Source: Mobula hypostoma
Taxonomy: Eukaryota
NCBI RefSeq assembly: GCF_963921235.1
Contig: NC_086117.1
Location: 18,166,001-18,230,000 of the forward strand
Reading direction: 5' to 3'
DNA: 64,000 bases
In this document: piece after piece, positions 1 through 64,000 of the stretch
How positions within the stretch are numbered: the stretch's first letter is position 1
Layout of the letters: each line of letters opens with the position of its first letter
Program-made: the position numbers and the translations under genes
Notes under the pieces: generated by a model
What the model was told of the DNA's origin: nothing
Seen by the model: only the letters and a program-made list of their open reading frames with translations
The model's database searches: none

Positions 1-139
1 ACTTTCTTGCCTTAGTGGGTCTGTGCCTGGTGAAAGGTTCTGAGGCTCCTTGCTGGCTGGCACACCGCATAAACAGATTGCAGAAGAAGAGGAGGTACAG
101 GGATATAGGCAATAGTCTGGCTGTTGGATGAAGGCTCAG

Positions 140-1030
140 ATAACATAGAACAGTATAGTTTTAACCTTCTAACTTACTCCACAATCAATCAAACCCTGCC
201 CTCCTATACAGCCCATAACCCTCCACTTTTCTTTCATCTATGTTCTGTCTAAGAGTCTCTTTAATGCCCCCTGCCTCTGCTACCACCCTGGTAGTGCGTT
301 CCATGTATCCACCACTCTCTATATAAAAAACTACCTCTGACATCTCCCCTATTCTTTCCTTCAAACACCTCAAAAGAACATCCTCTGGTATTAGCAATTG
401 TCATCCCTGGGAAAAAGCCACTAGCTGTCCACTCTATTAATACCTCTTATTACCTTATACTCCAATACCAAGTCTCCTCTCATCCTTCTTCGCTCTAAAA
501 AGAAAAACTCTAACTTGCTCAACCTTTCCTCATGAAAGGTTCTCCAATCCATGTAGCATCCTGCTAAATCTCCTCTGCACCTCCTCTAAAGCTTTCACAT
601 CCTTCCAATAATGAGATGACTAGAACTAACCACAGTACTCCAAGTTTGGTTGAACTGCAACATTGCCTCGTGGCTTTTGAACTCAATCCCTGACTAATGA
701 AGGCCAATACACCACATGTCTTCTTAACTATCCAAACAATAGACTTGGATCCCTCTGTTTCTCCACATAGCTGAGAATCCTACCATTAATCCTGTATTCT
801 TCCTTCAAGTTCGATCTTCCAAAGTGTATAATTTCACACCTCTCCGGATTGAACTCCATCTGCCGTTTCTCAGCCCGGATCTGCATCCTGCCTATGTAAT
901 TTACGATAAGCTTCCACCAGGGGTTCCTAACCTGGAGTCCATGGACCCCTCAGTTAACGGGAGAGGTCCAAGGTATAAAAAAGGTTGGGAACCCCTGCTC
1001 TATACTATCCACAACACCACCAACCCTCAT
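140..1030 (-). mobile_element. CR1-type LINE 3' fragment, decayed
   Basis: Same RT C-terminus/3' UTR sequence as other CR1 copies in the window; boundaries approximate. Confidence 0.7.
918..997. mobile_element. 80-bp hAT-like MITE nested in a LINE
   Basis: caggggttcctaacct...aggttgggaacccctg TIRs; same family as 2596-2674 and the partial copy at 2378-2442. Confidence 0.75.
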
Positions 1031-2595
1031 TAGAGGATAAGAGCTATGATGAGCTGGTATAACCTGTTTATATGTTGGAATTTCTAAACAACTCTATAAT
1101 ATGAATCGGTTAACTTCACTTCACGTGCACAGACCTGCTTCCTTTGACGTACTGTAAATCAATTGGATCATCCATGGTTTTTGCTTGTGTCAGCGTGACC
1201 TTAGTCTGTCTGTATATTGATGCCTGTTTGCCATATTCTGGATGTGTCTCCCTTTTATTGAGCCGTCCTTCCTTTCCCATGAGACCTCTTCATGTTGAAG
1301 TTAACGATCTGCCTTCTCTGTCCTTGTGCATTAACATTCTCTGCTCTATCTTTGGCATTTATATGTCTTAACAGAAACTCTCAGCTTCCTAAACTCTGCC
1401 CCAATGCATTTATTTACTCTTTTAGATCTCCTTGGCAATGCAAATATTTGTCTGTAAAAATGGATTGAGTCGGAGATGGAACCGAGCCTATCCCTTAAAG
1501 ATACAGGGTGTTTCTGGGTCATGAGCACCTGACTTATGGACACTCCTACATATGAATAAACTCCTATGGTATTATTAAGTTCAAAAGTCCAACGTTCATA
1601 CATATGGTCGTTCCTACAAAGAACAGATCTAGTTTCCTTCCCTCTCCACTTTCAGTATTTGTTCTTTCTTGTCAATCTGATGTGTTTTAATGTCATTCAT
1701 TACAATACTGTGGAGATATGTATAAAGTATAAAGTAATTTTGTTTATTTTCTGATTTATCTACACCTGTCAAAATGGAACCTATCCATAACCACAGGACA
1801 GGCTGTGGAGTGTGAGTTCGGCAGACGACAGAAATGCTTCACCACAGCAAAACCAATTGCATTTCCTGACCGTAATACAAGAAATGGAAGCCTGAGTTGA
1901 CCATGTGATCTCTCAGATGTTAGGAAGATCGTAGGTGGTTCTCTACCTGAAGTCCACCTCTCTGGCCTGATTCCCCCTTGTTTACTTAATTAGTCATACA
2001 TGTTACAGCCCTGAGTTTATCGTCCTGTATTCTGACACAGTCATGGGGGAAATCGAAGGTTAAAAATCAAGCTCCGTTGTATCTTGAAGCTAAAGGTTTT
2101 CCAATTCAATGTGATTTTGATTTTGCCAAAGAAAGCAAAACCTCTTCCTCCAAGTGCTCTTCAGTAAGAAATAGACATGCAGGGAAACAGAACTGGGGTT
2201 TTTAACATGAACCTTCAGTGAGAGTCGAGGCTTGATGGGCCATTTGGCCACCTCCTGTCTCATACTTTTTCTTTGATTCAGTAACGAAAGATCTTCTAGT
2301 TATAGAAGAACATGTTTTGGTAGATATACTGTTTTCTAAACGATTTGGAGATAAACTCTTATTGTGCCACGAAGCTCTAGGGCCCACAAACCCCTCGGTT
2401 AATGGTAAGGCTCCATGGCATAAAAAAGTTTGGGAAACCCTGATGTAGCTTCAAACAAGAGAGTGCAAAGGACTTGAAGGTAATGCAAACAGCTGAAGTA
2501 TGTTTCCCATTACTGCGAACAGTCAAACTGTTCCTGAATAAACTCCTCTCCTTGTTTGTCAAGTGTCTCAACAAACTGAACTTGATAGAGTAAAC

Positions 2596-2674
2596 CGGGG
2601 GTTTCCAACCTGGGGTCCACAGACCCTTGCTCAATGGCATTGGTCCATGGCTTAGAAAAGGTTGGGAACCCCTG
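2596..2674. mobile_element. 79-bp hAT-like MITE
   Basis: TIRs cgggggtttccaacct / aggttgggaacccctg; 8-bp TSD gagtaaac / gtgtaaac. Confidence 0.8.
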
Positions 2675-2772
2675 GTGTAAACCATGGAGTGAAGAAGCTT
2701 AAGCATTAGTTAATCTAATAATTCCCCATAACATGGAAGACTCATTAATATCTTTGTATATTTGTACCCCAG

Positions 2773-2937
2773 TCCCACCATCAATTGCAGATGATTCTCC
2801 AGATATCACTGTCACTAAAATGTCCCCAGTGGTGCTAACGTGTCATGTGACTGGAATCCCTGCACCTTCAGTGACTTGGATAAAGGATGGAGCCCGACTG
2901 GGGAACCGAGGGCCAGGATACAAAGTGCTGCCGACAG
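2773..2937 (+). CDS. hmcn2: Hemicentin exon, Ig domain A N-half
   Basis: cccag|tc...acag|gtttgt; [55 protein letters not shown]; phase 1-1. Confidence 0.93.
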
Positions 2938-5900
2938 GTTTGTGGGAAGGCTTACTTTCTTTTGATAGATATTTGCACGTATAAAAAATACCTTGCATCT
3001 GAAACAGGCCGAGAAGATCTACTTACTTGGTCACCATGGCTGGGCCTTGGGCCTCCATTGGCTGACCAAGGTACTGCCTGATTTTTCATCAGCTTGTAGA
3101 TCAATCACAGTGAGTTGTCCATTTTGTCAATAAGATTGCATAGGTCCATGCGTTTTAGTGATTTGCTTTGCACACTTTCTAATCATCTTCAGAGTTGCCT
3201 GAATTGGTTTAGAACTTTTGTGTTCATCTAGGAATGCTGGAGATTGCCTCAGCAACACTGAGCCACGCTGGCAACTACATGTGCACGGCTCGGAACATGG
3301 TGGGAACAGCACATAAACACGTAACCCTCACAGTGCAAGGTAAATGTGCAAATGGCTTTTTATTTATACCACACCATGTCCTGCTGAAAGACCTTTCACA
3401 CAAAAGGGAAATAGTATCCAATGACTCTTGCCAAGGTAATCTTGCCATAACTGAGGGAGAAGTGTATTCAGCAAATATCCCTTCAGTTGTGCTGACTGAT
3501 TTAAATCATTTTTAGTTTGTTGGTGTGTTTTCTGCACTTAAATTTTCTCCAATCTCTTCTTGGCCTCATCTTTTCACATTGACAAGATGGTCAATCGGTC
3601 AATCATGCATTCAGTCACCAGCCTGTTGACTCCCAATTCACATCTTAGATTTTAACCACTCCACCACTTGCAGTCAAAGGTTGCCATATCTGAAACTTCT
3701 TTGCCCTTCTTCTTCTTCCCCGGTTTATTTCATAGGACCAAGCATTTTCGCTCATCCTTAGGTCATCTGATTTTACATTTCCTGAGGTAGCTAAATTCTG
3801 TCCAATGACTTGCCACAATGAACAATCTGCTGGGGGGAAATCAGCAGGTTGAGCTGCACTTGCTGAGGGGGTGTGGGGGAAGGAATTGTCGGCATTTTGG
3901 GTTGAAACTCTTCCGAGTTTCTCCTGCAGATTTTGTGTTGCTCTGGATTTCAGTATGTGCAGTCTCTTGTGTCCACATTGGTTGTGAAATAGTTCGGGAT
4001 GCTTTATGGTGCAATATTAGTCCATCACAGTTGTTAACATAGTAAACGACTCGAGGCCATTTGCAGGAGTACCATCAATGACACAGAACCGTAAAAGGAA
4101 AAATGAAGACAAGTGACAAAAAGCTTGTCTGAAGAGGTGAAATTGAAGGAATAACTTCATTGAGAGATGGGGTAGATGGGGGAAAGATGCTTCATACTAC
4201 ACTGTATATCCTTGATATCAGCACAGCCACAAAGCAATCTAGTCTCAGTTTTCTCCCGTCATTCTTCCTTCTGCAAAGATGTTGATTGACACTAAGGTTC
4301 TGTATACTTCCTTATAATTCCACACGGCCAAAGCAGATATTTTTGTAACACCATTACAGTGCCAGAGACTCGGGTTCAATTTCCGCTGCTGTCTGTACGT
4401 TCTCCTGGTGACCGCTTGGGTTTTCCCAGCCACCCTGGTCTCTTCCCACATTCCAAAGACGTACAAGTTAAAATTAGTGAGTTGTGAGCATGTGCTATGT
4501 TGGCATCGCAAGTGTGGCAACATTTGCGGGCTGCCCCCAGCATTTTCTCGGACTGTGTTAGTTGTTGATGCAAACTACGCGTTTCACTGTATGTTTCAAT
4601 GTATATGCGACAAGTAAAGCTAATCTTTAAATCTAACCTTCGTGAGCATACGTAATCAAATGTTCCTGAACTCCATACAGCTGATGAATAAAAATGTAAC
4701 TGTACCTTTAAGAACTGCTTGACTGATTTACTATGAATTTGATGCTGTTGTTTAATCGAGGGTGACTTGCTTCAATAACTGCTGTTGTTATAGTTCTCCC
4801 TCTGTTTAGTTAGCTGACATATGCAATAGTCCTTCATGGAGGAAGAACTCTCTTTTGATTGTTCAACACTGAAACACTGAAAATCTTCTGCACTTCTTGG
4901 CCGTATATTGAGTGGCCACTTCATACGTACACCAGTACACTTGTTCAATAATATCTAATCAGCCAATCATGTGGCAGCAACTCCATGCATAAAAGCATGG
5001 TCAAGACGTTGTTGTTCAGACCAAACATCAGAATTGGGAAGAAATGTGACCTAAGTGACTTTGATCGTGGAATGTTGGTGCCAGATGGGGTGGTTTGAGT
5101 ATCTCAGAAACTGCTGATCTCCTGGGATATTCATTCAGTCTCTAGAGTTTACAGAGAAGGGTATGAAAACAAAAAGAAACATCCGGTGAGCAGCAGTTCT
5201 GTGGGTGAAAACGCCTTGTTAACGAGAGAGGTCAGAGGAGAATGGCCAGGCTGGTTCAAGCTGACAGGAAGGCGACAGTAACTCAAATAACCACAATGGT
5301 TGGCACAGGAGCATCTCTGAATGTACAACACGTTGAACTTTGAAGTGGATGGGCTACAGCAGCAGAAAACCATGAACATACACTCAATGGTCACTTTATT
5401 TATTTGTTTGTTTGTTTATTTATTTTACAGAAGGTGCCTAATAAACATAGAACATCAAACAATGCAACACAAGAACAGGCCCTTCAGCCCACAATGTTGT
5501 GCTAAACCAATTAATAATCAAATAGCCAACTAAATTAATCCCTTCTGCCTACACAATGTCTATATCCTTCCATTTCCCTGACATTCATGTGCCTTTCTTA
5601 AAGTCTCTTAAACGCCCCGAATGCATCTGTCTCTACCACTACCCCAGGCAGTGACCTGGTAAACCTCTTCTGCACCGTCTTCAAAGCCTTGACATCCTTC
5701 CTACAATGGAGCAGTCAGAATTGTGTGCAAAACTTCAGATGCGGCTAAGTAGAGTTTTATAACATAACTTCCTGACTTTTGAAGGCCATATGCCTTACTA
5801 AGCCTATCAACCTGTGCTTTCAGGGAGAGTGGCCACAGAGTCTATCTTTAAAGTCTGGTCTCTGCTCCTTAGTAGCAATAATAGAGGAGTGAGGCCAAAA

Positions 5901-8900
5901 AGGGGCCATTGCTTCCTGGCCAGATCTCTTCTGCTGTCTCCTTTTCTTCTCTATTGAGACTGTGTTGCTGTGTCTTCTCATTCCTGAGTCGAAAGGCCTC
6001 AGTCAGGGACCTGAGCAAGCAATTTCTGTTGTCCTACTGAGGGAATGCTACACCGTTACAGGAGCTGGCTGATGGTTGAGACTTTAAACTGGATCTGTGG
6101 CATTATCTGAAGAGCACAAAATCTCATGTAAGCATTCATGCTTGTACATTTCCCCAAAATAATGCCTTAAAATAAACATCGTTTATTATATTTTGGGGGG
6201 GTTTGTGGAGACTTGTGTCAAGTTCAAGTTCAAGTTTATGGTCATTCTACTATACACACGTATGTGTTCATCCATCGCCGACGTCGATGAGGACCTCAAC
6301 ACCATTATGATGGTGTCGAGACTAGCGCATGATTTGGATTTAAGTGAGGGAGAGTCGCGCAGCGTCAGCCTCACTCTCTCTTCCCAATTTCCATTTGGAT
6401 CCAGTGGCAAGACAGAGTCGAGACGGCTGGAGATGGGACTACGTGCAGTGGATGACCAGGACGTCTTCTGTGCCTTGTCCTGCTCTACACATTCCATGAC
6501 ACTTGCAGAGACCGCCTTCTTGACCGTTGGACCTTCCATTGATCTCGCTCCCTCAATCTGCCGGAGTCTGTCTTCACATGCTGGGATAGACAACTCCCTA
6601 TCTCACCAAGGGTTTGAGACCCGTCGGCTACCCTCACCTGGTTTAGCCGGCTTGTCAAAGCCGTTGCCCGGGGTGTGGCCGCTGTCGCGTGCAAACAGCT
6701 ACAGGGAGCCACAGGTGAGAGCTGAGTGCCAGGTGGGGACCAAAGGTGGACTAACCATCTTGAAAAGGACGCAACATGTTCCCCCCCCAGAGGTGCTACC
6801 CCTCCCTGACACCCCATACACGTATACAGCTAAGTAAAACATCGATACTCTGGGACCAAGGTTCCAAACCCAGCACACGTAATCATGCACTGCACATATA
6901 GTTACAGTCCAGCACATAGAGACACAAAATAAGATTAGCACAAGTCCCTGAGTGGCTCGGCATGTGGACAAGTTGGCATAAAGTACGAGGTGTATGTTTA
7001 TGTACAGTAAGACAGTATAATGCTATTGGCACTATTAAAATAAAACAATAATTCCTATATTACAAAAGTGACTACACAAAGATATTCTGAGACTGTGAAA
7101 GGCCTGATATAAATAAATTGTTTCTTTTCTTACCTGAACGAGCTTAACACTGGAATTTATTTCATCTCCTGCCTTGCAGAACCTCCTGCTATCAAGCCCC
7201 TACCTGCCACCCTTGAAGTTGTAGTGAACAATGGTATTATGCTTCCCTGTGAGTCGACAGGTACGCCAAGACCCAGCGTTACATGGCAGAAGGATGGCAT
7301 CACCGTCTCAAGCAAAGGTGAGGTGCCAATCCACACCTGAGACATCAGCCAGGTGGGACGTACCAATAACCTTGAGCAGAGGGTCGAAACCCAAGGGTTA
7401 CAGACAGATTGCAGAGGAAATGAGGAAAAAAATGTTTTCACCCGAAGAGTACAATGGGTCAGGATAGGAGAGGTAGAAATTGAAATCTCTTTTAAAGAAT
7501 ACTGGATACATCCTTGAAAAGGCATGAGCTACAAGTCGAGAAGATGTGATTGGGGTTGGTAGTTTGCTCTTGGCTAACACCAACGTAATGGACTAGATGA
7601 CAGTTTCCTGTGTCATAAGTTTTCTGTGATTCTTAGAGTACATTTTTGTTTTCTCTTAACGCAGAACAGCATTGCTGTAAGTGGGTTACGTCCCAAAGCA
7701 GCTGAACTTCACTCATCAGACCAGACTAGGACAGGAATGCTTATAGGGACTGGCTGGCTGTTACTCTGAGTTATTTCCTGACCCCAGCTGGTACAAAGAG
7801 ACAGTGCATGGTGCATTTGCCCTATCACCAATGCAGTCTGGGTTGCATGCACTCCTGCTCAATTAGAAAAACAAGATCAAGATCAACAGACTATGCATCA
7901 GAACCCTCTACAAGATCACAGACTATGCATCAGAACCCTCTTTCTGAAGGGTACAAATAGCATGAAGCTGCTCATTTCATTGAAGAATCCAACAGAGAAA
8001 GGCTGGTGTAGGAACTGGGAGAATGTCCATGCTGGGGAAGAAGGGGGAGTTCTGGGGCTGAGTGATGGGAGGTCTACCATGCACCTTTACCAACACAGAA
8101 TCTGGAGTGTCCACAAGGATGGGAGTTGGGAGGACAAACAGGAGTGTAGGCCACTGTTATCATCACTGATGTGAGTTTTCACATGTGTACACACAGGTTT
8201 GCCTTGTAACAGTGGAGACACTTGTGTAGACCTCCCATACGTAGCAAATAAGAATGTTTATGCTCACACCTCTATCAGATTGTGTTGTATCTGGCCTGGG
8301 TGCTGGTAACAGGAAAGTTTTGCCTACAGAATGCCACTCAATTAGAAATGTATATGAAAATCTGAAGGCAACATGCAATCCATATTAACTTTAGGATAGC
8401 TCCTCTTTTGAAGACTCTTGTCAAAGGGACTGTCCATTTTCTTCAAAGTTCAAAGTACATTTATTATCAAAGTATGTATATATTAATACAACCTTGAGAT
8501 TTGTCACCTTACAGGCAGCCACTAAACAAAGAAAACCAAAAAGACCCGTTAAAAAAACAAGACCATCAAACACCCAATGTGAACAGAGAACAAAAAACAA
8601 ATCATGCAAACAGTAGGTATAAGCAAATAGCACTCACAGACAGAAAGCCCAGAGCAGGCCACAGCCTCAGCCTCAGTTCAGCGCAGAGATGAGTAAACGT
8701 CACAGAGCAGCAAGCAGAACCAGCCTGGCCCTTACCCCTGAACCCAACACCCTGCCTTTTCAATCCATCATTGTCAATGCCCAACCCCAGTCCAGTGAAT
8801 ATGTGAACGTGTTCCTGGGGAGGAGTGGAGAATGACAAGCTGTGGGACAGGAATAAAGTTGTTGCCTTGATCTAGACCACCTCTGGTTGTGAGCATCTAC

Positions 8901-11900
8901 ACTTCCACCACAACGATGAACTTTTGGATCATTCTCAACCGTATTATGTTCGATTGCAACCGGGTCCCGGTCGCTGGACATTCACCTAGGATTGCTGACA
9001 GCCAAAAATATTGTGTTACCTCTGGAATGGGTGGCAGGCATTGCACACCATTATATCCAGGCTTAGCTACACTGCTCTATGGGGTGTTACATCATGTAGT
9101 CATTAAATGATCACTTCTGTTCCAGGACGTTTCTTGTTGGCCAATGGAGCTCTGGATATCATGAGGGTGACAGAAGAGGATTCTGGGAACTACATGTGTA
9201 TTGCCCAGAATGCAGCTGGCACAGCCCTGGGTAAAACCAAGCTGGTGGTGCAAGGTAACGGCTAAAGAGAGCACGGTAAAGGGGCGAAACACTTGGGCAT
9301 TTGAGATATTGTCAACTTTGCAGCATTAAAAAACTGCATTGCTAGGACCAACAGACTCAAAAACAGTTACTCTCCCCCAGGCAATAAGGTGATCAATAGC
9401 TCTACCCACTAACCCACCCCACCACTGCTTTATCATTTCCTGTCAGTCACCTTATGTACAGAAACACTCCTGTACCTAGCATCACTTTATCTACATACAA
9501 TCAATCTACAAACCCCATTTCCAGGAAAGTTGGGATATTTTCCAAAATGCAATAAAAACAAAAATCTGTGATATGTTAATTCACGTGAACCTTTATTTAA
9601 CTGACAAAAATACAAGAAAAGATTTTCAATAGTTTTACTGACCAACTTAACTTATATTTTGTAAACATACACAAATTTAGAACTTGATGGCTGCAACACA
9701 CTCAACAAAAATTGGGACAGAGTTAAAATAAGATTGAAAAGTGCACAGAATATTCAAGTATCAGTTCAAAAGGAACATTTCTCAATGCAAGATTGCAGAA
9801 GATTTAGGTCTTTCAACATCTACTGTACATAATATTGTGAAAAGATTCAGAGAATTCAGAGACATCTCAGTGCGTAAAGGGCAAGGTCGGAAACCACTGT
9901 TGAATGCGCGTGATCTTCGAGCCCTCAGGCGGCACTGCCTAAGAAACTGTCATGCTACTGTCACAATTATAGCCACCTGGGCTCGGAGTTCTTTGGAAAA
10001 CCATTGTCACTCAACACAGTCCGTCGCTGCATCCAGAAATGCAACTTGAACCTGTATTACGCAAGGAGGAAGACATACATCAACTCTATGCAGAAACGCC
10101 GGCGAGTTCTCTGGGCCCGAGCTCATCTCAGATGGACCGAAAGACTGTGGAACCATGTGCTGTGGTCAGATGAGTCCACATTTCAGCTAGTTTTCGGAAA
10201 AAACGGGCGTCAAGTTCTCCGTGCCAAAGATGAAAACGACCATCCAGATTGTTATCAGCAAAAGGTGCAAAAGCCAGCATCTGTGATGATATGGGGGTGC
10301 ATCAGTGCCCACAGCATGGGTGAGTTGCATGTATGTGAAGGTACCGTTGACTCTGAGGCGTATATTAGGATTTTAGAGAGACATATGTTGCCATCAAGGC
10401 GACATCTCTTCTCGGGACGTCCATGCTTATTTCAGCAGGACAATGCCAGACCACGTTCTGCACGGGCTACAACAGCGTGGCTTTGTAGACACAGAGTGTG
10501 TGTGCTTGACTGGCCTACTGCCAGTCCAGATCTATCTCCTATTGGAAATGTATGGCGCATCATGAAGAGGAGAATCAGACAACAGAGACCATGGACAGTT
10601 GAGCAGCTGAAGTCTTATATCAAGCAAGAATGGACAAAATTTCCAATTGCAAATCTACTACAATTAGTATCCTCAGTTCCAAAACGATTAAAAAGTGTTA
10701 TTAAAAGGAAAGGTGATATATCACAATGGTAAACATGCCTCTGTCCCAACTTTTGTTGAGTGTGTTGCAGCCATCAAATTCTAAATTTGTGTATGTTTAC
10801 AAAATACAATTAAATTGGTCAGTAAAACTATTGAAAATCTTTTCTTTGTACTTTTGTCAGTTAAATAAAGGTTCACGTGAATTAACATATCACAGATTGT
10901 TTTTATTGCATTTTGGAAAATATCCCAACTTTTCTGGAAATGGGGTTTGTATTTATTGTGTTCTTTGTGTGTTTTTTTTGTACTGAATCAGAATCAGAGT
11001 AACAATTATTTCATTCTCCTTTACACCTGAGTACTGGCAATGTGTGTGTTTTGCCCATTAAGCCACTGGCGGTTAGGGCAGCAATGAAGTTCCTCCATCT
11101 CTGGGTTTCCTTCATTGTGTCAGTAGCCTCCTCTCGGTTTTCACTACTGTCAGTCATGCAAGTCCCGGCTGGAGACTCAGGAATACCGTCACACTCAGAT
11201 GTAGGAGGATTCTTCAATGCTGTTTCTGTAAACATTTTGCTTTACCAGTCAGGATTGTTAGCCCTGAGCTGAACCCCTGAACCTGGAGGACTGGTGGACC
11301 ACACTTAATCTGTCCTCTACCCTTTGACCTGTTTGGCATGGGTGACCCAACCAAGAGCCAAAGCATAAAGCCCTGACTCCAGCCAACACAGCTCTTGGGG
11401 TTAGTGAGGCATGAGAGCCTCCAAACCATGACAAGCTTGTGATCCCCTTGGAGGTGTGCTGGAAATGACATCAAGCATTGAATCTTTGGTGGCTCTATTC
11501 TTCCTGAAGGTGTTCCATTTTTTTTGGGAGGAATATAAAGCTACTGTACATGTGAGTCTAATGATTTGAATGCAGAGAATATTCTATGCCAGATAAATAT
11601 TTTTAAAATGTTTCACATTGTTCAGCTTCCAAGTACTCCATCAAGGTACTAAACTTGAGCACTGAAAGACCATCTAGCAATCATGCATCATCTGATCATC
11701 CTTGTGTGCGGTTTTGGACTCCGAGTCTGGGTGGAAATATCTTTGCTTTAGAGGGAGGGCAGCCAAGATTCGCCACTCTGCCCCCTGGAGTGGCATGACT
11801 AACATATGAAGGTTGGGATCTTTGAGCTTTTATTGGTGAGAGGTCAGAAGAATGAGAGGGGACCATGTTAAAATCCTGACAGGTCCGGGCAGGCTAGATG

Positions 11901-14900
11901 TAGGAAGAATGTTCCTGGTGACAGGGAAGTCCAGAACTGGGTCACAATCTAAGGATTCATGATACATTATTTATTATTATAGATTACTTTTGAGTCGTAT
12001 AGCATGGAAACTTACGGCCCAACTGGTCCATGCCAACCGAGATTCCCACCTAAGCTGGTCCCATTTGCCCACATTTAGAACATAGAACATAAGACATTAC
12101 AGCACAGTACAGGCCCTTCAGCCCACAATGTTGTGCTGATATTTTAACCACTCAAAGATCAATTTCACTCTTCTTTCCCTCATAGCCTATTTTTTTTATC
12201 ATCCATTTGCCTATCGTCTATTTGCTAAGTGCCCCTAAAGTATCTGCCTCTACTACCATCCCTGGCAGGGCATTCCACATACTCAACTCTCTCTGTTTTA
12301 AATTTGCCCCCTCATGCCCCATTGAGGAAGAAGTTTCGCTCTTTTTGTCTCAACATATTACAGTAAGGGTGGAGATTGAGGAGAAATTTCTTCAGAGGAG
12401 GCAAATTATTAGACGTATTCTAGAAAGTTAAATGTGGGACTAATGGCTGAGGAGAGATGAAAGAGTGTTGGGGAGAAAACAGGAGCAGGGTACTGAAATC
12501 GGATGACAAACCGTAATCACATCAAATGAGAAGCAAGCTTGAAGAACCAGATTTTCTATTCCTTAAGCTGTTCTAATTAACTGGCAAGCACTGCATCACA
12601 GGACAGCTGCCTATAAAACTGATCTCCCCATTGCCCTCAGCCCTGAACAAAGATGGTCAAGGGTCTCACATTATCTTGGTTCCTAGAGAACCAAGGATTG
12701 GATAATTTGACCTCCCTATTCCATCAATTTCTCGATAGAAACGTACTGACCTCTCACTCCAGAGAGCATGAAGTTGGAATCAGATGGAGAGAGTCCATTG
12801 ATATTTGATTTGGTAGATAAATAAATTGCATATTGTGTCATGGTTGATTGAAAATAGCACTCTCTCTCTTTAATTCAGTGCCCCCGGATATCAAAGCCAG
12901 CAGCAGAGAATATAAAGCCACCGTTCATCACTCTGCCATGTTACCCTGTGAGGCAGCAGGCCACCCTAAACCAGAGATAACCTGGGTCAAGGATGGCCGC
13001 CCGGTCAGTGACCACGCGTACCTGCAGATCTTTGCCAACGGCTCTCTGCACATTCCACAGGTCGCGCTTCCTGACGCGGGCTGGTACACGTGTGTGGCCC
13101 AGAACAAAGCCGGTGTGGTCACTGTGGACAGGACTCTGGTGGTGCAAGGTGAGAGGGCATTGTCGGAAGGATTTGTGTCAGGGTGCTAGCTGGAGATTTA
13201 ACTTTGCCAGCCTCTTTGGGCGGCATGCACACATCCTTCATGCCATCGGGTGAATTCAGGTTCGTTCCTCAGCACCTGCCAGCCCACCATCCATCCGCGA
13301 GAATCACTGGCATTCCAAATGGTCTCCAACCACCGGCACCTGCCCCTGACCTCTAACTCTCCCTCATGCCTGTCCCCTAACTTCCTGCAGTGCCCCAAAA
13401 CCTTCCCTACAAAACTAAAAAAAACTACTACATCCGAGCCACGAACTCAATGGACATCACAGCTCAGAGCCATCTTGACCAGAAGAATGTCTGATCTTGC
13501 TGTACCTATTGTTTTCGGGAGTCCTGAATCAATATTTGCCCCACCCCCTCCCAGAGGCCAACCACAACCTCAACTCCTGCTTGTCCGAGGAAGCTCACTC
13601 TACTTGTTTTGGAGGAGGCGAAAGATTTCTGGTGGGCCCTTTGAAAGCATTTCAGAGGGAGCAGAAGGTCCCCCTGATGTTGCTTCGGACACATTGACCA
13701 ACAACAATGGGTCAGTGCCACAGGAACACAAGAAATTCCGAGGATGCCAGAAACTTTGAGCAACACACACACAAAATGCTGGAGGAACACAACAGAACAG
13801 GCAGCACCTACGGAGGTGAATAAACAGTCGGTGTTTCAGGCCAAGAGCCTTTATCTGGACCGGAGAGGAAGGGGGAAGAAGCCAGAATAAGTTGGTGGGG
13901 GAGAGGGGAAGGAGTACAAGCTGGCAGGTGATAGGTGAGAACAGATGACAGAGGAGGTGGGTGGGTCAATATCTGTTGCTTAAAGAAGGGTCTCTGCCCA
14001 AACGTCGACTGTTTATTCCTCTCCATTGCTGCTGCCTGACCTGCTGAGTTCCTCTAGCATTTTGAGTGCGTCGCTCAGTATCAGTCACCATTGCGGGATC
14101 TTACTCTACTTACACCGGATTGCATGTTTGCCTACCATATTTCCGAAGTTCTGAAGTGGATGTGAAATTCTTTGGGACATGCCAGGGAAAAGGAAGTGAA
14201 AGTGGAAGATACTGGAAACATTCAGAGCAGAGTTATTGTATCTTTTGTCAGCTCTGGGCAAAGTAAGCAACACAGCTTTTTTTAAATGGCGGAGAAAGAG
14301 GAAGGGTGGAAACTCAAAGGTAACGATAGTGTGAGAAACGAAAGCAATCTGTTTTAGTGTCAGCTGAAAGACATTGGGAAGGCTTATTAACGAAGATGAA
14401 TCTCAGGATAGAATATGGTGACATATACATACTTCGGTAATAAATTTACTTTGAACTTATGAAGTTTTGAACGATGTTCTCAGGAGATATAAATAGAAAG
14501 ATGATGATATTATAACAGACAGAGAAAAAAAATTCTGGAATAGTGAGGCATGGGTCATTGCAGTTATTGGAGATCTGGAATAAAAGAGAGTACCAGAATT
14601 ACTGAGGAGATCAGTGGGAGAGAGGGTCCTGCAGGGATGCTGTTTCATTGTGCTTTCTTCTGGCGCAGTTCCACCGTTGATTCTGATTGGCCAGTCAGAG
14701 CTCTCGGTGCTGGAAGATTCACAGGTCCTCTTGCCCTGCACTGCCCAGGGATCGCCTGCACCCATGGTCTATTGGGAGAAGGATGGTGCTGCCGTGCCGG
14801 ATGTCCCGGGGAAATTCACCGTCCTGCAGTCTGGAGAATTGATAGTGGAAAATGCAATGGTAGGTCGCTGCACAGCACAAAGTTTGACCTGTGTCGGTAA

Positions 14901-17900
14901 AATTGCCTTAATATAACACTTACTGTCCCATCAAGCATGTGTCAATTAGAATCTCCAGTCTCTCCTGAAGGTGCTGAGATGGCAATTCTGTTTTATGGGC
15001 ACCTGCCCTGCAGATGGTCTGCTCCTGAGATCTAACAAACTTATTCACCATGGGATATACGGTCAGTGGCCATTTTATTAGATACCTCCTCTCCCTAATA
15101 GAGTGGCCACTGGGTGTATGTTTGTGGTCTTCTGCTGCTGTAGCCCATCCTCTTCAAGGTTTGGCGTGTCGTGCATTCAGAGATGCTTTTCTGCATGGCA
15201 CTGTTGTAACGTGTAGTTATTTGAGTTCCTGTCACCTTCCTGTCAGCTTGAACCAGTCGGGCCATTCTCCTCTGGCCTCTCTCATTACCAAAGCATTTTC
15301 ACCCACAGAACTGCCGATTACTGGATATTTTCCTGTTTTTTGTACCATTCTCTGTAAACTCTAGAGAATATTGTGTGTAAAAATCCCAGAAGAACAGCAG
15401 TTTCTGAGATACTCAAACCACTCCATCTGGCACCAACATTCATTCCACAGTTAAAGTCACTCAGATCACATTTCTTCCCCGTTCTGATGTTTGGTCTGAA
15501 CAACAACAGAACTTTTTGACCATGTCTGGATGCTTTTATGCATTAAGTTGCTGCCATGTGATTGGCTGATTAGATATTTGTATTTACATGCAGGTGTACA
15601 GGTGTACAGGTGTGCCTAATAAGATGGCCAATGAACGTAGCTATAGGAAATGTTCGATTCTCAGTGCACTCACAATTGTTGTGTACACACCTATGAAACA
15701 CCTGACACAAACAATCCCACAACACTGTTTTGAAGAACAAGGGAGATTCCCAGGTATCCTGGTGAACTGTTATCTCTCAATTGACACTCGGCAGGAGAAT
15801 GGGGTAATAAATCAGTCATGATGGAATAGTGGAGCAGACTCGATGGGCTGAATGGCCTAATTCTGCTCCTATCTTCTGTGGTCTTATGGTCACTGCAATG
15901 GATTAAGTGGTCATTATGGAGACATAGAATGGCTGCAGTACAGGAGGCCATTCAGCCCATCATATCTGCAGCAGCTCTCTCCTAGAACAGCTCATGAGAT
16001 CCGTCCCACAGCCTTCTCTGTAAGTCCTGTAAGTTTTTCCTTGCAAAATATTTATCTAATTTCCTCTAGGAAGGTGGAATACAACCTGCCTCCACCACAT
16101 CCGCAGTAATGCAGTCCAGATTTCAACCACATGCTGTGTAAAATGAAAAAAAGTTTTCCATCATTCACTGTTAATAGTCTTCCCTTTTAGTTTATACCTG
16201 TGACCTCAAATCCTTGACTCCTCCATTAACGGAAACAACCTCAATATTCTGTCCATTCTGTCCAGAAACTCATCCTATTTTTTAAAAATCTCCCTCTGTC
16301 AAATTTCTAAAGAGAACAGTCTCTGTCTTTTCCATGTGTCCTCATTACTGCAAGCCCCTCAGTCCCAGAACTATTTGCATATAGATTCTTCTTTTTAGAG
16401 ATACAGCACAGAACAGGCCCAGCCCAATGAGCGATACTGCCCAGCAACCTATCTATATTTAACACTAGCCTAATCACGGGACAGTTTCCTCTAACCAGTA
16501 CGCCATTGGATTGTGGGAGGAAACCAGAGCACCCAGAGGAAACCCACACAGTCGAACATACAAACTCCTTACGATGGCGCCAGAATTAAACTATGAATTC
16601 TTTCTAAATTGTGGCAACCAGAACTGAACACAATACTCAAACCAATGTCCAACAACACTTTTCTTTTGGTTTAAGGGTTTATCTCACTGATCATGTAACT
16701 TTTGCTCACTAATTAGTGCTACACTAAGATGTCTCCATTTTGTAGTAGTTCGAAAAAAGTACTGTAAAGAGCTTTGGATATTTTGTTAAGTTCATACCAC
16801 CCCTGATGAGGAATGTACCGGATGAACTCTGTCCAATTTCCTCCCTGGTCCCCTCACTTGGTCTCCTTGTACCATATTGTCACCATTAATGGTCACAATA
16901 TTGAGATTGACAAGAACAGCATCAGTTGTTGCTTCTTCTGAATTCCCTACCTGTCTTGCCTGAGAAATCGCCCTCCCTTCTCCCCCCCCATCATTCTGAC
17001 TCCACGGGAAAGATCAACCATCTAGGGTATCAAAAATAACAGCACTCACAGCACGCTGGAGGAACTCAGCAGGTCAGGCAGCATCCGTGGAAACGATCGG
17101 TCGACATTTTGGGCTGGAACCCTTCGTCAGGACTGAAGAGGGAAGGGGCAGAGGCCCTATAAAGAAGGTGGGGGGAGGGTGGGAAGGAAAAGGTTGGTAG
17201 GTTCAGGAAACAATCTGCAGATTATTTTGTGTTTATGATAAAAAAAATAACAGGTTCCGCCATCCTAAAGCCCTTCGCATCGCCAGTAACAATGGATCCG
17301 CACCCCCAGTTCACACTCACCTGCACTGAGGCAGGTGCCCTAACGTAAGAGCACCTTTTATGTCAAAAATTAACCTGATTCCATGATCTACAGACTCACT
17401 TTACAACTCATGTTCTCAGTATTATTTTTACATAGTTTGTCTTCTTTTGAACATTGATTGTCAGTCTCTAACTGTTTAAGAGTTGTTTTTCGTAAAATGC
17501 TATTGTATCTATTTTTCTCCTGTAAGCACCCGATGAATCACAGGATACGATAGTGTTTGAATTCTGAATGTCTGACTGTACATTGACCACCACTGTCAAT
17601 CCATTAATGTTCCCTGAAGCTTAGTTGGTGAGAATCTCACCTCTCCATCAAAAAGTTGTGGAGGTTGAAGTCCCATGCATGAAACCTAAATGCAAACATC
17701 AAGCTTCATTGTAACACTGAAGGAGTTTTTCCTGTCAGAGGTACTTTCTTTCAGATGGGATGTTAAGGAAGTCCTTCTGATGCACTGTCAGTTAAAGATC
17801 CCATAGCTCTGTTTTGAAGGAAACCAGGGAGCTAATAGCAGCATCCATTGATGAACTCTCTGCCAACATCTTTAAATTAGGTTATCTAGTTGTTCCTGTT

Positions 17901-20900
17901 TGTGGGAGCTTGCTGCCATCTTCTAAATTCCCCTGGTGACTGAATGAATACATTTCATGTTGCTTTGAAATGCTCCAAGGTGATGATTTAATTTCAATGC
18001 AGTTCTTGTGCTTTCGTACTGTCAGCCAATTATTACCAGGAGCAAATGTCACCTGTCTGGGGAGAGCTACAGAGGGAAGCTCTCTACCTCCTCAACAATC
18101 CCTATTTCACTTAGATATTTCCACTTCAGTGTGCTTGGAGAAGTCCTGTGACCACAGAGAGGGAGCTGAGGTCAATAACCTGCACTCTTTCCTTTGCTCT
18201 CCCAGCCAGAGGATGTGGGTGTCTATACCTGTACAGCAGTCAACCCTGTCGGCAAGGACAGCCATCACATTCGCCTGTCTGTGAACGTTCAGCCAGCATT
18301 CACCGAGCTCCCTGCTGACCTCTCTCTCCACAAGGGTGAAAGGCTGCTATTGACGTGTGCAGCGAAGGGGCTGCCAGCTCCCTCCATCAGCTGGACATTC
18401 AATAACAAGCCCATTACAGGTAAGTGGGGGGAGAGCTGTGGCATTCTAACACTGCTCCGTGCTGAGCAAAGGTGCCATCTTAATGGATACGCAATATTTC
18501 ATCATATGCTGTTGGACTGCTTCACTGACGCCCACGTTAGACTTGCTTCCTTCACCCATTGACGCTCCTTCGCAGGAGAGGCTACACAGGGAATGCCTGA
18601 ACCTGGAATTGTTGCTCATTCTGCCCTTCGTTCTGAGTAGCACGGGTTTGACCAGAACAGTGAACCAAGGACAGAGTCCAGACTGATACCTCCACATCTC
18701 AGGCCAAATCATACCCCCACAGGGATAGCTACAATAATGGAATAGGACAGGATAATCAGCTCTTTCACGTTCCCTGCCATTCGCTTATCTAAAGGCTGAT
18801 TTCTCCCTGCATTCTAATGGTAGACCTTAGAACTTAGAACGTAGAGCAGTACAGGCTCTTTATCCCACGATGTTGTGCCAACCTTTTAACCTACTCCATG
18901 ATCAATCCAACCCTCCCTCCCACACTGGGTTCCATCTTTCATCCACCTGCCTATCAAAGAGTCTCTGAAATATCCCTAATGTATCTCTGCCTCTATCACC
19001 AGTCCTGACAGCTTGTTCCTTGCATCCAGCACTCTCTGTGTAAAAAAAAAACTACCTCTTGACATCCCCTTTATACATTCCCCCAATCACCTTAAAATTA
19101 TGCCCCCTCATATTAGGCATTTCCACCCTGGGGAAAAGACACTCTATCTACACCTCAGCATCTAATACACTTCTATCTCATCCTCCAACCTTAGCTTTAT
19201 CATCTTTTAATTATCTTACCAAACAACAATTTCAGAGGAAGATCTCCGGCATCACAGCTTTCTGAGGAGAGAATTCCAGATTTCATGGAAAAATTACTTC
19301 CTGATTCCCCTCCTTAGCAGATATCTAAAATTACATCCCTTTATGCTTGATTTCTCCCATCAGAAGAAACAGTTAGATGGTTTCTCTGTATCCATGCCAT
19401 TGTATGTTTTTTCCTGTTTAAAATGTATCATTCAGATCTCTGCTCAATCTCCTGTACTGAAGGGAATATGATCTAACTTTGTCTTCCTAATTTCATCCTC
19501 ATGGAAATCAGATGGCTGGAATTTCATCCCAGGCATAGGGCGGCAAAAGATTATTGTGATTGGATTCACTAGATCTGAAATTTTAAGAGTTGAGGACCAT
19601 GTGCTTTCTACTCTGCGTGCTTTGTGCGCTTGCCCTCGGTGAATTCCTAGCCAAGGTGTTCTGATGGATCTGCGTTGAACGCCATCTAAAGCCAATGTAT
19701 CTGTCCAAAGGTGCAGAGCACAAAACGGGGTGTGAACAACCCTCGGCTCCGTCCTCTTTGAGGGAAATTACTCTGAAGCTCTTGGCTTGGGTATGAAATG
19801 ATGATCTGTTTATACTTCTCACTGCCTCAGTAAAGCGACCAGCGCAATCAAAGACTCCGCTCACCCTGCACATCCTTTCTTCCCCCTCTCCCATCAGGCA
19901 GAAGTTACAAAGGCCCGAAAGCAGATGCCACCATGCTCAATGAGAGCTCCTCTCCTGCTGTTATCAGGCTCTTGAACGGATCTTCGTAGAGTCATAGAGA
20001 AGTACAGCACAGAAACAGGCCCTTCAGCCCATCTAGTCTGTGCCGAACCATTTAAACCGCCTACTCCCACCAGGACCATAGCCCTCCATACCCCTACCAT
20101 CCATGTACCTATTCAGACTTCTCTTAAACATTGAAATCGAGCTCTCATGCACCACTTGTGCTGGCAGCTCGTTCCACACTCTCACAACCCTCTATGTGAA
20201 GAGGTTTCCCCTCATGTTCCCCTGAAACATTTCACCTTTCACCCTTAGCCCATCTCTAGTTGTAGTTCCACCCAACCTCAGTGGAAAAAGCCTGCTTGCA
20301 CTTACCCTATCTATACCCCTCATAATTCTGTATACCTCTATCAAATCTCCCCTCGGTCTTCTTCGTTTCAAGGAATAAAGTCCTAACCTATTCAATCTCG
20401 TGCAATAAGATGCACTCCTGGCCTCACAATCTACCTCGTTGTGATCTTGCCCTTCATCATTTCCCTGAAATGCACTTTTTTCGGTGGCTTTTGCATTTCA
20501 TTCTGTATTTTTATTATTTATTTGTATTTATTTATTTAGAGATACAGCACAGTAACAGGTGCTTCTGGCCCAGTATGCCTGTGCTGCCCAGTTATCCCTA
20601 GGTGTCTAATTAACCTACTGGCCTGTATGTCTTTGGAATGTGGGAGGAAACCAGAGCACCCGGAGGAAACCCACGCCATCATGGGGAGAATGTACAAACT
20701 CCTTACAGACAGGTTGCTGGCGCTGTAATAGCATGAGGCTAGCCGCAGGCCTACCGTGCCGCCTTAACTGGTTTACCTTATTCTATCTCAGTGCATGATG
20801 TCATGATTTGACTTGTAGGAACAGTGCGCAAGACAAGCTTTTCACTGTATCTTGGTACATGTAGCTATAATAAACCAATACCATTATACGACCATAAGAT

Positions 20901-23900
20901 ATAGGAGCAGAACTACACCATCTGACCCATCGAGTCTGCTCCACTATTTCATCATGGCTGATCCAACTTTCCTCTCAGCCCCAATGTCCTGCCTTCTCCC
21001 CGTATTCCTTCATGCTCCAAGCAATCAAGAATGTGTCACCAAGATCCGTGCGTGCCAGCAGAGATTCTGAAAATCAATCCTCTGTAATCTGTGTGGTGGG
21101 TGGAGTGGAAATGGAAGTGGGTCCGGAATGTTGGGGATATACTTCCTATTTGGAAGATATCGGTAAACCCTGTCCTCATCCTCATCATTATGCGCCGTTT
21201 CGTATTGACGTAGGCGATCATGGTCTCTTGGCCATGATTGTTCTTGGCAAACTTTTCTTTTTGCCTTCTTCTGGGCAGTGTCTTTACAAGATGGGTGGCC
21301 CCAGCCATTATCAATACTGCTCAGAGATTGCTTGCCTGGCACCAGATGGCGCATAACAAGGGCTTGGTGATGTGCACCAGCTGCTCACCTGACCATCCAC
21401 ACCTGCTCCTGTGGCTTCACGTGACCCTGATCGAGGGGCTAAGCAGGTGCTACACCTCGCCCAAGGGGGACCTGCAGGCTAGCGGAGGGAAGGAGCGCCT
21501 TACACCTCCTTTGGCAGAGACGTATCTCCACCCTGCCACCCTGCCCTGCCCACCCCAAAGACACAATATCATACACCTCAGGAAAAGACAAGAGTAAGCA
21601 TTCAGCTGCTGTCAGCCAGAGAACAATCGTCCTGACTCTCTCCCTCTCTCATCACTTTGTGAAAGCTTCACAGACTGAAGGCCTGAGTGAACTGATGATA
21701 GAAAGGGTTTCCAAAGAAGATTCTGGAACTTACGTGTGCACAGCAGAGAATGCTGTGGGGGTGATTAGAGCCATTGGATTTGTCTACGTGAAAGGTAAGA
21801 TGATCGTTTCTTACTGATGGGAACGATAATGACCTTCCATTAATCTTGGGAATAACAATGACCCAGTCTGAGGACAGTGTTTACATTCCAGCAATGGGAA
21901 TAAGGATCCAGTAATTGTTTTTATCACAGGATGAAGGATAATGGCTGGCACAATGTACTCTAGTTCAAATAAACCTGAACATATCAAAACCGGTTACCTT
22001 AGTCCAGTTAGTTTAATCTGTTTTTTTAAACTAACTAGATATATGCAGTCAGGGTTAAAAACAAGCCAAGAAGGGTGACTTCAGCAGGATGAGTTTCAAT
22101 TCAGGAGCAAAACATGTTACACTACAAAGGCTATTCAGCCCATCATGTCGAATCAGGCACACCATGGCCAATCCCAGTTCCCAGCTCTTGCCTGTGACCC
22201 TGCAGATAATATCTCCCCTGGTGTTTGTCTGAGTAGTTTTTGATTGTGTGTGGACAGCTCTGCCATCCTTTTGGGCAGTGAGTTTCAGACCAACACCACT
22301 TCCTGGGTGAAGTGTTTATTTCTCAAGTCCCCTTTACACCTTCTATCAAATTAATATATACCCAACTGGTTACTAATATCTTTCATAATTAACCTAAATA
22401 TTTTAGTTGGTTTGGTTGAACTAAGTCAGCTGACTCTTTATTTGAGCGTAAGGAAGTTGGGGTTGGAATATTGATTGTCTGCTACCTGACACGTAATGCC
22501 GGCTGAGAATGTTCTGAAGGGCAGTGAAGAAGTCAGAGATACAGCTAGAACTAGAAACTGTAGTTAAAGATGAACACTAATAAAGGTCAGGGGATTGTGG
22601 TGTTAGCTGTGTCTCAGTCTCCGCAGGTGCTGCCTGAACCGATGTGTCTTCCTAGTATTTTCTGCTGTCATTACAAATAAATCTCAGGAAACAGAGACTC
22701 TAATAAGGTGAAATTGCTTTGCCCGACTAGTGGTTTGAATATGGGTGCCACGGTAGCATAGCTGTTAGTGCTTGGGGCATTCCAGAGTTTGGAGTTCAAT
22801 TCCGGCATCATTCTGTAAGGACTTTCTGTGTGTTCTCCCCACAGAATGTGTGGGTTTTCTCTGGGTCCTCTGGTTTTCTCCCTCAGTCTAAAGATGTAAC
22901 AGGCAAGTTAATTGGTCATTGTAAATGTTCCCTTGATTATTGATTTCTTTATTGAGATACAGCATGGAGTCGGCCTCACCGGCCCTTCAAGCCACACCAC
23001 CCAGCAATCCCCAAATTTAACCCCAGCCTAGTCACAGGGCAATTTACAATGACCAATTAACCACAGCCTAATCACAGGGCAATTTACAATGACCAATTAA
23101 CCCCAGCCTAATCACAGGGCAATTTACAATGACCAATTAACCCCAGCCTAATCACAGGGCAATTTACAATGACCAATTAACCCCAGCCTAATCACAGGGC
23201 AATTTACAATGACCAATTACAATGTCCAATTGCAATTTACAATGACCAGTTAAACCCATCCGGTACGTCAATGGACTGTGGGAGGAAACCGGAGCACCCA
23301 GAGGAAACCACGCGGTTACGGAGAGAACGTACAGACTCTTTACAGACAGTGGCAGGAGTTGAACCCTGGTCACCTGTTGTGTATGTGTGAGGTCGTGGAG
23401 CCAGTTCAGAGCTGAGGTGAGTGAAGTTATCCACGCTGGTTCAGGAGCCTGATTGTTGAAGGGTAATGGTTGTTCCTGGACCTGGTTGTGTGGTACCTAA
23501 GACTTCTGTACCTCCAGCCTGGTGCTAGTAGCAGGAGTTATCAAACGTGCAATATTCAAACAGTTTATGAATAACAAGAACATGGTCACAGGGAGAATGA
23601 TGGAGCTAGTTGTAGCTGATTAGTGCAAACGTAGAACCTCACATTGAGATGATTAGTGTTCCCCAGTAGCACAAAGCTGCAAGACTGTTTAATTATCTCA
23701 ATTTGCAATGTTATACACTACAGAGCTCCTGTGGTGATTGGATTTTAAATCTCACCAGATGGGAGATTTAAATCTAATTAATTAATCCAAATTTAAAGGG
23801 TGACATTTTATGTACAAGACTGTCGTAGCGGTTCATCTAGTTCGCTTCTACCAATTGAGGATGGAAGTCTATTGTTATACAATCTGGCCGACACATCTTC

Positions 23901-26900
23901 CGGCCTGTAACAGTGTGGCTTTATTTTTAACTGCCCTCTGGTATGGCCCAGATAAATCCCTAGTCAGGGACGGGGTCGAAAGATGACGGCAGCAGCCATG
24001 GCCATGCTCAGAAGTCCATTAAAAGAAGAAATACAAGGATAAGCTTCAACAGCATTGCAAAAGCTAAGCACTGTGTTCCTGGGAAGAAGAAAACAGGAAT
24101 TGCTGGAGTTCCTCAGCAGGTTTCACTCCAAAAGACCAAAACGCTTAGGAGCAGAATTGGGTCACTTGTCCCATCAGATGCCTCCTAACCCCATCCTCCC
24201 ACCTTCTACCTTTAATGCCATGACTAATCAAGAAACTATCAACTTCCGCTCTAAATATACCCAATGACCTGACCTCCACAACCATCTGTGGCAATGAATT
24301 CCAAAGTTTCACTACCCTCTGGGTAAAGAAAGTGCTCCTCATCCCTGTTCTAAATGGAGGCTGCGACCTCTTATCCTAGACTCCCCCCACTACTGGAAAC
24401 ACCCACTCCACGTCCACTCAGCTTAGGCCTTTCAACATTCGAAAGGTCTCAATGAGATCCTCCCTCGTTCTTCTAACCTCCAGTGAGTACAGGCCCAGAG
24501 CCATCAAACACTCCTCGTAGGTTAACCCTTTCATTCCCAGGATCATTCTCATGAACCTCCTCCAGAACAGATGTGGCCCAGAATTGCACACAAGTGTGGT
24601 CTGGCCGATGTCCTATCAGCATCACATCCTCAGTCCAACAATCTTACATCCGGAGAGGGTACCTGACCCACGAATGTTATGCTTTGAAAGCTGCTTTTCT
24701 GTTCCATTGCTCAGAGGCACCGGTTCTCCTGGGAGAGGTCAGCGCCTACCAGATGGAACCGCTGGGGGGGAATGTCATATTGACCTGCGATGCCCGCGGA
24801 GATCCAGTACCGTCAATCAACTGGAATAAAAACGGCAGCCCCTTGACCATCAGTAATCGTATTCGGCAAATGAACAATGGTTCCTTGGCAATCTACAGGA
24901 CTGTGGTGAGTCCTGTTTCATTCTGATTAACAAAGCCGGCTTTAAACTCTCTCTCGTCCTCAGTTTCCTTTCTGATTCTTTTCCCTCACCTTTCTTCCTC
25001 TGTTTTAGGACAGAGAACAGTACAGCACAGCACAGGCCCTTCGGCCCACACTCTCACATAGCCTTCTATTTTTCTTTCATCCATGTGCCCAAGAGTCTCC
25101 CAGATGTCCCTAATTTATCCACCTCTGGCACCCTCCACTCCCTGTGTTTAAAAAAAACCCACCCCCATACCTTCTTCCATTCACCTTAAACCTGGGAAAA
25201 AGGCTCTGGCTGTCCACTCTATCAATGCCTCTTATCACCTTATACACTTCTGGCAAGTTGCTTCTCACCCTCCTTTGCTCCAAAGAGAAAAGCTCTAGCT
25301 TGCTCAACCTTTTCTCATAAGACATGCTCTCTAAGCCAAGCAGCATCCTGGTAAATCTCCTCTTCACCCTCTCTAAAGTCTCCGTACCCTTCCTGTAATG
25401 AGGCGGCCAGAATGGAAGCAATCCATTTCTGCACGTCCTCCGGCTCTTGTTGCTGCTCCATGTCGTGCTCTCCTTCGATTTCTCCCTCTGAGGTTGTGGG
25501 CGTCCTGTTCGCTCCTGGAAGTCCCATCCGGGGCATTGCAGCCAAGTCGTCCTAAGGAGAATAGAGCACAGGGTTAACACAGCTGCTGGAAATCCAGAGT
25601 AACGCACACACAATGCTGGAGCAACTCAGCAGGTCAAGTAGCGTCAATCGAAAGGAATAAACAGCTGACGTTTCGGGCTGAGACTCTTCGTGAGGACTGG
25701 GAAGAAGGGGAGAAGAAGCCAGAATAAGAAGGTGGGGGTGGGGAGAGGGGTTGGAGTACAAGCTAGAAGGTGACAGGTATAGACAGGTGGGTGGGGGACG
25801 GGTTGAAGTGAGAAGTTGGGAGGTGATAGGTTGAAAAAGTAAAGGACTGGAGAAGAAGGAATCTGAAGAGAGAGGAGAGTGGACCATGGGAGAAAGGGGA
25901 AGAGGAGGGGGCATCAGGGGAGGTGATAGGTGATAGGCAGGTAAGGAGAAATGAAGAGGTAGGAGATGAGCCAGAGTAGGGAATAAAAGAAAGGGAAGGG
26001 GGAGGGCAAAAAATTACCAGAAGTTAGAGAAATCGATGTTCATGCCATCAGGTTGGAGGCTGCCCAGGCAGAATATAAGGTGCTGCTCTTCCAACTTGAG
26101 GGTGGCCTCATCATGGCAGTGAAGGAGGCCACGATTGAAATGTCAGAATGGGAGTGGGGATTGGAATTAAAATGATTGGCCACCATGAAATCCCGCTTGT
26201 TGTGGATGGGGCGAAGGTGCTCGAAGAAGTCTACGTCGAGTCTCACCAATGTTGAGGAGGCTGCACGGGGAGCACCGGATACGGTAGACAGCCCCGACAG
26301 ATTCACAGCTGGAGGGACTGTTGGGGGCCCAGAATGGAGATGAGAGAGGAGATGAATAGGCAGGTGTAGCACCTCATCCGCTCGCAGGAATAAGTGCCAG
26401 GAGGGAGATTAGTGGAGACAGATGAATGAACAAGGGACTTGTAGAAAACAGACCACAGGATGCCTTCCAATAAAATGGTCCGCTGTGTCCCCAGATTCCT
26501 GCAGTTGTATTTTTGGTTTGGCTGAAGAGCTGACGTGCCTGTTAGAGCCTAGCTCGATTCCAGACAGTTTCCAGGCAGCGTGACGGAAATAAGATTGGCT
26601 GGTCCCAGAGAGTGAGGCAAGTAGCCCCTGGGTGCGCTGAATGCCGATAGTGAAGGCTTATTCCCGCACTCCTCTGTTCGGAAAGCAGGCTCTGCCGAAG
26701 TTCAGGCTAGGCAAGTGAGGAGCGGGTGTGTTGTCAGGCATGCAGCTGACATCTGGTCCGGGATGCCCTGACAGGTGTGTTCCTCTCTTTTAGGTTTGGC
26801 CTGTTGTATATTCACTCCTCTGGTGCTGCACCCTGCCCCAGCAGCCAACCTGTCCATATTTTCTTTCACTGACTCCCCAATGTCTTTTTGACAGAATGAA

Positions 26901-29900
26901 GATGCGGGTGATTACAAGTGTGTCGCAAAGAACGAAGCCGGGGTTGTTGAGCGGAAGGTGACCCTGATGCTGCAAAGTAAGTTTACTGCGAGGTCGCCAC
27001 CCAACCATTTATGTGGCAAGTGGTGCTCCACTATCACTCAAAGGTCATAGAGTGGCCTCAGCGATGCCAGGGTTAATCCCGACAACTCATCCCCTCCAGC
27101 AGACAGGACCAGAGACGAGTTCAGATGAACCTGAAATGTTGACTGTCCATTTCCCTCCACAGATCCAGTCTGACCCACTGAGTTCCTCCAGTGTTTTGGT
27201 TGTTACTCCAGCCTCCGGCATCTGTGGTCTCTTGAGGCTCCTCTGAGAGGCCAGGCATTTCACCGAATTAGAGTAAAATTTTTTTTAAAAAGGGTAAAGT
27301 TCCTTGTTTGGCGTAGCAGGTGGCAATTTTGCCCTTTCTTCAGCGTTTGTCTGTTTTACGGGGCTGAATTGCTAGCTTAGACACTCAACCTAGCACAGAT
27401 GGAAAGTGTGATGGAAAGCTGGATTCGAACCTGGGGACTCTTGTTCCAAATACCACTACACCACCAGCACAGACTGAGCTTTACGTCACTGAATTATATT
27501 CCCAAGTAATGGAACCACAAGAGCAAGGAAATAAGGAGGCTACCAGGCCCCTCAAGCCTGCCCCACCTATCAATATAATTGTGGCTGATCTCTGGGCTCA
27601 ACTCCTGTTCTACATCAATTCCTCATAACCCTCAATTCCTCGATCATTCAGACGTCATCCATCTCCAACTGAAGTATATTTAATGATCTGGCCTCCTATA
27701 CCCTCAGGGGCAGGGAATTCCAGAGGCTACTACCCTTTGAGACAAGAAATTTCTACACACTTTGGTGTTATATGACCGACCCTTTATTTTGTTGCTATGT
27801 TCCCTTGTTCGTGACTCTCCCACGAGTGAAAGTACTTCACTATCCACCCTGTCAAAGCCCACTTTTGATATTTTACATTCAAATAAGGTCGGCTCTCGTT
27901 TCTTCCAAAGTTCTAGGAGTACAGATTAAGTACAGGAACCTAACAACAGTGGTAGTGTAGACTTCTCTTGGCTAAGTCTGAAGCCAAGCTGGGCTGGAGG
28001 CCTGAGGGGACCCTCAGTATTGAACACTTCAGTGAGGGGTGACGTGACCATTGAAACGTTGGAATCTGGAGCCCTCTGTCCCAGGCCCAATCTTGGTAGA
28101 ACAGCTGAAGATAGGGCAGAGCTCATGCATGGGAATAATGCATGAACAGCACTTCATTGGAAAGGAAAATTCCTCAAGGAGGGGGATTTTTCAAAGGAAG
28201 ATTGCCTCCACATGCTTTGCACTGTGTTTAGGGTTGCCACCTGTCCCATATTAGCCGGGATATCCCGTATATTGGGCTAAATTGGTTTGTCCCATATGGG
28301 ACCGCCCTTGTCCCGTATTTCCCCCACTAAGGTAGAGTGTTCCTATGAAACCGTTCGTGAGCCAAAATGGTGTAAAGCGAAGAAGCAATTACCATTAATT
28401 TATATGGGAAAATTTTTTGAGCGTTCCCAGACCCAAAAAATAACCTACCAAATCATACCAAATAACACATAAAACCTATAATAACACTAACATATAGTAA
28501 AAGCAGGAATGATATGATAAATACACAGGCTATATAAAGTAGAAATAATGTATGTACAGTGTAGTTTCACTTAACAGATTCAGGAAGATTAAGCCAAAAC
28601 CAATCTGTAGAAAAAAAATCGGCACGTACACACATGCGCACACAGGTGCCCGCGCAAGGCTTCAAGGTCATGGTGGTCTTTCTTGGGGTAAACACAAGTG
28701 TCCCGTATTTGACTGCTACTTTTGTCCCTTATTTGAGAGTGAGAAAGTTGGCAAACCTAACTGTGTTCCCAATACGTGTGCCTTGTTTTTAGTGATTAAT
28801 CAATGAACAGGTCCAACTCGATTGGAATTCACTTTCTAATCTAAACGCTTCTCAGGAAACAAGACTGGCCGGTTGAGAGGAATGAGACAAGAGACCCTCC
28901 CTGCATCAGCTGACTGCCAAAAGAAAAGGCTTTCTCCCACAATCCTCTCTTTCAGCGAGCATGCTCTGTGAAAGTCCGGTCCCAAGCCATTCACCTTTCA
29001 CCTTCTTGGTCATCATAGTGATGGAACTGTAGACTTAACATCCCAATCAGGCTCAAACAATTAGTTTATAACAAACAGAAGATTAACCCTCCCCCCCCAC
29101 CACCACTACAGAGACTGAAATCCAGAATGATCCCTTATCTACTGCTGACTAACCATTCATAAGCAACAAACACATGTTGGAGAAGGTTGGCAAGTCAGGC
29201 AGCATCTATGGCGGAGAATAAGCAGTTGTCAAGACCCCACTGCGACTGGAATGGAAGCAGGCAGAATAATAAGCTGGGGGGAGGGGAAGGACTACAAACT
29301 GGCAGGTGGTAAGTGAGAGGGAAGGTGGGTGGGTGGGTGGCTGAGGAGGTATGGAGTAAGAAGCTGGGAGGTGATAAATGGACAAGGTAAAGGGCTGAAG
29401 AAGAAAGAATCTGATAGGAAATGACAGGGAACAACGAAAGAGAAGGAGGAGAGGCACTAGAGGGAGGTGTAAAGCAGGTTAGGAGAAGACACAGAGTGGG
29501 GAATGCAAAAGGAGAGAAGGAAGAGGGGAGAGTTATCACCAGAAGTTAGAGAAATCGATGTTCAAGCCGTCAGGTTGGAGGCCACCCACATGAGATATGA
29601 GGTGTTGCTCCTCCAACCTGAGTGTGGCCTCATCGTGGCAGTAGAGGAGGCCGTGGACCGACATGTCGGAATGGGAACAGGGAGTCGAATTGCGATGGGT
29701 GGGCATCATGAAATCCCACCTTTTGCGGCAGATGGAGTGAGGGTGTTGAACAGAGCAATCCCCCAGTCTCGTTGGGTCCCAGTGATATAGAAGAGGCCAC
29801 ACTAGGAGCACCAGATACAACAGACACGCAGGCAAGTGTTACCTCAATTGGAGGGACTGTGGGCCAAGGATGGTGGTGAGGGAGAAGGTAGCACTCCACA

Positions 29901-32900
29901 CTCTTGGATGGATAAATGCCAGGAAGGAGATTCAGGGAGGGACAGGTTCAAAAGTGAATTACAGAAAGATTAACCATGAGTTGTATATATTAAAAAGCTT
30001 GTTTCACGAATGTCCTTCAAGAGAGGAGATTGTCAACCGCAAGTGTGGTTCAGGACTCATTGATGTGATGGAGTGTCAGCTGCCTTCTCAGTTCATGGGC
30101 AAGTAGTGGTAGACAGCGAACATTGACATTGTCTACAATCTCCACATCCATTGATGGACTAAATTGAAATAAACTGGGCTTTTTCTGCATTGTATTTGTT
30201 CATTACTTACCTACTGCCAGTTACACTGCTGGTGTTTAGAGCAGCAATGAAAATCCTCCATCTCTGGCAGTGTCCAAGGCTTCCTTCATCGTGTCAGTAG
30301 CTTCCTCTCAGCTTTCACTACTGTCAGTGATACAAGTCCCGGGTGGAGGCTCGGGAATACCATCACACTCAGATGTAGAAGGATTCTTCATTGCTGGTTC
30401 TGTAACAGTTTTGTTTGACCAGTCAGGGTTGTTAGCCCTGAGCTGAACCCCCTGAAACTAGAGGACTGGTGGTCCATTTTTTGTCAGGCCTCGACCCTTT
30501 GACCTCTTTGGCATAGGTGACCTTGCCAAGAGCCAAAGCATAAAGCCCCGACTGCAGCCAGCATCGCTCTCCGGGTCACTGAGGCAGGCAAGCCTCCAAA
30601 CCCAGCGGCAAGGTGTGGTCCTCTTGGAGGAGGTATCCATTAACGGAGGTAGTCCTGCCCATTATCAGCTTTACTTCACTCGATTTAATTCTTCACTTTG
30701 CTTGTTTCCCCTCTCGGCAGGTGCCCCTGTGTTTACCCTGAAACCCTTGGACACGGTGGCGGGGGTCGGCGACAGAGTTCTCCTGCACTGCCAGGCAGCC
30801 GGTGAGCCACCACCGGTGGTGGAGTGGACCCACAATGGACAGCCGGTCAGGGAGAACCAGCGGCTGGTGGTGCTCCCAAACTCAACCCTGCAGATCCTCT
30901 CGGCCGAGAGGGGAGACACGGGAGAGTACGAATGCGTGGCGCAGAATCTCATGGGTTATGCCTTTGTCAGAGTAACTCTAACTGTGCAAGGTGGGAATCT
31001 CGTTATTTATTTCGAGACACAGCACGTTAACCGGCCCTTCCTGCCCACCAAGCCCAATTACACCCATGTGACCAATCAACCTACTAATTAGTACGTCTTT
31101 GGAATGAGGGGGGAATCTGAAGCACACATGCAGTCACAAACTCCTTACAGTTCTCTTGAAGGGCCTGTTATATACATTCTCAAACACAATTGACCTGCGA
31201 TTCGAATGATGTTAGTTTGGCAAGCACAGGGATGTTATTGGTGACTGGGACTGCATGTGCTTCATAGGGGATTGAAGGTGGCGTTGCTTCACCTGTTTCA
31301 CTGTCTGGTGCCCTTCAGGAATGTAGAAGCGTAGAGCTGAACATAACAGAGAAGTGTGCAGGCAAAGAGTTGGCACAAAATATCTTCGGCAGAGAGGATT
31401 AGGGAAAGCCTCTAGGCATTGTTTGAACATAACATGGGCAAAAAGAATAACCAGGGAAAGAATAGGGCCGATTAGACACCAAAATGACCATCTGCCTGTG
31501 GAGCATGTAGAAAAGGTTTTAACTGAATATTTCAAATCTGCGTTCACTAAAGAAGACATTGCATTAGAGAACTTGGGGACAATGAAATTCAAGAACATAT
31601 TCTCATTAAAAACAAGGAGATATTAGATGTCTTCGTGACCCCATACATTGATAAGTCCCAAGGGTCCACTGAGATCTATACCATGAGGGAGGAGATTGTG
31701 GGCATTCTGAAAGAGATATTTAAATCTTCGCTGGCCACAGGTGAGGGGGCAGATATATGGACAACAGCAAATGTGGTCCCCTTATTCAAGGAGGGCAGCA
31801 GGGTCCAGACAGGCCTCTGAAACAAGCACCAGTGGTAGGGGATTATTGATAAGAAATCTGAGGGACTTGGATTGATCTGCACTTGGAAAGATAAGGATGA
31901 ATCGGAGATGGTCGGTATTTTGTAAGGAGAGGTCCTGTATGACTAGTTGAATTTTTCAAAGAGGAATGACAAAATCAAGTTACATTGAATCATCGAAAGG
32001 GGAATTCATGAGGTTGAGAGGAAAAGAGAAGTCTGCAGATGGCTGGGTAGAGAAGGTGTATGTTTGGGGCGCAAACATTGGCATGGTAAACCTGTGATTT
32101 TGAGTTATCTTCATACATTATATATAACTTCACATCCAGGATTGTTCTTTATAACCTCTCAAAAGGGTTTGCTGATGACACATACACTCTGTGGACACTT
32201 CATTAGTATTCTTGGTTATACATACACTCAGTGGACGGCAGTTGTGTGGGTGAAAACGCCATGTTAATGAGAGAGGTCAGGGGAGAACGGCCAGACTGGT
32301 TCGAGCTGATGTGAAGGCTCGAGTATCCACACGTTACAACAGCGGTGTGCAGAACAGCATCTCTGAACACACAACACGTCGAACCTTGGAGTGGGTGGGC
32401 TACAGCAGTGGTCCCCAACCTCCGGGCCGCGAAGCATGCAGGGGCGCAGCGGTAGCCAGAGCGCACACAGCACATCTGTAAGAAAAAAGCCGAAATAAAT
32501 AAGCTAATTAATTAGGTGCCACCCAGAAGCCGGTCTTCATTAGAGGAACTGAGGTGGAGAGGGTCAATAACTTTAAATTCTTCGGCATTAAGGATCGACA
32601 TTTCTCTCTCTGAAAAGTGTCAGAGGATCTGTCCTGACACCAGCACGTGACTGTCATTACAAAGAAAGCACGGCAGCGCCTATACCTTATTAGAAGTTTG
32701 TGTAGATTCAACATGTCCCCTCGATCCTGACAGCCCTGTCTTTTCAGCCTGTCTGGGCTGGCGCTTAAATTGACCAAACAATGGAACAGCTAAAGGCTCC
32801 AGCGCCTTGGAAAGAGGAGTGAGCATCGTGTAGAGCAAGTGAAATCCGCAATCGCCTCTGGTCTGGGCCGACATTTATGTGCCGGGTGGCACCTAATTAA

Positions 32901-34733
32901 TTAGCTTGTTTATTTCGGCTTTTTTCTTAAAGATGTGCTGGGTGCTCTCCGGCTACCGCTGCACCCCTGCACGCTTCGCGGCCCGGTATCGGTCCGCAGC
33001 CCGGAGGTTGGGGACCACTGGACAGCAGCAGAAGACCACAAACATACACTCAGTGTATGTTATTAGTGTACTCACTGTACTTTATTGGATATAGTGGCCA
33101 CTTTATTACACTGGTACATGGAGCTTAGAAAAATAGGGGGCTATGTGGTAGGGAAATTCTAGGCGGCTTCTAGAGTAGGTTACATGGTCAGCACAACATT
33201 GTGGGCTGAAGGGCCTGTAATGTGCTGTAGATTTCTATTTTTCTATAGTAGGTACCTAAGTAAGTGGCCACTGAGCATATACTCTGCCCTTCTATCATTC
33301 CAGCCAGTTAGAATGTAAGACATAGGAGATAAATTAGGCTCTTTGATACATTGAGTCTGCTCTAGCATTCAATCATTATTATCGTTCTCAACCCCATTCT
33401 CCTGCCTTCTCTCCATAACCCTTGATGCTCTTTCTCTTTCCCCAGTGCATGGAGGGTTCTCCGAGTGGTTAGACTGGGGGCCGTGCAGTGTCACCTGCGG
33501 CAGAGGTGTAGAAGAGCGAATCCGACTGTGTAACAACCCCTCACCTGCCAATGGAGGGAGATCATGCCATGGAGTGGATGTTGAGTCAAGACAATGTAAC
33601 GCAGATCCTTGTCAAGGTAAATATAAAGAGCCACCATTGGTTTATAATGGCCTCTTGGTTAAAGTATAATTCAAGTGACCAAGGCTTATACACTATAGGT
33701 TTTCTACATCCCAACTCTGCTCAAATTGGTGGTAGTTGTTGAGAAAGGTTCAAAAGCTTGTTTTATAGCGCCATCTACTGGCCTGAACTGCAACAACATC
33801 ATTGTGGGGCATCTGTTCACACCTTGGATTTCCTTTCTAAATGTTTACATGGTGTTAAACACAAGAGATTCTGCAGGCGCTAGAAACCCAGGGTAGCGCA
33901 CACAAAACACTGGAGAAACTCAGCAGGTCAGGCAGCATTTATGTGTTGTGTGTCCAAAGATGATGAACAGAAATCGAGAAGTTGGATACAGTCGAGTGCT
34001 TTAAATAAAATGTGGCGTTATGCACTTAGTATCTTACCCTTTTCTCTTTTGGAGGTGCTGATATTGACACCTCAAGAAGATAGCAGCAATCTTTAAGGAC
34101 CCCCACCAGCCAGTACATGCCCCCTTCTCACTACTACCATCAGGGAGGAGGTACAGGAGCCTGAAGACACACATTGTGTTTTAGGGACAGCTTCTTCACC
34201 TCTGCCATCAGATTTCTGAATGGTCCATGAACCTATGAACACTAATTCACTATATTAGCTTCCTTTTTGCACTATTTAGTTGTTATTTTATATATATTTC
34301 TTATCGTCATTTATAGTATATTTCAAGTGTATTTTATATACCACTGTCATAAAACAACAAATTTCACAGCACCAGGAAATCTGCAGATGCTGGAATTTCA
34401 AGCAACACACGTCAAAGTTGCTGGTGAACGCAGCAGGCCAGGCAGCATCTCTAGGAAGAGGTACAGTCGACATTTCGGGCCGAGACCCTTCGTCAGGACT
34501 AACTGAAAGAAGAGCTAGTAAGAGATTTGAAAGTGGGAGGGGGAGGGGGAGGTCCGAAATGATAGAAGAAGACAGGAGGGGGAGGGATGGAGCCAAGAGC
34601 TGGACAGGTGATTGGCAAAAGGGATATGAGAGGATCATGGGATGGGAGAAAGAAAAGGGGAGGGGGGAAACCCAGAGGATGGGCAAAGGGTATAGTGAGA
34701 GGGACAGAGGGAGAAAAAGGAGAGAGAAACTAA

Positions 34734-34764
<31 letters not shown>

Positions 34765-37700
34765 CGGATGGTTTATGAGGGGGAGGTGAGGCATTAGCAG
34801 AAGTTTGAGAAGTCAATGTTCATGCCATCAGGTTGGAGGCTACCCAGACGGAATATAAGGTGTTCTTCCTCCAACCTGAGAGTGGCTCCATCTTGACAGC
34901 AGAGGAGGCCATGGATAGACATATCAGAATGGGAATGAGACGAGGAATTAAAATGTGTGGCCACTGGGAGATCCTGCTTTCTCTGGTGGACAGATTTCAC
35001 AATATTTCAGTGGTAATAAACCTGACTCTGATTCTGTTGCAAGGGACAGGTTTAATGTCTGGCTGAATTCCTCAGATACCTAACATCCCTGTTCAATCGC
35101 AAACTTCACCAGGAATTGTCAGTAACAGGACTTTAGAACTGGTCCTGACCTTGTCCACACCAAGAGCACACCTTCCAACAAGAGGTAGGTGGGGTGGGGG
35201 GGGGGGGTTGGATGTCAGACTGATCTCTGATAGGTTCAGTCGGAACCAATCTGGTATCCTCCTGCTCTGACGTCACTGGGAGTACAGCCAGTGTTCGCGG
35301 TTCCCAGCAGGCATCTGTTGAGCCGCTGAAAGATTCTGATTGGTCACCGATTCCCTGTCAGTTAGTGGGCAGTGGTCCGGCTGGGGTCTGTGGTGAGAAT
35401 GTTTCAGGTCACTGGCATGTGGAATTGCAGTAACCCACTCCCGGAATTCTGTCTTCTGTCTTCAGTAGATTTAGTAGCCACAGGTCCAAAGTTCAAAGTA
35501 AATGTAGCATCAAAATACATATATGTCGCATATATGTAGTATATATATATAGTAATACATATAGTATATCAAATACATATACTACCCTGAGATTCACCAT
35601 AGAACAAAGAAATACAACAGAATCAATTAAAAACTACACACTAATCAAAGATGAACAAACAATCAAAATAAGACAAGCTGTGCAAATACAATGATAATAA
35701 TAATAATAGATGGATGGATGATACTGAGAACATGAATTGCAGAGTACCTGAATGTGAGTTGTAGGTTGTAGAATCAGTTCAGTGTTCAGGTAAGTGACGT
35801 TGTCCACGCCGGTCTGGCGCCTGATGGTTGCAGGGTACGTATTGTTCTTGAACCTGTTGCTGTAGGACCTAAGGCTCCTGTACCTCCTTCCCGATGGCAG
35901 CAGTGAGGAGAGAACAGGGCCTGGATGGTGGGGGTCCTTTATTATGAATGCTGCTTCTTGAAGCAGTGTTCCTTCTGCTTAAAGGTCAGTCGGTAACTAG
36001 CCGACAGATAATGGAGATGGTACAAGCTTGTGTAGAGCAGATGCAGTTGGTGCTGCTGACTGCCCAGGATATGCATTCCCAGTCTTAGCCTTAGTACAGC
36101 TAGGGTGGACCCTGGGGGGGCAGATATTCCAGGAAGAGAAACCTGCAGGTTTGGTCTCTTCCAAACTCCACCCTCTGAGACTCTGCAGATTGTTGTTGAA
36201 TCTCAGGAGCAGGTCCGGTAGAGTTCCTGCAGTTCTTTGCATGGCCTTGGGATGTCCGTGACAGTACATTCTTTGAAGTACAGTCACTCCTGGGATATCG
36301 CTGACGTGGCAGCCAGCTTGTGCATTGCAAGCCCCACAAGCAGCAATCAGTTTGAGAGTCACCCAGAGAACGTTCAGTGACAAGTGGGCGACACCATAGC
36401 CGGGAGGGATGAAGGAGATCAGAATCACAATCAGGTGCATTATACGTCATGAAATTTGTTGCTTTGTGGCCGCAATGCAAGAAATAAAAATGATTATAAA
36501 TTATAAGACAAATAAATATGCAAAAGAGGAATAGCAAGTTCGTGAACTGTTCAGAAATCTGGAAGATGAAGATGAAACTGTTCCTAAAACGTAGAGTGGG
36601 GGAGGTTGGGCTTCAGGCTCCCTGATGGGAGAAACGGGAAGAGGGCATGTTCCGGATAGTGAGGGTCCTGAGAAACGGGAAGAGGGCATGTTCCGGATAG
36701 CGAGGGTCCTGAGAAACGGGAAGAGGGCATGTTCCGGATAGCGAGGGTCCTGAGAAACGGGAAGAGGGCATGTTCCGGATAGCGAGGGTCCTGAGAAACG
36801 GGAAGAGGGCATGTTCCGGATAGTGAGGGTCCTGAGAAACGGGAAGAGGGCATGTTCCGGATAGCGAGGGTCCTGAGAAACGGGAAGAGGGCATGTTCCG
36901 GATAGCGAGGGTCCTGAGAAACGGGAAGAGGGTATATTCCGGATAGTGAGGGTCCTGTGAAACAGGAAGAGGGTATGTTCCAGATAGTGAGGGTCCTTAG
37001 TGATGGATGCTGCCTTCTTGAGGCATTGCCTTTTGAAGGTGTCCTTGATGACGGTGGTGTAGTGGTTAGCACGACGCTTCACAGTACAGGTGACCCGGGT
37101 TCGATTCCCACCACTGCCTGTAAGGATTTTGTATGGTTTCCCCTTGACCAGCGGGTGCTCCAGTTTGCTCCCACAGTCCAAAGACGTACCGGTTGGTAGG
37201 TTAATTGGTCACTGTAAATTGTCCCGTGTTTGGGCTTGGAATAGATCGGGGGATTGTTGAGTGGCGCGGCTCGAAGGGCCGGAAGGGCCTATTCCGTGCA
37301 GTACCTTAATGAATAAAATGAGGAAAGTTGTGCCTGTGATGGAGCCAGCTGGGTTTACAAGCCCTGCAGTCTTTTACCATCCTGCACATTGGCACCTCCA
37401 CACCAGGAGGTGATGTAACCAGTCAGAATGCAATCCCCTATGCAGCTGTAGGTTTTGCAAGGAGTCTTCGGTGACATACCAAATCTCCTCCAGCTCCTAT
37501 TGAAGAAGAGCTGCTGGTGTGCTGGCTTCGTGGTTGCAGCAATGTGTTGGACCCAGGATGGACCTTCTGAGATGGTGGTGCTGTTAACCTGGAGGTACTG
37601 ATGGCGTTGCTTTGTCTTGGCAGTGAATGGGAGCTGGGCTTCCTGGAGCTCCTGGAGCCCGTGCAGTAGGACCTGTGGGGGCGGGCAGAGCAAGCGCTAC

Positions 37701-40700
37701 CGATCGTGCAGCAACCCACCTCCGGCCTGGGGCGGCAAGGCTTGCTCAGGGCCCGATGTACAGATGCAGAGATGTGGCATGGAACTGTGCCCAGGTGAAT
37801 GGAGGGGGGGGCAAGATGGGCGACAGGGTGGCGACAGAAATGATCGAGGGAGGGATGGTGGGATGGTGAGATTGGGGGAAGCAATGGCAGGAAAGTGGGA
37901 AGGGGGTGGTGAGGGCCTGGTCGGGGGAGGGGCTGTGGAGGAATGAAAAGGTTGGGGTTGAGGGGAATCAGAGAGAGGATATTTAGATGGAAGAATAGTA
38001 AGGTGGTGAGGTTGAGTAGGAGAATGGTGAGCAGTGGGGGAATGGTGGGTTTGTGGAGAGGTTAGTGGGGTTGGTGAATTGGTGAAGTGGGAATGGTTGG
38101 GAAAAAGGGAATAGTTGGGGGGGAGAGGAACAGTCGGAGAGGGGAACAGTAAGGGGAAGGGGAACGGTGGGGGGCGGGGGAGACGGTGGGGGGCAGGGGG
38201 AACAGTTGGGGGAAGGGGAATGGTCGGGGAGAGGGGAACATAGCATGAACATTGACTTTTCAAACTTCCGCTAATGCCCCACCTCCCCCTTGTACACCAT
38301 CAGTTATTTATTTATTTATATACACACATTCTTTTTCTCTCTCTCCTTTTTCTCCCTCTGTCCCCCTCACTATACCCCTTGCCCATCCTCTGAGTCCCCC
38401 CCGCCCACTTTTCTTTCTCCCTGGGCCTCCTGTCCCATGATCCTCTCATATCCCTTTTGCCAATCACCCGTCCAGCTCTTGGCTCCATCCCTCCCCCTCC
38501 TGTCTTCTCCTGTCATTTTCAAATCCCTTATTAGCTCTTCTTTCAGTTAGTCCTGATGAAGGGTCTCGGCCCGAAACGTCAACTGTACCTCTTCCTAGAG
38601 ATGCTGCCTGGCCTGCTGCGTTCACCGGCAACTTTGATGTGTGTTGCTATCATTACCATATCTTCAACTGCAGACCGACAGCCATGTGTTGGGCTGTAAG
38701 CGGCAGTCTGTCATGGCCCAACAAGTCACTCTGCCAAAGGAAAAATTAGTAATTAAGGGTCAAAGATCAACTGTACTCGCCATACATTTACAGTGTAGGA
38801 ATTTGTTGCGGTGTGTTGGTGGGACATGTAACAAAAGCACCATCATCAGCAATTATAAAGAATTATATAAAAATAAAGTCAGATGTTAAAGTACAGATCT
38901 GGAATAAAATGTGCTTCAGTACATAAATACCAGTATGTATTTACAATATAAACAGCATAATTGGAAGTGGTGTAAAGTGCTTACAGTGCAGTGACTGAGA
39001 TAATAAATAGAGGGGGGTGGGGAGGCTAACTAGAAAGGTTGACCAGATTAACTGCTTGGGGGAAGAAACTTTTAAGATGGCATGAAGTTTTTTTTTTAAT
39101 AGCCCTATAGCACTTCCAGAAGGGAGCTTTTTTGGAAAAGGTAGTTAGCTGGGTGGGTAGTCACTACAATGATTTTTTCTCCTACCATTCATCCCTCCCC
39201 ACTAATCTTCCTCCTGGCACATATCCTTGCAAGCGACCAAAATGCTACACTTGCCCATTCACTTCCTTCCTCACCCCCATTCAGGGACCCAGACAGTCCT
39301 TCTAAGTGAGGCAACACTTCACCTGCGAATCTGTTAGGGTCGTCTTTTGTATCCGGTGCTTCCAGAAAGCAGCTTTTGGATAAGGTTTGTCGGGTGGGTA
39401 GCGTCAACAGTGGGTTTTTTCCTGACCATTTCCTTGTCCTGGACACATGCAAGTCCTGCAGTGATGGTAGACTGTGGCCTAGGGTAAATCCCAGGGTAGA
39501 GACATCCCAAGATCAAATAGAAGTTAAACTTGGGGGCTGTAGTTGTACGGACCAAGTGTAGAAGACTGGGATTTACAGTTCTGTTTCCCCATTTTGTTAA
39601 CTGTTGATTGTGTGAACATTGTCTGTGGCAGTGAATGGAGCGTGGAGTCCCTGGCAGCAATGGAGTGAGTGCTCAGCCTCCTGCGGAGGGGGCAAGCAAC
39701 TGAGGCAACGGCGATGCAACAGTCCTCCGCCGAATGCCAAGGGAAGACCCTGTCCCGGAGAGAGCGCTGAGTCTGTCAGCTGCGGCCTGCGTTCATGCCC
39801 AGGTGTGTGAGAGTGTGTGAAGCAGTGGGCCAACTTGTACACACGGCAGGCCCGGCTTCCATTCTCGTATGTTAGTGTGTCTGCAGGGAAGTAAGCCGGG
39901 ACCAGTTTCTATCCAAGCGTTATCGGCTTTGAGTTAGACTCCTATAGACTTTAATCCATGATCCAGGCCAACGTTCCCACAACAGGCCTAAGCGGATAGG
40001 AACTGTTAACTATTGTAAAAATGACACACTAAGGACATAAACAAATAGAAGAAACAATTTGTTTTGTCACATGGTTCTCATTCATAATAACATCATTTCT
40101 GATTTTACAGATGAACCCAATTGCCCACCCAATCTTCTTTCAGGTCCATGAGTTTTGTTTTCTGTCGGAGAGGGAACATCAACTCAGACCATGAGAGGCC
40201 TGCGTCGGGCATTTTCATGCCTTACAAGGCGCAGATTGGAACCCTGTGTGGGACGCCACTCCTCACACAGACACTAGAGCAATGTGTGGTTAAGTGCCTT
40301 GCTCAAGGACACAAACACGCTGCCACAGCTGAGGCTCGAACTAGCGACCTTGAGATAACTAGACGAACGCCTTAACCACTTGGCCATGTGCCCAACAGGT
40401 GTTTTCTGTTGACTGCACATCAACATTTCTGTATTGTCCACTGACATGGATATTTCAAAAGATCCCAGTCTCCCGATCTAGACATCAACTAGTTATAGTC
40501 TCTCAATGGTGGGAGACTTAAGGAAACTATGTTGACTTTGGCCTATTTTATCATGTGCCCCCAAGTTTCCTGACACCTCAACCTTATAGTGGGCTCTACC
40601 ATCTTTCCAAGCGGTGAAGTCAGGCTCACTGGCCGATAATTTCCTTTTTTTCTGCCTCCCTCCCTTCTTAAAGCGTGGAGCAACATTCTGGGTGTTTGAA

Positions 40701-43700
40701 GTGCCACCCATCCCTACTCACCAGTAAGAGTATGAAGAACCTACAAGATTTTTTAAAGATTAACTTTACTTGCCACGTGTACATTGAAACACCGAAACAT
40801 AGGACCATAAGATCTAGGAGCAGAAGTAGGCCATTCGGCCCATTGAGTCTGCTCCGCCATTCAATCATTGGCTGATCCAATTCTTCCAGTCATCCCCACT
40901 CCCCTCCCTTTACCCCATACCCTTTGATGCCCTGGCTAATCAAGAACCTATCTGTCTCTGCCTTAAATACACCCAATGACTTGGCCTCCACAGCTGCTCG
41001 TGGCAACAAATTCCACAGATTTACCACCCTCTGACTAAAGTAATTTCTCCACATCTCTGTTCTAAATGGACCTCCTTCAATCCTGAAGTTGTGCCCTCTT
41101 GTCCTAGACTGCCCTACCATGGGAAATAACTTTGCCTTATCTAATCTGTTCAGGCCTTTTAACATTCAGAATGTTTCTATGAGATCCCCCCTGCCCCCCA
41201 TTCTCCTGTACTCCAGGGAATACAGCCCAAGAGCTGTCAAACATTCCTCATACGGTAACCCTTTCATTTCTGGAATCATTCTCGTGAATCTTCTCTGAAA
41301 CCTCTCCAATGTCAGTATATCCTTTATAAAATAAGTAGCCCAAAACTGCACACAATACTCCAAGTGGGGTCTCATGAGTGCCTTATAGAGCCTCAACATC
41401 ACATCCCTGCTCTTATATTCTATAGCTCCAGAAATGAATGCCAACATTGCATTCGCCTTCATCACTACCGACTCAACCTGGAGGTTAACCTTTAGGGTAT
41501 CCTGTACAAGGTCTCCCAAGTCCCTTTGCATCTCTGCATTTTGAATTCTCTCTCCATCTAAATAACAGTCTGCCTGTTTATTTCTTCCACCAAAGTGCAT
41601 GACCGTACACTTTCCAACATTGTATTTCATTTGCCACTTCTTTGCCCATTTCCCTAAGCTATCTAAGTCTCTCTGCAGGCTCTCTATTTCCTCAACACTA
41701 CCCACTCCTCCAGCTATCTTTGTATCATCGGCAAATTTAGCCATAAATCTATTAATCTCATAGTCCAAATCATTAACATACATCATAAAAAGCAGCGGTC
41801 CCAACACCGACCCCTGTGGAACTCCACTGGTAACCGGCAGCCAGCCAGAATAGGATCCCTTTATTCCCACTCTCTGTCTTCTGCCTATCAGCCAATGCTC
41901 CACCCATGCTAGTAACTCCCCTGTAATTCCATGGGCTCTTATCTTGCTAAGCAACCTCATGTACGGCCTTCTGAAAATCCAAGTGCACCACATCTATTGC
42001 ATCTCCTTTGTCTACCCTGCTTGTAATTTCCTCAAAGATTTGCACTTGGTTAGTCAAGCAGGATTTTCCTTTCAGGAAACCATGTTGGCTTTGGCCTCTC
42101 TTGACATGTGCCTCCAGGTTCTCCGTAATCTCATCCCTAACAATTGATTTCAACAGCTTCCCAACCACTGATGTCAGGCTAACAGCTCTATAGTTTCCTT
42201 TCTGCTGCCTCCCACCCTTCTTAAATAGCGGAGTAACATTTGCAATTTTCCAGTCATCTGGTACAAAGCCAGAATCTACCGATTCTTGAAAGATCATTGT
42301 TAATGCCTTCACAATCTCTCCAGCTACTTCCTTCAGAACCCGAGGGTGCATTCCATCAGGTCCAGAAGATTTATCCACCCTCAGACCATTAAGCTCCCTG
42401 AGCACCTTCTCATTCGTAATTTTCACTGCACAAACTTCACTTCCCTGACACTCTTGAATGTCTGGTAAACTGCAGACGTCTTCCACTGTGAAGACTGATG
42501 CAAAATACGCATTCAGTTCCTCTGCCATCTCTGCATCTCTCATTACAATATCTCCAACATCATTTTCTATTGGTCCTATATCTACCCTCAACTCTCTTTT
42601 ACCCTTTTTTTATACTTAAAAAAAGGCTTTTAGTATCGTCTTTGATATTAGTCGCCAGCTTCCTTTCATAATTCATCTTTTCCATCCTAATGACCTTCTT
42701 AGTTTCCTTCTGCAAGTTTTTAAAAGCTTCCCAATCCTCTATCTTCCCACTAGCTCTAGCTTCATTGTATGCCCTCTCTTTTGCTTTTACTTTGAAACAT
42801 GGTCGTTTTGCATCAACAATCAGCACAGTCCAAGATGTGACGGGCACTCCAGTGCCAATGTAGCACGCCCACAACTTACTAACATCTTTGCAATGCGGGA
42901 GGAAACCAGAGCACCCAGAGGAAACCCCACAGTCACAGGGAGAACTTACAGACAGAGGCAGGAATGGAACCTAACGTTGCAGCCGGCGGTATAACGTGTT
43001 ACACTAACTGCTACGCCACTGTGCCGCCTCTTTACTAACCGGCGTGGCCCATTTGTTGCAGGTGTTCCAGGAAGGGCCAGAGGCAGCCTGATTGGCATCG
43101 TCAATGACAAGGAATTCGGGGTGGCATTCCTCGATGCCAATGTGACGGAAAACTCAGCCACGGGCATCACCAGTGTTCAGGCAAGCATCCAGAACTTGCC
43201 CAGCACTATCGGTAGGTATCAGGTGGCGATGGGGATGTTGCCATCGTTGTACAACGGTCACCAATATCATCCCCACTGCCCTCACCTCACTCCGGACTGA
43301 TGACAATTCGATTTGTGAGACACAAGAGACCATTGTCTTTCTCGCCAATTACTGAAATCTCTCTGAACCTGACGTAGATTCTGGACTCATCCTGATGTTC
43401 CACACTCCTGTCGTTCTTTCTGTATCAGCCTGGGTACTGAATGTTGAGGGGCTCTTCAGCTATACGTGGGCATCTTTAATCACAGGGTTTTAACAGAGGA
43501 TCAGAACCGACTCCACAAACGGCACATTTTCACTGAGAACACTGCCTGATGGTTCAGAGACCGCAAGGTCTGAATGACCAGGCATTGATTATTAGTTTGA
43601 TGCTCCCTAGCCCATTGATGATGAGGTGGGTAACTGTACAAGGCAACAACCTGAGTGTGAGATGGGCAGTGATGCCTGAACTGTTCCTTGTCCTGGGTGT

Positions 43701-46700
43701 CTCCTATGCTTCATATCTTCTGGTCCTTCCAGCTTCTATAATCTTTGCTCTCTCTCTGTCTCGCTCTCTTATTTGCTTTCTCGCTCTCTTTTATCTCTCT
43801 CTCACTCTTTTTCTCTCTCTTGCTCTCTTTCTCTCTCTCTCTCACTCTGTCACTCTATCTCTCTCTTTCTGTTCCATCTGACCTGAAACATTAACTCCTG
43901 ATTTTCTCTCCACCGTTGCTATAGATCTACAGTTTATTTTCAGCCAAGTTCCGCTGTTTCTATTTATCATTGTCTTTGGAAAACGTTGTTTAATTCGATA
44001 ACAAGTATTTCTGTTGCTGCTCTGACACGGTACCACGGCTGTCCCCGTTTCTAGGCCCTCTCATAAGGGTGCTGACCTCCACTTTCACCCCGGTCTACTG
44101 GTCGGTAGCCAGCCCAGCGTCAGGGACCACGAACGGATTCTCACTGACAAAGGGGGCTTTCAGGCAGGAGTCACAAGTGGAGTTTGCGACAGGTGAGTGG
44201 GTGTGACCCACGCGTGGGCTTCTTGTTGAGAGAAAACTGTGCGGGACTTGGGAATAAAGTGTGAAACTAACCCCGGGAGAGGATGAAGGGGACAGAATTC
44301 CAATCAGCAAGTACTGAGCAACTAGTATCAGTCTCCATTCTCAGGTCCTGTCCGATCATTGTGATTCCCACGTTGATTTTCTCAGCTTAAATCATTATTC
44401 CCATGGCCTCGGGCAAAGGCCAAGTCTTACAACAAAGGTTGGACATTGCAGTGGAGTGACTGAGAGCCCTGTACCAAGTGCTAATGGTGATGTTGGACCT
44501 AAATATTTATTCTTGTTTTATTGTTTGTTTATGTATTTATTTATTTGGAGATACAGCATGGTAACTGGCCTTTCTGGCCTCATGAGCCCCCCCCCCACCC
44601 CTCAGTTGCACCCATGTGACCAATCAAACCACTAACCCGTACATCTTTGGACTGTGGGAGGAAACCGGAGAACCCGGAGGAAACCCACACGGTCGTAGGG
44701 AGAATGTACGAACTCCCTGAAGACGGGACCGGAATTGAACCCACATTACTGGTGCTGTTATAGAGTTATACTGACTGCGCACTCCTGTTTACTTGTTATG
44801 GGCCGTGTCGTATGACGTGGGAGGTCATGGTCTTTCCATCACGATGATTATTCTTGGCAAATTTTTCTGCAGAAGTGGTTTGCCATTGCCTTCTTCTGGG
44901 CAGTGTCTTTACAAGAGGGGTGACCCCAGCCATTATCAATACTCTTCAGAGATTGTCTACCTGGCGTCAGTGGTCGTACAACCAGGAATTGTGATATACA
45001 CCAGTTGCTTGTATGACCATCCACCACCTGCTCCCATAGCTTCACGTGACCTTGATTGGCGTGGGGGGGGGTTCTCAGCAGGTGCTACACCTTGCCCAAG
45101 GGTGACCTGCAGGCTAGCGGACGGAAGGAGCACCTCATACCTCCTTTGCTAGAAATGTATCTCCACCCCACTCTACTGTGCCCCCCCAATAATGAAAGTA
45201 ATTGAATATGAAAAATTGAATACTATATAGAGAGTGCAGAGGAGATTTACAAGGATAATGCCTGGATTGGAGAGTGTGCCTTATGAGAATAGATTGAGCG
45301 AACTTGGCCTTTTCTCCTTGGAGCACTGTGGTGGCTGTGTGGAATGATACAATAGGGTCTTTTAAGAGATTCTTAGATCGGTACATGGAGCGTAGAGGGC
45401 TATGCGGTAGGAAAACTCTCGGCACAACGTTCCGGGCTGAAGGGCCTGTAATGTGCTGTAGATTTCTATGTTCTGTGTTCATCAAGGTTGCAACCTCCAA
45501 AGCAAACTTGGGAATTGCAGCCTTGATGATTCGTTGCATGATTGTTGAAAGCAGCAGGTTCATGGGATCGCCACCATCCACAGGTTCCCTTCCAACCACG
45601 CACCATCCCGACCGGGTGATGGATTGCCATTTCTCCATGGTAACCAAGCCTAAACCCGGGACCTCCTGAGTCAAAGGCATAATGGGGGTACCGTCAGAGA
45701 AAAGACCGCAGCTCTCAAGGTCAACAGAGAGCCAACAATTCCTGTTCTTCCCAGTGGTGTCCAAATCACATTCATGAACAAAAAAATAATAATTTTAGGT
45801 TCAGAATACTTGACTGGGCCAGTGGATGCTTGAATGTCTGACCGGGTGTGAGAGAGGGAGTGACCAGGAAGCTAACCCTGAATGCTGCCCGACTGACGGA
45901 TGTCTGCTCTGTAGGTGTCAGTATAAACTTGTACTGGGATCTTGTGTGGAGCCAGTGACACCTTGCATTAATTGCCATTTACTTATCCTGCACGTTGGGG
46001 AGTATTCTGGCCCAGACACGATCCTTCATTGGGCGGGTGGTGATTCCCAACGCTGAGCCGCCTGACATGCTGACGGCAGTTTCCAATCCTCAGGCGAAAC
46101 CCTCCGAATGACCCACATTGCGCGCGGCGTCGATGCAGAGGGAGTGCTCCTGTTCGACATTGTGATCAATGGTAACATCCCCAGGATCCTCACGAGTGCA
46201 GACATTGCTGTGAAGGTGAGTCATCCTCTTTAGCCTGCCTGCTGGACTGTCGTAAACCCTGTCATAGTTAACGACGCCTCGCCTTTGATTTGCTGCATCA
46301 TCGCTCAGTGTTCCAGAGTAGATTTCGAGCATTTTCTTAGCCTTGTGTTGAAAATGTTAGCTTTTGTGTAATTTTACTGAGAGCTGTTTCTTTGCTCCTT
46401 TTCAAAGACTATAAAACATACTAACAGAATGAGGCCATTCAGCCCATCGAGGCTGCTCTGCCATTCCATCATGGCTGATTTATTTTCCCTCTCAGCCCCA
46501 TTCTCCTGCCTTCTCCCCGTTACCTTTGACGCCCCGACTAATCAAGAACCTATCCCGCTCCGCTTTAAATATACCCGATGACTTGGCCTCCACAGCCATC
46601 TGTGTATTGCACAGACTGACCACCCTCTGGCTAAAGAAATCCCTCCTCATCTCTGTTCTAACTGGATTCTAAAGCGTTTCTGTTTCCTTTCTCTTCCTTG

Positions 46701-49700
46701 AGGATTTTCTCAATCCCAATCCGGCCAGGAATTTCTCCAGTTACCTGCTCTTCCCAGCACTGTGGTTAGGTGACAGCAACGACAACCGGCAACAATCGTC
46801 TGTTGATTCAGAGACACAACTTCAAATCCTAAAGGGATTCTAGTAGAGTCATAGAGAAGTACAGCACAGAAACAGGCCCTTCGGCCCATCTAGTCCATGC
46901 CAAACTATATATCTACCTAGTCCCTTAGATCGGCATCCGGACCATAGCCCTCCATTCCCCTCCCATTCATGTACCGATCCAAACTTCTCTTAAACAATGA
47001 AATCAAGCTCACACGCACCACTTGTGCTGGCAGCTCATTCCACACTCTGAGTGAAGAAGTTTCCCCTCATGTTCCCCTTAAACTTCTCACCTTTCACATT
47101 TGACCCATGATCTCTGGTTGTAGTCCCACTTAACCTCAGTGGGGAAAAGTCTGCTCGCATTTATCCTATTTATACCCCGCATAATTTTGTATACCTCTAT
47201 CAAATCTCCTCTCCTAAAGAATGCAGTCCTAACCTATTCAATCTTTCCTGATATCTCAGGTGTTCCAACCCAGCAACATTTCTCCAATCTTTCAACCTTG
47301 TTCACATCCTTCCTGTGGGTGGGTGACCAAAACTGCACACAATACTCCAAATTAGGCCTCACCAATTTCTTATACAACTTCAACATGACATCCCGTCTTC
47401 TGTACACAATACATTGATTTATGAAGGCCAATGTGCCAAAAACTTTCTTTACGACCCCATCTACCTGTGACACCACATCCAACGAATTATGTACCTGTAT
47501 TCCCAGATCCCTTCGTTCTAACACACTCCTCAGAGCCCTACTGCTCACAGTGTAGGACCTCCAGGTTGGTCCTTCCAAAGTTCAGGACCCTGCCCTTGTC
47601 TGCATTGAGTTGCATCTGCCATTTTTCAGCCCATTTTTCCCGCTAACGCAGATCCCTCTGCAAGCCATGATAGCCTTTCTCACTGTCCACCGCACCCCCG
47701 ATCTTGGTGTCATCACAAATTTGCTGATCCAGTTGACCATTTTATCACCCAAGGTCATTGATATAGATGACAGACAACAAAGGACCCAGCACAGTTCCCT
47801 GCGGCACTTCACTAATCACAGGCCTCCAGACAGAGAGGCAACGCTCTACTACCACTCTCTGTCTTCTCCCACAAAGCCAAAGTCTAACCTTAAACCAAAT
47901 AAACCTTGTGAACAAGGGGCATAAGATCTTATAAAATGGTGGAAGAGGCTGAAGGATTGAGTGGTCCTTCATCACAGGGTTTGACGAGCTCCCATCAACG
48001 CCACAATCTCTTCGACCTCTTACCATCAGGCAGAAGGTACCCAGTGTGTGAACAAGGACTGTTACTCTAGGTAACGACTTTTCCCCCCCAGGCCGTGAGT
48101 CTTCTACCACCCAGTACACACAGTTAATGACAGTATCTGAACACCCTGCTACCACCCAGTACACACAGTTAATGACAGTGTCAGTAACAGTAACACTGTT
48201 GTATATTTAACTATACATCACTTATGCACTTTATCTCAACTTGTGCATTGAAAGAATACTTTTTTAAATCTGTTGATATTATTGTGTTGATGTTATTTTA
48301 CATGCTCTGTGTGATATACGTGCTGTGTGTTTTTTCATCTTGGTCCCAACTGAAGTGGGTGGCCACTGGGAAGATCCCACTTTTTCTGGTAGACGGAACA
48401 TAGGTGCTTAGCGAAGTGGTCTCCCAAACTAGCTCTATGCATGTGTACGGTTGAATGACAGTAAACTTCCGTCTGAACTTGAACTACGTCTGCTCCTTCA
48501 TTCATATGTTTGCATGTCGCCATAGACTTCAGTCATGGAATAAAACTCAACAGAAATCTTTAAATCCTGTTTTCCATGAATATCTGTTAATAATGAACCT
48601 GTGATTCAGTATTAATTCTGGTCCAAAATGTATTTTTTTAACATAGGATTTCAGTGAAAGTTACGTACAGATGGGTCCTGGGCAGCTGTATGGATGGTCA
48701 ACCCAAATGTTCATTCAGGATGGCTCACCTATTTCCCTTAAGTGTAACCACACCGTTGTATATGAATCTACTCTGGGTCGCCAGCCTTCTGTCTTACAGA
48801 TTCTGAAGGCTGAGTATATTTCCATCTACTATTCTGAGGAAACAGAGGCGTTGAGGTTCCACATCACAACCTCCTTCAGGAAAGGTGAGCACTTAAGTTA
48901 CAGAAAGTTGTTGTCTCTAAAAGTACCCAGTATTTTTTTCTTTGAATCAACTTTCCCCTGAAGTACATGAAAACAAATTCTCATTATTCCCTGGAGCCTT
49001 ATCAATGCCCAGTAGATCATGAGATTTATGCAGATTGGAGGTCTTGATCCTCAAAAGAGAGGTCTTTTGGTCTTGCCTCCCAAGAGAGGGGCAGGAGTCC
49101 AGGTTTTGCTCACTCCCATCACTGACCATTTTTGTTGGTGGACGGTGTGATATAGCAGGGGCTGGCTGGTAAAGGACCTTGAATTTCTAGGCATTGAGTG
49201 TGAGGCCCAACCTCTTGTAAGGTCTGGTGAATGAGCCAACAATTTCGTGAAGCAGAGCTTCTGAGCAAATGCACATTGTCTACATACTCCACCCAGCCAT
49301 TAGAAAGAACACTTCTCTACCCTGTGTCTCATGCCCTCAAGATGGTCCAAAGTGCCTTACAGCCCTTGACTTAATGTAGGGAGAAATAGCCCCTGATTTG
49401 TTGGCACCAAGGTTACATGTAACACCAGTTGATTGAATTCAGATGAGAGAATGGCCAGGACTCTGAAACACATGTCACAGTACCTCAGGATCCCAATATG
49501 TCTCCAGTGCCTTCTCCAGCAGGACTTGAATCAAGATTACTATGGGCTGTAACCTTGATGGGTTCTTAACATTGAGGCTTAGTTTTGGAGTGCAGGTTCT
49601 CAATCACAAACCCCACAAGGAGAATTTCTCTGAGATTCTTAGAGACTAATTAAGTGCTTGGAAAAAAAATATTCTTCACAAACCAGGGATATGACCAATA

Positions 49701-52700
49701 CTAAGGGGTAGGTCAACAAACCTGGCCTGAAGGCAATGGCTTAATCACTGGATATGGTGAGATGTTTAAGTCCTTCTTTTTATGAGTAAATCTCCTGCTA
49801 AGTTTTTGTTTGCATTCCTGTTGTATGTTTCAGATTCCAAAGGAGATCAGTGTCCCAAGGGATTTTTACTTGACTCAGCCTTGTACTGTGCAGGTAAGTT
49901 CTTATTGTTATGAATGCTTAGGGGAGGTTGTCAGCTGGAACTCCACTTGCCTCAAGGCCTGCTTACGTATTCAAGTTGTGCAACTGTCGTGGAGACCAAC
50001 ATAATTCCAAAGCCGCTTACCATTCCTTCACTGTCTAAAGCTGGGGTTCCCATGGACCAATACGATTAACCAAGGGACCCCTAGTCTAAAGTAATTGTCT
50101 GCAGAAGCTGACGTATTTGTGAGAGAAAAGGAGTCTTTCTCTATCCCCGTCTCTGGGAATCAATGCGGAGTGGATTTGGGCTTCAGGACTCGCCAGACTG
50201 AGGGATTCTGGGATACTGTAGGGAGGCGGCACTGAGGTAAAAGGTCATCCATAGTCTTATGCAATGGCAGAACAGACGTGAAAGATGGAATGGTCTGTTC
50301 CTACTTTTGTTTCTATTGTTTCTGTAGTTTGGCATCAACAAGTTACCAGTAAGTACATGTTTACATCTTTCTAACAATCAGTCATTAACATCAAATTCGT
50401 AGCTGTGGTGAGAAGAGAATAACGTCCCTTCGACGCAGTAGGAGACACTGTTTCAAAGCACCTTATGGAATGGGGTGTGTGAACTATTGATAGGACAGCT
50501 GAGACATGATCAAACAGTGTTCCATACCCCTTGCCAGTATTATATTGATTACAGGTTGTGGGTGACACTGGTACAGCCACATTTCTTTCCCCTCGCCAGC
50601 CGTGCTTTGAAAGGGTCTTATCCCTGAACACTCAAGGCATTGAATTGGAAATGGTCTATATTTGTCACATGTACTGGAATACAGTGAAAGGCTTGCACGA
50701 CGCACTGCAGGCCCATCTGCCCATAATGTTGTGCTGACCCTTTAAACATACTTCAAGATCAATCTAACCCTTCCCTCCCACATAGCCCTCCCTTTCTCTT
50801 TCATCCATGTGCCAATCTAAGTCATAGAGTCAAAGATAGAGCACAACAGCATGCCTAGTCCATGCTGAACTGTTACCTTGCCTCGTCCCATCGACCTGCA
50901 CCAGGACCATAGCCTTCCATTACCCTCCCATCCATGTACTTATCCGAACTTCACTTAAACGTTGAAATTGAACCCACCTCCTCTGGCAGTTCGTTCCACA
51001 CTCACACCACCCTCTGAGTGAAGAAGATCCCCCTCTGGTTCCTCTTAAATATTTCACCTTTCACCCGTAACCTATGACCTCTAGTTCTTATTTCATCCAA
51101 CCTCAGTGGGAAAATCCTGCTTGGATTAACCCTATCCATATCCCTCATAATTTTGTAAACCTCTATCAGATCTCCCCTCGTTCTCCTACGGTCCAGGGAA
51201 TAAAAGTCCTAAACTATTCAACCTTTCCTTGTAATGCAGGTCCTCAAGTCTGAGCAACATCTTAATACTTTTTCTGTTCTCTTTCAATCCTATTGATATC
51301 TTTCTTGTACGTTGGTGACCAGAAATGTGCACAATATTCCAAATTTGGTCTCACCAATGTCTTAAACAACTTCAACATAACATCCCAACTCCAATACTCA
51401 ATATTCTGATTTAAGAAGGCCAATGAGCCAAGAGCTTTCTTTATGACCTTAACTCTTTATGTCCCCAACTGTAGCTTGCCTCTACCATCACCCTTGGTAG
51501 AGTGTTCTATGCACTTACCACTCTTGGTGTAAAACACCTAACTCTGATGTTCCCCACTATACTTTCCTCCAATCGCCTTAAGATTATGCCCTCTTGTAGT
51601 AGTCAATTCTGCCCTGGAATAAAGATAGGCTGTCCACTCTGTCTATGGCTCTTATCATCTGATACATGCCTATCTTGTCACCTTTGGGTGGCGGGTGGGG
51701 ATATGTCTCTACCAAGGTAGGTGTAAGGTGCTCCTTCCCTCCCTGCAGATCACTCTTGGGCAAAGTGTACCACCTGCTTAGCCCCACAATCAGGGTTGCG
51801 TGAACCCGTGGGAGCAGGTGGTGGACGGTCATATAAGCAGTGCACATCACAAGTCCTGGTTATGCGACCACTGACGCCAGGCAGACAATCTCTGAAGAGT
51901 ATTGATAATGGCTAGGGTCACCCGTCTTGTAAAGACACGGCCCAGAAGAAGGCAATGGTAAACCACTGCCAAGAACAGTCATGGTCACGGATAGAGAAAG
52001 GGAATGGCAGTGTGAGGGGGTTCCACCCCACAGGCAGCAAACCCTCGCACATTAGGGATAGATGTAAGTCCATGATTGCCTATGTCATACGACATGGTAC
52101 ATAATGACGATGATGATCTTGTCACCTCTCACCCTTCTTCGCTCTAAAGAGGGAAGTCCAGGCTCACTCAACCTATCATACAGATCAGATCATTACACGG
52201 AGCACTGAGGTAGAACGAGGTGAAACAATAACAGAATGTGGAATAAAAGTGTAACAGCTGCAGAGAAAGTGGAGTTTAGGTAAATAATAAGGTGCAGGAT
52301 CATAACAAGCTGGAGTGAGATCGAGGGTTCAATTTATCTCCCAGTAATGATGGAAAAAGTAGTGACTCAGTAATGATTAAATAGTTAAAGGTGTGTGTGC
52401 AAATCAGCATGTGGGACCAGGAGGGGAGGAGAGAACTGATGGCATTCCTGCACCATTGCTCCTATCAGTCCTCTCGGTGGTAAAGGCTGCAACAATGGAC
52501 TGCTTAACCTACTGGAAAAAGATCAACATCTTCCTGAATTTTTGATCTGGCCACAGGTCCCCCTTGCTTTCTTTTATTTCTGTGAGAATTGGGACTTCTC
52601 TAAAGTCTGTTCACTGGTCCTTTGCCTTGGCTGTTCCCACCTGGCTCACTACCTGCTGCCGTGTCCTTGTGTTACCCAGAGAGTAGAACCGGTCTTGTGT

Positions 52701-55700
52701 TCCTGTAGAGACGCGGAGGGTATCTTCTCCTCCTCTGTCCACAGGCTTTCCACTGAGAATTATCCGTGTAACTGAAGAGCTCCATGTGTCTCAGCACTAT
52801 GGATTTTGGGAATAGTGAGTGCCATGGGCCGGAGAGGGTGCCCATAGTGTCGAGACTGATTTGTGAACGTGGGCTTCTGAAAGCCAGAGGCACTGAACTT
52901 ACAACAGAGGAGCTGCAGCTTCTCTGAAGAGCACCACGGTAGCGTGGCGGTTAGTGTGACGCTGTTACAGCTTGGGGCACTGGAGTTCAGAGTTCAGTTC
53001 CAGCGTCACTTGTAAGGAGTTTGTACGTTCTTCCCGTGACAGTGTGGGTTTCTCCAGGTGCTCTGGTTTCCTCCCTCAGTCCAAAGACCTATTGGTTAGT
53101 AGGTTAATTGCTAATTGTCCTGTGATGAGGCGAGGGTTAAATAGATGGTTTACTGGGAGACACAGCTCATTGGGACAGAAGGACCTGTTCTGTGTGGTAT
53201 CGCTAAAATAAAAAGTGAAAAGAGCTGGCCAGTTGGTCTGTGCTGGTGTTCGTCCCGATGCTGATGTTGTGGCTCAGAATTATTTTTTTTTATTTTAAGG
53301 TTCGTAGGGACAGCACGGGGGTCAGGTGGCAGGTTAGGGTTAGAGGTCAGGGGCAGTAGAGTCTGGGCGGGAGCCAGTATTTGGAGCACTCTGCAGTCAA
53401 AGGTCAGTGATCCTGGAGGATGGGTTGGCAGGCGCTGAGGGTGGAGACCAGTGATCCCCAGATCAGTGAGCCCCGGACTGGAGGTTCATACAAGCTGAAG
53501 TCAAGGTGGCTGGTAAACCCACCCCCCCCCCCCAGATCACTGGGCTTGGAGGTTTGTGTCAGTCCAGAAATAGCAGCCCGAAGATCAAACCCAATGATCG
53601 GCAAGTCCTGGGTCAAGACCCAGAGGTCTTTGAAGTCGGAAATTGGAGCCCCAGTGTCTGAGAGTCTACAGCAGAGGGCTGGAGGCTCAGATTGGAGGCC
53701 TGCCTATGTGTGTGAGTGGCTGGCTGGATGGGTAAGAGGGTGGGTGGGAAAGAGGCCTGTTTTTGCTGTTGTTTGTGTTGTTCTGCTGAACATTTTGGCC
53801 ATTCTAAGTGACACTTGCAGGCTGCCTCCAGCACATATTCAGACTATGCTGATCGCCGGTGCAAACGATGCACTTCAACTGTATGTTTTGACGTACCTGC
53901 GATAAATAAATCTGAATCTGAATCTCATCTGATTCCATCTCCTCACCATTTCGTAACACTGTTGTTTTCTTTCTGTTTTCCGTTCTGTTGGCAGATGTGA
54001 ATGAGTGCCAGCTTGGCACCCACATGTGTCACGTTGGCCAGGACTGTCAGAATGAGGTGGGCTCCCACCGCTGCCTGCTGCGTTGTGGATCCGGTTTCAG
54101 GCGGTCTGTAAGAGGACCGGGTTGTGAAGGTACTGTGCGTGTTAACCATCTGTCAGGAAAAATTGATCCAATGGTAATGAACTGGTGGATCACAGAACGA
54201 TGGGGTGTACTGCCCTCACATTTGTCCCTCAAGATTAGAGTGGGTCATCAGCCCAACCTTGTCTCCTTGTTCTTCCCCATTTGGCTTCTGCCTGCCTTTC
54301 TCCCTCTCGCACCATATATCTTCAGTATTCCTATGACCCCTCTTCCTTTCTCAACCCCCACCTTTTCCTCCATTCGCCCCCTTTCTTGATGGCTCTCAGT
54401 ACTACACTGCAGCCCAGATGTCTGCAGTGGGACTTGACCCTCAAATGTTAACTCAGAGGTGAGACCCTGGAGTTTCAGCAGACTTTGCAAGGAGTTCATT
54501 GCATGGAGTAATCATTGTACTCAAGGGCAATCTTATTACCTTCACCTCGTTAATGCAAATATCTAATCAGCCAATCATGTGGCAACAATCAGTTCATAAA
54601 AGCATGCAGACATGGTCATGAGGTTCAGTTGTTGTTCCAAGCAAACATCAGAATGGGGAAGAAATGTGATCTAAGTGACTTTGATCGTGGAATGATTGCT
54701 GGTGCCAGATAGGGTGGTTTGAGTGTCTCAGAAACTGTTAATCTCCTGGGATTTTTACAGACAGCAATCTCTAGAGTTTACAGAGATTGATGCAAAAAAT
54801 GAAAAAAACACCCAGCGAGCAAAAATGCCGTGATAATGAGAGAGGTCGGAGGAGAACGACCAGACTGGCTCTATCTGACAGGAAGGTGACAGTAACTCAA
54901 TTAACAACATTTTTCAAATTACAGCAGTGGTGTGCAGAAGAGCATCTCTGAACACACATAATCAAACCTTAAAGCGAGTGGGTTACAGTGGCAGAAGACC
55001 ACAATCATACACTCAGTGGCCACTTTATTAGGTACCTCCTAAATCTAATGAAGTGGCCACAGAGTGCAGTTCACTATTTTGGTTCTTATTTTTGAAATGT
55101 TAAGCTGAAGGAGTGTGTAGCAGCAGGTTTTCCAACCGAGGAGTAAGTTCAGACCCAACCCTGGCCCTGATCCAGCTTGCCTGAGGACCACATCTACTCG
55201 ATTACTCACAGGTCAGGAAGGATATTTGCCTGATCTTCCTTCTTGTCTTCTTGCATGATGTCTCGTCACTGTACAGGCCAAAATCAAACTGGACCTCACT
55301 CTAAACTTCAAAGTTCAATGTAAATTTATTATCAAAGTACATATATGTCACCAAATACTACCCTGAGAATCAATTTCTTTCAGGCATTCACAGCAGAAAA
55401 AAAGAAATGCAATAGAGTCAATGGAAAACTACACACAAAGGCTGACAAGCCACCAATGTGCAAAAGAAGACAAATTGTGTAAATACAAAAAGTAAATAAA
55501 TAATTAAATAAATGTGCGACGAAGAGGTGTAGAGTCATTGAAGGTGAATCCATAGGTTGTGATCAGTGATCAGTTCAGTGTTGAGGTGAGTGAAGTTATC
55601 CTCGCTGGTTCAGGAGCCTGACGATTGAAGGGTAATAACTGCTCCTGAACCTGGTGGTGTGGGATTCCAAATCACCTGTACCTCCTTCCTGATGGTAGCA

Positions 55701-58700
55701 GCAAGAAGAGAGCATGGCCTGGATGGTGGAGGCCTTGTCGATGGGTATTTCCCATACCTGGAAGTCACTGACATAGGACAGCACTGGATGAGCAGAGATT
55801 TTTAACGTCAATTTCTCTCTGCATTTTTGCTTCTAGATGTTGATGAATGCAAGGAGTCGGGCAGCCCTCCTTGTCATCAGCGGTGCCTCAATGCCATTGG
55901 TACCTACTGGTGTGCGTGTGAGGCTGGTTACCAGCTCTTGGGGCAGCGTTGTGTCGGTGAGTATCTGCTCCATTTGCCAAAGTCTGTCTTCAATTCTGTT
56001 TTGATCTGTCCTTAATAAAGCTCCCAATAAAAATAGAAACTCACAGGCATTTATTCTGGGATGCACAGATCCACATGGACTGGACAACAGGGAACCCATG
56101 GTCAGTGCCAGAGTTGATGCTCCTCGCAAGCTTCCTCCCCTCAGTATATCCGTCTGATCCTTTTCCTCCAACATCCATTAATTGATTTAATTTAGAGATA
56201 CAGCCCAGGAACAGGCCCTTCCTGTGCAACAAGTCCTCACTGGCCCTGTGACCAATTAACCTACTAACCCATATGTCTTTAAAATGTGGGAAACCAGAGC
56301 ACCCAGACAGAACTGATGAAGTCACAAGGAGAATGTACAAGCGCCTTATAGACAGTGGCAGGAACTATCGCTACAGTAGAATAGCTCCTGTGACTGGGCT
56401 ATTGATTCCCAGCTATCATGACCATTGTCCTTTGTGTGTGATATGACCCTGACCACTGGAGTATTTCCCCTTGATTCCTACTGACTTGGGTGTTACCTTG
56501 GCTCTTTGTGCAACACCAGATCAAAAGCTCTCTCAATGTGATGCATATTTGACCCGAAGCCATGATACTTAATGGGGTCTCGAGTTGAGGATACTGAGAT
56601 ACACTTTTCCACCAGGATGGTCGAGCGAGTCATAAAGACCAGCATGGACCAGTTGGGCCGAATAGCCCATTTCTGTGCGGTATTAGCTATATAATCCTAC
56701 ACAGACGCACGAAAGAATTTAAAAGCAGAAACTGGGGTGTTGGATCAAAGACGAGCCTGAACCACCCTGGTCTTTCCAATCCCAGATATCAATGAATGCA
56801 ACATGAATGTCTGCCACCCAGACCAGGATTGCCAAAACACTGAGGGAGGGTACCACTGCACCGAGAGCTGTCCTCGCGGCACCATCCGGCTACCCAGTGG
56901 AACCTGTGGAGGTAAGTACCACGCCTCAGCTCTCCAGCCGTCAGTACAAGGCACTTCCCTGGTCCAACCACTCAGCTGTGTTTTGGCTTCATTTCTTTTT
57001 GTCCTGAATCTTTTTGCTACTGGTTTATATACTGAAATACAGTGAAAATCTTGTCTTGCATACTGCTCCCACAGATCAATTCATTACACAGTGCACAGAG
57101 GCAGAACAAGGTAAAACAATAACAACGCAGAAGGAAGTGTAACAGCTATGGAGAGCATGCAGTGCAGGTCAACAATGAAGCACAAGATCACAGCGAGGTA
57201 GACTGTGAGGCCTAGAGCCCACCCTATCGTACTTGGGCCCGCAATGAGGTGTTGCTGCCTTGAGGGAGTGGTCACACTGCTGCTCTCTATAATCTGCGGT
57301 TATTCAGGGCTGCTGTCCATACACAACATACACAGTCTCAGTCCTCCTGTTTGCTCACCGGCCTGTCCTCACTCTCCATCCGACAACGTCTCACGATTTC
57401 GAAGTTCAGCGTCCCCCGAGGTCTCCATCTCCCCTTCAACTCCACACTTCTGTGTTCCTCCAGTTTGGTCCTGCATGTCTAGTCCCATCGACCTGCACTT
57501 GTACTATCGGTCTCCATATCCCTCCCATCCATGCACCTATCCAAATCTCTCTTAAATGTTGAAAATGACCCACTTTTGCTGGCAGCTTGTTCCATAATCT
57601 CACCACCATGGATGAAAAAGTTCCTCCTCATGTTCCCCTTAAACATTTCATCTTTCATCCTTGACCCATGACCTCTAGTTCTAGTTTTACTCAGACTGCT
57701 TGCATTTATCCCAACTATACTCCTCATAATTTTGTACAGTATATGTCTATCAAATTTCCCCTCAATCTTTTACCTTCTAGGGAATAAATTCCTAACTTAT
57801 CCAATGTTTCCCTGTAACGTAGTTCCTTGAGTCCCAGGAACATCCTTGTAAATCTTCTCTACACTCTTTCAATCTTATTTCCATCTTTCCTGTAGGTAGG
57901 TGATCGGAACTGCACACAATACTCCAAATTAGGCCCCACCAACATTTTGTACAATTTCAACATAACATCCCACCATCATCGATTATGAAGGCCAATGTGT
58001 CAGAACTTTCTTTATGATCCTATTTAGCTGTGATGCCACTTTCAAGGAATTATGCATCAATGTTCCCAGATCCCTCTGTTCTATGGCACTGTTCAGTGCC
58101 CTACCACTCACCCTGTAAGACCTGCTGTACCCTGGTTGGTCCTCCCAAAGTGAAAAACCTCACACATTAAATTCCACCTGCCATTTCTCAGCCCATTTCA
58201 CCAGCTGGTCCAGTTCCTTTCAAGCTTTGATAGCCTTCCACGCTGTCCACTACATCCTCAATCTTAATGTCATCCACAGATTTGCTGATCTGGTCAACCA
58301 CGTTATTGTCCAGATCATTGATCTAGATCACAAACAACAATGGGCCCAACACCAATCCCTGTGACACACCACTAGCCACAGGCCACTAATCAGAGAGGCA
58401 ACGATCTACTACCACTGTCTGGCTTCTTCCTTGAAGCCAGTGTCTAATCTAATGTACTACCTCATCTTGAACGGCAAGCAACTGAACCTTATTGACCAGC
58501 ATCCCATGCGGGACCTTGTCAAAGGCCTTGCTGAAGTCCATGTAGACAACATCCACTGAGTTGTATTCATCAACTTTCCTGGTAACTTCCTCGAAAAATT
58601 CAGTAAGATTAGTTAGACATGACTAAGCACATACAAAGCCATGTTGACTAATTCTAATCAGTCCCTGTCTATCCAAATAATTATATATCTGGTCTCTTAG

Positions 58701-61700
58701 AATACCAGCCTATAATTTCCTGGCCTATTTTTAGAACCTTTCTTAAACAATGGAACCACAACTAACCTCCAATCCTCCAGCAGCTAAGGATTCTTTAAAT
58801 ATCTCTGCTAGGACTCCTGCAGTTTCTGCACTGGCCTCCCACAGGGTCCAAGGGAGGACATTGTCAGGCCCTGGAGATTGGTCCACCCTAATCTGCCTCA
58901 AAACAGCAAGACCTCCTCCTCTGTAATCTACATGGGGTCCATGACCTTGATGCTGCATTCCCCCACATCTATAGACTCTGTGTCCGACTCCCAAGTAAAT
59001 ACAGATGCAAAAAATCCATTTACAATCCTCATCTCTTTCAGCTCCATTCTGATCTTCCAGAGCATCCATTTATTCCTTTCTATTCTTTTGCTCTTAATAC
59101 ATCAGTAGAACCCATAGGATTCTTCTTCTCCTTGTCTGCTAGAGCAAACTCACATCTTCTTTTAGCCTTCCTGATTTCCTTCTTAAGTGTTCTCTTGCAT
59201 TTCTTATACTCCTCAAGTACCTCATTTGTTCCTGCCTGACTATACCTGCTATAAGACTCCTTTTTCTTAACCAGGGCCTCAATATCTCTTGAAAACCAAG
59301 ATTCCCTAAACCTGTTATCCTTCCCTTTTATTCTGACAGGAACACACAAATCCTGTACTCCGAAACTTTCACTTTTGAAGGCCTCCCACTTACCAGGCAC
59401 ACCTTTGCCGGGAAACAACCTGTCCCAATCCACACTGGCCATATCCTTTCTAATATTATCAAAATTGGCCTTCCTTCAATTTAGAATCTCAACCCGAGGA
59501 CTAGATCTCTCCTTTTCCATAATTACCTTGAAACTAATGGCATTATTATCACTAGAAGCAAAGTGCTCCCCTACGCAAACTTCTGTCACCCGCTCTCTCT
59601 CATTCCCTAATAAGAAAATTACTTTTGCACTCTTTCTAGTTGGGATTTCTGTGTACTTATTGAGGAAACTTTCCTGAACGCATTTGACCAACTGTTTCCC
59701 ATCCAGCCTTTTACAGTATGGAAGTCCAAGCCAATAGGTGGAAAGTTAAAACCACCTACATTACTGTCACAACCTTGTGTTTCTTGCAACAATCTGCAAT
59801 CTCTCGACAAATTTGCTCCTCTAAATCCTCCAGACCGCTGAGTGGTCTATAATATAATTCCATTAATGTGTCCGTACCTTTCTTATTCCTTAGTTCTACC
59901 CATAAAGCTTCACTGGACAAGTTCTCCAGTCGGTTCATGACATTTTCCCTGTCTAGTAATGCCACCCCTCCCCTATTAGTTCCTCCTGCTCCATCATGTC
60001 CAAAAATATCGGAACCCTGGAACATTGAGCTGCCAGTCCTGCCCCTCCTGCATCCAAGTCTCATTAATGGCTACAATGTCATAATTCCACATGCTGATCC
60101 ATGCCCTAAGCTCATCTGCCTTTCCTACAATTCTCCTTGCATTGAAATATACACAGCTCAGAACATTCGTCCCACCTTGCTCAACCTTTTGATTCCTGAC
60201 TTTGTATGTCGGGTAAACATCTTTCTCCACAACCTCTCCACTATCTGTTCTGCCACTCTCGTTCCCAGCCCCTTGCAATTCTACTTTAAAACACCCATGC
60301 AGTCTAGCTAACCTTCCCTCTAGGATATTAGTCCCTCTCCAGTTCAGGTGCAAACTATCCCTTCTGTACAGGTCCCACCTTCCCTGGAAGAGAGCCCAAT
60401 GATCCAAAAACCTGAAGCCCTCCTTCCTGCACCAACTTCTTAGCCACACGTTAAATTGTATGATTTTCTATTTCTGGTCTCACCAGCGCGTAGCACGGGT
60501 AGCAATCCTGAGATCACAAACCTGGAGGTCCTGTCCCTTAACTTAGCACCTAACTCACTGAAATCACTTTGCAGGACCTCGTCACTCCTTCTACCCATAG
60601 TATTGGTACCAACGTGAACCAAAGCCTCTGCTGATCAGCATCCCACTTCAGAATCCTGCGGACTCGATCAGGGATGGCCCTGACCCTGGCACGTGGGAGG
60701 CAACAAACCATCCGGGAATTTCATTCTTTCTGTTTGCCTAACCAATGAATCCTCTATCACTGCTAGTTGCCTCTTCTTTCCGCCCCCCACTTCCCTTCTG
60801 AGCTAAGAACATAAGAAATAGGAGCAGTTGGCCATCTGGCCTGTTGAGCTGCTCCGCCATTCAATAAGATCATGGCTGACCTGACCTCCTTTCTCTGCTA
60901 AGTCAGTCCCCCCAGCAGTATCTAAAGTGTCTAAGCAGTATAACCGTTATTGAGGAGAATGGCCACAGGGGTACTCTGCACTGGCTGCCTAAAGCCTATT
61001 TCCCCCTCCTGATGGTCACCCAGTTACCTGTGTCCTGCACTTTGGGTGTGACTACCTCCCTGTCTATCAACCCCCTCAGATTCCCGAATGATCTGCAGTT
61101 CAGCCAGTTCCAGCTCCAGCTCCTTAACACGGTCTGTTAAAAACTGCAGCTGGATGCACTTCTTACAGGTGTAGTCACCAGGGACGCAGAAGGTCTCCCT
61201 GCCTTCCCACATCCCGCTGGAGAAGCATTCCACTATCCTTTCTGGCATTCCCACTGCTCTAAATGTGCATTAAACAATAAAGAAAGAATAACTAATGAAA
61301 AAGATCTACCTATGGCCTACACTCCTCCTTGCCAAAGCCTCAACTCCCCACTCTAACACTGGTCCACTCACACAATAGCCGCTCTGCTTAAACCTAACTT
61401 CTTTTTATTGGACCTTACCAAATGCCTAATTTTGCACAATCCAATGTCTCCTGGAGACTGTGGCACACAAAATGCGTCAAATTCTCCCATTCACTTCTTT
61501 TAAACTCTCTCTCCCTCTGAGCAATCGGGTGTCTCCTCAGGACTGTGCTTGTTTCAGTTTGTCAAGCCTATGCAACAGGGAGTGGGAATATTCGGCCCAT
61601 CAAGTTTATGCCAGCTCACAGGGCAATCCTATTTTCCACATTAATTTCCCCAGTTGTCTCTCCCATCAACTCCCCCAGATAATAGGTCCGTAGCCGAGCA

Positions 61701-63555
61701 GTGGTGTAGTGGCATCAGCACGGGACTTTGAAGCGAATGATCCTGGGTTCGAATCCGGCCGGATCCTTGCACGCTTCCCATCCATGTTGGGTTGAGCGTC
61801 GAGCTAGCAACTCAGCTTCAGAAAAGAAAAGTCAAATGCTACAGGAATGTCAAAAATGCCGCCCGATGCATGAACAGGAACAGCAACAACGATAATAGGT
61901 CTAGTTTACAGTGTTTGATGAGCTTAATGTGTACATCTTTGGAGTGTAGGGCATAATTGGTTTGTTATGAGATACACTGAGATACAGAGAAGGGAACGCA
62001 TGCAAGTCACAGGGAGAACATGCAAACTCCACATGGACAGCACCTGAAATCAGGGATGAACGCAGGTCTCTGGCACTGTAAGGCAGTGGTTCTATTTACT
62101 GCACATTGTGCAAGCTGATAGACTCATAGAGTAATAGAAAAGTACAGCCCTACCTGTAAGACCTACCCTGGGCTAACTAATCCCACCTTTTACCTTTCAG
62201 CCACTGAGGAATGTGGATCATTCCTGTCCACCGAGCCTTTGTCTCTCCTACATCCCTCTCAGCCTCTTCTGCTCCAACAAAAACAACTTCAGCCCAGCCG
62301 GACATCTCCATTGCTGACAACAGCCTTGTTCATCTCTGCATCCTGCCCACGGTTAGTCTTGTTACTGTGTGGTCACCAGAACTGCACAAGATGGGCTTGG
62401 CTCTCTATACTTCCACCATCGTGTTCCTGCTCTCATGCTCTAAGGCCATATGGCCTTTGATTATTGGAATGGAAGCGCAGGAGACCGCATTTGCTGGAAT
62501 CTGCCCACCCCACCTCCCATATTGGGCTCCAGACTTCAACTGCATATCCAATCAGATTCCAGTCCTTTGTTGCCTCCACCTATCACCTGCCGGCCTCTGT
62601 TGCTATTCCCGTTCTTCCCTCCTCCATCCTCCTCCCAGCCATCTCACCCAGATCCACACATCACTTGCAGGCTCGTGCTCCACCCCTTCCCCATAAGACC
62701 ATAAGACAAAGGAGCAGAATTTGGCCGATCGAGTTTGTTCTTGGCTGATTTATTATCCCCCTCTATCCCATTCTCCGGCCTCCTCCAGGTAACCTTTGAT
62801 GCCCTGACTAATCAAGAGCCCTTCAACTTTCACTGTAAACATAGCCAATGACTTGGCCTCCACAGCCATCTGTGGCAATGAATTCCACAGATTCACCCAC
62901 CCTGTGGTTGAAGAAATTCTGCCTCACCGCTGTTCCTACGGGACATCCTTCAATTCTGAGGCTGTGGCCTCTGATCAGAGACCCCGCCAGTAGGGGAAAC
63001 ATCCACTCTATCTAGCTCTTTCAATATCCGATGGGTTTTAATGCACTCCCCCCTCATTCTTCTAAACTGTAATGACTGTACCATCAAACTTTCTTCTTGT
63101 GTTAACCCTTTCATTCCCAGGATCATTCTCGTGAACCTCCTCTGGATCCTCTCCAGTGCCAGCACATGCTCTCTTAGATCAGGAGTCCAAAACTACTCAC
63201 AGTGCTCCAAGTGCAGTCATGCCAATGCCTTATAAAGCCTCAGGATTATATCCTCGCTTTTATTTCCCTTCTGCTTTTATACTGGCCGTCTGCTCTGTCT
63301 CCATCAGTCCTAGTACGAGGACTACCCATCTCCCTCCACAGATGCTGCCTGACGCTCTGTGCTCTTCCAGCACCTCGTTCGTGGCTCCTTCCTTCCGGGT
63401 TCTCTCACTGATATTCCTTTCCATAGACGTTGACGAGTGCAAAGGAGGGACCCACATGTGCCGCTACAACCAGAAGTGTGAGAACACGGTGGGCAGTTAC
63501 CGCTGCAGTTGCCCTCGGGGCTACCGATCGCAGGGCGTGGGAAGACCATGTCTGG
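2773..63555 (+). CDS. hmcn2: Hemicentin gene model, partial 3' part, 23 exons (HMCN2-like, carrying HMCN1-like TSP1 repeats): Ig x7, TSP1 x3, G2F, cbEGF x4
   Basis: Exons join in frame via GT-AG sites: 2773-2937,3232-3339,7180-7317,9126-9254,12879-13148,14669-14859,18206-18419,21666-21794,24715-24905,26895-26976,30721-30990,33446-33616,37624-37794,39632-39802,43062-43211,44055-44192,46094-46215,48647-48884,49834-49893,53995-54129,55837-55956,56786-56911,63427-63555. The Ig-TSP1-G2F-EGF order is diagnostic of hemicentin. [28 protein letters not shown] and ETEALRF favour HMCN2 over HMCN1 (recalled sequences; paralog call about 0.7). Confidence 0.9.
3232..3339 (+). CDS. hmcn2: Hemicentin exon, Ig domain A C-half
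   Basis: tctag|ga...caag|gtaaat; [36 protein letters not shown]. Confidence 0.93.
4340..4635 (+). mobile_element. tRNA-derived SINE
   Basis: B-box-like gggttcaatttcc, body shared with many copies in the window, tail aaagctaatctttaaatct. Confidence 0.7.
4906..5400 (+). mobile_element. Non-autonomous Tc1-derived element
   Basis: agtggccactt ends and a remnant transposase N-terminus ([13 protein letters not shown]...[12 protein letters not shown]); other copies at 15058-15640, 32186-33260, 54540-55066. Confidence 0.8.
6264..6817 (-). mobile_element. Short non-LTR retroposon (RTE-associated SINE-like), inserted in another repeat
   Basis: Flanked by direct repeat acacgtat; interrupts the caagttcaagttcaag-tailed repeat; family call tentative. 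Confidence 0.55.
7180..7317 (+). CDS. hmcn2: Hemicentin exon, Ig domain B N-half
   Basis: ttgcag|aa...aaag|gtgagg; [46 protein letters not shown] (frame absent from ORF track). Confidence 0.92.
9126..9254 (+). CDS. hmcn2: Hemicentin exon, Ig domain B C-half
   Basis: ttccag|ga...caag|gtaacg; [43 protein letters not shown]. Confidence 0.92.
9509..10949 (+). mobile_element. Tc1/mariner DNA transposon (IR/DR type), defective
   Basis: About 212-bp terminal inverted repeats (9509-9722 and 10739-10949, caaaccccatttcc...ggaaatggggtttg) with TA on both flanks; transposase inside. Confidence 0.95.
9741..10732 (+). pseudogene. Tc1 transposase, frameshifted, DD34E with E to G
   Basis: ORFs 9741-10049 (HTH, GRKP) and 10004-10732 ([21 protein letters not shown]); 34 residues from the second D to the gga codon at 10544. 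Confidence 0.92.
11045..11455 (-). mobile_element. Interspersed SINE-like repeat
   Basis: Second copy at about 30205-30630 with high similarity. Confidence 0.7.
12879..13148 (+). CDS. hmcn2: Hemicentin exon, Ig domain C
   Basis: ttcag|tg...caag|gtgaga; [28 protein letters not shown]...[25 protein letters not shown], 270 nt. Confidence 0.95.
14669..14859 (+). CDS. hmcn2: Hemicentin exon, Ig domain D N-part
   Basis: gcag|tt...atg|gtaggt; [30 protein letters not shown]...GELIVENAM; phase 1-0. Confidence 0.93.
15058..15640 (-). mobile_element. Non-autonomous Tc1-derived element
   Basis: Reverse-complement copy of 4906-5400; ORF 15318-15506 reads [28 protein letters not shown]. Confidence 0.8.
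17625..17940 (+). mobile_element. Old DeuSINE (SacSINE1/AmnSINE1-like) remnant
   Basis: ctgtcagaggtactttctttcagatgggatgttaa...aaagatcccatagctctgttttgaagg resembles the Deu domain (recalled); related pieces near 5990-6120 and 15720-15790. Confidence 0.55.
18206..18419 (+). CDS. hmcn2: Hemicentin exon, end of Ig D and start of Ig E
   Basis: cccag|cca...acag|gtaagt; [18 protein letters not shown]...[27 protein letters not shown]...NNKPIT; phase 0-1. Confidence 0.94.
19985..20400 (-). mobile_element. CR1 LINE 3' fragment
   Basis: ORF 20192-20395 [28 protein letters not shown] is the CR1 ORF2 C-terminus. Confidence 0.85.
21180..21545 (-). mobile_element. SINE-like retroposon with (GAT)n-type tail
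   Basis: Same family as 44790-45170 and 51684-52115. Confidence 0.7.
21666..21794 (+). CDS. hmcn2: Hemicentin exon, Ig domain E C-half
   Basis: AAG acceptor (gaaag|ct), donor aaag|gtaaga; [43 protein letters not shown]; 5' boundary inferred from frame. Confidence 0.88.
22745..22940 (+). mobile_element. tRNA-derived SINE
   Basis: A box tagcatagctg, B box gagttcaattcc, shared body; tail-to-tail with the next copy. Confidence 0.7.
22945..23376 (-). mobile_element. tRNA-derived SINE with internal tandem expansion
   Basis: Reverse SINE body (gggaggaaaccggagcacccagaggaaacc) containing the 40-bp array. Confidence 0.75.
23021..23220. repeat. 40-bp minisatellite, 5 copies
   Basis: Unit ccccagcctaatcacagggcaatttacaatgaccaattaa, nearly identical copies. 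Confidence 0.95.
24125..24600 (-). mobile_element. CR1 LINE 3' fragment
   Basis: ORF 24145-24342 [19 protein letters not shown]. Confidence 0.8.
24715..24905 (+). CDS. hmcn2: Hemicentin exon, Ig domain F N-part
   Basis: ctcag|ag...gtg|gtgagt; [31 protein letters not shown]...[10 protein letters not shown]. Confidence 0.94.
25010..25430 (-). mobile_element. CR1 LINE 3' fragment
   Basis: [33 protein letters not shown] in ORF 25110-25613. Confidence 0.8.
25575..26440 (-). mobile_element. Penelope-like element fragment (GIY-YIG C-terminus plus 3' region)
   Basis: [29 protein letters not shown] motif; purine-rich 3' region ending in the ctgctggaaatccagag tail. Confidence 0.75.
26895..26976 (+). 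CDS. hmcn2: Hemicentin exon, Ig domain F C-part
   Basis: gacag|aat...caaa|gtaagt; [27 protein letters not shown]. Confidence 0.93.
28229..28759. mobile_element. 531-bp non-autonomous hAT transposon
   Basis: TIRs tagggttgcca / tggcaaaccta, perfect 8-bp TSD actgtgtt, subterminal tgtccc repeats. Confidence 0.9.
29165..29945 (-). mobile_element. Penelope-like element fragment
   Basis: [45 protein letters not shown] in ORF 29536-29835. Confidence 0.8.
30721..30990 (+). CDS. hmcn2: Hemicentin exon, last Ig domain (G)
   Basis: ggcag|gt...caag|gtggga; [30 protein letters not shown]...[25 protein letters not shown]. Confidence 0.95.
31330..31960 (+). mobile_element. CR1 LINE ORF2 internal fragment
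   Basis: [13 protein letters not shown] and [27 protein letters not shown]. Confidence 0.75.
32406..33020. mobile_element. hAT-like foldback MITE carrying a LINE fragment, nested in a Tc1-derived element
   Basis: cagtggtccccaacc / ggttggggaccactg ends; inverted arms of about 120 bp (32406-32523 vs 32885-33020); core 32525-32720 is a Rex/Babar-like RT remnant. Confidence 0.85.
33446..33616 (+). CDS. hmcn2: Hemicentin exon, TSP1 repeat (matches HMCN1 repeat 1)
   Basis: cccag|tg...caag|gtaaat; [57 protein letters not shown]; 171 nt, phase 1-1. Confidence 0.95.
33767..33794 (-). promoter_or_regulatory. Predicted CTCF site with upstream motif
   Basis: Minus strand gtTGCAGTtcaggCCAGTAGATGGCGCt: core fits CCASYAGRKGGCRS, TGCAG upstream; non-repetitive context. 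Confidence 0.65.
34375..34995 (-). mobile_element. Penelope-like element fragment, young
   Basis: [58 protein letters not shown]; includes (TAAA)n at 34731-34762. Confidence 0.85.
35362..35449 (+). pseudogene. Fossil TSP1 exon (repeat 2)
   Basis: ccctgtcag acceptor, then in phase 1 [16 protein letters not shown], an internal deletion/frameshift, then NCSNPLPEF; in-frame TGA, 3' half and donor gone. Confidence 0.75.
36418..37050 (-). mobile_element. Rex1/Babar-like LINE 3' fragment
   Basis: [25 protein letters not shown] motif and cagaatc-type tail; related fragments at 34060-34370, 35485-35965, 37320-37600, 55305-55740, 63615-64000. Confidence 0.7.
36629..36997. repeat. 41-bp minisatellite, 9 copies
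   Basis: Unit gagaaacgggaagagggcatgttccggatagcgagggtcct. Confidence 0.97.
37052..37318 (+). mobile_element. tRNA-derived SINE
   Basis: A box tgtagtggttag, B box ggttcgattcc, shared body, aatgaataaa tail. Confidence 0.85.
37624..37794 (+). CDS. hmcn2: Hemicentin exon, TSP1 repeat (matches HMCN1 repeat 5)
   Basis: ggcag|tg...ccag|gtgaat; [57 protein letters not shown]. Confidence 0.95.
38240..38648 (+). mobile_element. Penelope-like element 3' fragment, inverted relative to 34375-34995
   Basis: Reverse complement closely matches 34400-34825. Confidence 0.85.
39632..39802 (+). CDS. hmcn2: Hemicentin exon, TSP1 repeat (matches HMCN1 repeat 6)
   Basis: ggcag|tg...ccag|gtgtgt; [57 protein letters not shown]. 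Confidence 0.95.
40170..40395 (-). mobile_element. tRNA-headed CORE-like SINE
   Basis: Minus strand has B-box-like agttcgagcct and ccttgagcaaggcacttaacc. Confidence 0.55.
40798..42795 (-). mobile_element. CR1 LINE, 5'-truncated 2-kb copy with well-preserved RT
   Basis: ORFs 42599-42874, 41947-42591, 41166-41993, 40890-41165: [45 protein letters not shown]; a few frameshifts. Confidence 0.95.
43062..43211 (+). CDS. hmcn2: Hemicentin exon, G2F (nidogen G2) domain part 1
   Basis: ttgcag|gt...atcg|gtaggt; [50 protein letters not shown]. Confidence 0.92.
43745..43870. repeat. Degenerate (CT)n microsatellite
   Basis: Direct inspection. Confidence 0.85.
44055..44192 (+). CDS. hmcn2: Hemicentin exon, G2F domain part 2
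   Basis: ttctag|gc...acag|gtgagt; [46 protein letters not shown]. Confidence 0.93.
46094..46215 (+). CDS. hmcn2: Hemicentin exon, G2F domain part 3
   Basis: ctcag|gc...aag|gtgagt; [41 protein letters not shown]. Confidence 0.93.
46845..47885 (-). mobile_element. CR1 LINE 3' fragment
   Basis: [19 protein letters not shown] and [19 protein letters not shown]. Confidence 0.88.
48647..48884 (+). CDS. hmcn2: Hemicentin exon, G2F domain part 4
   Basis: catag|gat...aaag|gtgagc; [22 protein letters not shown]...CNHTVVYE...[15 protein letters not shown]. Confidence 0.93.
49834..49893 (+). CDS. hmcn2: Hemicentin 60-nt linker / half-EGF exon
   Basis: tttcag|at...gcag|gtaagt; [20 protein letters not shown]; phase 1-1. 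Confidence 0.88.
50820..51450 (-). mobile_element. CR1 LINE 3' fragment
   Basis: Same 3' end as the 19985 and 46845 copies. Confidence 0.75.
51684..52115 (+). mobile_element. Complete SINE-like retroposon with 12-bp TSD
   Basis: TSD atcttgtcacct (51672-51683 and 52116-52127), (GAT)n tail, nested in a CR1 tail. Confidence 0.85.
52680..52779 (+). pseudogene. Fossil cbEGF exon (first EGF after G2F)
   Basis: ttacccag acceptor; [11 protein letters not shown], frameshift, C-P-TGFPL, then aac tga aga g (N-C*-R); DxDEC start and GT donor lost. Confidence 0.65.
52930..53212 (+). mobile_element. tRNA-derived SINE
   Basis: ggtagcgtggcggttag A box, shared body, aaaataaaa tail. Confidence 0.75.
53995..54129 (+). 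CDS. hmcn2: Hemicentin exon, cbEGF
   Basis: ggcag|at...gaag|gtactg; [45 protein letters not shown]. Confidence 0.94.
54540..55066 (+). mobile_element. Non-autonomous Tc1-derived element
   Basis: Copy of the 4906-5400 family ending in the cactcagtggccacttt...aagtggccacagagtg palindrome. Confidence 0.8.
55837..55956 (+). CDS. hmcn2: Hemicentin exon, cbEGF
   Basis: ttctag|at...gtcg|gtgagt; [40 protein letters not shown]. Confidence 0.94.
56786..56911 (+). CDS. hmcn2: Hemicentin exon, cbEGF
   Basis: cccag|at...ggag|gtaagt; [42 protein letters not shown]. Confidence 0.94.
57470..61440 (-). mobile_element. Near full-length decayed CR1 LINE (ORF1 Zn-finger/SGNH esterase plus ORF2 APE-RT)
   Basis: ORF1: [35 protein letters not shown]; ORF2: [39 protein letters not shown]; many stops and frameshifts. 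Confidence 0.92.
61689..61890 (+). mobile_element. Complete tRNA-derived SINE with (CAA)n tail and 11-bp TSD
   Basis: A box tggtgtagtgg, B box ggttcgaatcc, TSD gataataggtc; related minus-strand copy at about 27300-27470. Confidence 0.88.
62690..63245 (-). mobile_element. CR1 LINE 3' fragment
   Basis: [24 protein letters not shown] in ORF 62950-63165. Confidence 0.8.
63427..63555 (+). CDS. hmcn2: Hemicentin exon, cbEGF
   Basis: catag|ac...ctgg|gtgagt; [43 protein letters not shown]; gene continues beyond the window. Confidence 0.95.
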
Positions 63556-64000
63556 GTGAGTAGCTGAGAGCAAGTGAGCGGGGAGGAGGAGGTGGGAAAC
63601 GATCTCCCCAGTTATGCATAAGTTCAGGTCATCTATTGTCATCTGACTGTACATACATACAACCAAACAAAACCGTGTTCCTCCGGGACAGGGTGCACCC
63701 ACACGACATCTGTCACACGCAGCACATCAGTCACAATATTAACATAAATAAGTTAATAAAATATAAATTAAAATGCATGCAATGCACCGTAGAGATAAAC
63801 GGTAAACATCTCGCTGTCCTAGTGATCAGACCTCAATGGTGGCTGGGTATTCAATCGTCCCACAACCCGAGGGAAGAAGCCAGTCTGACAGTCTGAGCCC
63901 TGCTGGTCCGGTACCTCCTTCCTGACAGTAGTGGGTCAAAGAGATTGTGGGATGGATAGTGGGGATCCTCAATAAAACTTCGGGCTCTTCATATACGACA

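Follow-up and report, generated by a model that had tools for sequence, protein, structure and literature searches.

A hemicentin-2 gene from a stingray-like ray and the probable pruning of its TSP1 repeats

Hemicentins are described in the literature as proteins built from VWA, Ig, G2F, EGF and FC modules, with two vertebrate paralogs, HMCN1 and HMCN2. The 64-kb stretch of DNA analysed here (the window) carries part of such a gene with three TSP1 repeats between its Ig array and its G2F region, and it raises an obvious question: which hemicentin is this, and were its other repeats lost from the genome, skipped in splicing or never there? Our answer is that the window very probably represents the 3' third of the HMCN2 (hemicentin-2, fibulin-8) ortholog of a stingray-like ray, read on the plus strand and descended from an ancestor with six TSP1 repeats (T1 to T6), and that T2, T4 and the cbEGF module EGF1 were lost in this lineage.

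The gene in the window

One large plus-strand gene runs across the window and past both of its ends, with no flanking gene inside it, in sequence without a single N run over the whole 64 kb. From 5' to 3' its modules are the last Ig exons, T1, T5, T6, G2F, a linker and EGF2 to EGF5, as set out here in window coordinates.

2703..30989, plus strand: 11 Ig (I-set) exons of the C-terminal array, colinear by tblastn with the HMCN2-type proteins of Pristiophorus and Heptranchias at 62-96% identity; approximate HSP bounds 2703-2948, 3231-3338, 7173-7325, 9116-9253, 12866-13147, 14668-14922, 18200-18457, 21662-21793, 24684-24905, 26895-26978 and 30723-30989
33446..33616, plus strand: TSP1 exon T1, 171 nt, phase 1-1; Pfam TSP_1, E 8e-16
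35361..35449, plus strand: decayed TSP1 exon T2 (pseudoexon), from the TSP1 HMM, tblastn and the T2 HMM
37624..37794, plus strand: TSP1 exon T5, 171 nt, phase 1-1; Pfam TSP_1, E 8e-14
39632..39802, plus strand: TSP1 exon T6, 171 nt, phase 1-1; Pfam TSP_1, E 6e-14
43055-43213, 44051-44197, 46087-46215 and 48647-48883 (approximate bounds), plus strand: four exons of G2F (nidogen G2 beta-barrel), 72-81% identical by tblastn to shark HMCN2-type proteins
49833..49892, plus strand: short linker exon after G2F with a CPxGFxLDxxxYC motif, 70% identical by tblastn to Pristiophorus and Heptranchias, E 3.5e-7
53995..54129, plus strand: cbEGF exon EGF2, placed by the module map, 135 nt, phase 1-1; Pfam EGF_CA, E 2e-11
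55837..55956, plus strand: cbEGF exon EGF3 (PCHQRC type), 120 nt, phase 1-1; Pfam EGF_CA, E 1e-9; 75-78% identical to shark HMCN2 EGF3
56786..56911, plus strand: cbEGF exon EGF4 (NVCHPDQ type), 126 nt, phase 1-1; Pfam EGF_CA, E 1e-5; 74-83% identical to shark HMCN2 EGF4
63427..63555, plus strand: cbEGF exon EGF5 (CRYNQ type), 129 nt, phase 1-1; Pfam EGF_CA, E 3e-12; 88-98% identical to shark HMCN2 EGF5

The N-terminal VWA domain, EGF6-8 and the fibulin C-terminal module lie outside the window, which holds just the last part of the long tandem Ig array that precedes G2F; two of the 11 Ig exons match Pfam I-set at E 2e-20 and 6e-19. All three TSP1 exons carry the W-x-x-W motif and the conserved cysteines and score 52-58 bits with Pfam PF00090 (cutoff 21.6), while EGF2, EGF3 and EGF5 reach 39-47 bits with PF07645 (cutoff 27). 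EGF4 scores 25.9 bits against that same cutoff of 27 when translated without its first five codons, and the full exon begins DINEC, a D-x-D/N-E-C start. Each of these seven exons lies between an AG acceptor and a GT donor, opens with the second and third bases of a codon and has a length divisible by three, so that all are phase 1-1; 33446 and 63555 are exact exon ends. Pfam, the splice sites and the boundaries therefore agree with a first-pass annotation of this DNA, which had reported three TSP1 and four cbEGF exons, all phase 1-1, and whose listing lacked the four G2F exons and the linker exon in between.

The introns hold a good deal of repetitive sequence. A Tc1/mariner-type transposase remnant (9914-10726, plus strand; Pfam DDE_3, E 2e-12, with HTH_Tnp_Tc3_2) lies in an intron of the Ig array, and intronic pieces of LINE-type retrotransposon sequence (RVT_1, E 2e-15, with a weak endonuclease/exonuclease/phosphatase match) are found on the minus strand at 41169-42591 and 59997-60449. 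The T1-T5 intron contains, at 36629-36997, where T3 and T4 would have lain, a 41-bp minisatellite of nine copies with 96% matches, whose minus strand gives a long repetitive open reading frame that is not a gene. Interspersed repeats of very high copy number occupy 33830-35030, 37030-37230 and 38230-38630, with summed contig depths of 1e4-1e6 across DNA runs of several related species and presumed RNA runs, and a near-identical inverted repeat pair, one member at about 33940 and the other at about 38586, accounts for many joints between opposite strands.

Which hemicentin, and which repeats?

All nine cartilaginous-fish orthologs that we found by protein search bear the NCBI name 'hemicentin-1-like', and this naming speaks for a reading in which we are dealing with HMCN1, or with a third member of the hemicentin family, and the loss then falls outside hmcn2. 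We regard that reading as exceedingly unlikely. In a maximum-likelihood tree of 26 whole G2F regions, rooted on Branchiostoma (lancelet), Glandiceps (acorn worm) and Ciona, HMCN1 and HMCN2 are split at 100/100, and the window gene falls across that branch from HMCN1, in the HMCN2 clade and inside a cartilaginous-fish HMCN2 group supported at 100/97, whereas the HMCN1 proteins of Stegostoma, Heterodontus and Mobula, the three cartilaginous fishes that represent HMCN1 in the tree, sit in the opposite clade. The first-pass annotation had called the gene HMCN2-like, proposing a G2F phylogeny as the check and naming beforehand a clustering with HMCN1 as the outcome that would speak against it; the tree contains no such clustering. 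In addition, sharks and rays, including Chiloscyllium plagiosum, own a separate HMCN1 with six repeats, and between the Ig array and G2F the window gene has, instead of T1 to T6, an intact T1, T5 and T6 and a broken T2 only.

Similarity searching points the same way. When the fourth G2F exon (48647-48871) was searched against 1.84 billion representative proteins, it matched a catshark fragment at 73% identity and the HMCN2 proteins of most tetrapods and bony fishes found (lungfish, axolotl, Astyanax and bat hemicentin-2, and an Amia model) at 49-55%, against 40% for HMCN1; the bichir (Polypterus) and hummingbird (Heliangelus) HMCN2 models gave 43-45%. The Amia model, which is labelled HMCN1 protein, joins the HMCN2 clade in the G2F tree. 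Judging from the G2F tree or from closest similarity, then, the cartilaginous-fish 'hemicentin-1-like' proteins and this one Amia 'HMCN1 protein' are misnamed HMCN2 proteins. The window protein itself is 93% identical to that of Hypanus sabinus, 84% to Leucoraja, 73-76% to full-length shark models and 62% to a fragmentary S. torazame model.

The three TSP1 exons can be typed individually. In a maximum-likelihood tree of 88 single TSP1 repeats, in which every HMCN1 type from T1 to T5 has a starred clade of its own and the T6 clade has 76/84 support, exon 33446-33616 falls in the T1 clade and exon 37624-37794 in the T5 clade, both at 100/97. The third exon, 39632-39802, groups at 95/89 with the final TSP1 repeats of HMCN2 from sharks and the coelacanth, and together they join HMCN1 T6 at 76/84, which makes for a moderate assignment to T6. 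Type-specific HMMs trained only on HMCN1 repeats lead to the same typing, with 107 bits for T1 on the first exon (73 for the next type), 86 bits for T5 on the second, clearly over the runner-up, and 76 bits for T6 on the third (against 61), so that tree and HMMs alike agree with the earlier assignment of the three to HMCN1 repeats 1, 5 and 6.

How do these three compare with what other hemicentins carry? Counted with an HMM made from HMCN1 repeats, six TSP1 repeats are present in 12 of the 12 HMCN1 proteins checked and in the hemicentins of Branchiostoma, Glandiceps and Lingula (a brachiopod). Scored by type, the outgroup repeats run from T1 through to T6 in sequence, completely in Lingula and almost completely in Branchiostoma and Glandiceps, from which it follows that six position-specific repeats are older than the vertebrates. 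T3 is missing from every HMCN2 model examined, and the repeats that HMCN2 does carry are given below; those of other species are counts from automatic gene models, some of them LOW QUALITY or partial, in which a skipped cassette exon would mimic loss, and the check at the DNA level covers the present locus only.

T1, T2, T4, T5, T6: Pristiophorus, Heptranchias and Chiloscyllium punctatum (gene models)
T1, T2, T5, T6: Cetorhinus (gene model flagged low quality)
T1, T4, T5, T6: Scyliorhinus canicula, Mustelus, Leucoraja and Latimeria (gene models)
T1, T5, T6: Hypanus (gene model) and the present locus
T5, T6: Narcine (gene model)
T1, T4: two salamanders (gene models)
T1 only: lungfish, bichir, sturgeons, paddlefish, Megalops, Astyanax and Silurus (gene models)
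No TSP1: Molossus (bat), Heliangelus (hummingbird) and a partial Amia model (gene models)

These subsets are not nested, with rays keeping T5 and T6 and tetrapods and ray-finned fish keeping T1, and on the accepted phylogeny that pattern calls for many independent losses of HMCN2 repeats, perhaps roughly ten as counted from the gene models. The Narcine bancroftii model, which is also without T1, contains about 80 non-homologous residues between linker and EGF2, probably a retained intron, and it may be that this model is faulty rather than the gene unusual. Taken together, the survey largely supports the first-pass interpretation: six repeats in HMCN1, none in mammalian HMCN2 (zero in the Molossus model, the only mammal checked), an ancestral layout with all six, as the three ordered invertebrate sets indicate, and pruning that went its own way in each lineage, as seen in HMCN2 models with five, four, three, two, one or no repeats.

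The EGF modules deserve the same treatment. When the tails of 18 proteins were split into modules, a common plan emerged for HMCN1 and for almost every full-length HMCN2 model from outside the mammals, consisting of linker, EGF1 to EGF7, and EGF8 with the fibulin module, on which the four exons in the window are EGF2, EGF3 (PCHQRC), EGF4 (NVCHPDQ) and EGF5 (CRYNQ). EGF3 and EGF4 are missing from the Molossus HMCN2, the sole mammalian model checked, and present in nearly all non-mammalian HMCN2 models, in keeping with the first-pass view that the two are not known from mammalian HMCN2. The description of a 'distinct EGF subset' was overstated, because EGF6-8 lie beyond the window; what is there is the ordinary non-mammalian EGF2-5, without EGF1.

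It is this absence of EGF1 that is the unusual EGF feature here, the linker exon being followed by EGF2 some 4.1 kb downstream. An EGF1 HMM run over 49893-53993 gave no plus-strand match over shuffles, and a single 10-residue match on the minus strand at 4.1 bits (shuffle maximum 2.9). According to regular-expression signatures and tails inspected by eye, the models of Hypanus, Leucoraja and S. torazame share this linker-to-EGF2 junction, and those of S. canicula and Chiloscyllium have tails of a length consistent with it, while two squalomorph sharks, Pristiophorus and Heptranchias, keep EGF1.

Loss, decay and the alternatives

Are the other repeats really gone? A TSP1 HMM was scanned in six frames, with stops as X and against shuffled sequence, over the four introns between the last Ig exon and G2F (30990-33444, 33616-37622, 37794-39630 and 39802-43054), and just one match rose over the shuffles: 35361-35423 on the plus strand, at 9.0 bits (shuffle maximum 4.7). 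It begins at profile position 1, immediately 3' of a retained CAG acceptor, and it is also the top tblastn match beyond the known exons on either strand, to Pristiophorus HMCN2 T2 (30.8 bits, E 9e-6), with the T2 HMM as its best type model at 21-28 bits. The reading frame is interrupted by an in-frame TGA inside the W-E-E-C motif and by a two-codon insertion, then by a deletion or frameshift into a CSNPLPEF remnant that ends at 35449, and the 3' half is missing. This is a true T2 pseudoexon, left broken where it stood, so at least one repeat loss proceeded by decay in situ. Contigs of two related species covering the region differ by about 1.5% and 6%, like the surrounding intron. No remnant of T3 or T4 rose over shuffles in the same six-frame scan of the four introns.

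Two weaker candidates were discarded. A tblastn match at 37843-37908 (22.7 bits) is G-rich low-complexity sequence and is without HMM support, and a putative cbEGF fossil at 52680-52779 scores -4.2 bits with the EGF1 HMM, below the median best shuffle of -1.1, is absent from tblastn and is best put down to chance. The first-pass idea that fossils are still readable at this locus thus survives for T2, which stands over the shuffles, but not for this cbEGF candidate.

Public contigs mapped onto 33430-39429 tell us how the transcript deals with the pseudoexon. A 907-nt contig from a run with the same organism label, the RNA status of which is a guess, matches 33444-33614 and then, without a gap and with 0 mismatches, 37622-37794; allowing for the shared AG, the contig joins T1 to T5 by splicing at the GT-AG sites that had been predicted, with the pseudoexon skipped. 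So precise a removal of an intron is hard to explain otherwise than by splicing, and as one spliced contig it represents one isoform and is compatible with minor ones. As for the T1 exon, its nine listed differences from a DNA contig of a related species (species C) all lie at third codon positions, 9/9, and 8/9 are synonymous, a tally of listed differences from a contig that has 24 overall, up to four of them outside the listing; this suggests that the exon is under purifying selection.

Might the pattern then reflect splicing or annotation, with T2, T4 and EGF1 exons still present in the genome and skipped in some isoforms? In its favour, exon skipping classically affects cassette exons of phase 1-1, repeat numbers in other species were counted in gene models, and the transcript contig shows one isoform. 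Against this, the six-frame scan of four introns contains no intact extra TSP1 exon, the broken T2 being its only signal, the interval from linker to EGF2 has no plus-strand trace of EGF1, the window has no assembly gaps and the independent Hypanus model shows the identical layout. We therefore consider this explanation very unlikely in general and, at the present locus, already refuted unless the assembly is wrong.

An assembly artefact, in which near-identical tandem exons had been collapsed or a segment dropped, is itself barely credible. The T1-T5 intron, with its high-copy repeats and its 41-bp minisatellite of nine copies, is the kind of place where one would look for such an error, yet identity between TSP1 types is only about 40-50%, so collapse is not to be expected, and the spliced contig (from a separate run with the same organism label, RNA by guess) matches the exon junction exactly. 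Moreover, contigs of related species B and C cover a large part of the stretch between T1 and T5, the pseudoexon and the flanks of both exons among it, and show no extra sequence there, their only gaps falling at the high-copy repeats. Hypanus, too, has the same architecture.

A last possibility reverses the direction of change, supposing that HMCN2 began repeat-poor and that duplication, or conversion from HMCN1, later gave repeats back to sharks, rays and the coelacanth. Nothing specific favours it, apart perhaps from the mutual closeness of the T5 and T6 types in the per-repeat tree, and we rate it very unlikely indeed. HMCN2 repeats are sister to the HMCN1 repeats of the same position and are not nested within HMCN1 of the same species, their order is always ascending, the outgroups already have T1 to T6 in order, and the T2 pseudoexon is direct evidence of decay. 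We infer that the change was a loss and not a gain.

Pruning by loss would have run as follows. The ancestral hemicentin would have had six position-specific TSP1 repeats, each in its own 171-nt phase 1-1 exon; HMCN1 would have kept all six throughout, HMCN2 would have lost T3 and then further repeats according to lineage, and in the present lineage T2, T4 and EGF1 would have gone, T2 leaving a broken pseudoexon that the spliceosome passes over. Exon shuffling offers the necessary background, in that symmetric phase 1-1 exons can be removed without breaking the frame, and with one module to each such exon either deletion or splice-site decay keeps the frame. Loss was presumably tolerated because a complete TSP1 block is not needed for HMCN2 function, and the likeliest reason why HMCN2 tolerates it and HMCN1 does not would be that, once the gene had duplicated, the functions relying on TSP1 fell to HMCN1.

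Place among known hemicentins

Read together with the public gene models, the locus suggests that HMCN2 has repeatedly and independently shed single-module, frame-neutral exons, and that the mammalian HMCN2 layout, with no TSP1 and no EGF3/4, would be a derived end state. A bolder proposal, which we hold at about even chances, is that HMCN2 forms a natural deletion series from a six-repeat block that predates the bilaterian divergence and is unaltered in HMCN1, a series with some ten or more independent removals in differing orders, in which rays keep T5/T6, tetrapods and ray-finned fish T1 and amniotes none, with a datable T2 pseudoexon at the present locus. Should the gene models be borne out by genomic DNA, TSP1-dependent function would have gone to HMCN1 alone after duplication, and the deletion series, if true, would be a comparative map for finding the role of each repeat. 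More practical uses lie in annotation, in understanding how giant modular matrix proteins change and in choosing constructs for testing the hemicentin TSP1 block. The hemicentin papers that we read yielded no description of HMCN2 TSP1 content or of its variation.

Set beside HMCN1/fibulin-6, the gene shares module types and exon logic, with repeats homologous to T1, T5 and T6 and EGFs homologous to EGF2-5 of HMCN1; unlike it, HMCN1 has retained EGF1 and the full six TSP1 repeats in each vertebrate checked, with its G2F in the other clade. Mammalian HMCN2/fibulin-8, represented by the Molossus model of 5070 aa, belongs to the same G2F orthology group and has the same plan of Ig array, G2F, EGF and fibulin-type modules, but it has no TSP1 and is without EGF3 and EGF4 while keeping EGF1, whereas the ray locus has T1, T5, T6, EGF3 and EGF4 and is without EGF1. 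The HMCN2-type proteins of Pristiophorus japonicus and Heptranchias perlo are orthologous, colinear across the whole window at 62-98% identity per exon and in the same G2F clade, but differ in keeping T2, T4 and EGF1, and so have five TSP1 repeats.

Closest of all is the RefSeq 'hemicentin-1-like' protein of Hypanus sabinus (the Atlantic stingray; 5382 aa), which is 93% identical over 606 aa and matches the window gene in its T1-T5-T6 block and in a linker that leads straight to EGF2, with no EGF1; it differs in being an automatic, misnamed and undescribed gene model from another species, at 7% amino-acid divergence. The architecture is thus already in a public RefSeq automatic model, and public models suffice to trace the graded series. 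What the locus adds is neither a new kind of gene nor a new mechanism; it is a lineage-specific variant of a known family, in which modular pruning has proceeded exon by exon.

What the first reader, a model, noticed from the sequence alone, without database searches (positions are those of the whole stretch)
35362..35449. Fossil TSP1 exon (repeat 2) preserved in a hemicentin intron
Seen: a pyrimidine tract plus CAG followed, in the same phase 1 as all live TSP1 exons, by [16 protein letters not shown], then after a deletion NCSNPLPEF. WxxWxxW and CSNP are TSP1 hallmarks. Known (recalled): HMCN1 repeat 2 starts VDGSWSEWSLWEECTRSC, so the TGA replaces the first Glu of WEEC. Inference: a dead exon inside a live gene, lost by skipping and then decay. 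Annotation pipelines would miss it.
Basis: partly seen in the sequence, partly recalled or inferred. Interest (0 to 1): 0.8.

Follow-up and report, generated by a model that had tools for sequence, protein, structure and literature searches.

The report
Dead TSP1 exon in ray hemicentin-2
An intron of a live hemicentin-2-type gene of a ray holds the decayed front half of a thrombospondin-repeat exon that some sharks still use; it is a clear but ordinary example of how a modular matrix protein loses a domain.

Summary

**What is there.** At 35362-35449 on the + strand, directly after a pyrimidine-rich CAG acceptor and in the phase of the live exons, the DNA reads [11 protein letters not shown][13 protein letters not shown]. 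After a deletion of about 25 nt that shifts the frame, it reads NCSNPLPEF.

**Significance.** I translated the whole window in six frames with X at stops. This is the best hit to hemicentin TSP1 profiles outside the three live exons: 13 bits against at most -1.8 for background and at most 6.3 in 60 shuffles. It is single-copy in the window.

**The gene.** It is the hemicentin-2-type paralogue of a batoid, sister to little skate in a tree. Its live TSP1 exons are repeats 1, 5 and 6.

**Relatives.**
- Sevengill shark and sawshark keep repeats 1, 2, 4, 5 and 6.
- Skate keeps 1, 4, 5 and 6.
- Amphibians keep 1 and 4; ray-finned fishes keep 1; amniotes keep none.

**Which repeat.** The relic fits repeat 2 best, at roughly 70%. 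Repeat 4 is not excluded.

**Expression.** Spliced transcript contigs from two species join exon 1 directly to exon 5, and none lies on the relic.

**Not supported.** The Pfam TSP_1 model does not detect the relic. A possible 3' half beyond an inserted repeat element is not above noise.

The scan noted this same stretch once more under another id; it was not found on other DNA.

The parts
33446..33616 (+). Live TSP1 exon A. It is repeat 1 of the hemicentin TSP1 block: 171 nt, phase 1-1.
   Evidence: Pfam TSP_1 E 7.6e-16. Repeat-1 profile 104 bits against at most 78 for the other repeats; elasmobranch repeat-1 profile 115 bits. Covered by spliced contigs.
35349..35361 (+). Relic acceptor: a pyrimidine-rich tract ending in CAG, placed exactly where the live exons have CAG|TG.
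   Evidence: Read directly. Profile position 1 (Val) starts at 35361, as it does at the G of the acceptor AG in the live exons.
35362..35423 (+). Relic, N-terminal part (profile positions 1-19): [14 protein letters not shown] at 35394-35396, then ECFRS, a 6-nt insertion (35412-35417, 'LA'), then CG.
   Evidence: Best hit outside the live exons in the six-frame scan: repeat-2 profile 13.1 bits, next background -1.8. N-half profile 14.3 bits. Combined repeat-2 profile 12.3-13.6 bits. Alignment path.
35423..35449 (+). Relic, second block: NCSNPLPEF, the third-Cys 'CSNPxP' block, profile positions about 29-36. It is read in a shifted frame after loss of about 25 nt (profile positions 20-28).
   Evidence: Read directly. 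It is one of only 5 C[STNF][NDS]P.P motifs in six frames. It is joined to the first block by the frameshift-tolerant alignment with the repeat-4 profiles. On its own it is at noise, -3.6 bits.
35450..35482 (+). Possible further remnant, [11 protein letters not shown], in frame with the second block. Not statistically supported.
   Evidence: Comparison by eye with the repeat-2 and repeat-4 sequences printed. No profile extends into it.
35487..35961 (+). Interspersed repeat element inserted just 3' of the relic, where the rest of the exon should be.
   Evidence: 72% identity to a second copy at 55309-55736, and a partial copy at 34072-34162. Very deep coverage by many contigs in the runs.
37624..37794 (+). 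Live TSP1 exon B, which is repeat 5. It is joined directly to exon A in transcripts.
   Evidence: Pfam E 7.3e-14. Repeat-5 profile 89 bits and 104.5 bits with the elasmobranch profile. Contigs X1 record 1 and X2 record 8 run from 33444-33614 straight into 37622-37794.
39632..39802 (+). Live TSP1 exon C, which is repeat 6.
   Evidence: Pfam E 5.9e-14. Repeat-6 profile 78 bits and 87.8 bits with the elasmobranch profile.

Best explanation
The stretch is a pseudoexon: the decayed 5' half of an ancestral 171-nt TSP1 cassette exon of this ray's hemicentin-2-type gene. It is most likely repeat 2 of an ancestral block of repeats 1, 2, 4, 5 and 6, and possibly repeat 4.

Every TSP1 exon here is 171 nt and phase 1-1, so leaving one out keeps the reading frame. 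Once the exon was no longer needed or no longer spliced in, it collected these lesions:
- an in-frame TGA;
- a 6-nt insertion;
- a frame-shifting deletion of about 25 nt;
- loss or displacement of its 3' half next to an inserted repeat element.

The gene now splices repeat 1 directly to repeat 5.

Shown here: the homology, the lesions, the position and strand, the live counterpart in sharks, and the exon 1 to exon 5 junction in RNA.

Inferred: that the exon was once functional in this lineage, and which event came first (skipping, mutation or repeat insertion).
For:
- Top hit to hemicentin TSP1 profiles outside the live exons in an unbiased six-frame scan, about 15 bits above background and 7 bits above the best of 60 shuffles.
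- Same strand, co-linear, same splice phase, with an acceptor at the homologous base.
- Single copy in the window. Only the source species holds all of its 31-letter words, and one relative holds 24-33%.
- The live exons are repeats 1, 5 and 6.
- The sevengill shark and sawshark orthologues have repeats 1-2-4-5-6, skate has 1-4-5-6, and the catshark partial model has 1-4-5. The window groups with skate at 100/99 support.
- Spliced contigs of two species join 33616 to 37624, with zero depth on 35302-35455 in four runs.
- The lungfish isoforms differ by exactly one 57-residue TSP1 repeat, which shows cassette behaviour.
Against: - Pfam TSP_1 does not detect it.
- Only about 30 codons are recognisable. 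The second block is at noise by itself, and no 3' half or donor site is supported.
- The repeat-2 versus repeat-4 call rests on about 20 residues and ties with elasmobranch-only profiles in the frameshift-tolerant alignment.
- If skate lost repeat 2 in the same event, the relic would be very old, while the more recently lost repeat 4 left no trace. That is less parsimonious than the relic being repeat 4.
- The RNA evidence comes from assembled contigs of small runs labelled RNA only by a guess. Rare inclusion of the relic cannot be excluded.
Confidence: 0.9

Rival explanations
1. Same mechanism, different identity. The relic is repeat 4, which is live in skate, catshark, sevengill shark and sawshark. 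It was lost recently in this ray's lineage, while repeat 2 vanished earlier without trace.
For: - Skate, the closest relative in hand, has repeat 4 but no repeat 2, so repeat 4 is the more recent loss.
- The frameshift-tolerant alignment with elasmobranch-only profiles gives 30.8 for repeat 4 against 30.1 for repeat 2.
- PLPEF differs from the repeat-4 PPPQY by single-base changes, and TGA is one step from a TCA Ser in the repeat-4 WS.C motif (my reading of the codons).
- Q4, G7 and G9 match skate repeat 4.
Against: - The N-terminal half scores 13.6 against 2.6 bits with combined profiles, 8.6 against 4.4 with elasmobranch-only profiles, and 22.9 against 12.6 with HMCN1 profiles.
- The diagnostic columns Ser6, Leu10, Glu13, Arg16 and Ser-Asn after the third Cys are repeat-2 states.
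Confidence: 0.27
2. Chance resemblance in G-rich intron DNA.
For: - W..W..W-type patterns occur by chance 2-3 times in the window.
- Pfam gives no hit.
- DNA-level searches are at noise.
Against: - The profile score is far above real-sequence and shuffled nulls.
- The acceptor position and phase are correct.
- A co-linear CSNPxP block lies 27 nt downstream.
- It lies exactly in the intron where relatives have extra TSP1 exons.
Confidence: 0.01
3. A decayed fragment duplicated from a neighbouring TSP1 exon or copied from the HMCN1 paralogue. On this reading it is not a remnant of an exon that once sat here.
For: The highest residue identity is to HMCN1 repeat 2.
Against: - It fits none of the neighbouring repeats: repeat 1 scores -1.4, repeat 5 scores 2.5 and repeat 6 scores 2.4 bits, against 12.3 for repeat 2.
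- There is no DNA similarity to them.
- The acceptor and phase are kept.
- Position and order match the repeat 2 or 4 slot that is occupied in sharks.
Confidence: 0.02
4. The stretch is still used at a low level as a regulated stop-containing ('poison') cassette or as a splicing regulatory element.
For: - The acceptor looks intact.
- The locus is kept in a related species.
- The TSP1 exons of this gene family behave as cassettes.
Against: - Depth is zero in four RNA-type runs and the relic's words are absent from the RNA runs of the source species.
- No supported donor site exists.
- The lesions are those of neutral decay.
Confidence: 0.03

Closest known systems
Pseudoexonization: exon relics left in introns after exon loss. 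The term is used for duplicate-gene structure changes, e.g. PMC4852290.
   Same: An exonic sequence of one gene aligns to intronic sequence of its orthologue, which is the operational definition quoted in PMC4852290. The relic is on the same strand, carries disabling lesions and is absent from the mRNA.
   Different: Here a whole symmetric domain-cassette exon of a giant matrix gene is involved. The comparison could only be made at protein-profile level, because no orthologous DNA could be fetched.
TSP1 repeat 2 of hemicentin-1 and of shark hemicentin-2-type proteins (Heptranchias perlo P0190 residues 4539-4595; Pristiophorus japonicus P0191 residues 4558-4614).
   Same: The V.G.WS.WG.W.EC..(S/T)CG start and the C(S/N)(N/D)PP block. 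The relic sits right after repeat 1. It is the best-scoring repeat-specific profile.
   Different: The relic has a stop, a 6-nt insertion and a frame-shifting deletion, and lacks the last 20 or so residues, including three of the six cysteines.
Mammalian and avian hemicentin-2, which has no TSP1 repeats.
   Same: Same paralogue, and the same direction of change: loss of TSP1 modules between the Ig array and the G2F domain. The general hemicentin architecture is described in bioRxiv 10.1101/2021.11.24.469833.
   Different: This ray still has three live repeats (1, 5, 6) and keeps a visible remnant of a lost one. This combination was not seen in any of the 126 hemicentin-2-type proteins examined.

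Membership tests
TSP1 (thrombospondin type 1) repeat, Pfam PF00090 | Score above the Pfam gathering threshold. | tested here: not met
   No hit at E up to 10 for the X-joined peptide or its pieces. The live exons score 52-58 bits.
TSP1 (thrombospondin type 1) repeat, Pfam PF00090 | WxxWxxW tryptophan ladder followed by the C..(S/T)CG motif. | tested here: met
   WSGWGLW, then stop-E-C-FRS-(LA)-CG. It aligns to profile positions 5-19.
TSP1 (thrombospondin type 1) repeat, Pfam PF00090 | Six conserved cysteines in an open reading frame of about 57 residues. | tested here: not met
   Only the first three cysteines are recognisable. There is an in-frame TGA, a frame shift, and no supported C-terminal third.
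Pseudoexon (relic of a lost exon) | Homology to an exon that is live in orthologues or paralogues. | tested here: met
   Repeat-2 profile 12-14 bits, the top hit outside the live exons in the window. Repeat 2 is live in two shark orthologues.
Pseudoexon (relic of a lost exon) | Lies in an intron of a live gene, on the coding strand, co-linear with the flanking exons. | tested here: met
   It lies between repeat-1 exon A and repeat-5 exon B, on the + strand, with its acceptor in the same phase.
Pseudoexon (relic of a lost exon) | Not part of the mature mRNA. | tested here: met
   Contigs of runs X1 and X2 join 33614/16 to 37622/24. Depth is 0 on 35302-35455 in four runs, and the RNA runs of the source species hold none of its words. 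These are contigs only, so rare inclusion is not excluded.
Pseudoexon (relic of a lost exon) | Orthologous position shown by alignment of flanking intron DNA in relatives. | not testable with these tools
   No elasmobranch genomic DNA could be fetched; the catshark locus came back without DNA.
Interspersed repeat family | Multiple copies in the genome. | tested here: not met
   No second copy of 34980-35486 in the window. Only the source species (share 1.00) and one relative (0.24-0.33) hold much of it. The rest of the genome was not searched.
Hemicentin-2-type gene (host gene) | Ig array, TSP1 block, nidogen G2F domain and EGF repeats, grouping with hemicentin-2 rather than hemicentin-1. | tested here: met
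   Exon map. Identity is 77% to the skate, sevengill and sawshark hemicentin-2-type proteins against 54% to shark HMCN1. Tree. The best hits to the G2F exon are hemicentin-2 proteins.

The most novel reading that the evidence does not exclude
The TSP1 block of hemicentin-2 has been taken apart exon by exon, independently in several vertebrate lineages. The architectures seen are 1-2-4-5-6 in squalomorph sharks, 1-4-5-6 in skate, 1-5-6 in this ray, 1-4 in amphibians, 1 in ray-finned fishes and lungfish, and none in amniotes. In slowly evolving elasmobranch genomes the discarded exons may stay readable for a very long time. This relic may date from before the skate-ray split, together with the lost first EGF exon. 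If so, ray and shark introns would hold a datable record of domain loss in a giant matrix gene.
Probability: 0.3. Interest if true: 0.5.

Novelty: new member of a known kind. Interest (0 to 1): 0.35.

Why it matters
The relic shows one route by which a modular extracellular-matrix protein loses a domain: a frame-neutral cassette exon drops out of the mRNA and then decays in place.

Together with the survey of 126 hemicentin-2-type proteins, it shows that this paralogue began with most of the TSP1 repeats that hemicentin-1 has today, and lost them stepwise and repeatedly. That is useful for annotating hemicentins; NCBI names the elasmobranch copies 'hemicentin-1-like'. It also bears on what the TSP1 block does, since it appears dispensable in hemicentin-2 but fixed at six repeats in hemicentin-1.

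It is not a new kind of element, and it has no obvious present function.

Tried and rejected
- **Pfam scan** of the X-joined relic and of its pieces gave no family at E up to 10.
- **DNA-level search.** blastn and nhmmer with the three live exons found nothing above noise at the relic. The live exons do not find each other either, so this test is uninformative.
- **A candidate 3' half at about 36010-36067.** It reads [20 protein letters not shown] followed by GA where a donor GT would be, just beyond the inserted repeat. It looked attractive, but no half-profile or full profile lists it among the top hits. The frameshift-tolerant alignment gives it 10-15 bits, the same as other noise peaks in the intron. 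Rejected as unsupported.
- **A donor-like AAAG|GTCAGT at 35984/35985.** It is in the wrong phase and is not supported.
- **Relics of repeats 3 and 4** elsewhere in the 33617-37623 intron: none found.
- **Fetching the catshark locus.** The gene was found but no DNA was returned.
- **Search for short elasmobranch fragments** with the catshark three-repeat block: no elasmobranch hits.
- **First homologue search** with the axolotl TSP1 region was swamped by hemicentin-1 and SCO-spondin-like proteins.
- **Literature searches** found no account of TSP1 repeat numbers in hemicentin-2 across vertebrates.

Full report
**1. The observation**

The context gattccctgtcag ends at 35361. From 35362 the DNA reads, in the phase-1 frame of the live exons, [11 protein letters not shown], a TGA at 35394-35396, then ECFRSLACG up to 35423. 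A frame shifted at 35423 then reads NCSNPLPEF up to 35449.

The three live TSP1 exons are 33446-33616 (A), 37624-37794 (B) and 39632-39802 (C). Each is 171 nt, phase 1-1, starts CAG|TG, and scores Pfam TSP_1 E about 1e-14.

**2. The host gene**

The + strand carries the 3' part of a hemicentin gene:
- Ig exons from about 2,750 to 31,070;
- the TSP1 exons;
- nidogen G2F exons at about 43,050-49,900;
- EGF exons from 53,990 onward.

A search with a G2F exon against protein representatives returned hemicentin-2 proteins. The nearest, at 72% identity, is a partial model from the cloudy catshark. A later search found three full-length elasmobranch proteins of the same paralogue, which NCBI names 'hemicentin-1-like': little skate, sevengill shark and Japanese sawshark.

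The window's exons are 77-78% identical to these three and 54% identical to shark hemicentin-1. In a maximum-likelihood tree on 1,348 columns the window is sister to the skate with support 100/99. The source is therefore a batoid.

**3. Is the match more than chance?**

The W..W..W pattern alone is not enough, because it also occurs by chance in the window. Pfam TSP_1 does not detect the relic. DNA searches with the live exons are uninformative, because the live exons do not match each other either.

I built repeat-specific profiles (T1 to T6) from 87 hemicentin-1 proteins with six TSP1 repeats. I then scanned all six frames of the whole window with X at every stop.

| Test | Relic | Best comparison value |
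|---|---|---|
| T2 profile, whole window | 13.1 bits | next background hit -1.8 |
| T2 N-terminal half profile | 14.3 bits | next background hit -1.0 |
| Pooled hemicentin TSP1 profile | 4.5 bits | next background hit -3.3 |
| 60 dinucleotide shuffles in 2-kb blocks | 13.1 bits | window maxima 0.8 +/- 1.9, highest 6.3 |

After the three live exons, the relic is the best hit of any profile. A Gumbel fit to the shuffles gives P about 3e-4 for the whole window, both strands and six profiles. For the a priori region (the + strand of the A-B intron) the figure is roughly thirty times smaller.

Independent points agree:
- The acceptor AG sits at the homologous base.
- The next conserved block, C-S-N-P-x-P, follows 27 nt downstream on the same strand. 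That motif occurs only five times in six frames, and three of those are the live exons.

**4. Not a repeat**

A self-comparison of the intron against the window finds interspersed repeats at 33879-33938, 34072-34232, 34401-34979, 35487-35961, 36538-37000 and 37086-37327. It finds none over 34980-35486.

In public runs, only DNA runs of the source species hold all sampled words of 35250-35486. DNA runs of a second species hold 24-33% of them, which suggests a diverged copy of the locus in a close relative. Other organisms hold at most 0.14.

**5. Which exon was it?**

The repeat-specific profiles give clear orthology for the live exons:
- A is repeat 1: 104 bits against at most 78.
- B is repeat 5: 89 bits against at most 78.
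- C is repeat 6: 78 bits against at most 68.

Elasmobranch-specific profiles confirm this with 115, 104.5 and 87.8 bits.

The orthologues have these repeats:

| Species or group | TSP1 repeats present |
|---|---|
| Sevengill shark, sawshark | 1-2-4-5-6 |
| Little skate | 1-4-5-6 |
| Catshark (partial model) | 1-4-5 |
| Nine amphibian entries | 1-4 |
| 93 entries, almost all ray-finned fishes, plus one lungfish isoform | 1 |
| Alligator, turtles, echidna, bat, hummingbird | none |

No hemicentin-2-type protein has repeat 3. The window's gene, with 1-5-6, has therefore lost repeats 2 and 4.

The relic's first block favours repeat 2:
- 22.9 against 12.6 bits as an isolated peptide;
- 13.6 against 2.6 bits with combined profiles;
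- 8.6 against 4.4 bits with elasmobranch-only profiles.

My frameshift-tolerant profile-to-DNA alignment can add the CSNPLPEF block. It gives 35.9 (T2) against 28.0 (T4) with hemicentin-1 profiles, but 30.1 against 30.8 with elasmobranch-only profiles.

The diagnostic columns split as follows:
- For repeat 2: Ser6, Leu10, Glu13, Arg16 and Ser-Asn after the third Cys.
- For repeat 4: Gly7, Pro34 and Phe36 (one step from Tyr).

Parsimony also leans to repeat 4, because skate still has it. I put repeat 2 at about 70% and repeat 4 at about 27%.

**6. The lesions**

The alignment path shows:
- a stop at profile position 12;
- two inserted codons (35412-35417);
- loss of profile positions 20-28 with a frame shift at 35423;
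- nothing recognisable after position 36 or so.

The column with the stop holds Glu in hemicentin-1 and sawshark repeat 2, Gly in sevengill repeat 2, and Ser in repeat 4. TGA is one step from GGA or TCA, but two steps from GAA or GAG.

A repeat element begins 38 nt after the relic (35487-35961). A tempting 3' half beyond it, at 36010-36067 and ending ..DCPG|GA, is not above noise and is rejected.

**7. Expression**

The runs offered were labelled RNA only by a guess. Two of their contigs are spliced, however:
- X1 record 1 (907 nt, source species) maps 33444-33614 to record positions 564-734 and 37622-37794 to 735-907, with no differences.
- X2 record 8 (1,396 nt, second species) does the same with three differences.

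The AG at the junction is shared by both sides, so the junction is 33616>37624. Depth is zero over 35302-35455 and over 36072-36379 in all four runs. The RNA-type runs of the source species hold none of the relic's words.

The live mRNA therefore skips the relic in both species. These are contigs, so rare inclusion cannot be ruled out.

**8. Mechanism**

All TSP1 exons are symmetric 171-nt cassettes, so skipping one is frame-neutral. The two lungfish isoforms differ by exactly one 57-residue TSP1 repeat. This shows that such exons are alternatively used in this paralogue.

The simplest reading is relaxed need for the repeat, then loss from the mRNA, then neutral decay. Whether skipping, a point lesion or the repeat insertion came first cannot be told.

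**9. Comparison with what is known, and verdict**

This is pseudoexonization as the term is used for changes in exon-intron structure (PMC4852290). It occurs in a gene family whose general architecture is well described (bioRxiv 10.1101/2021.11.24.469833). I found no paper on TSP1 repeat numbers in hemicentin-2 across vertebrates.

It is a new example of a known kind and of modest interest. The wider pattern of stepwise, repeated TSP1 loss in hemicentin-2 is the more useful result.

Noticed in passing
window 33617-37623: The gene has lost repeat 4 as well as repeat 2. Skate, catshark, sevengill shark and sawshark all keep repeat 4, yet no second relic is detectable in the intron. The 1-5-6 architecture was not seen in any of the 126 hemicentin-2-type proteins examined.
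   Followed up: yes
window 52640-52780 and 49824-49892: The first EGF after the G2F domain, present in sawshark (P0191, about residues 5022-5061), is absent from both the skate protein and the window's exon set. If real, its loss would be shared with skate and therefore old.
   Followed up: partly
window 33444-33616 (run X3 record 15) and 37794 (runs X1, X2): In run X3 a 325-nt contig covers exon A and then runs on for 82 letters that do not lie on exon B, and exon B has zero depth in that run. The X1 and X2 contigs both stop exactly at the end of exon B. Both hint at alternative use of the repeat-5 and repeat-6 cassette exons.
   Followed up: no
P0273 (Gopherus evgoodei hemicentin-2, UniProt model): One tortoise model carries a single repeat-4-like TSP1 domain, while the other isoforms of the same species and all other amniote models have none. 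This may be a rarely used or relic exon picked up by one annotation.
   Followed up: no
window 36629-37000: A tandem array of 82-nt units at 92-96% identity lies in the same intron.
   Followed up: no
window 9738-10729 (+) and about 58450-60470 (-): Transposon remnants lie in other introns. One is a long ORF that looks like a Tc1/mariner-type transposase. The others are minus-strand ORFs that look like a LINE endonuclease and reverse transcriptase. I recognised them by eye and did not test them against profiles.
   Followed up: no
P0189, P0190, P0191 (NCBI names): The elasmobranch orthologues of hemicentin-2 are named 'hemicentin-1-like' by the source, probably because they still carry 4-5 TSP1 repeats. 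By G2F similarity and by the tree they belong with hemicentin-2.
   Followed up: yes
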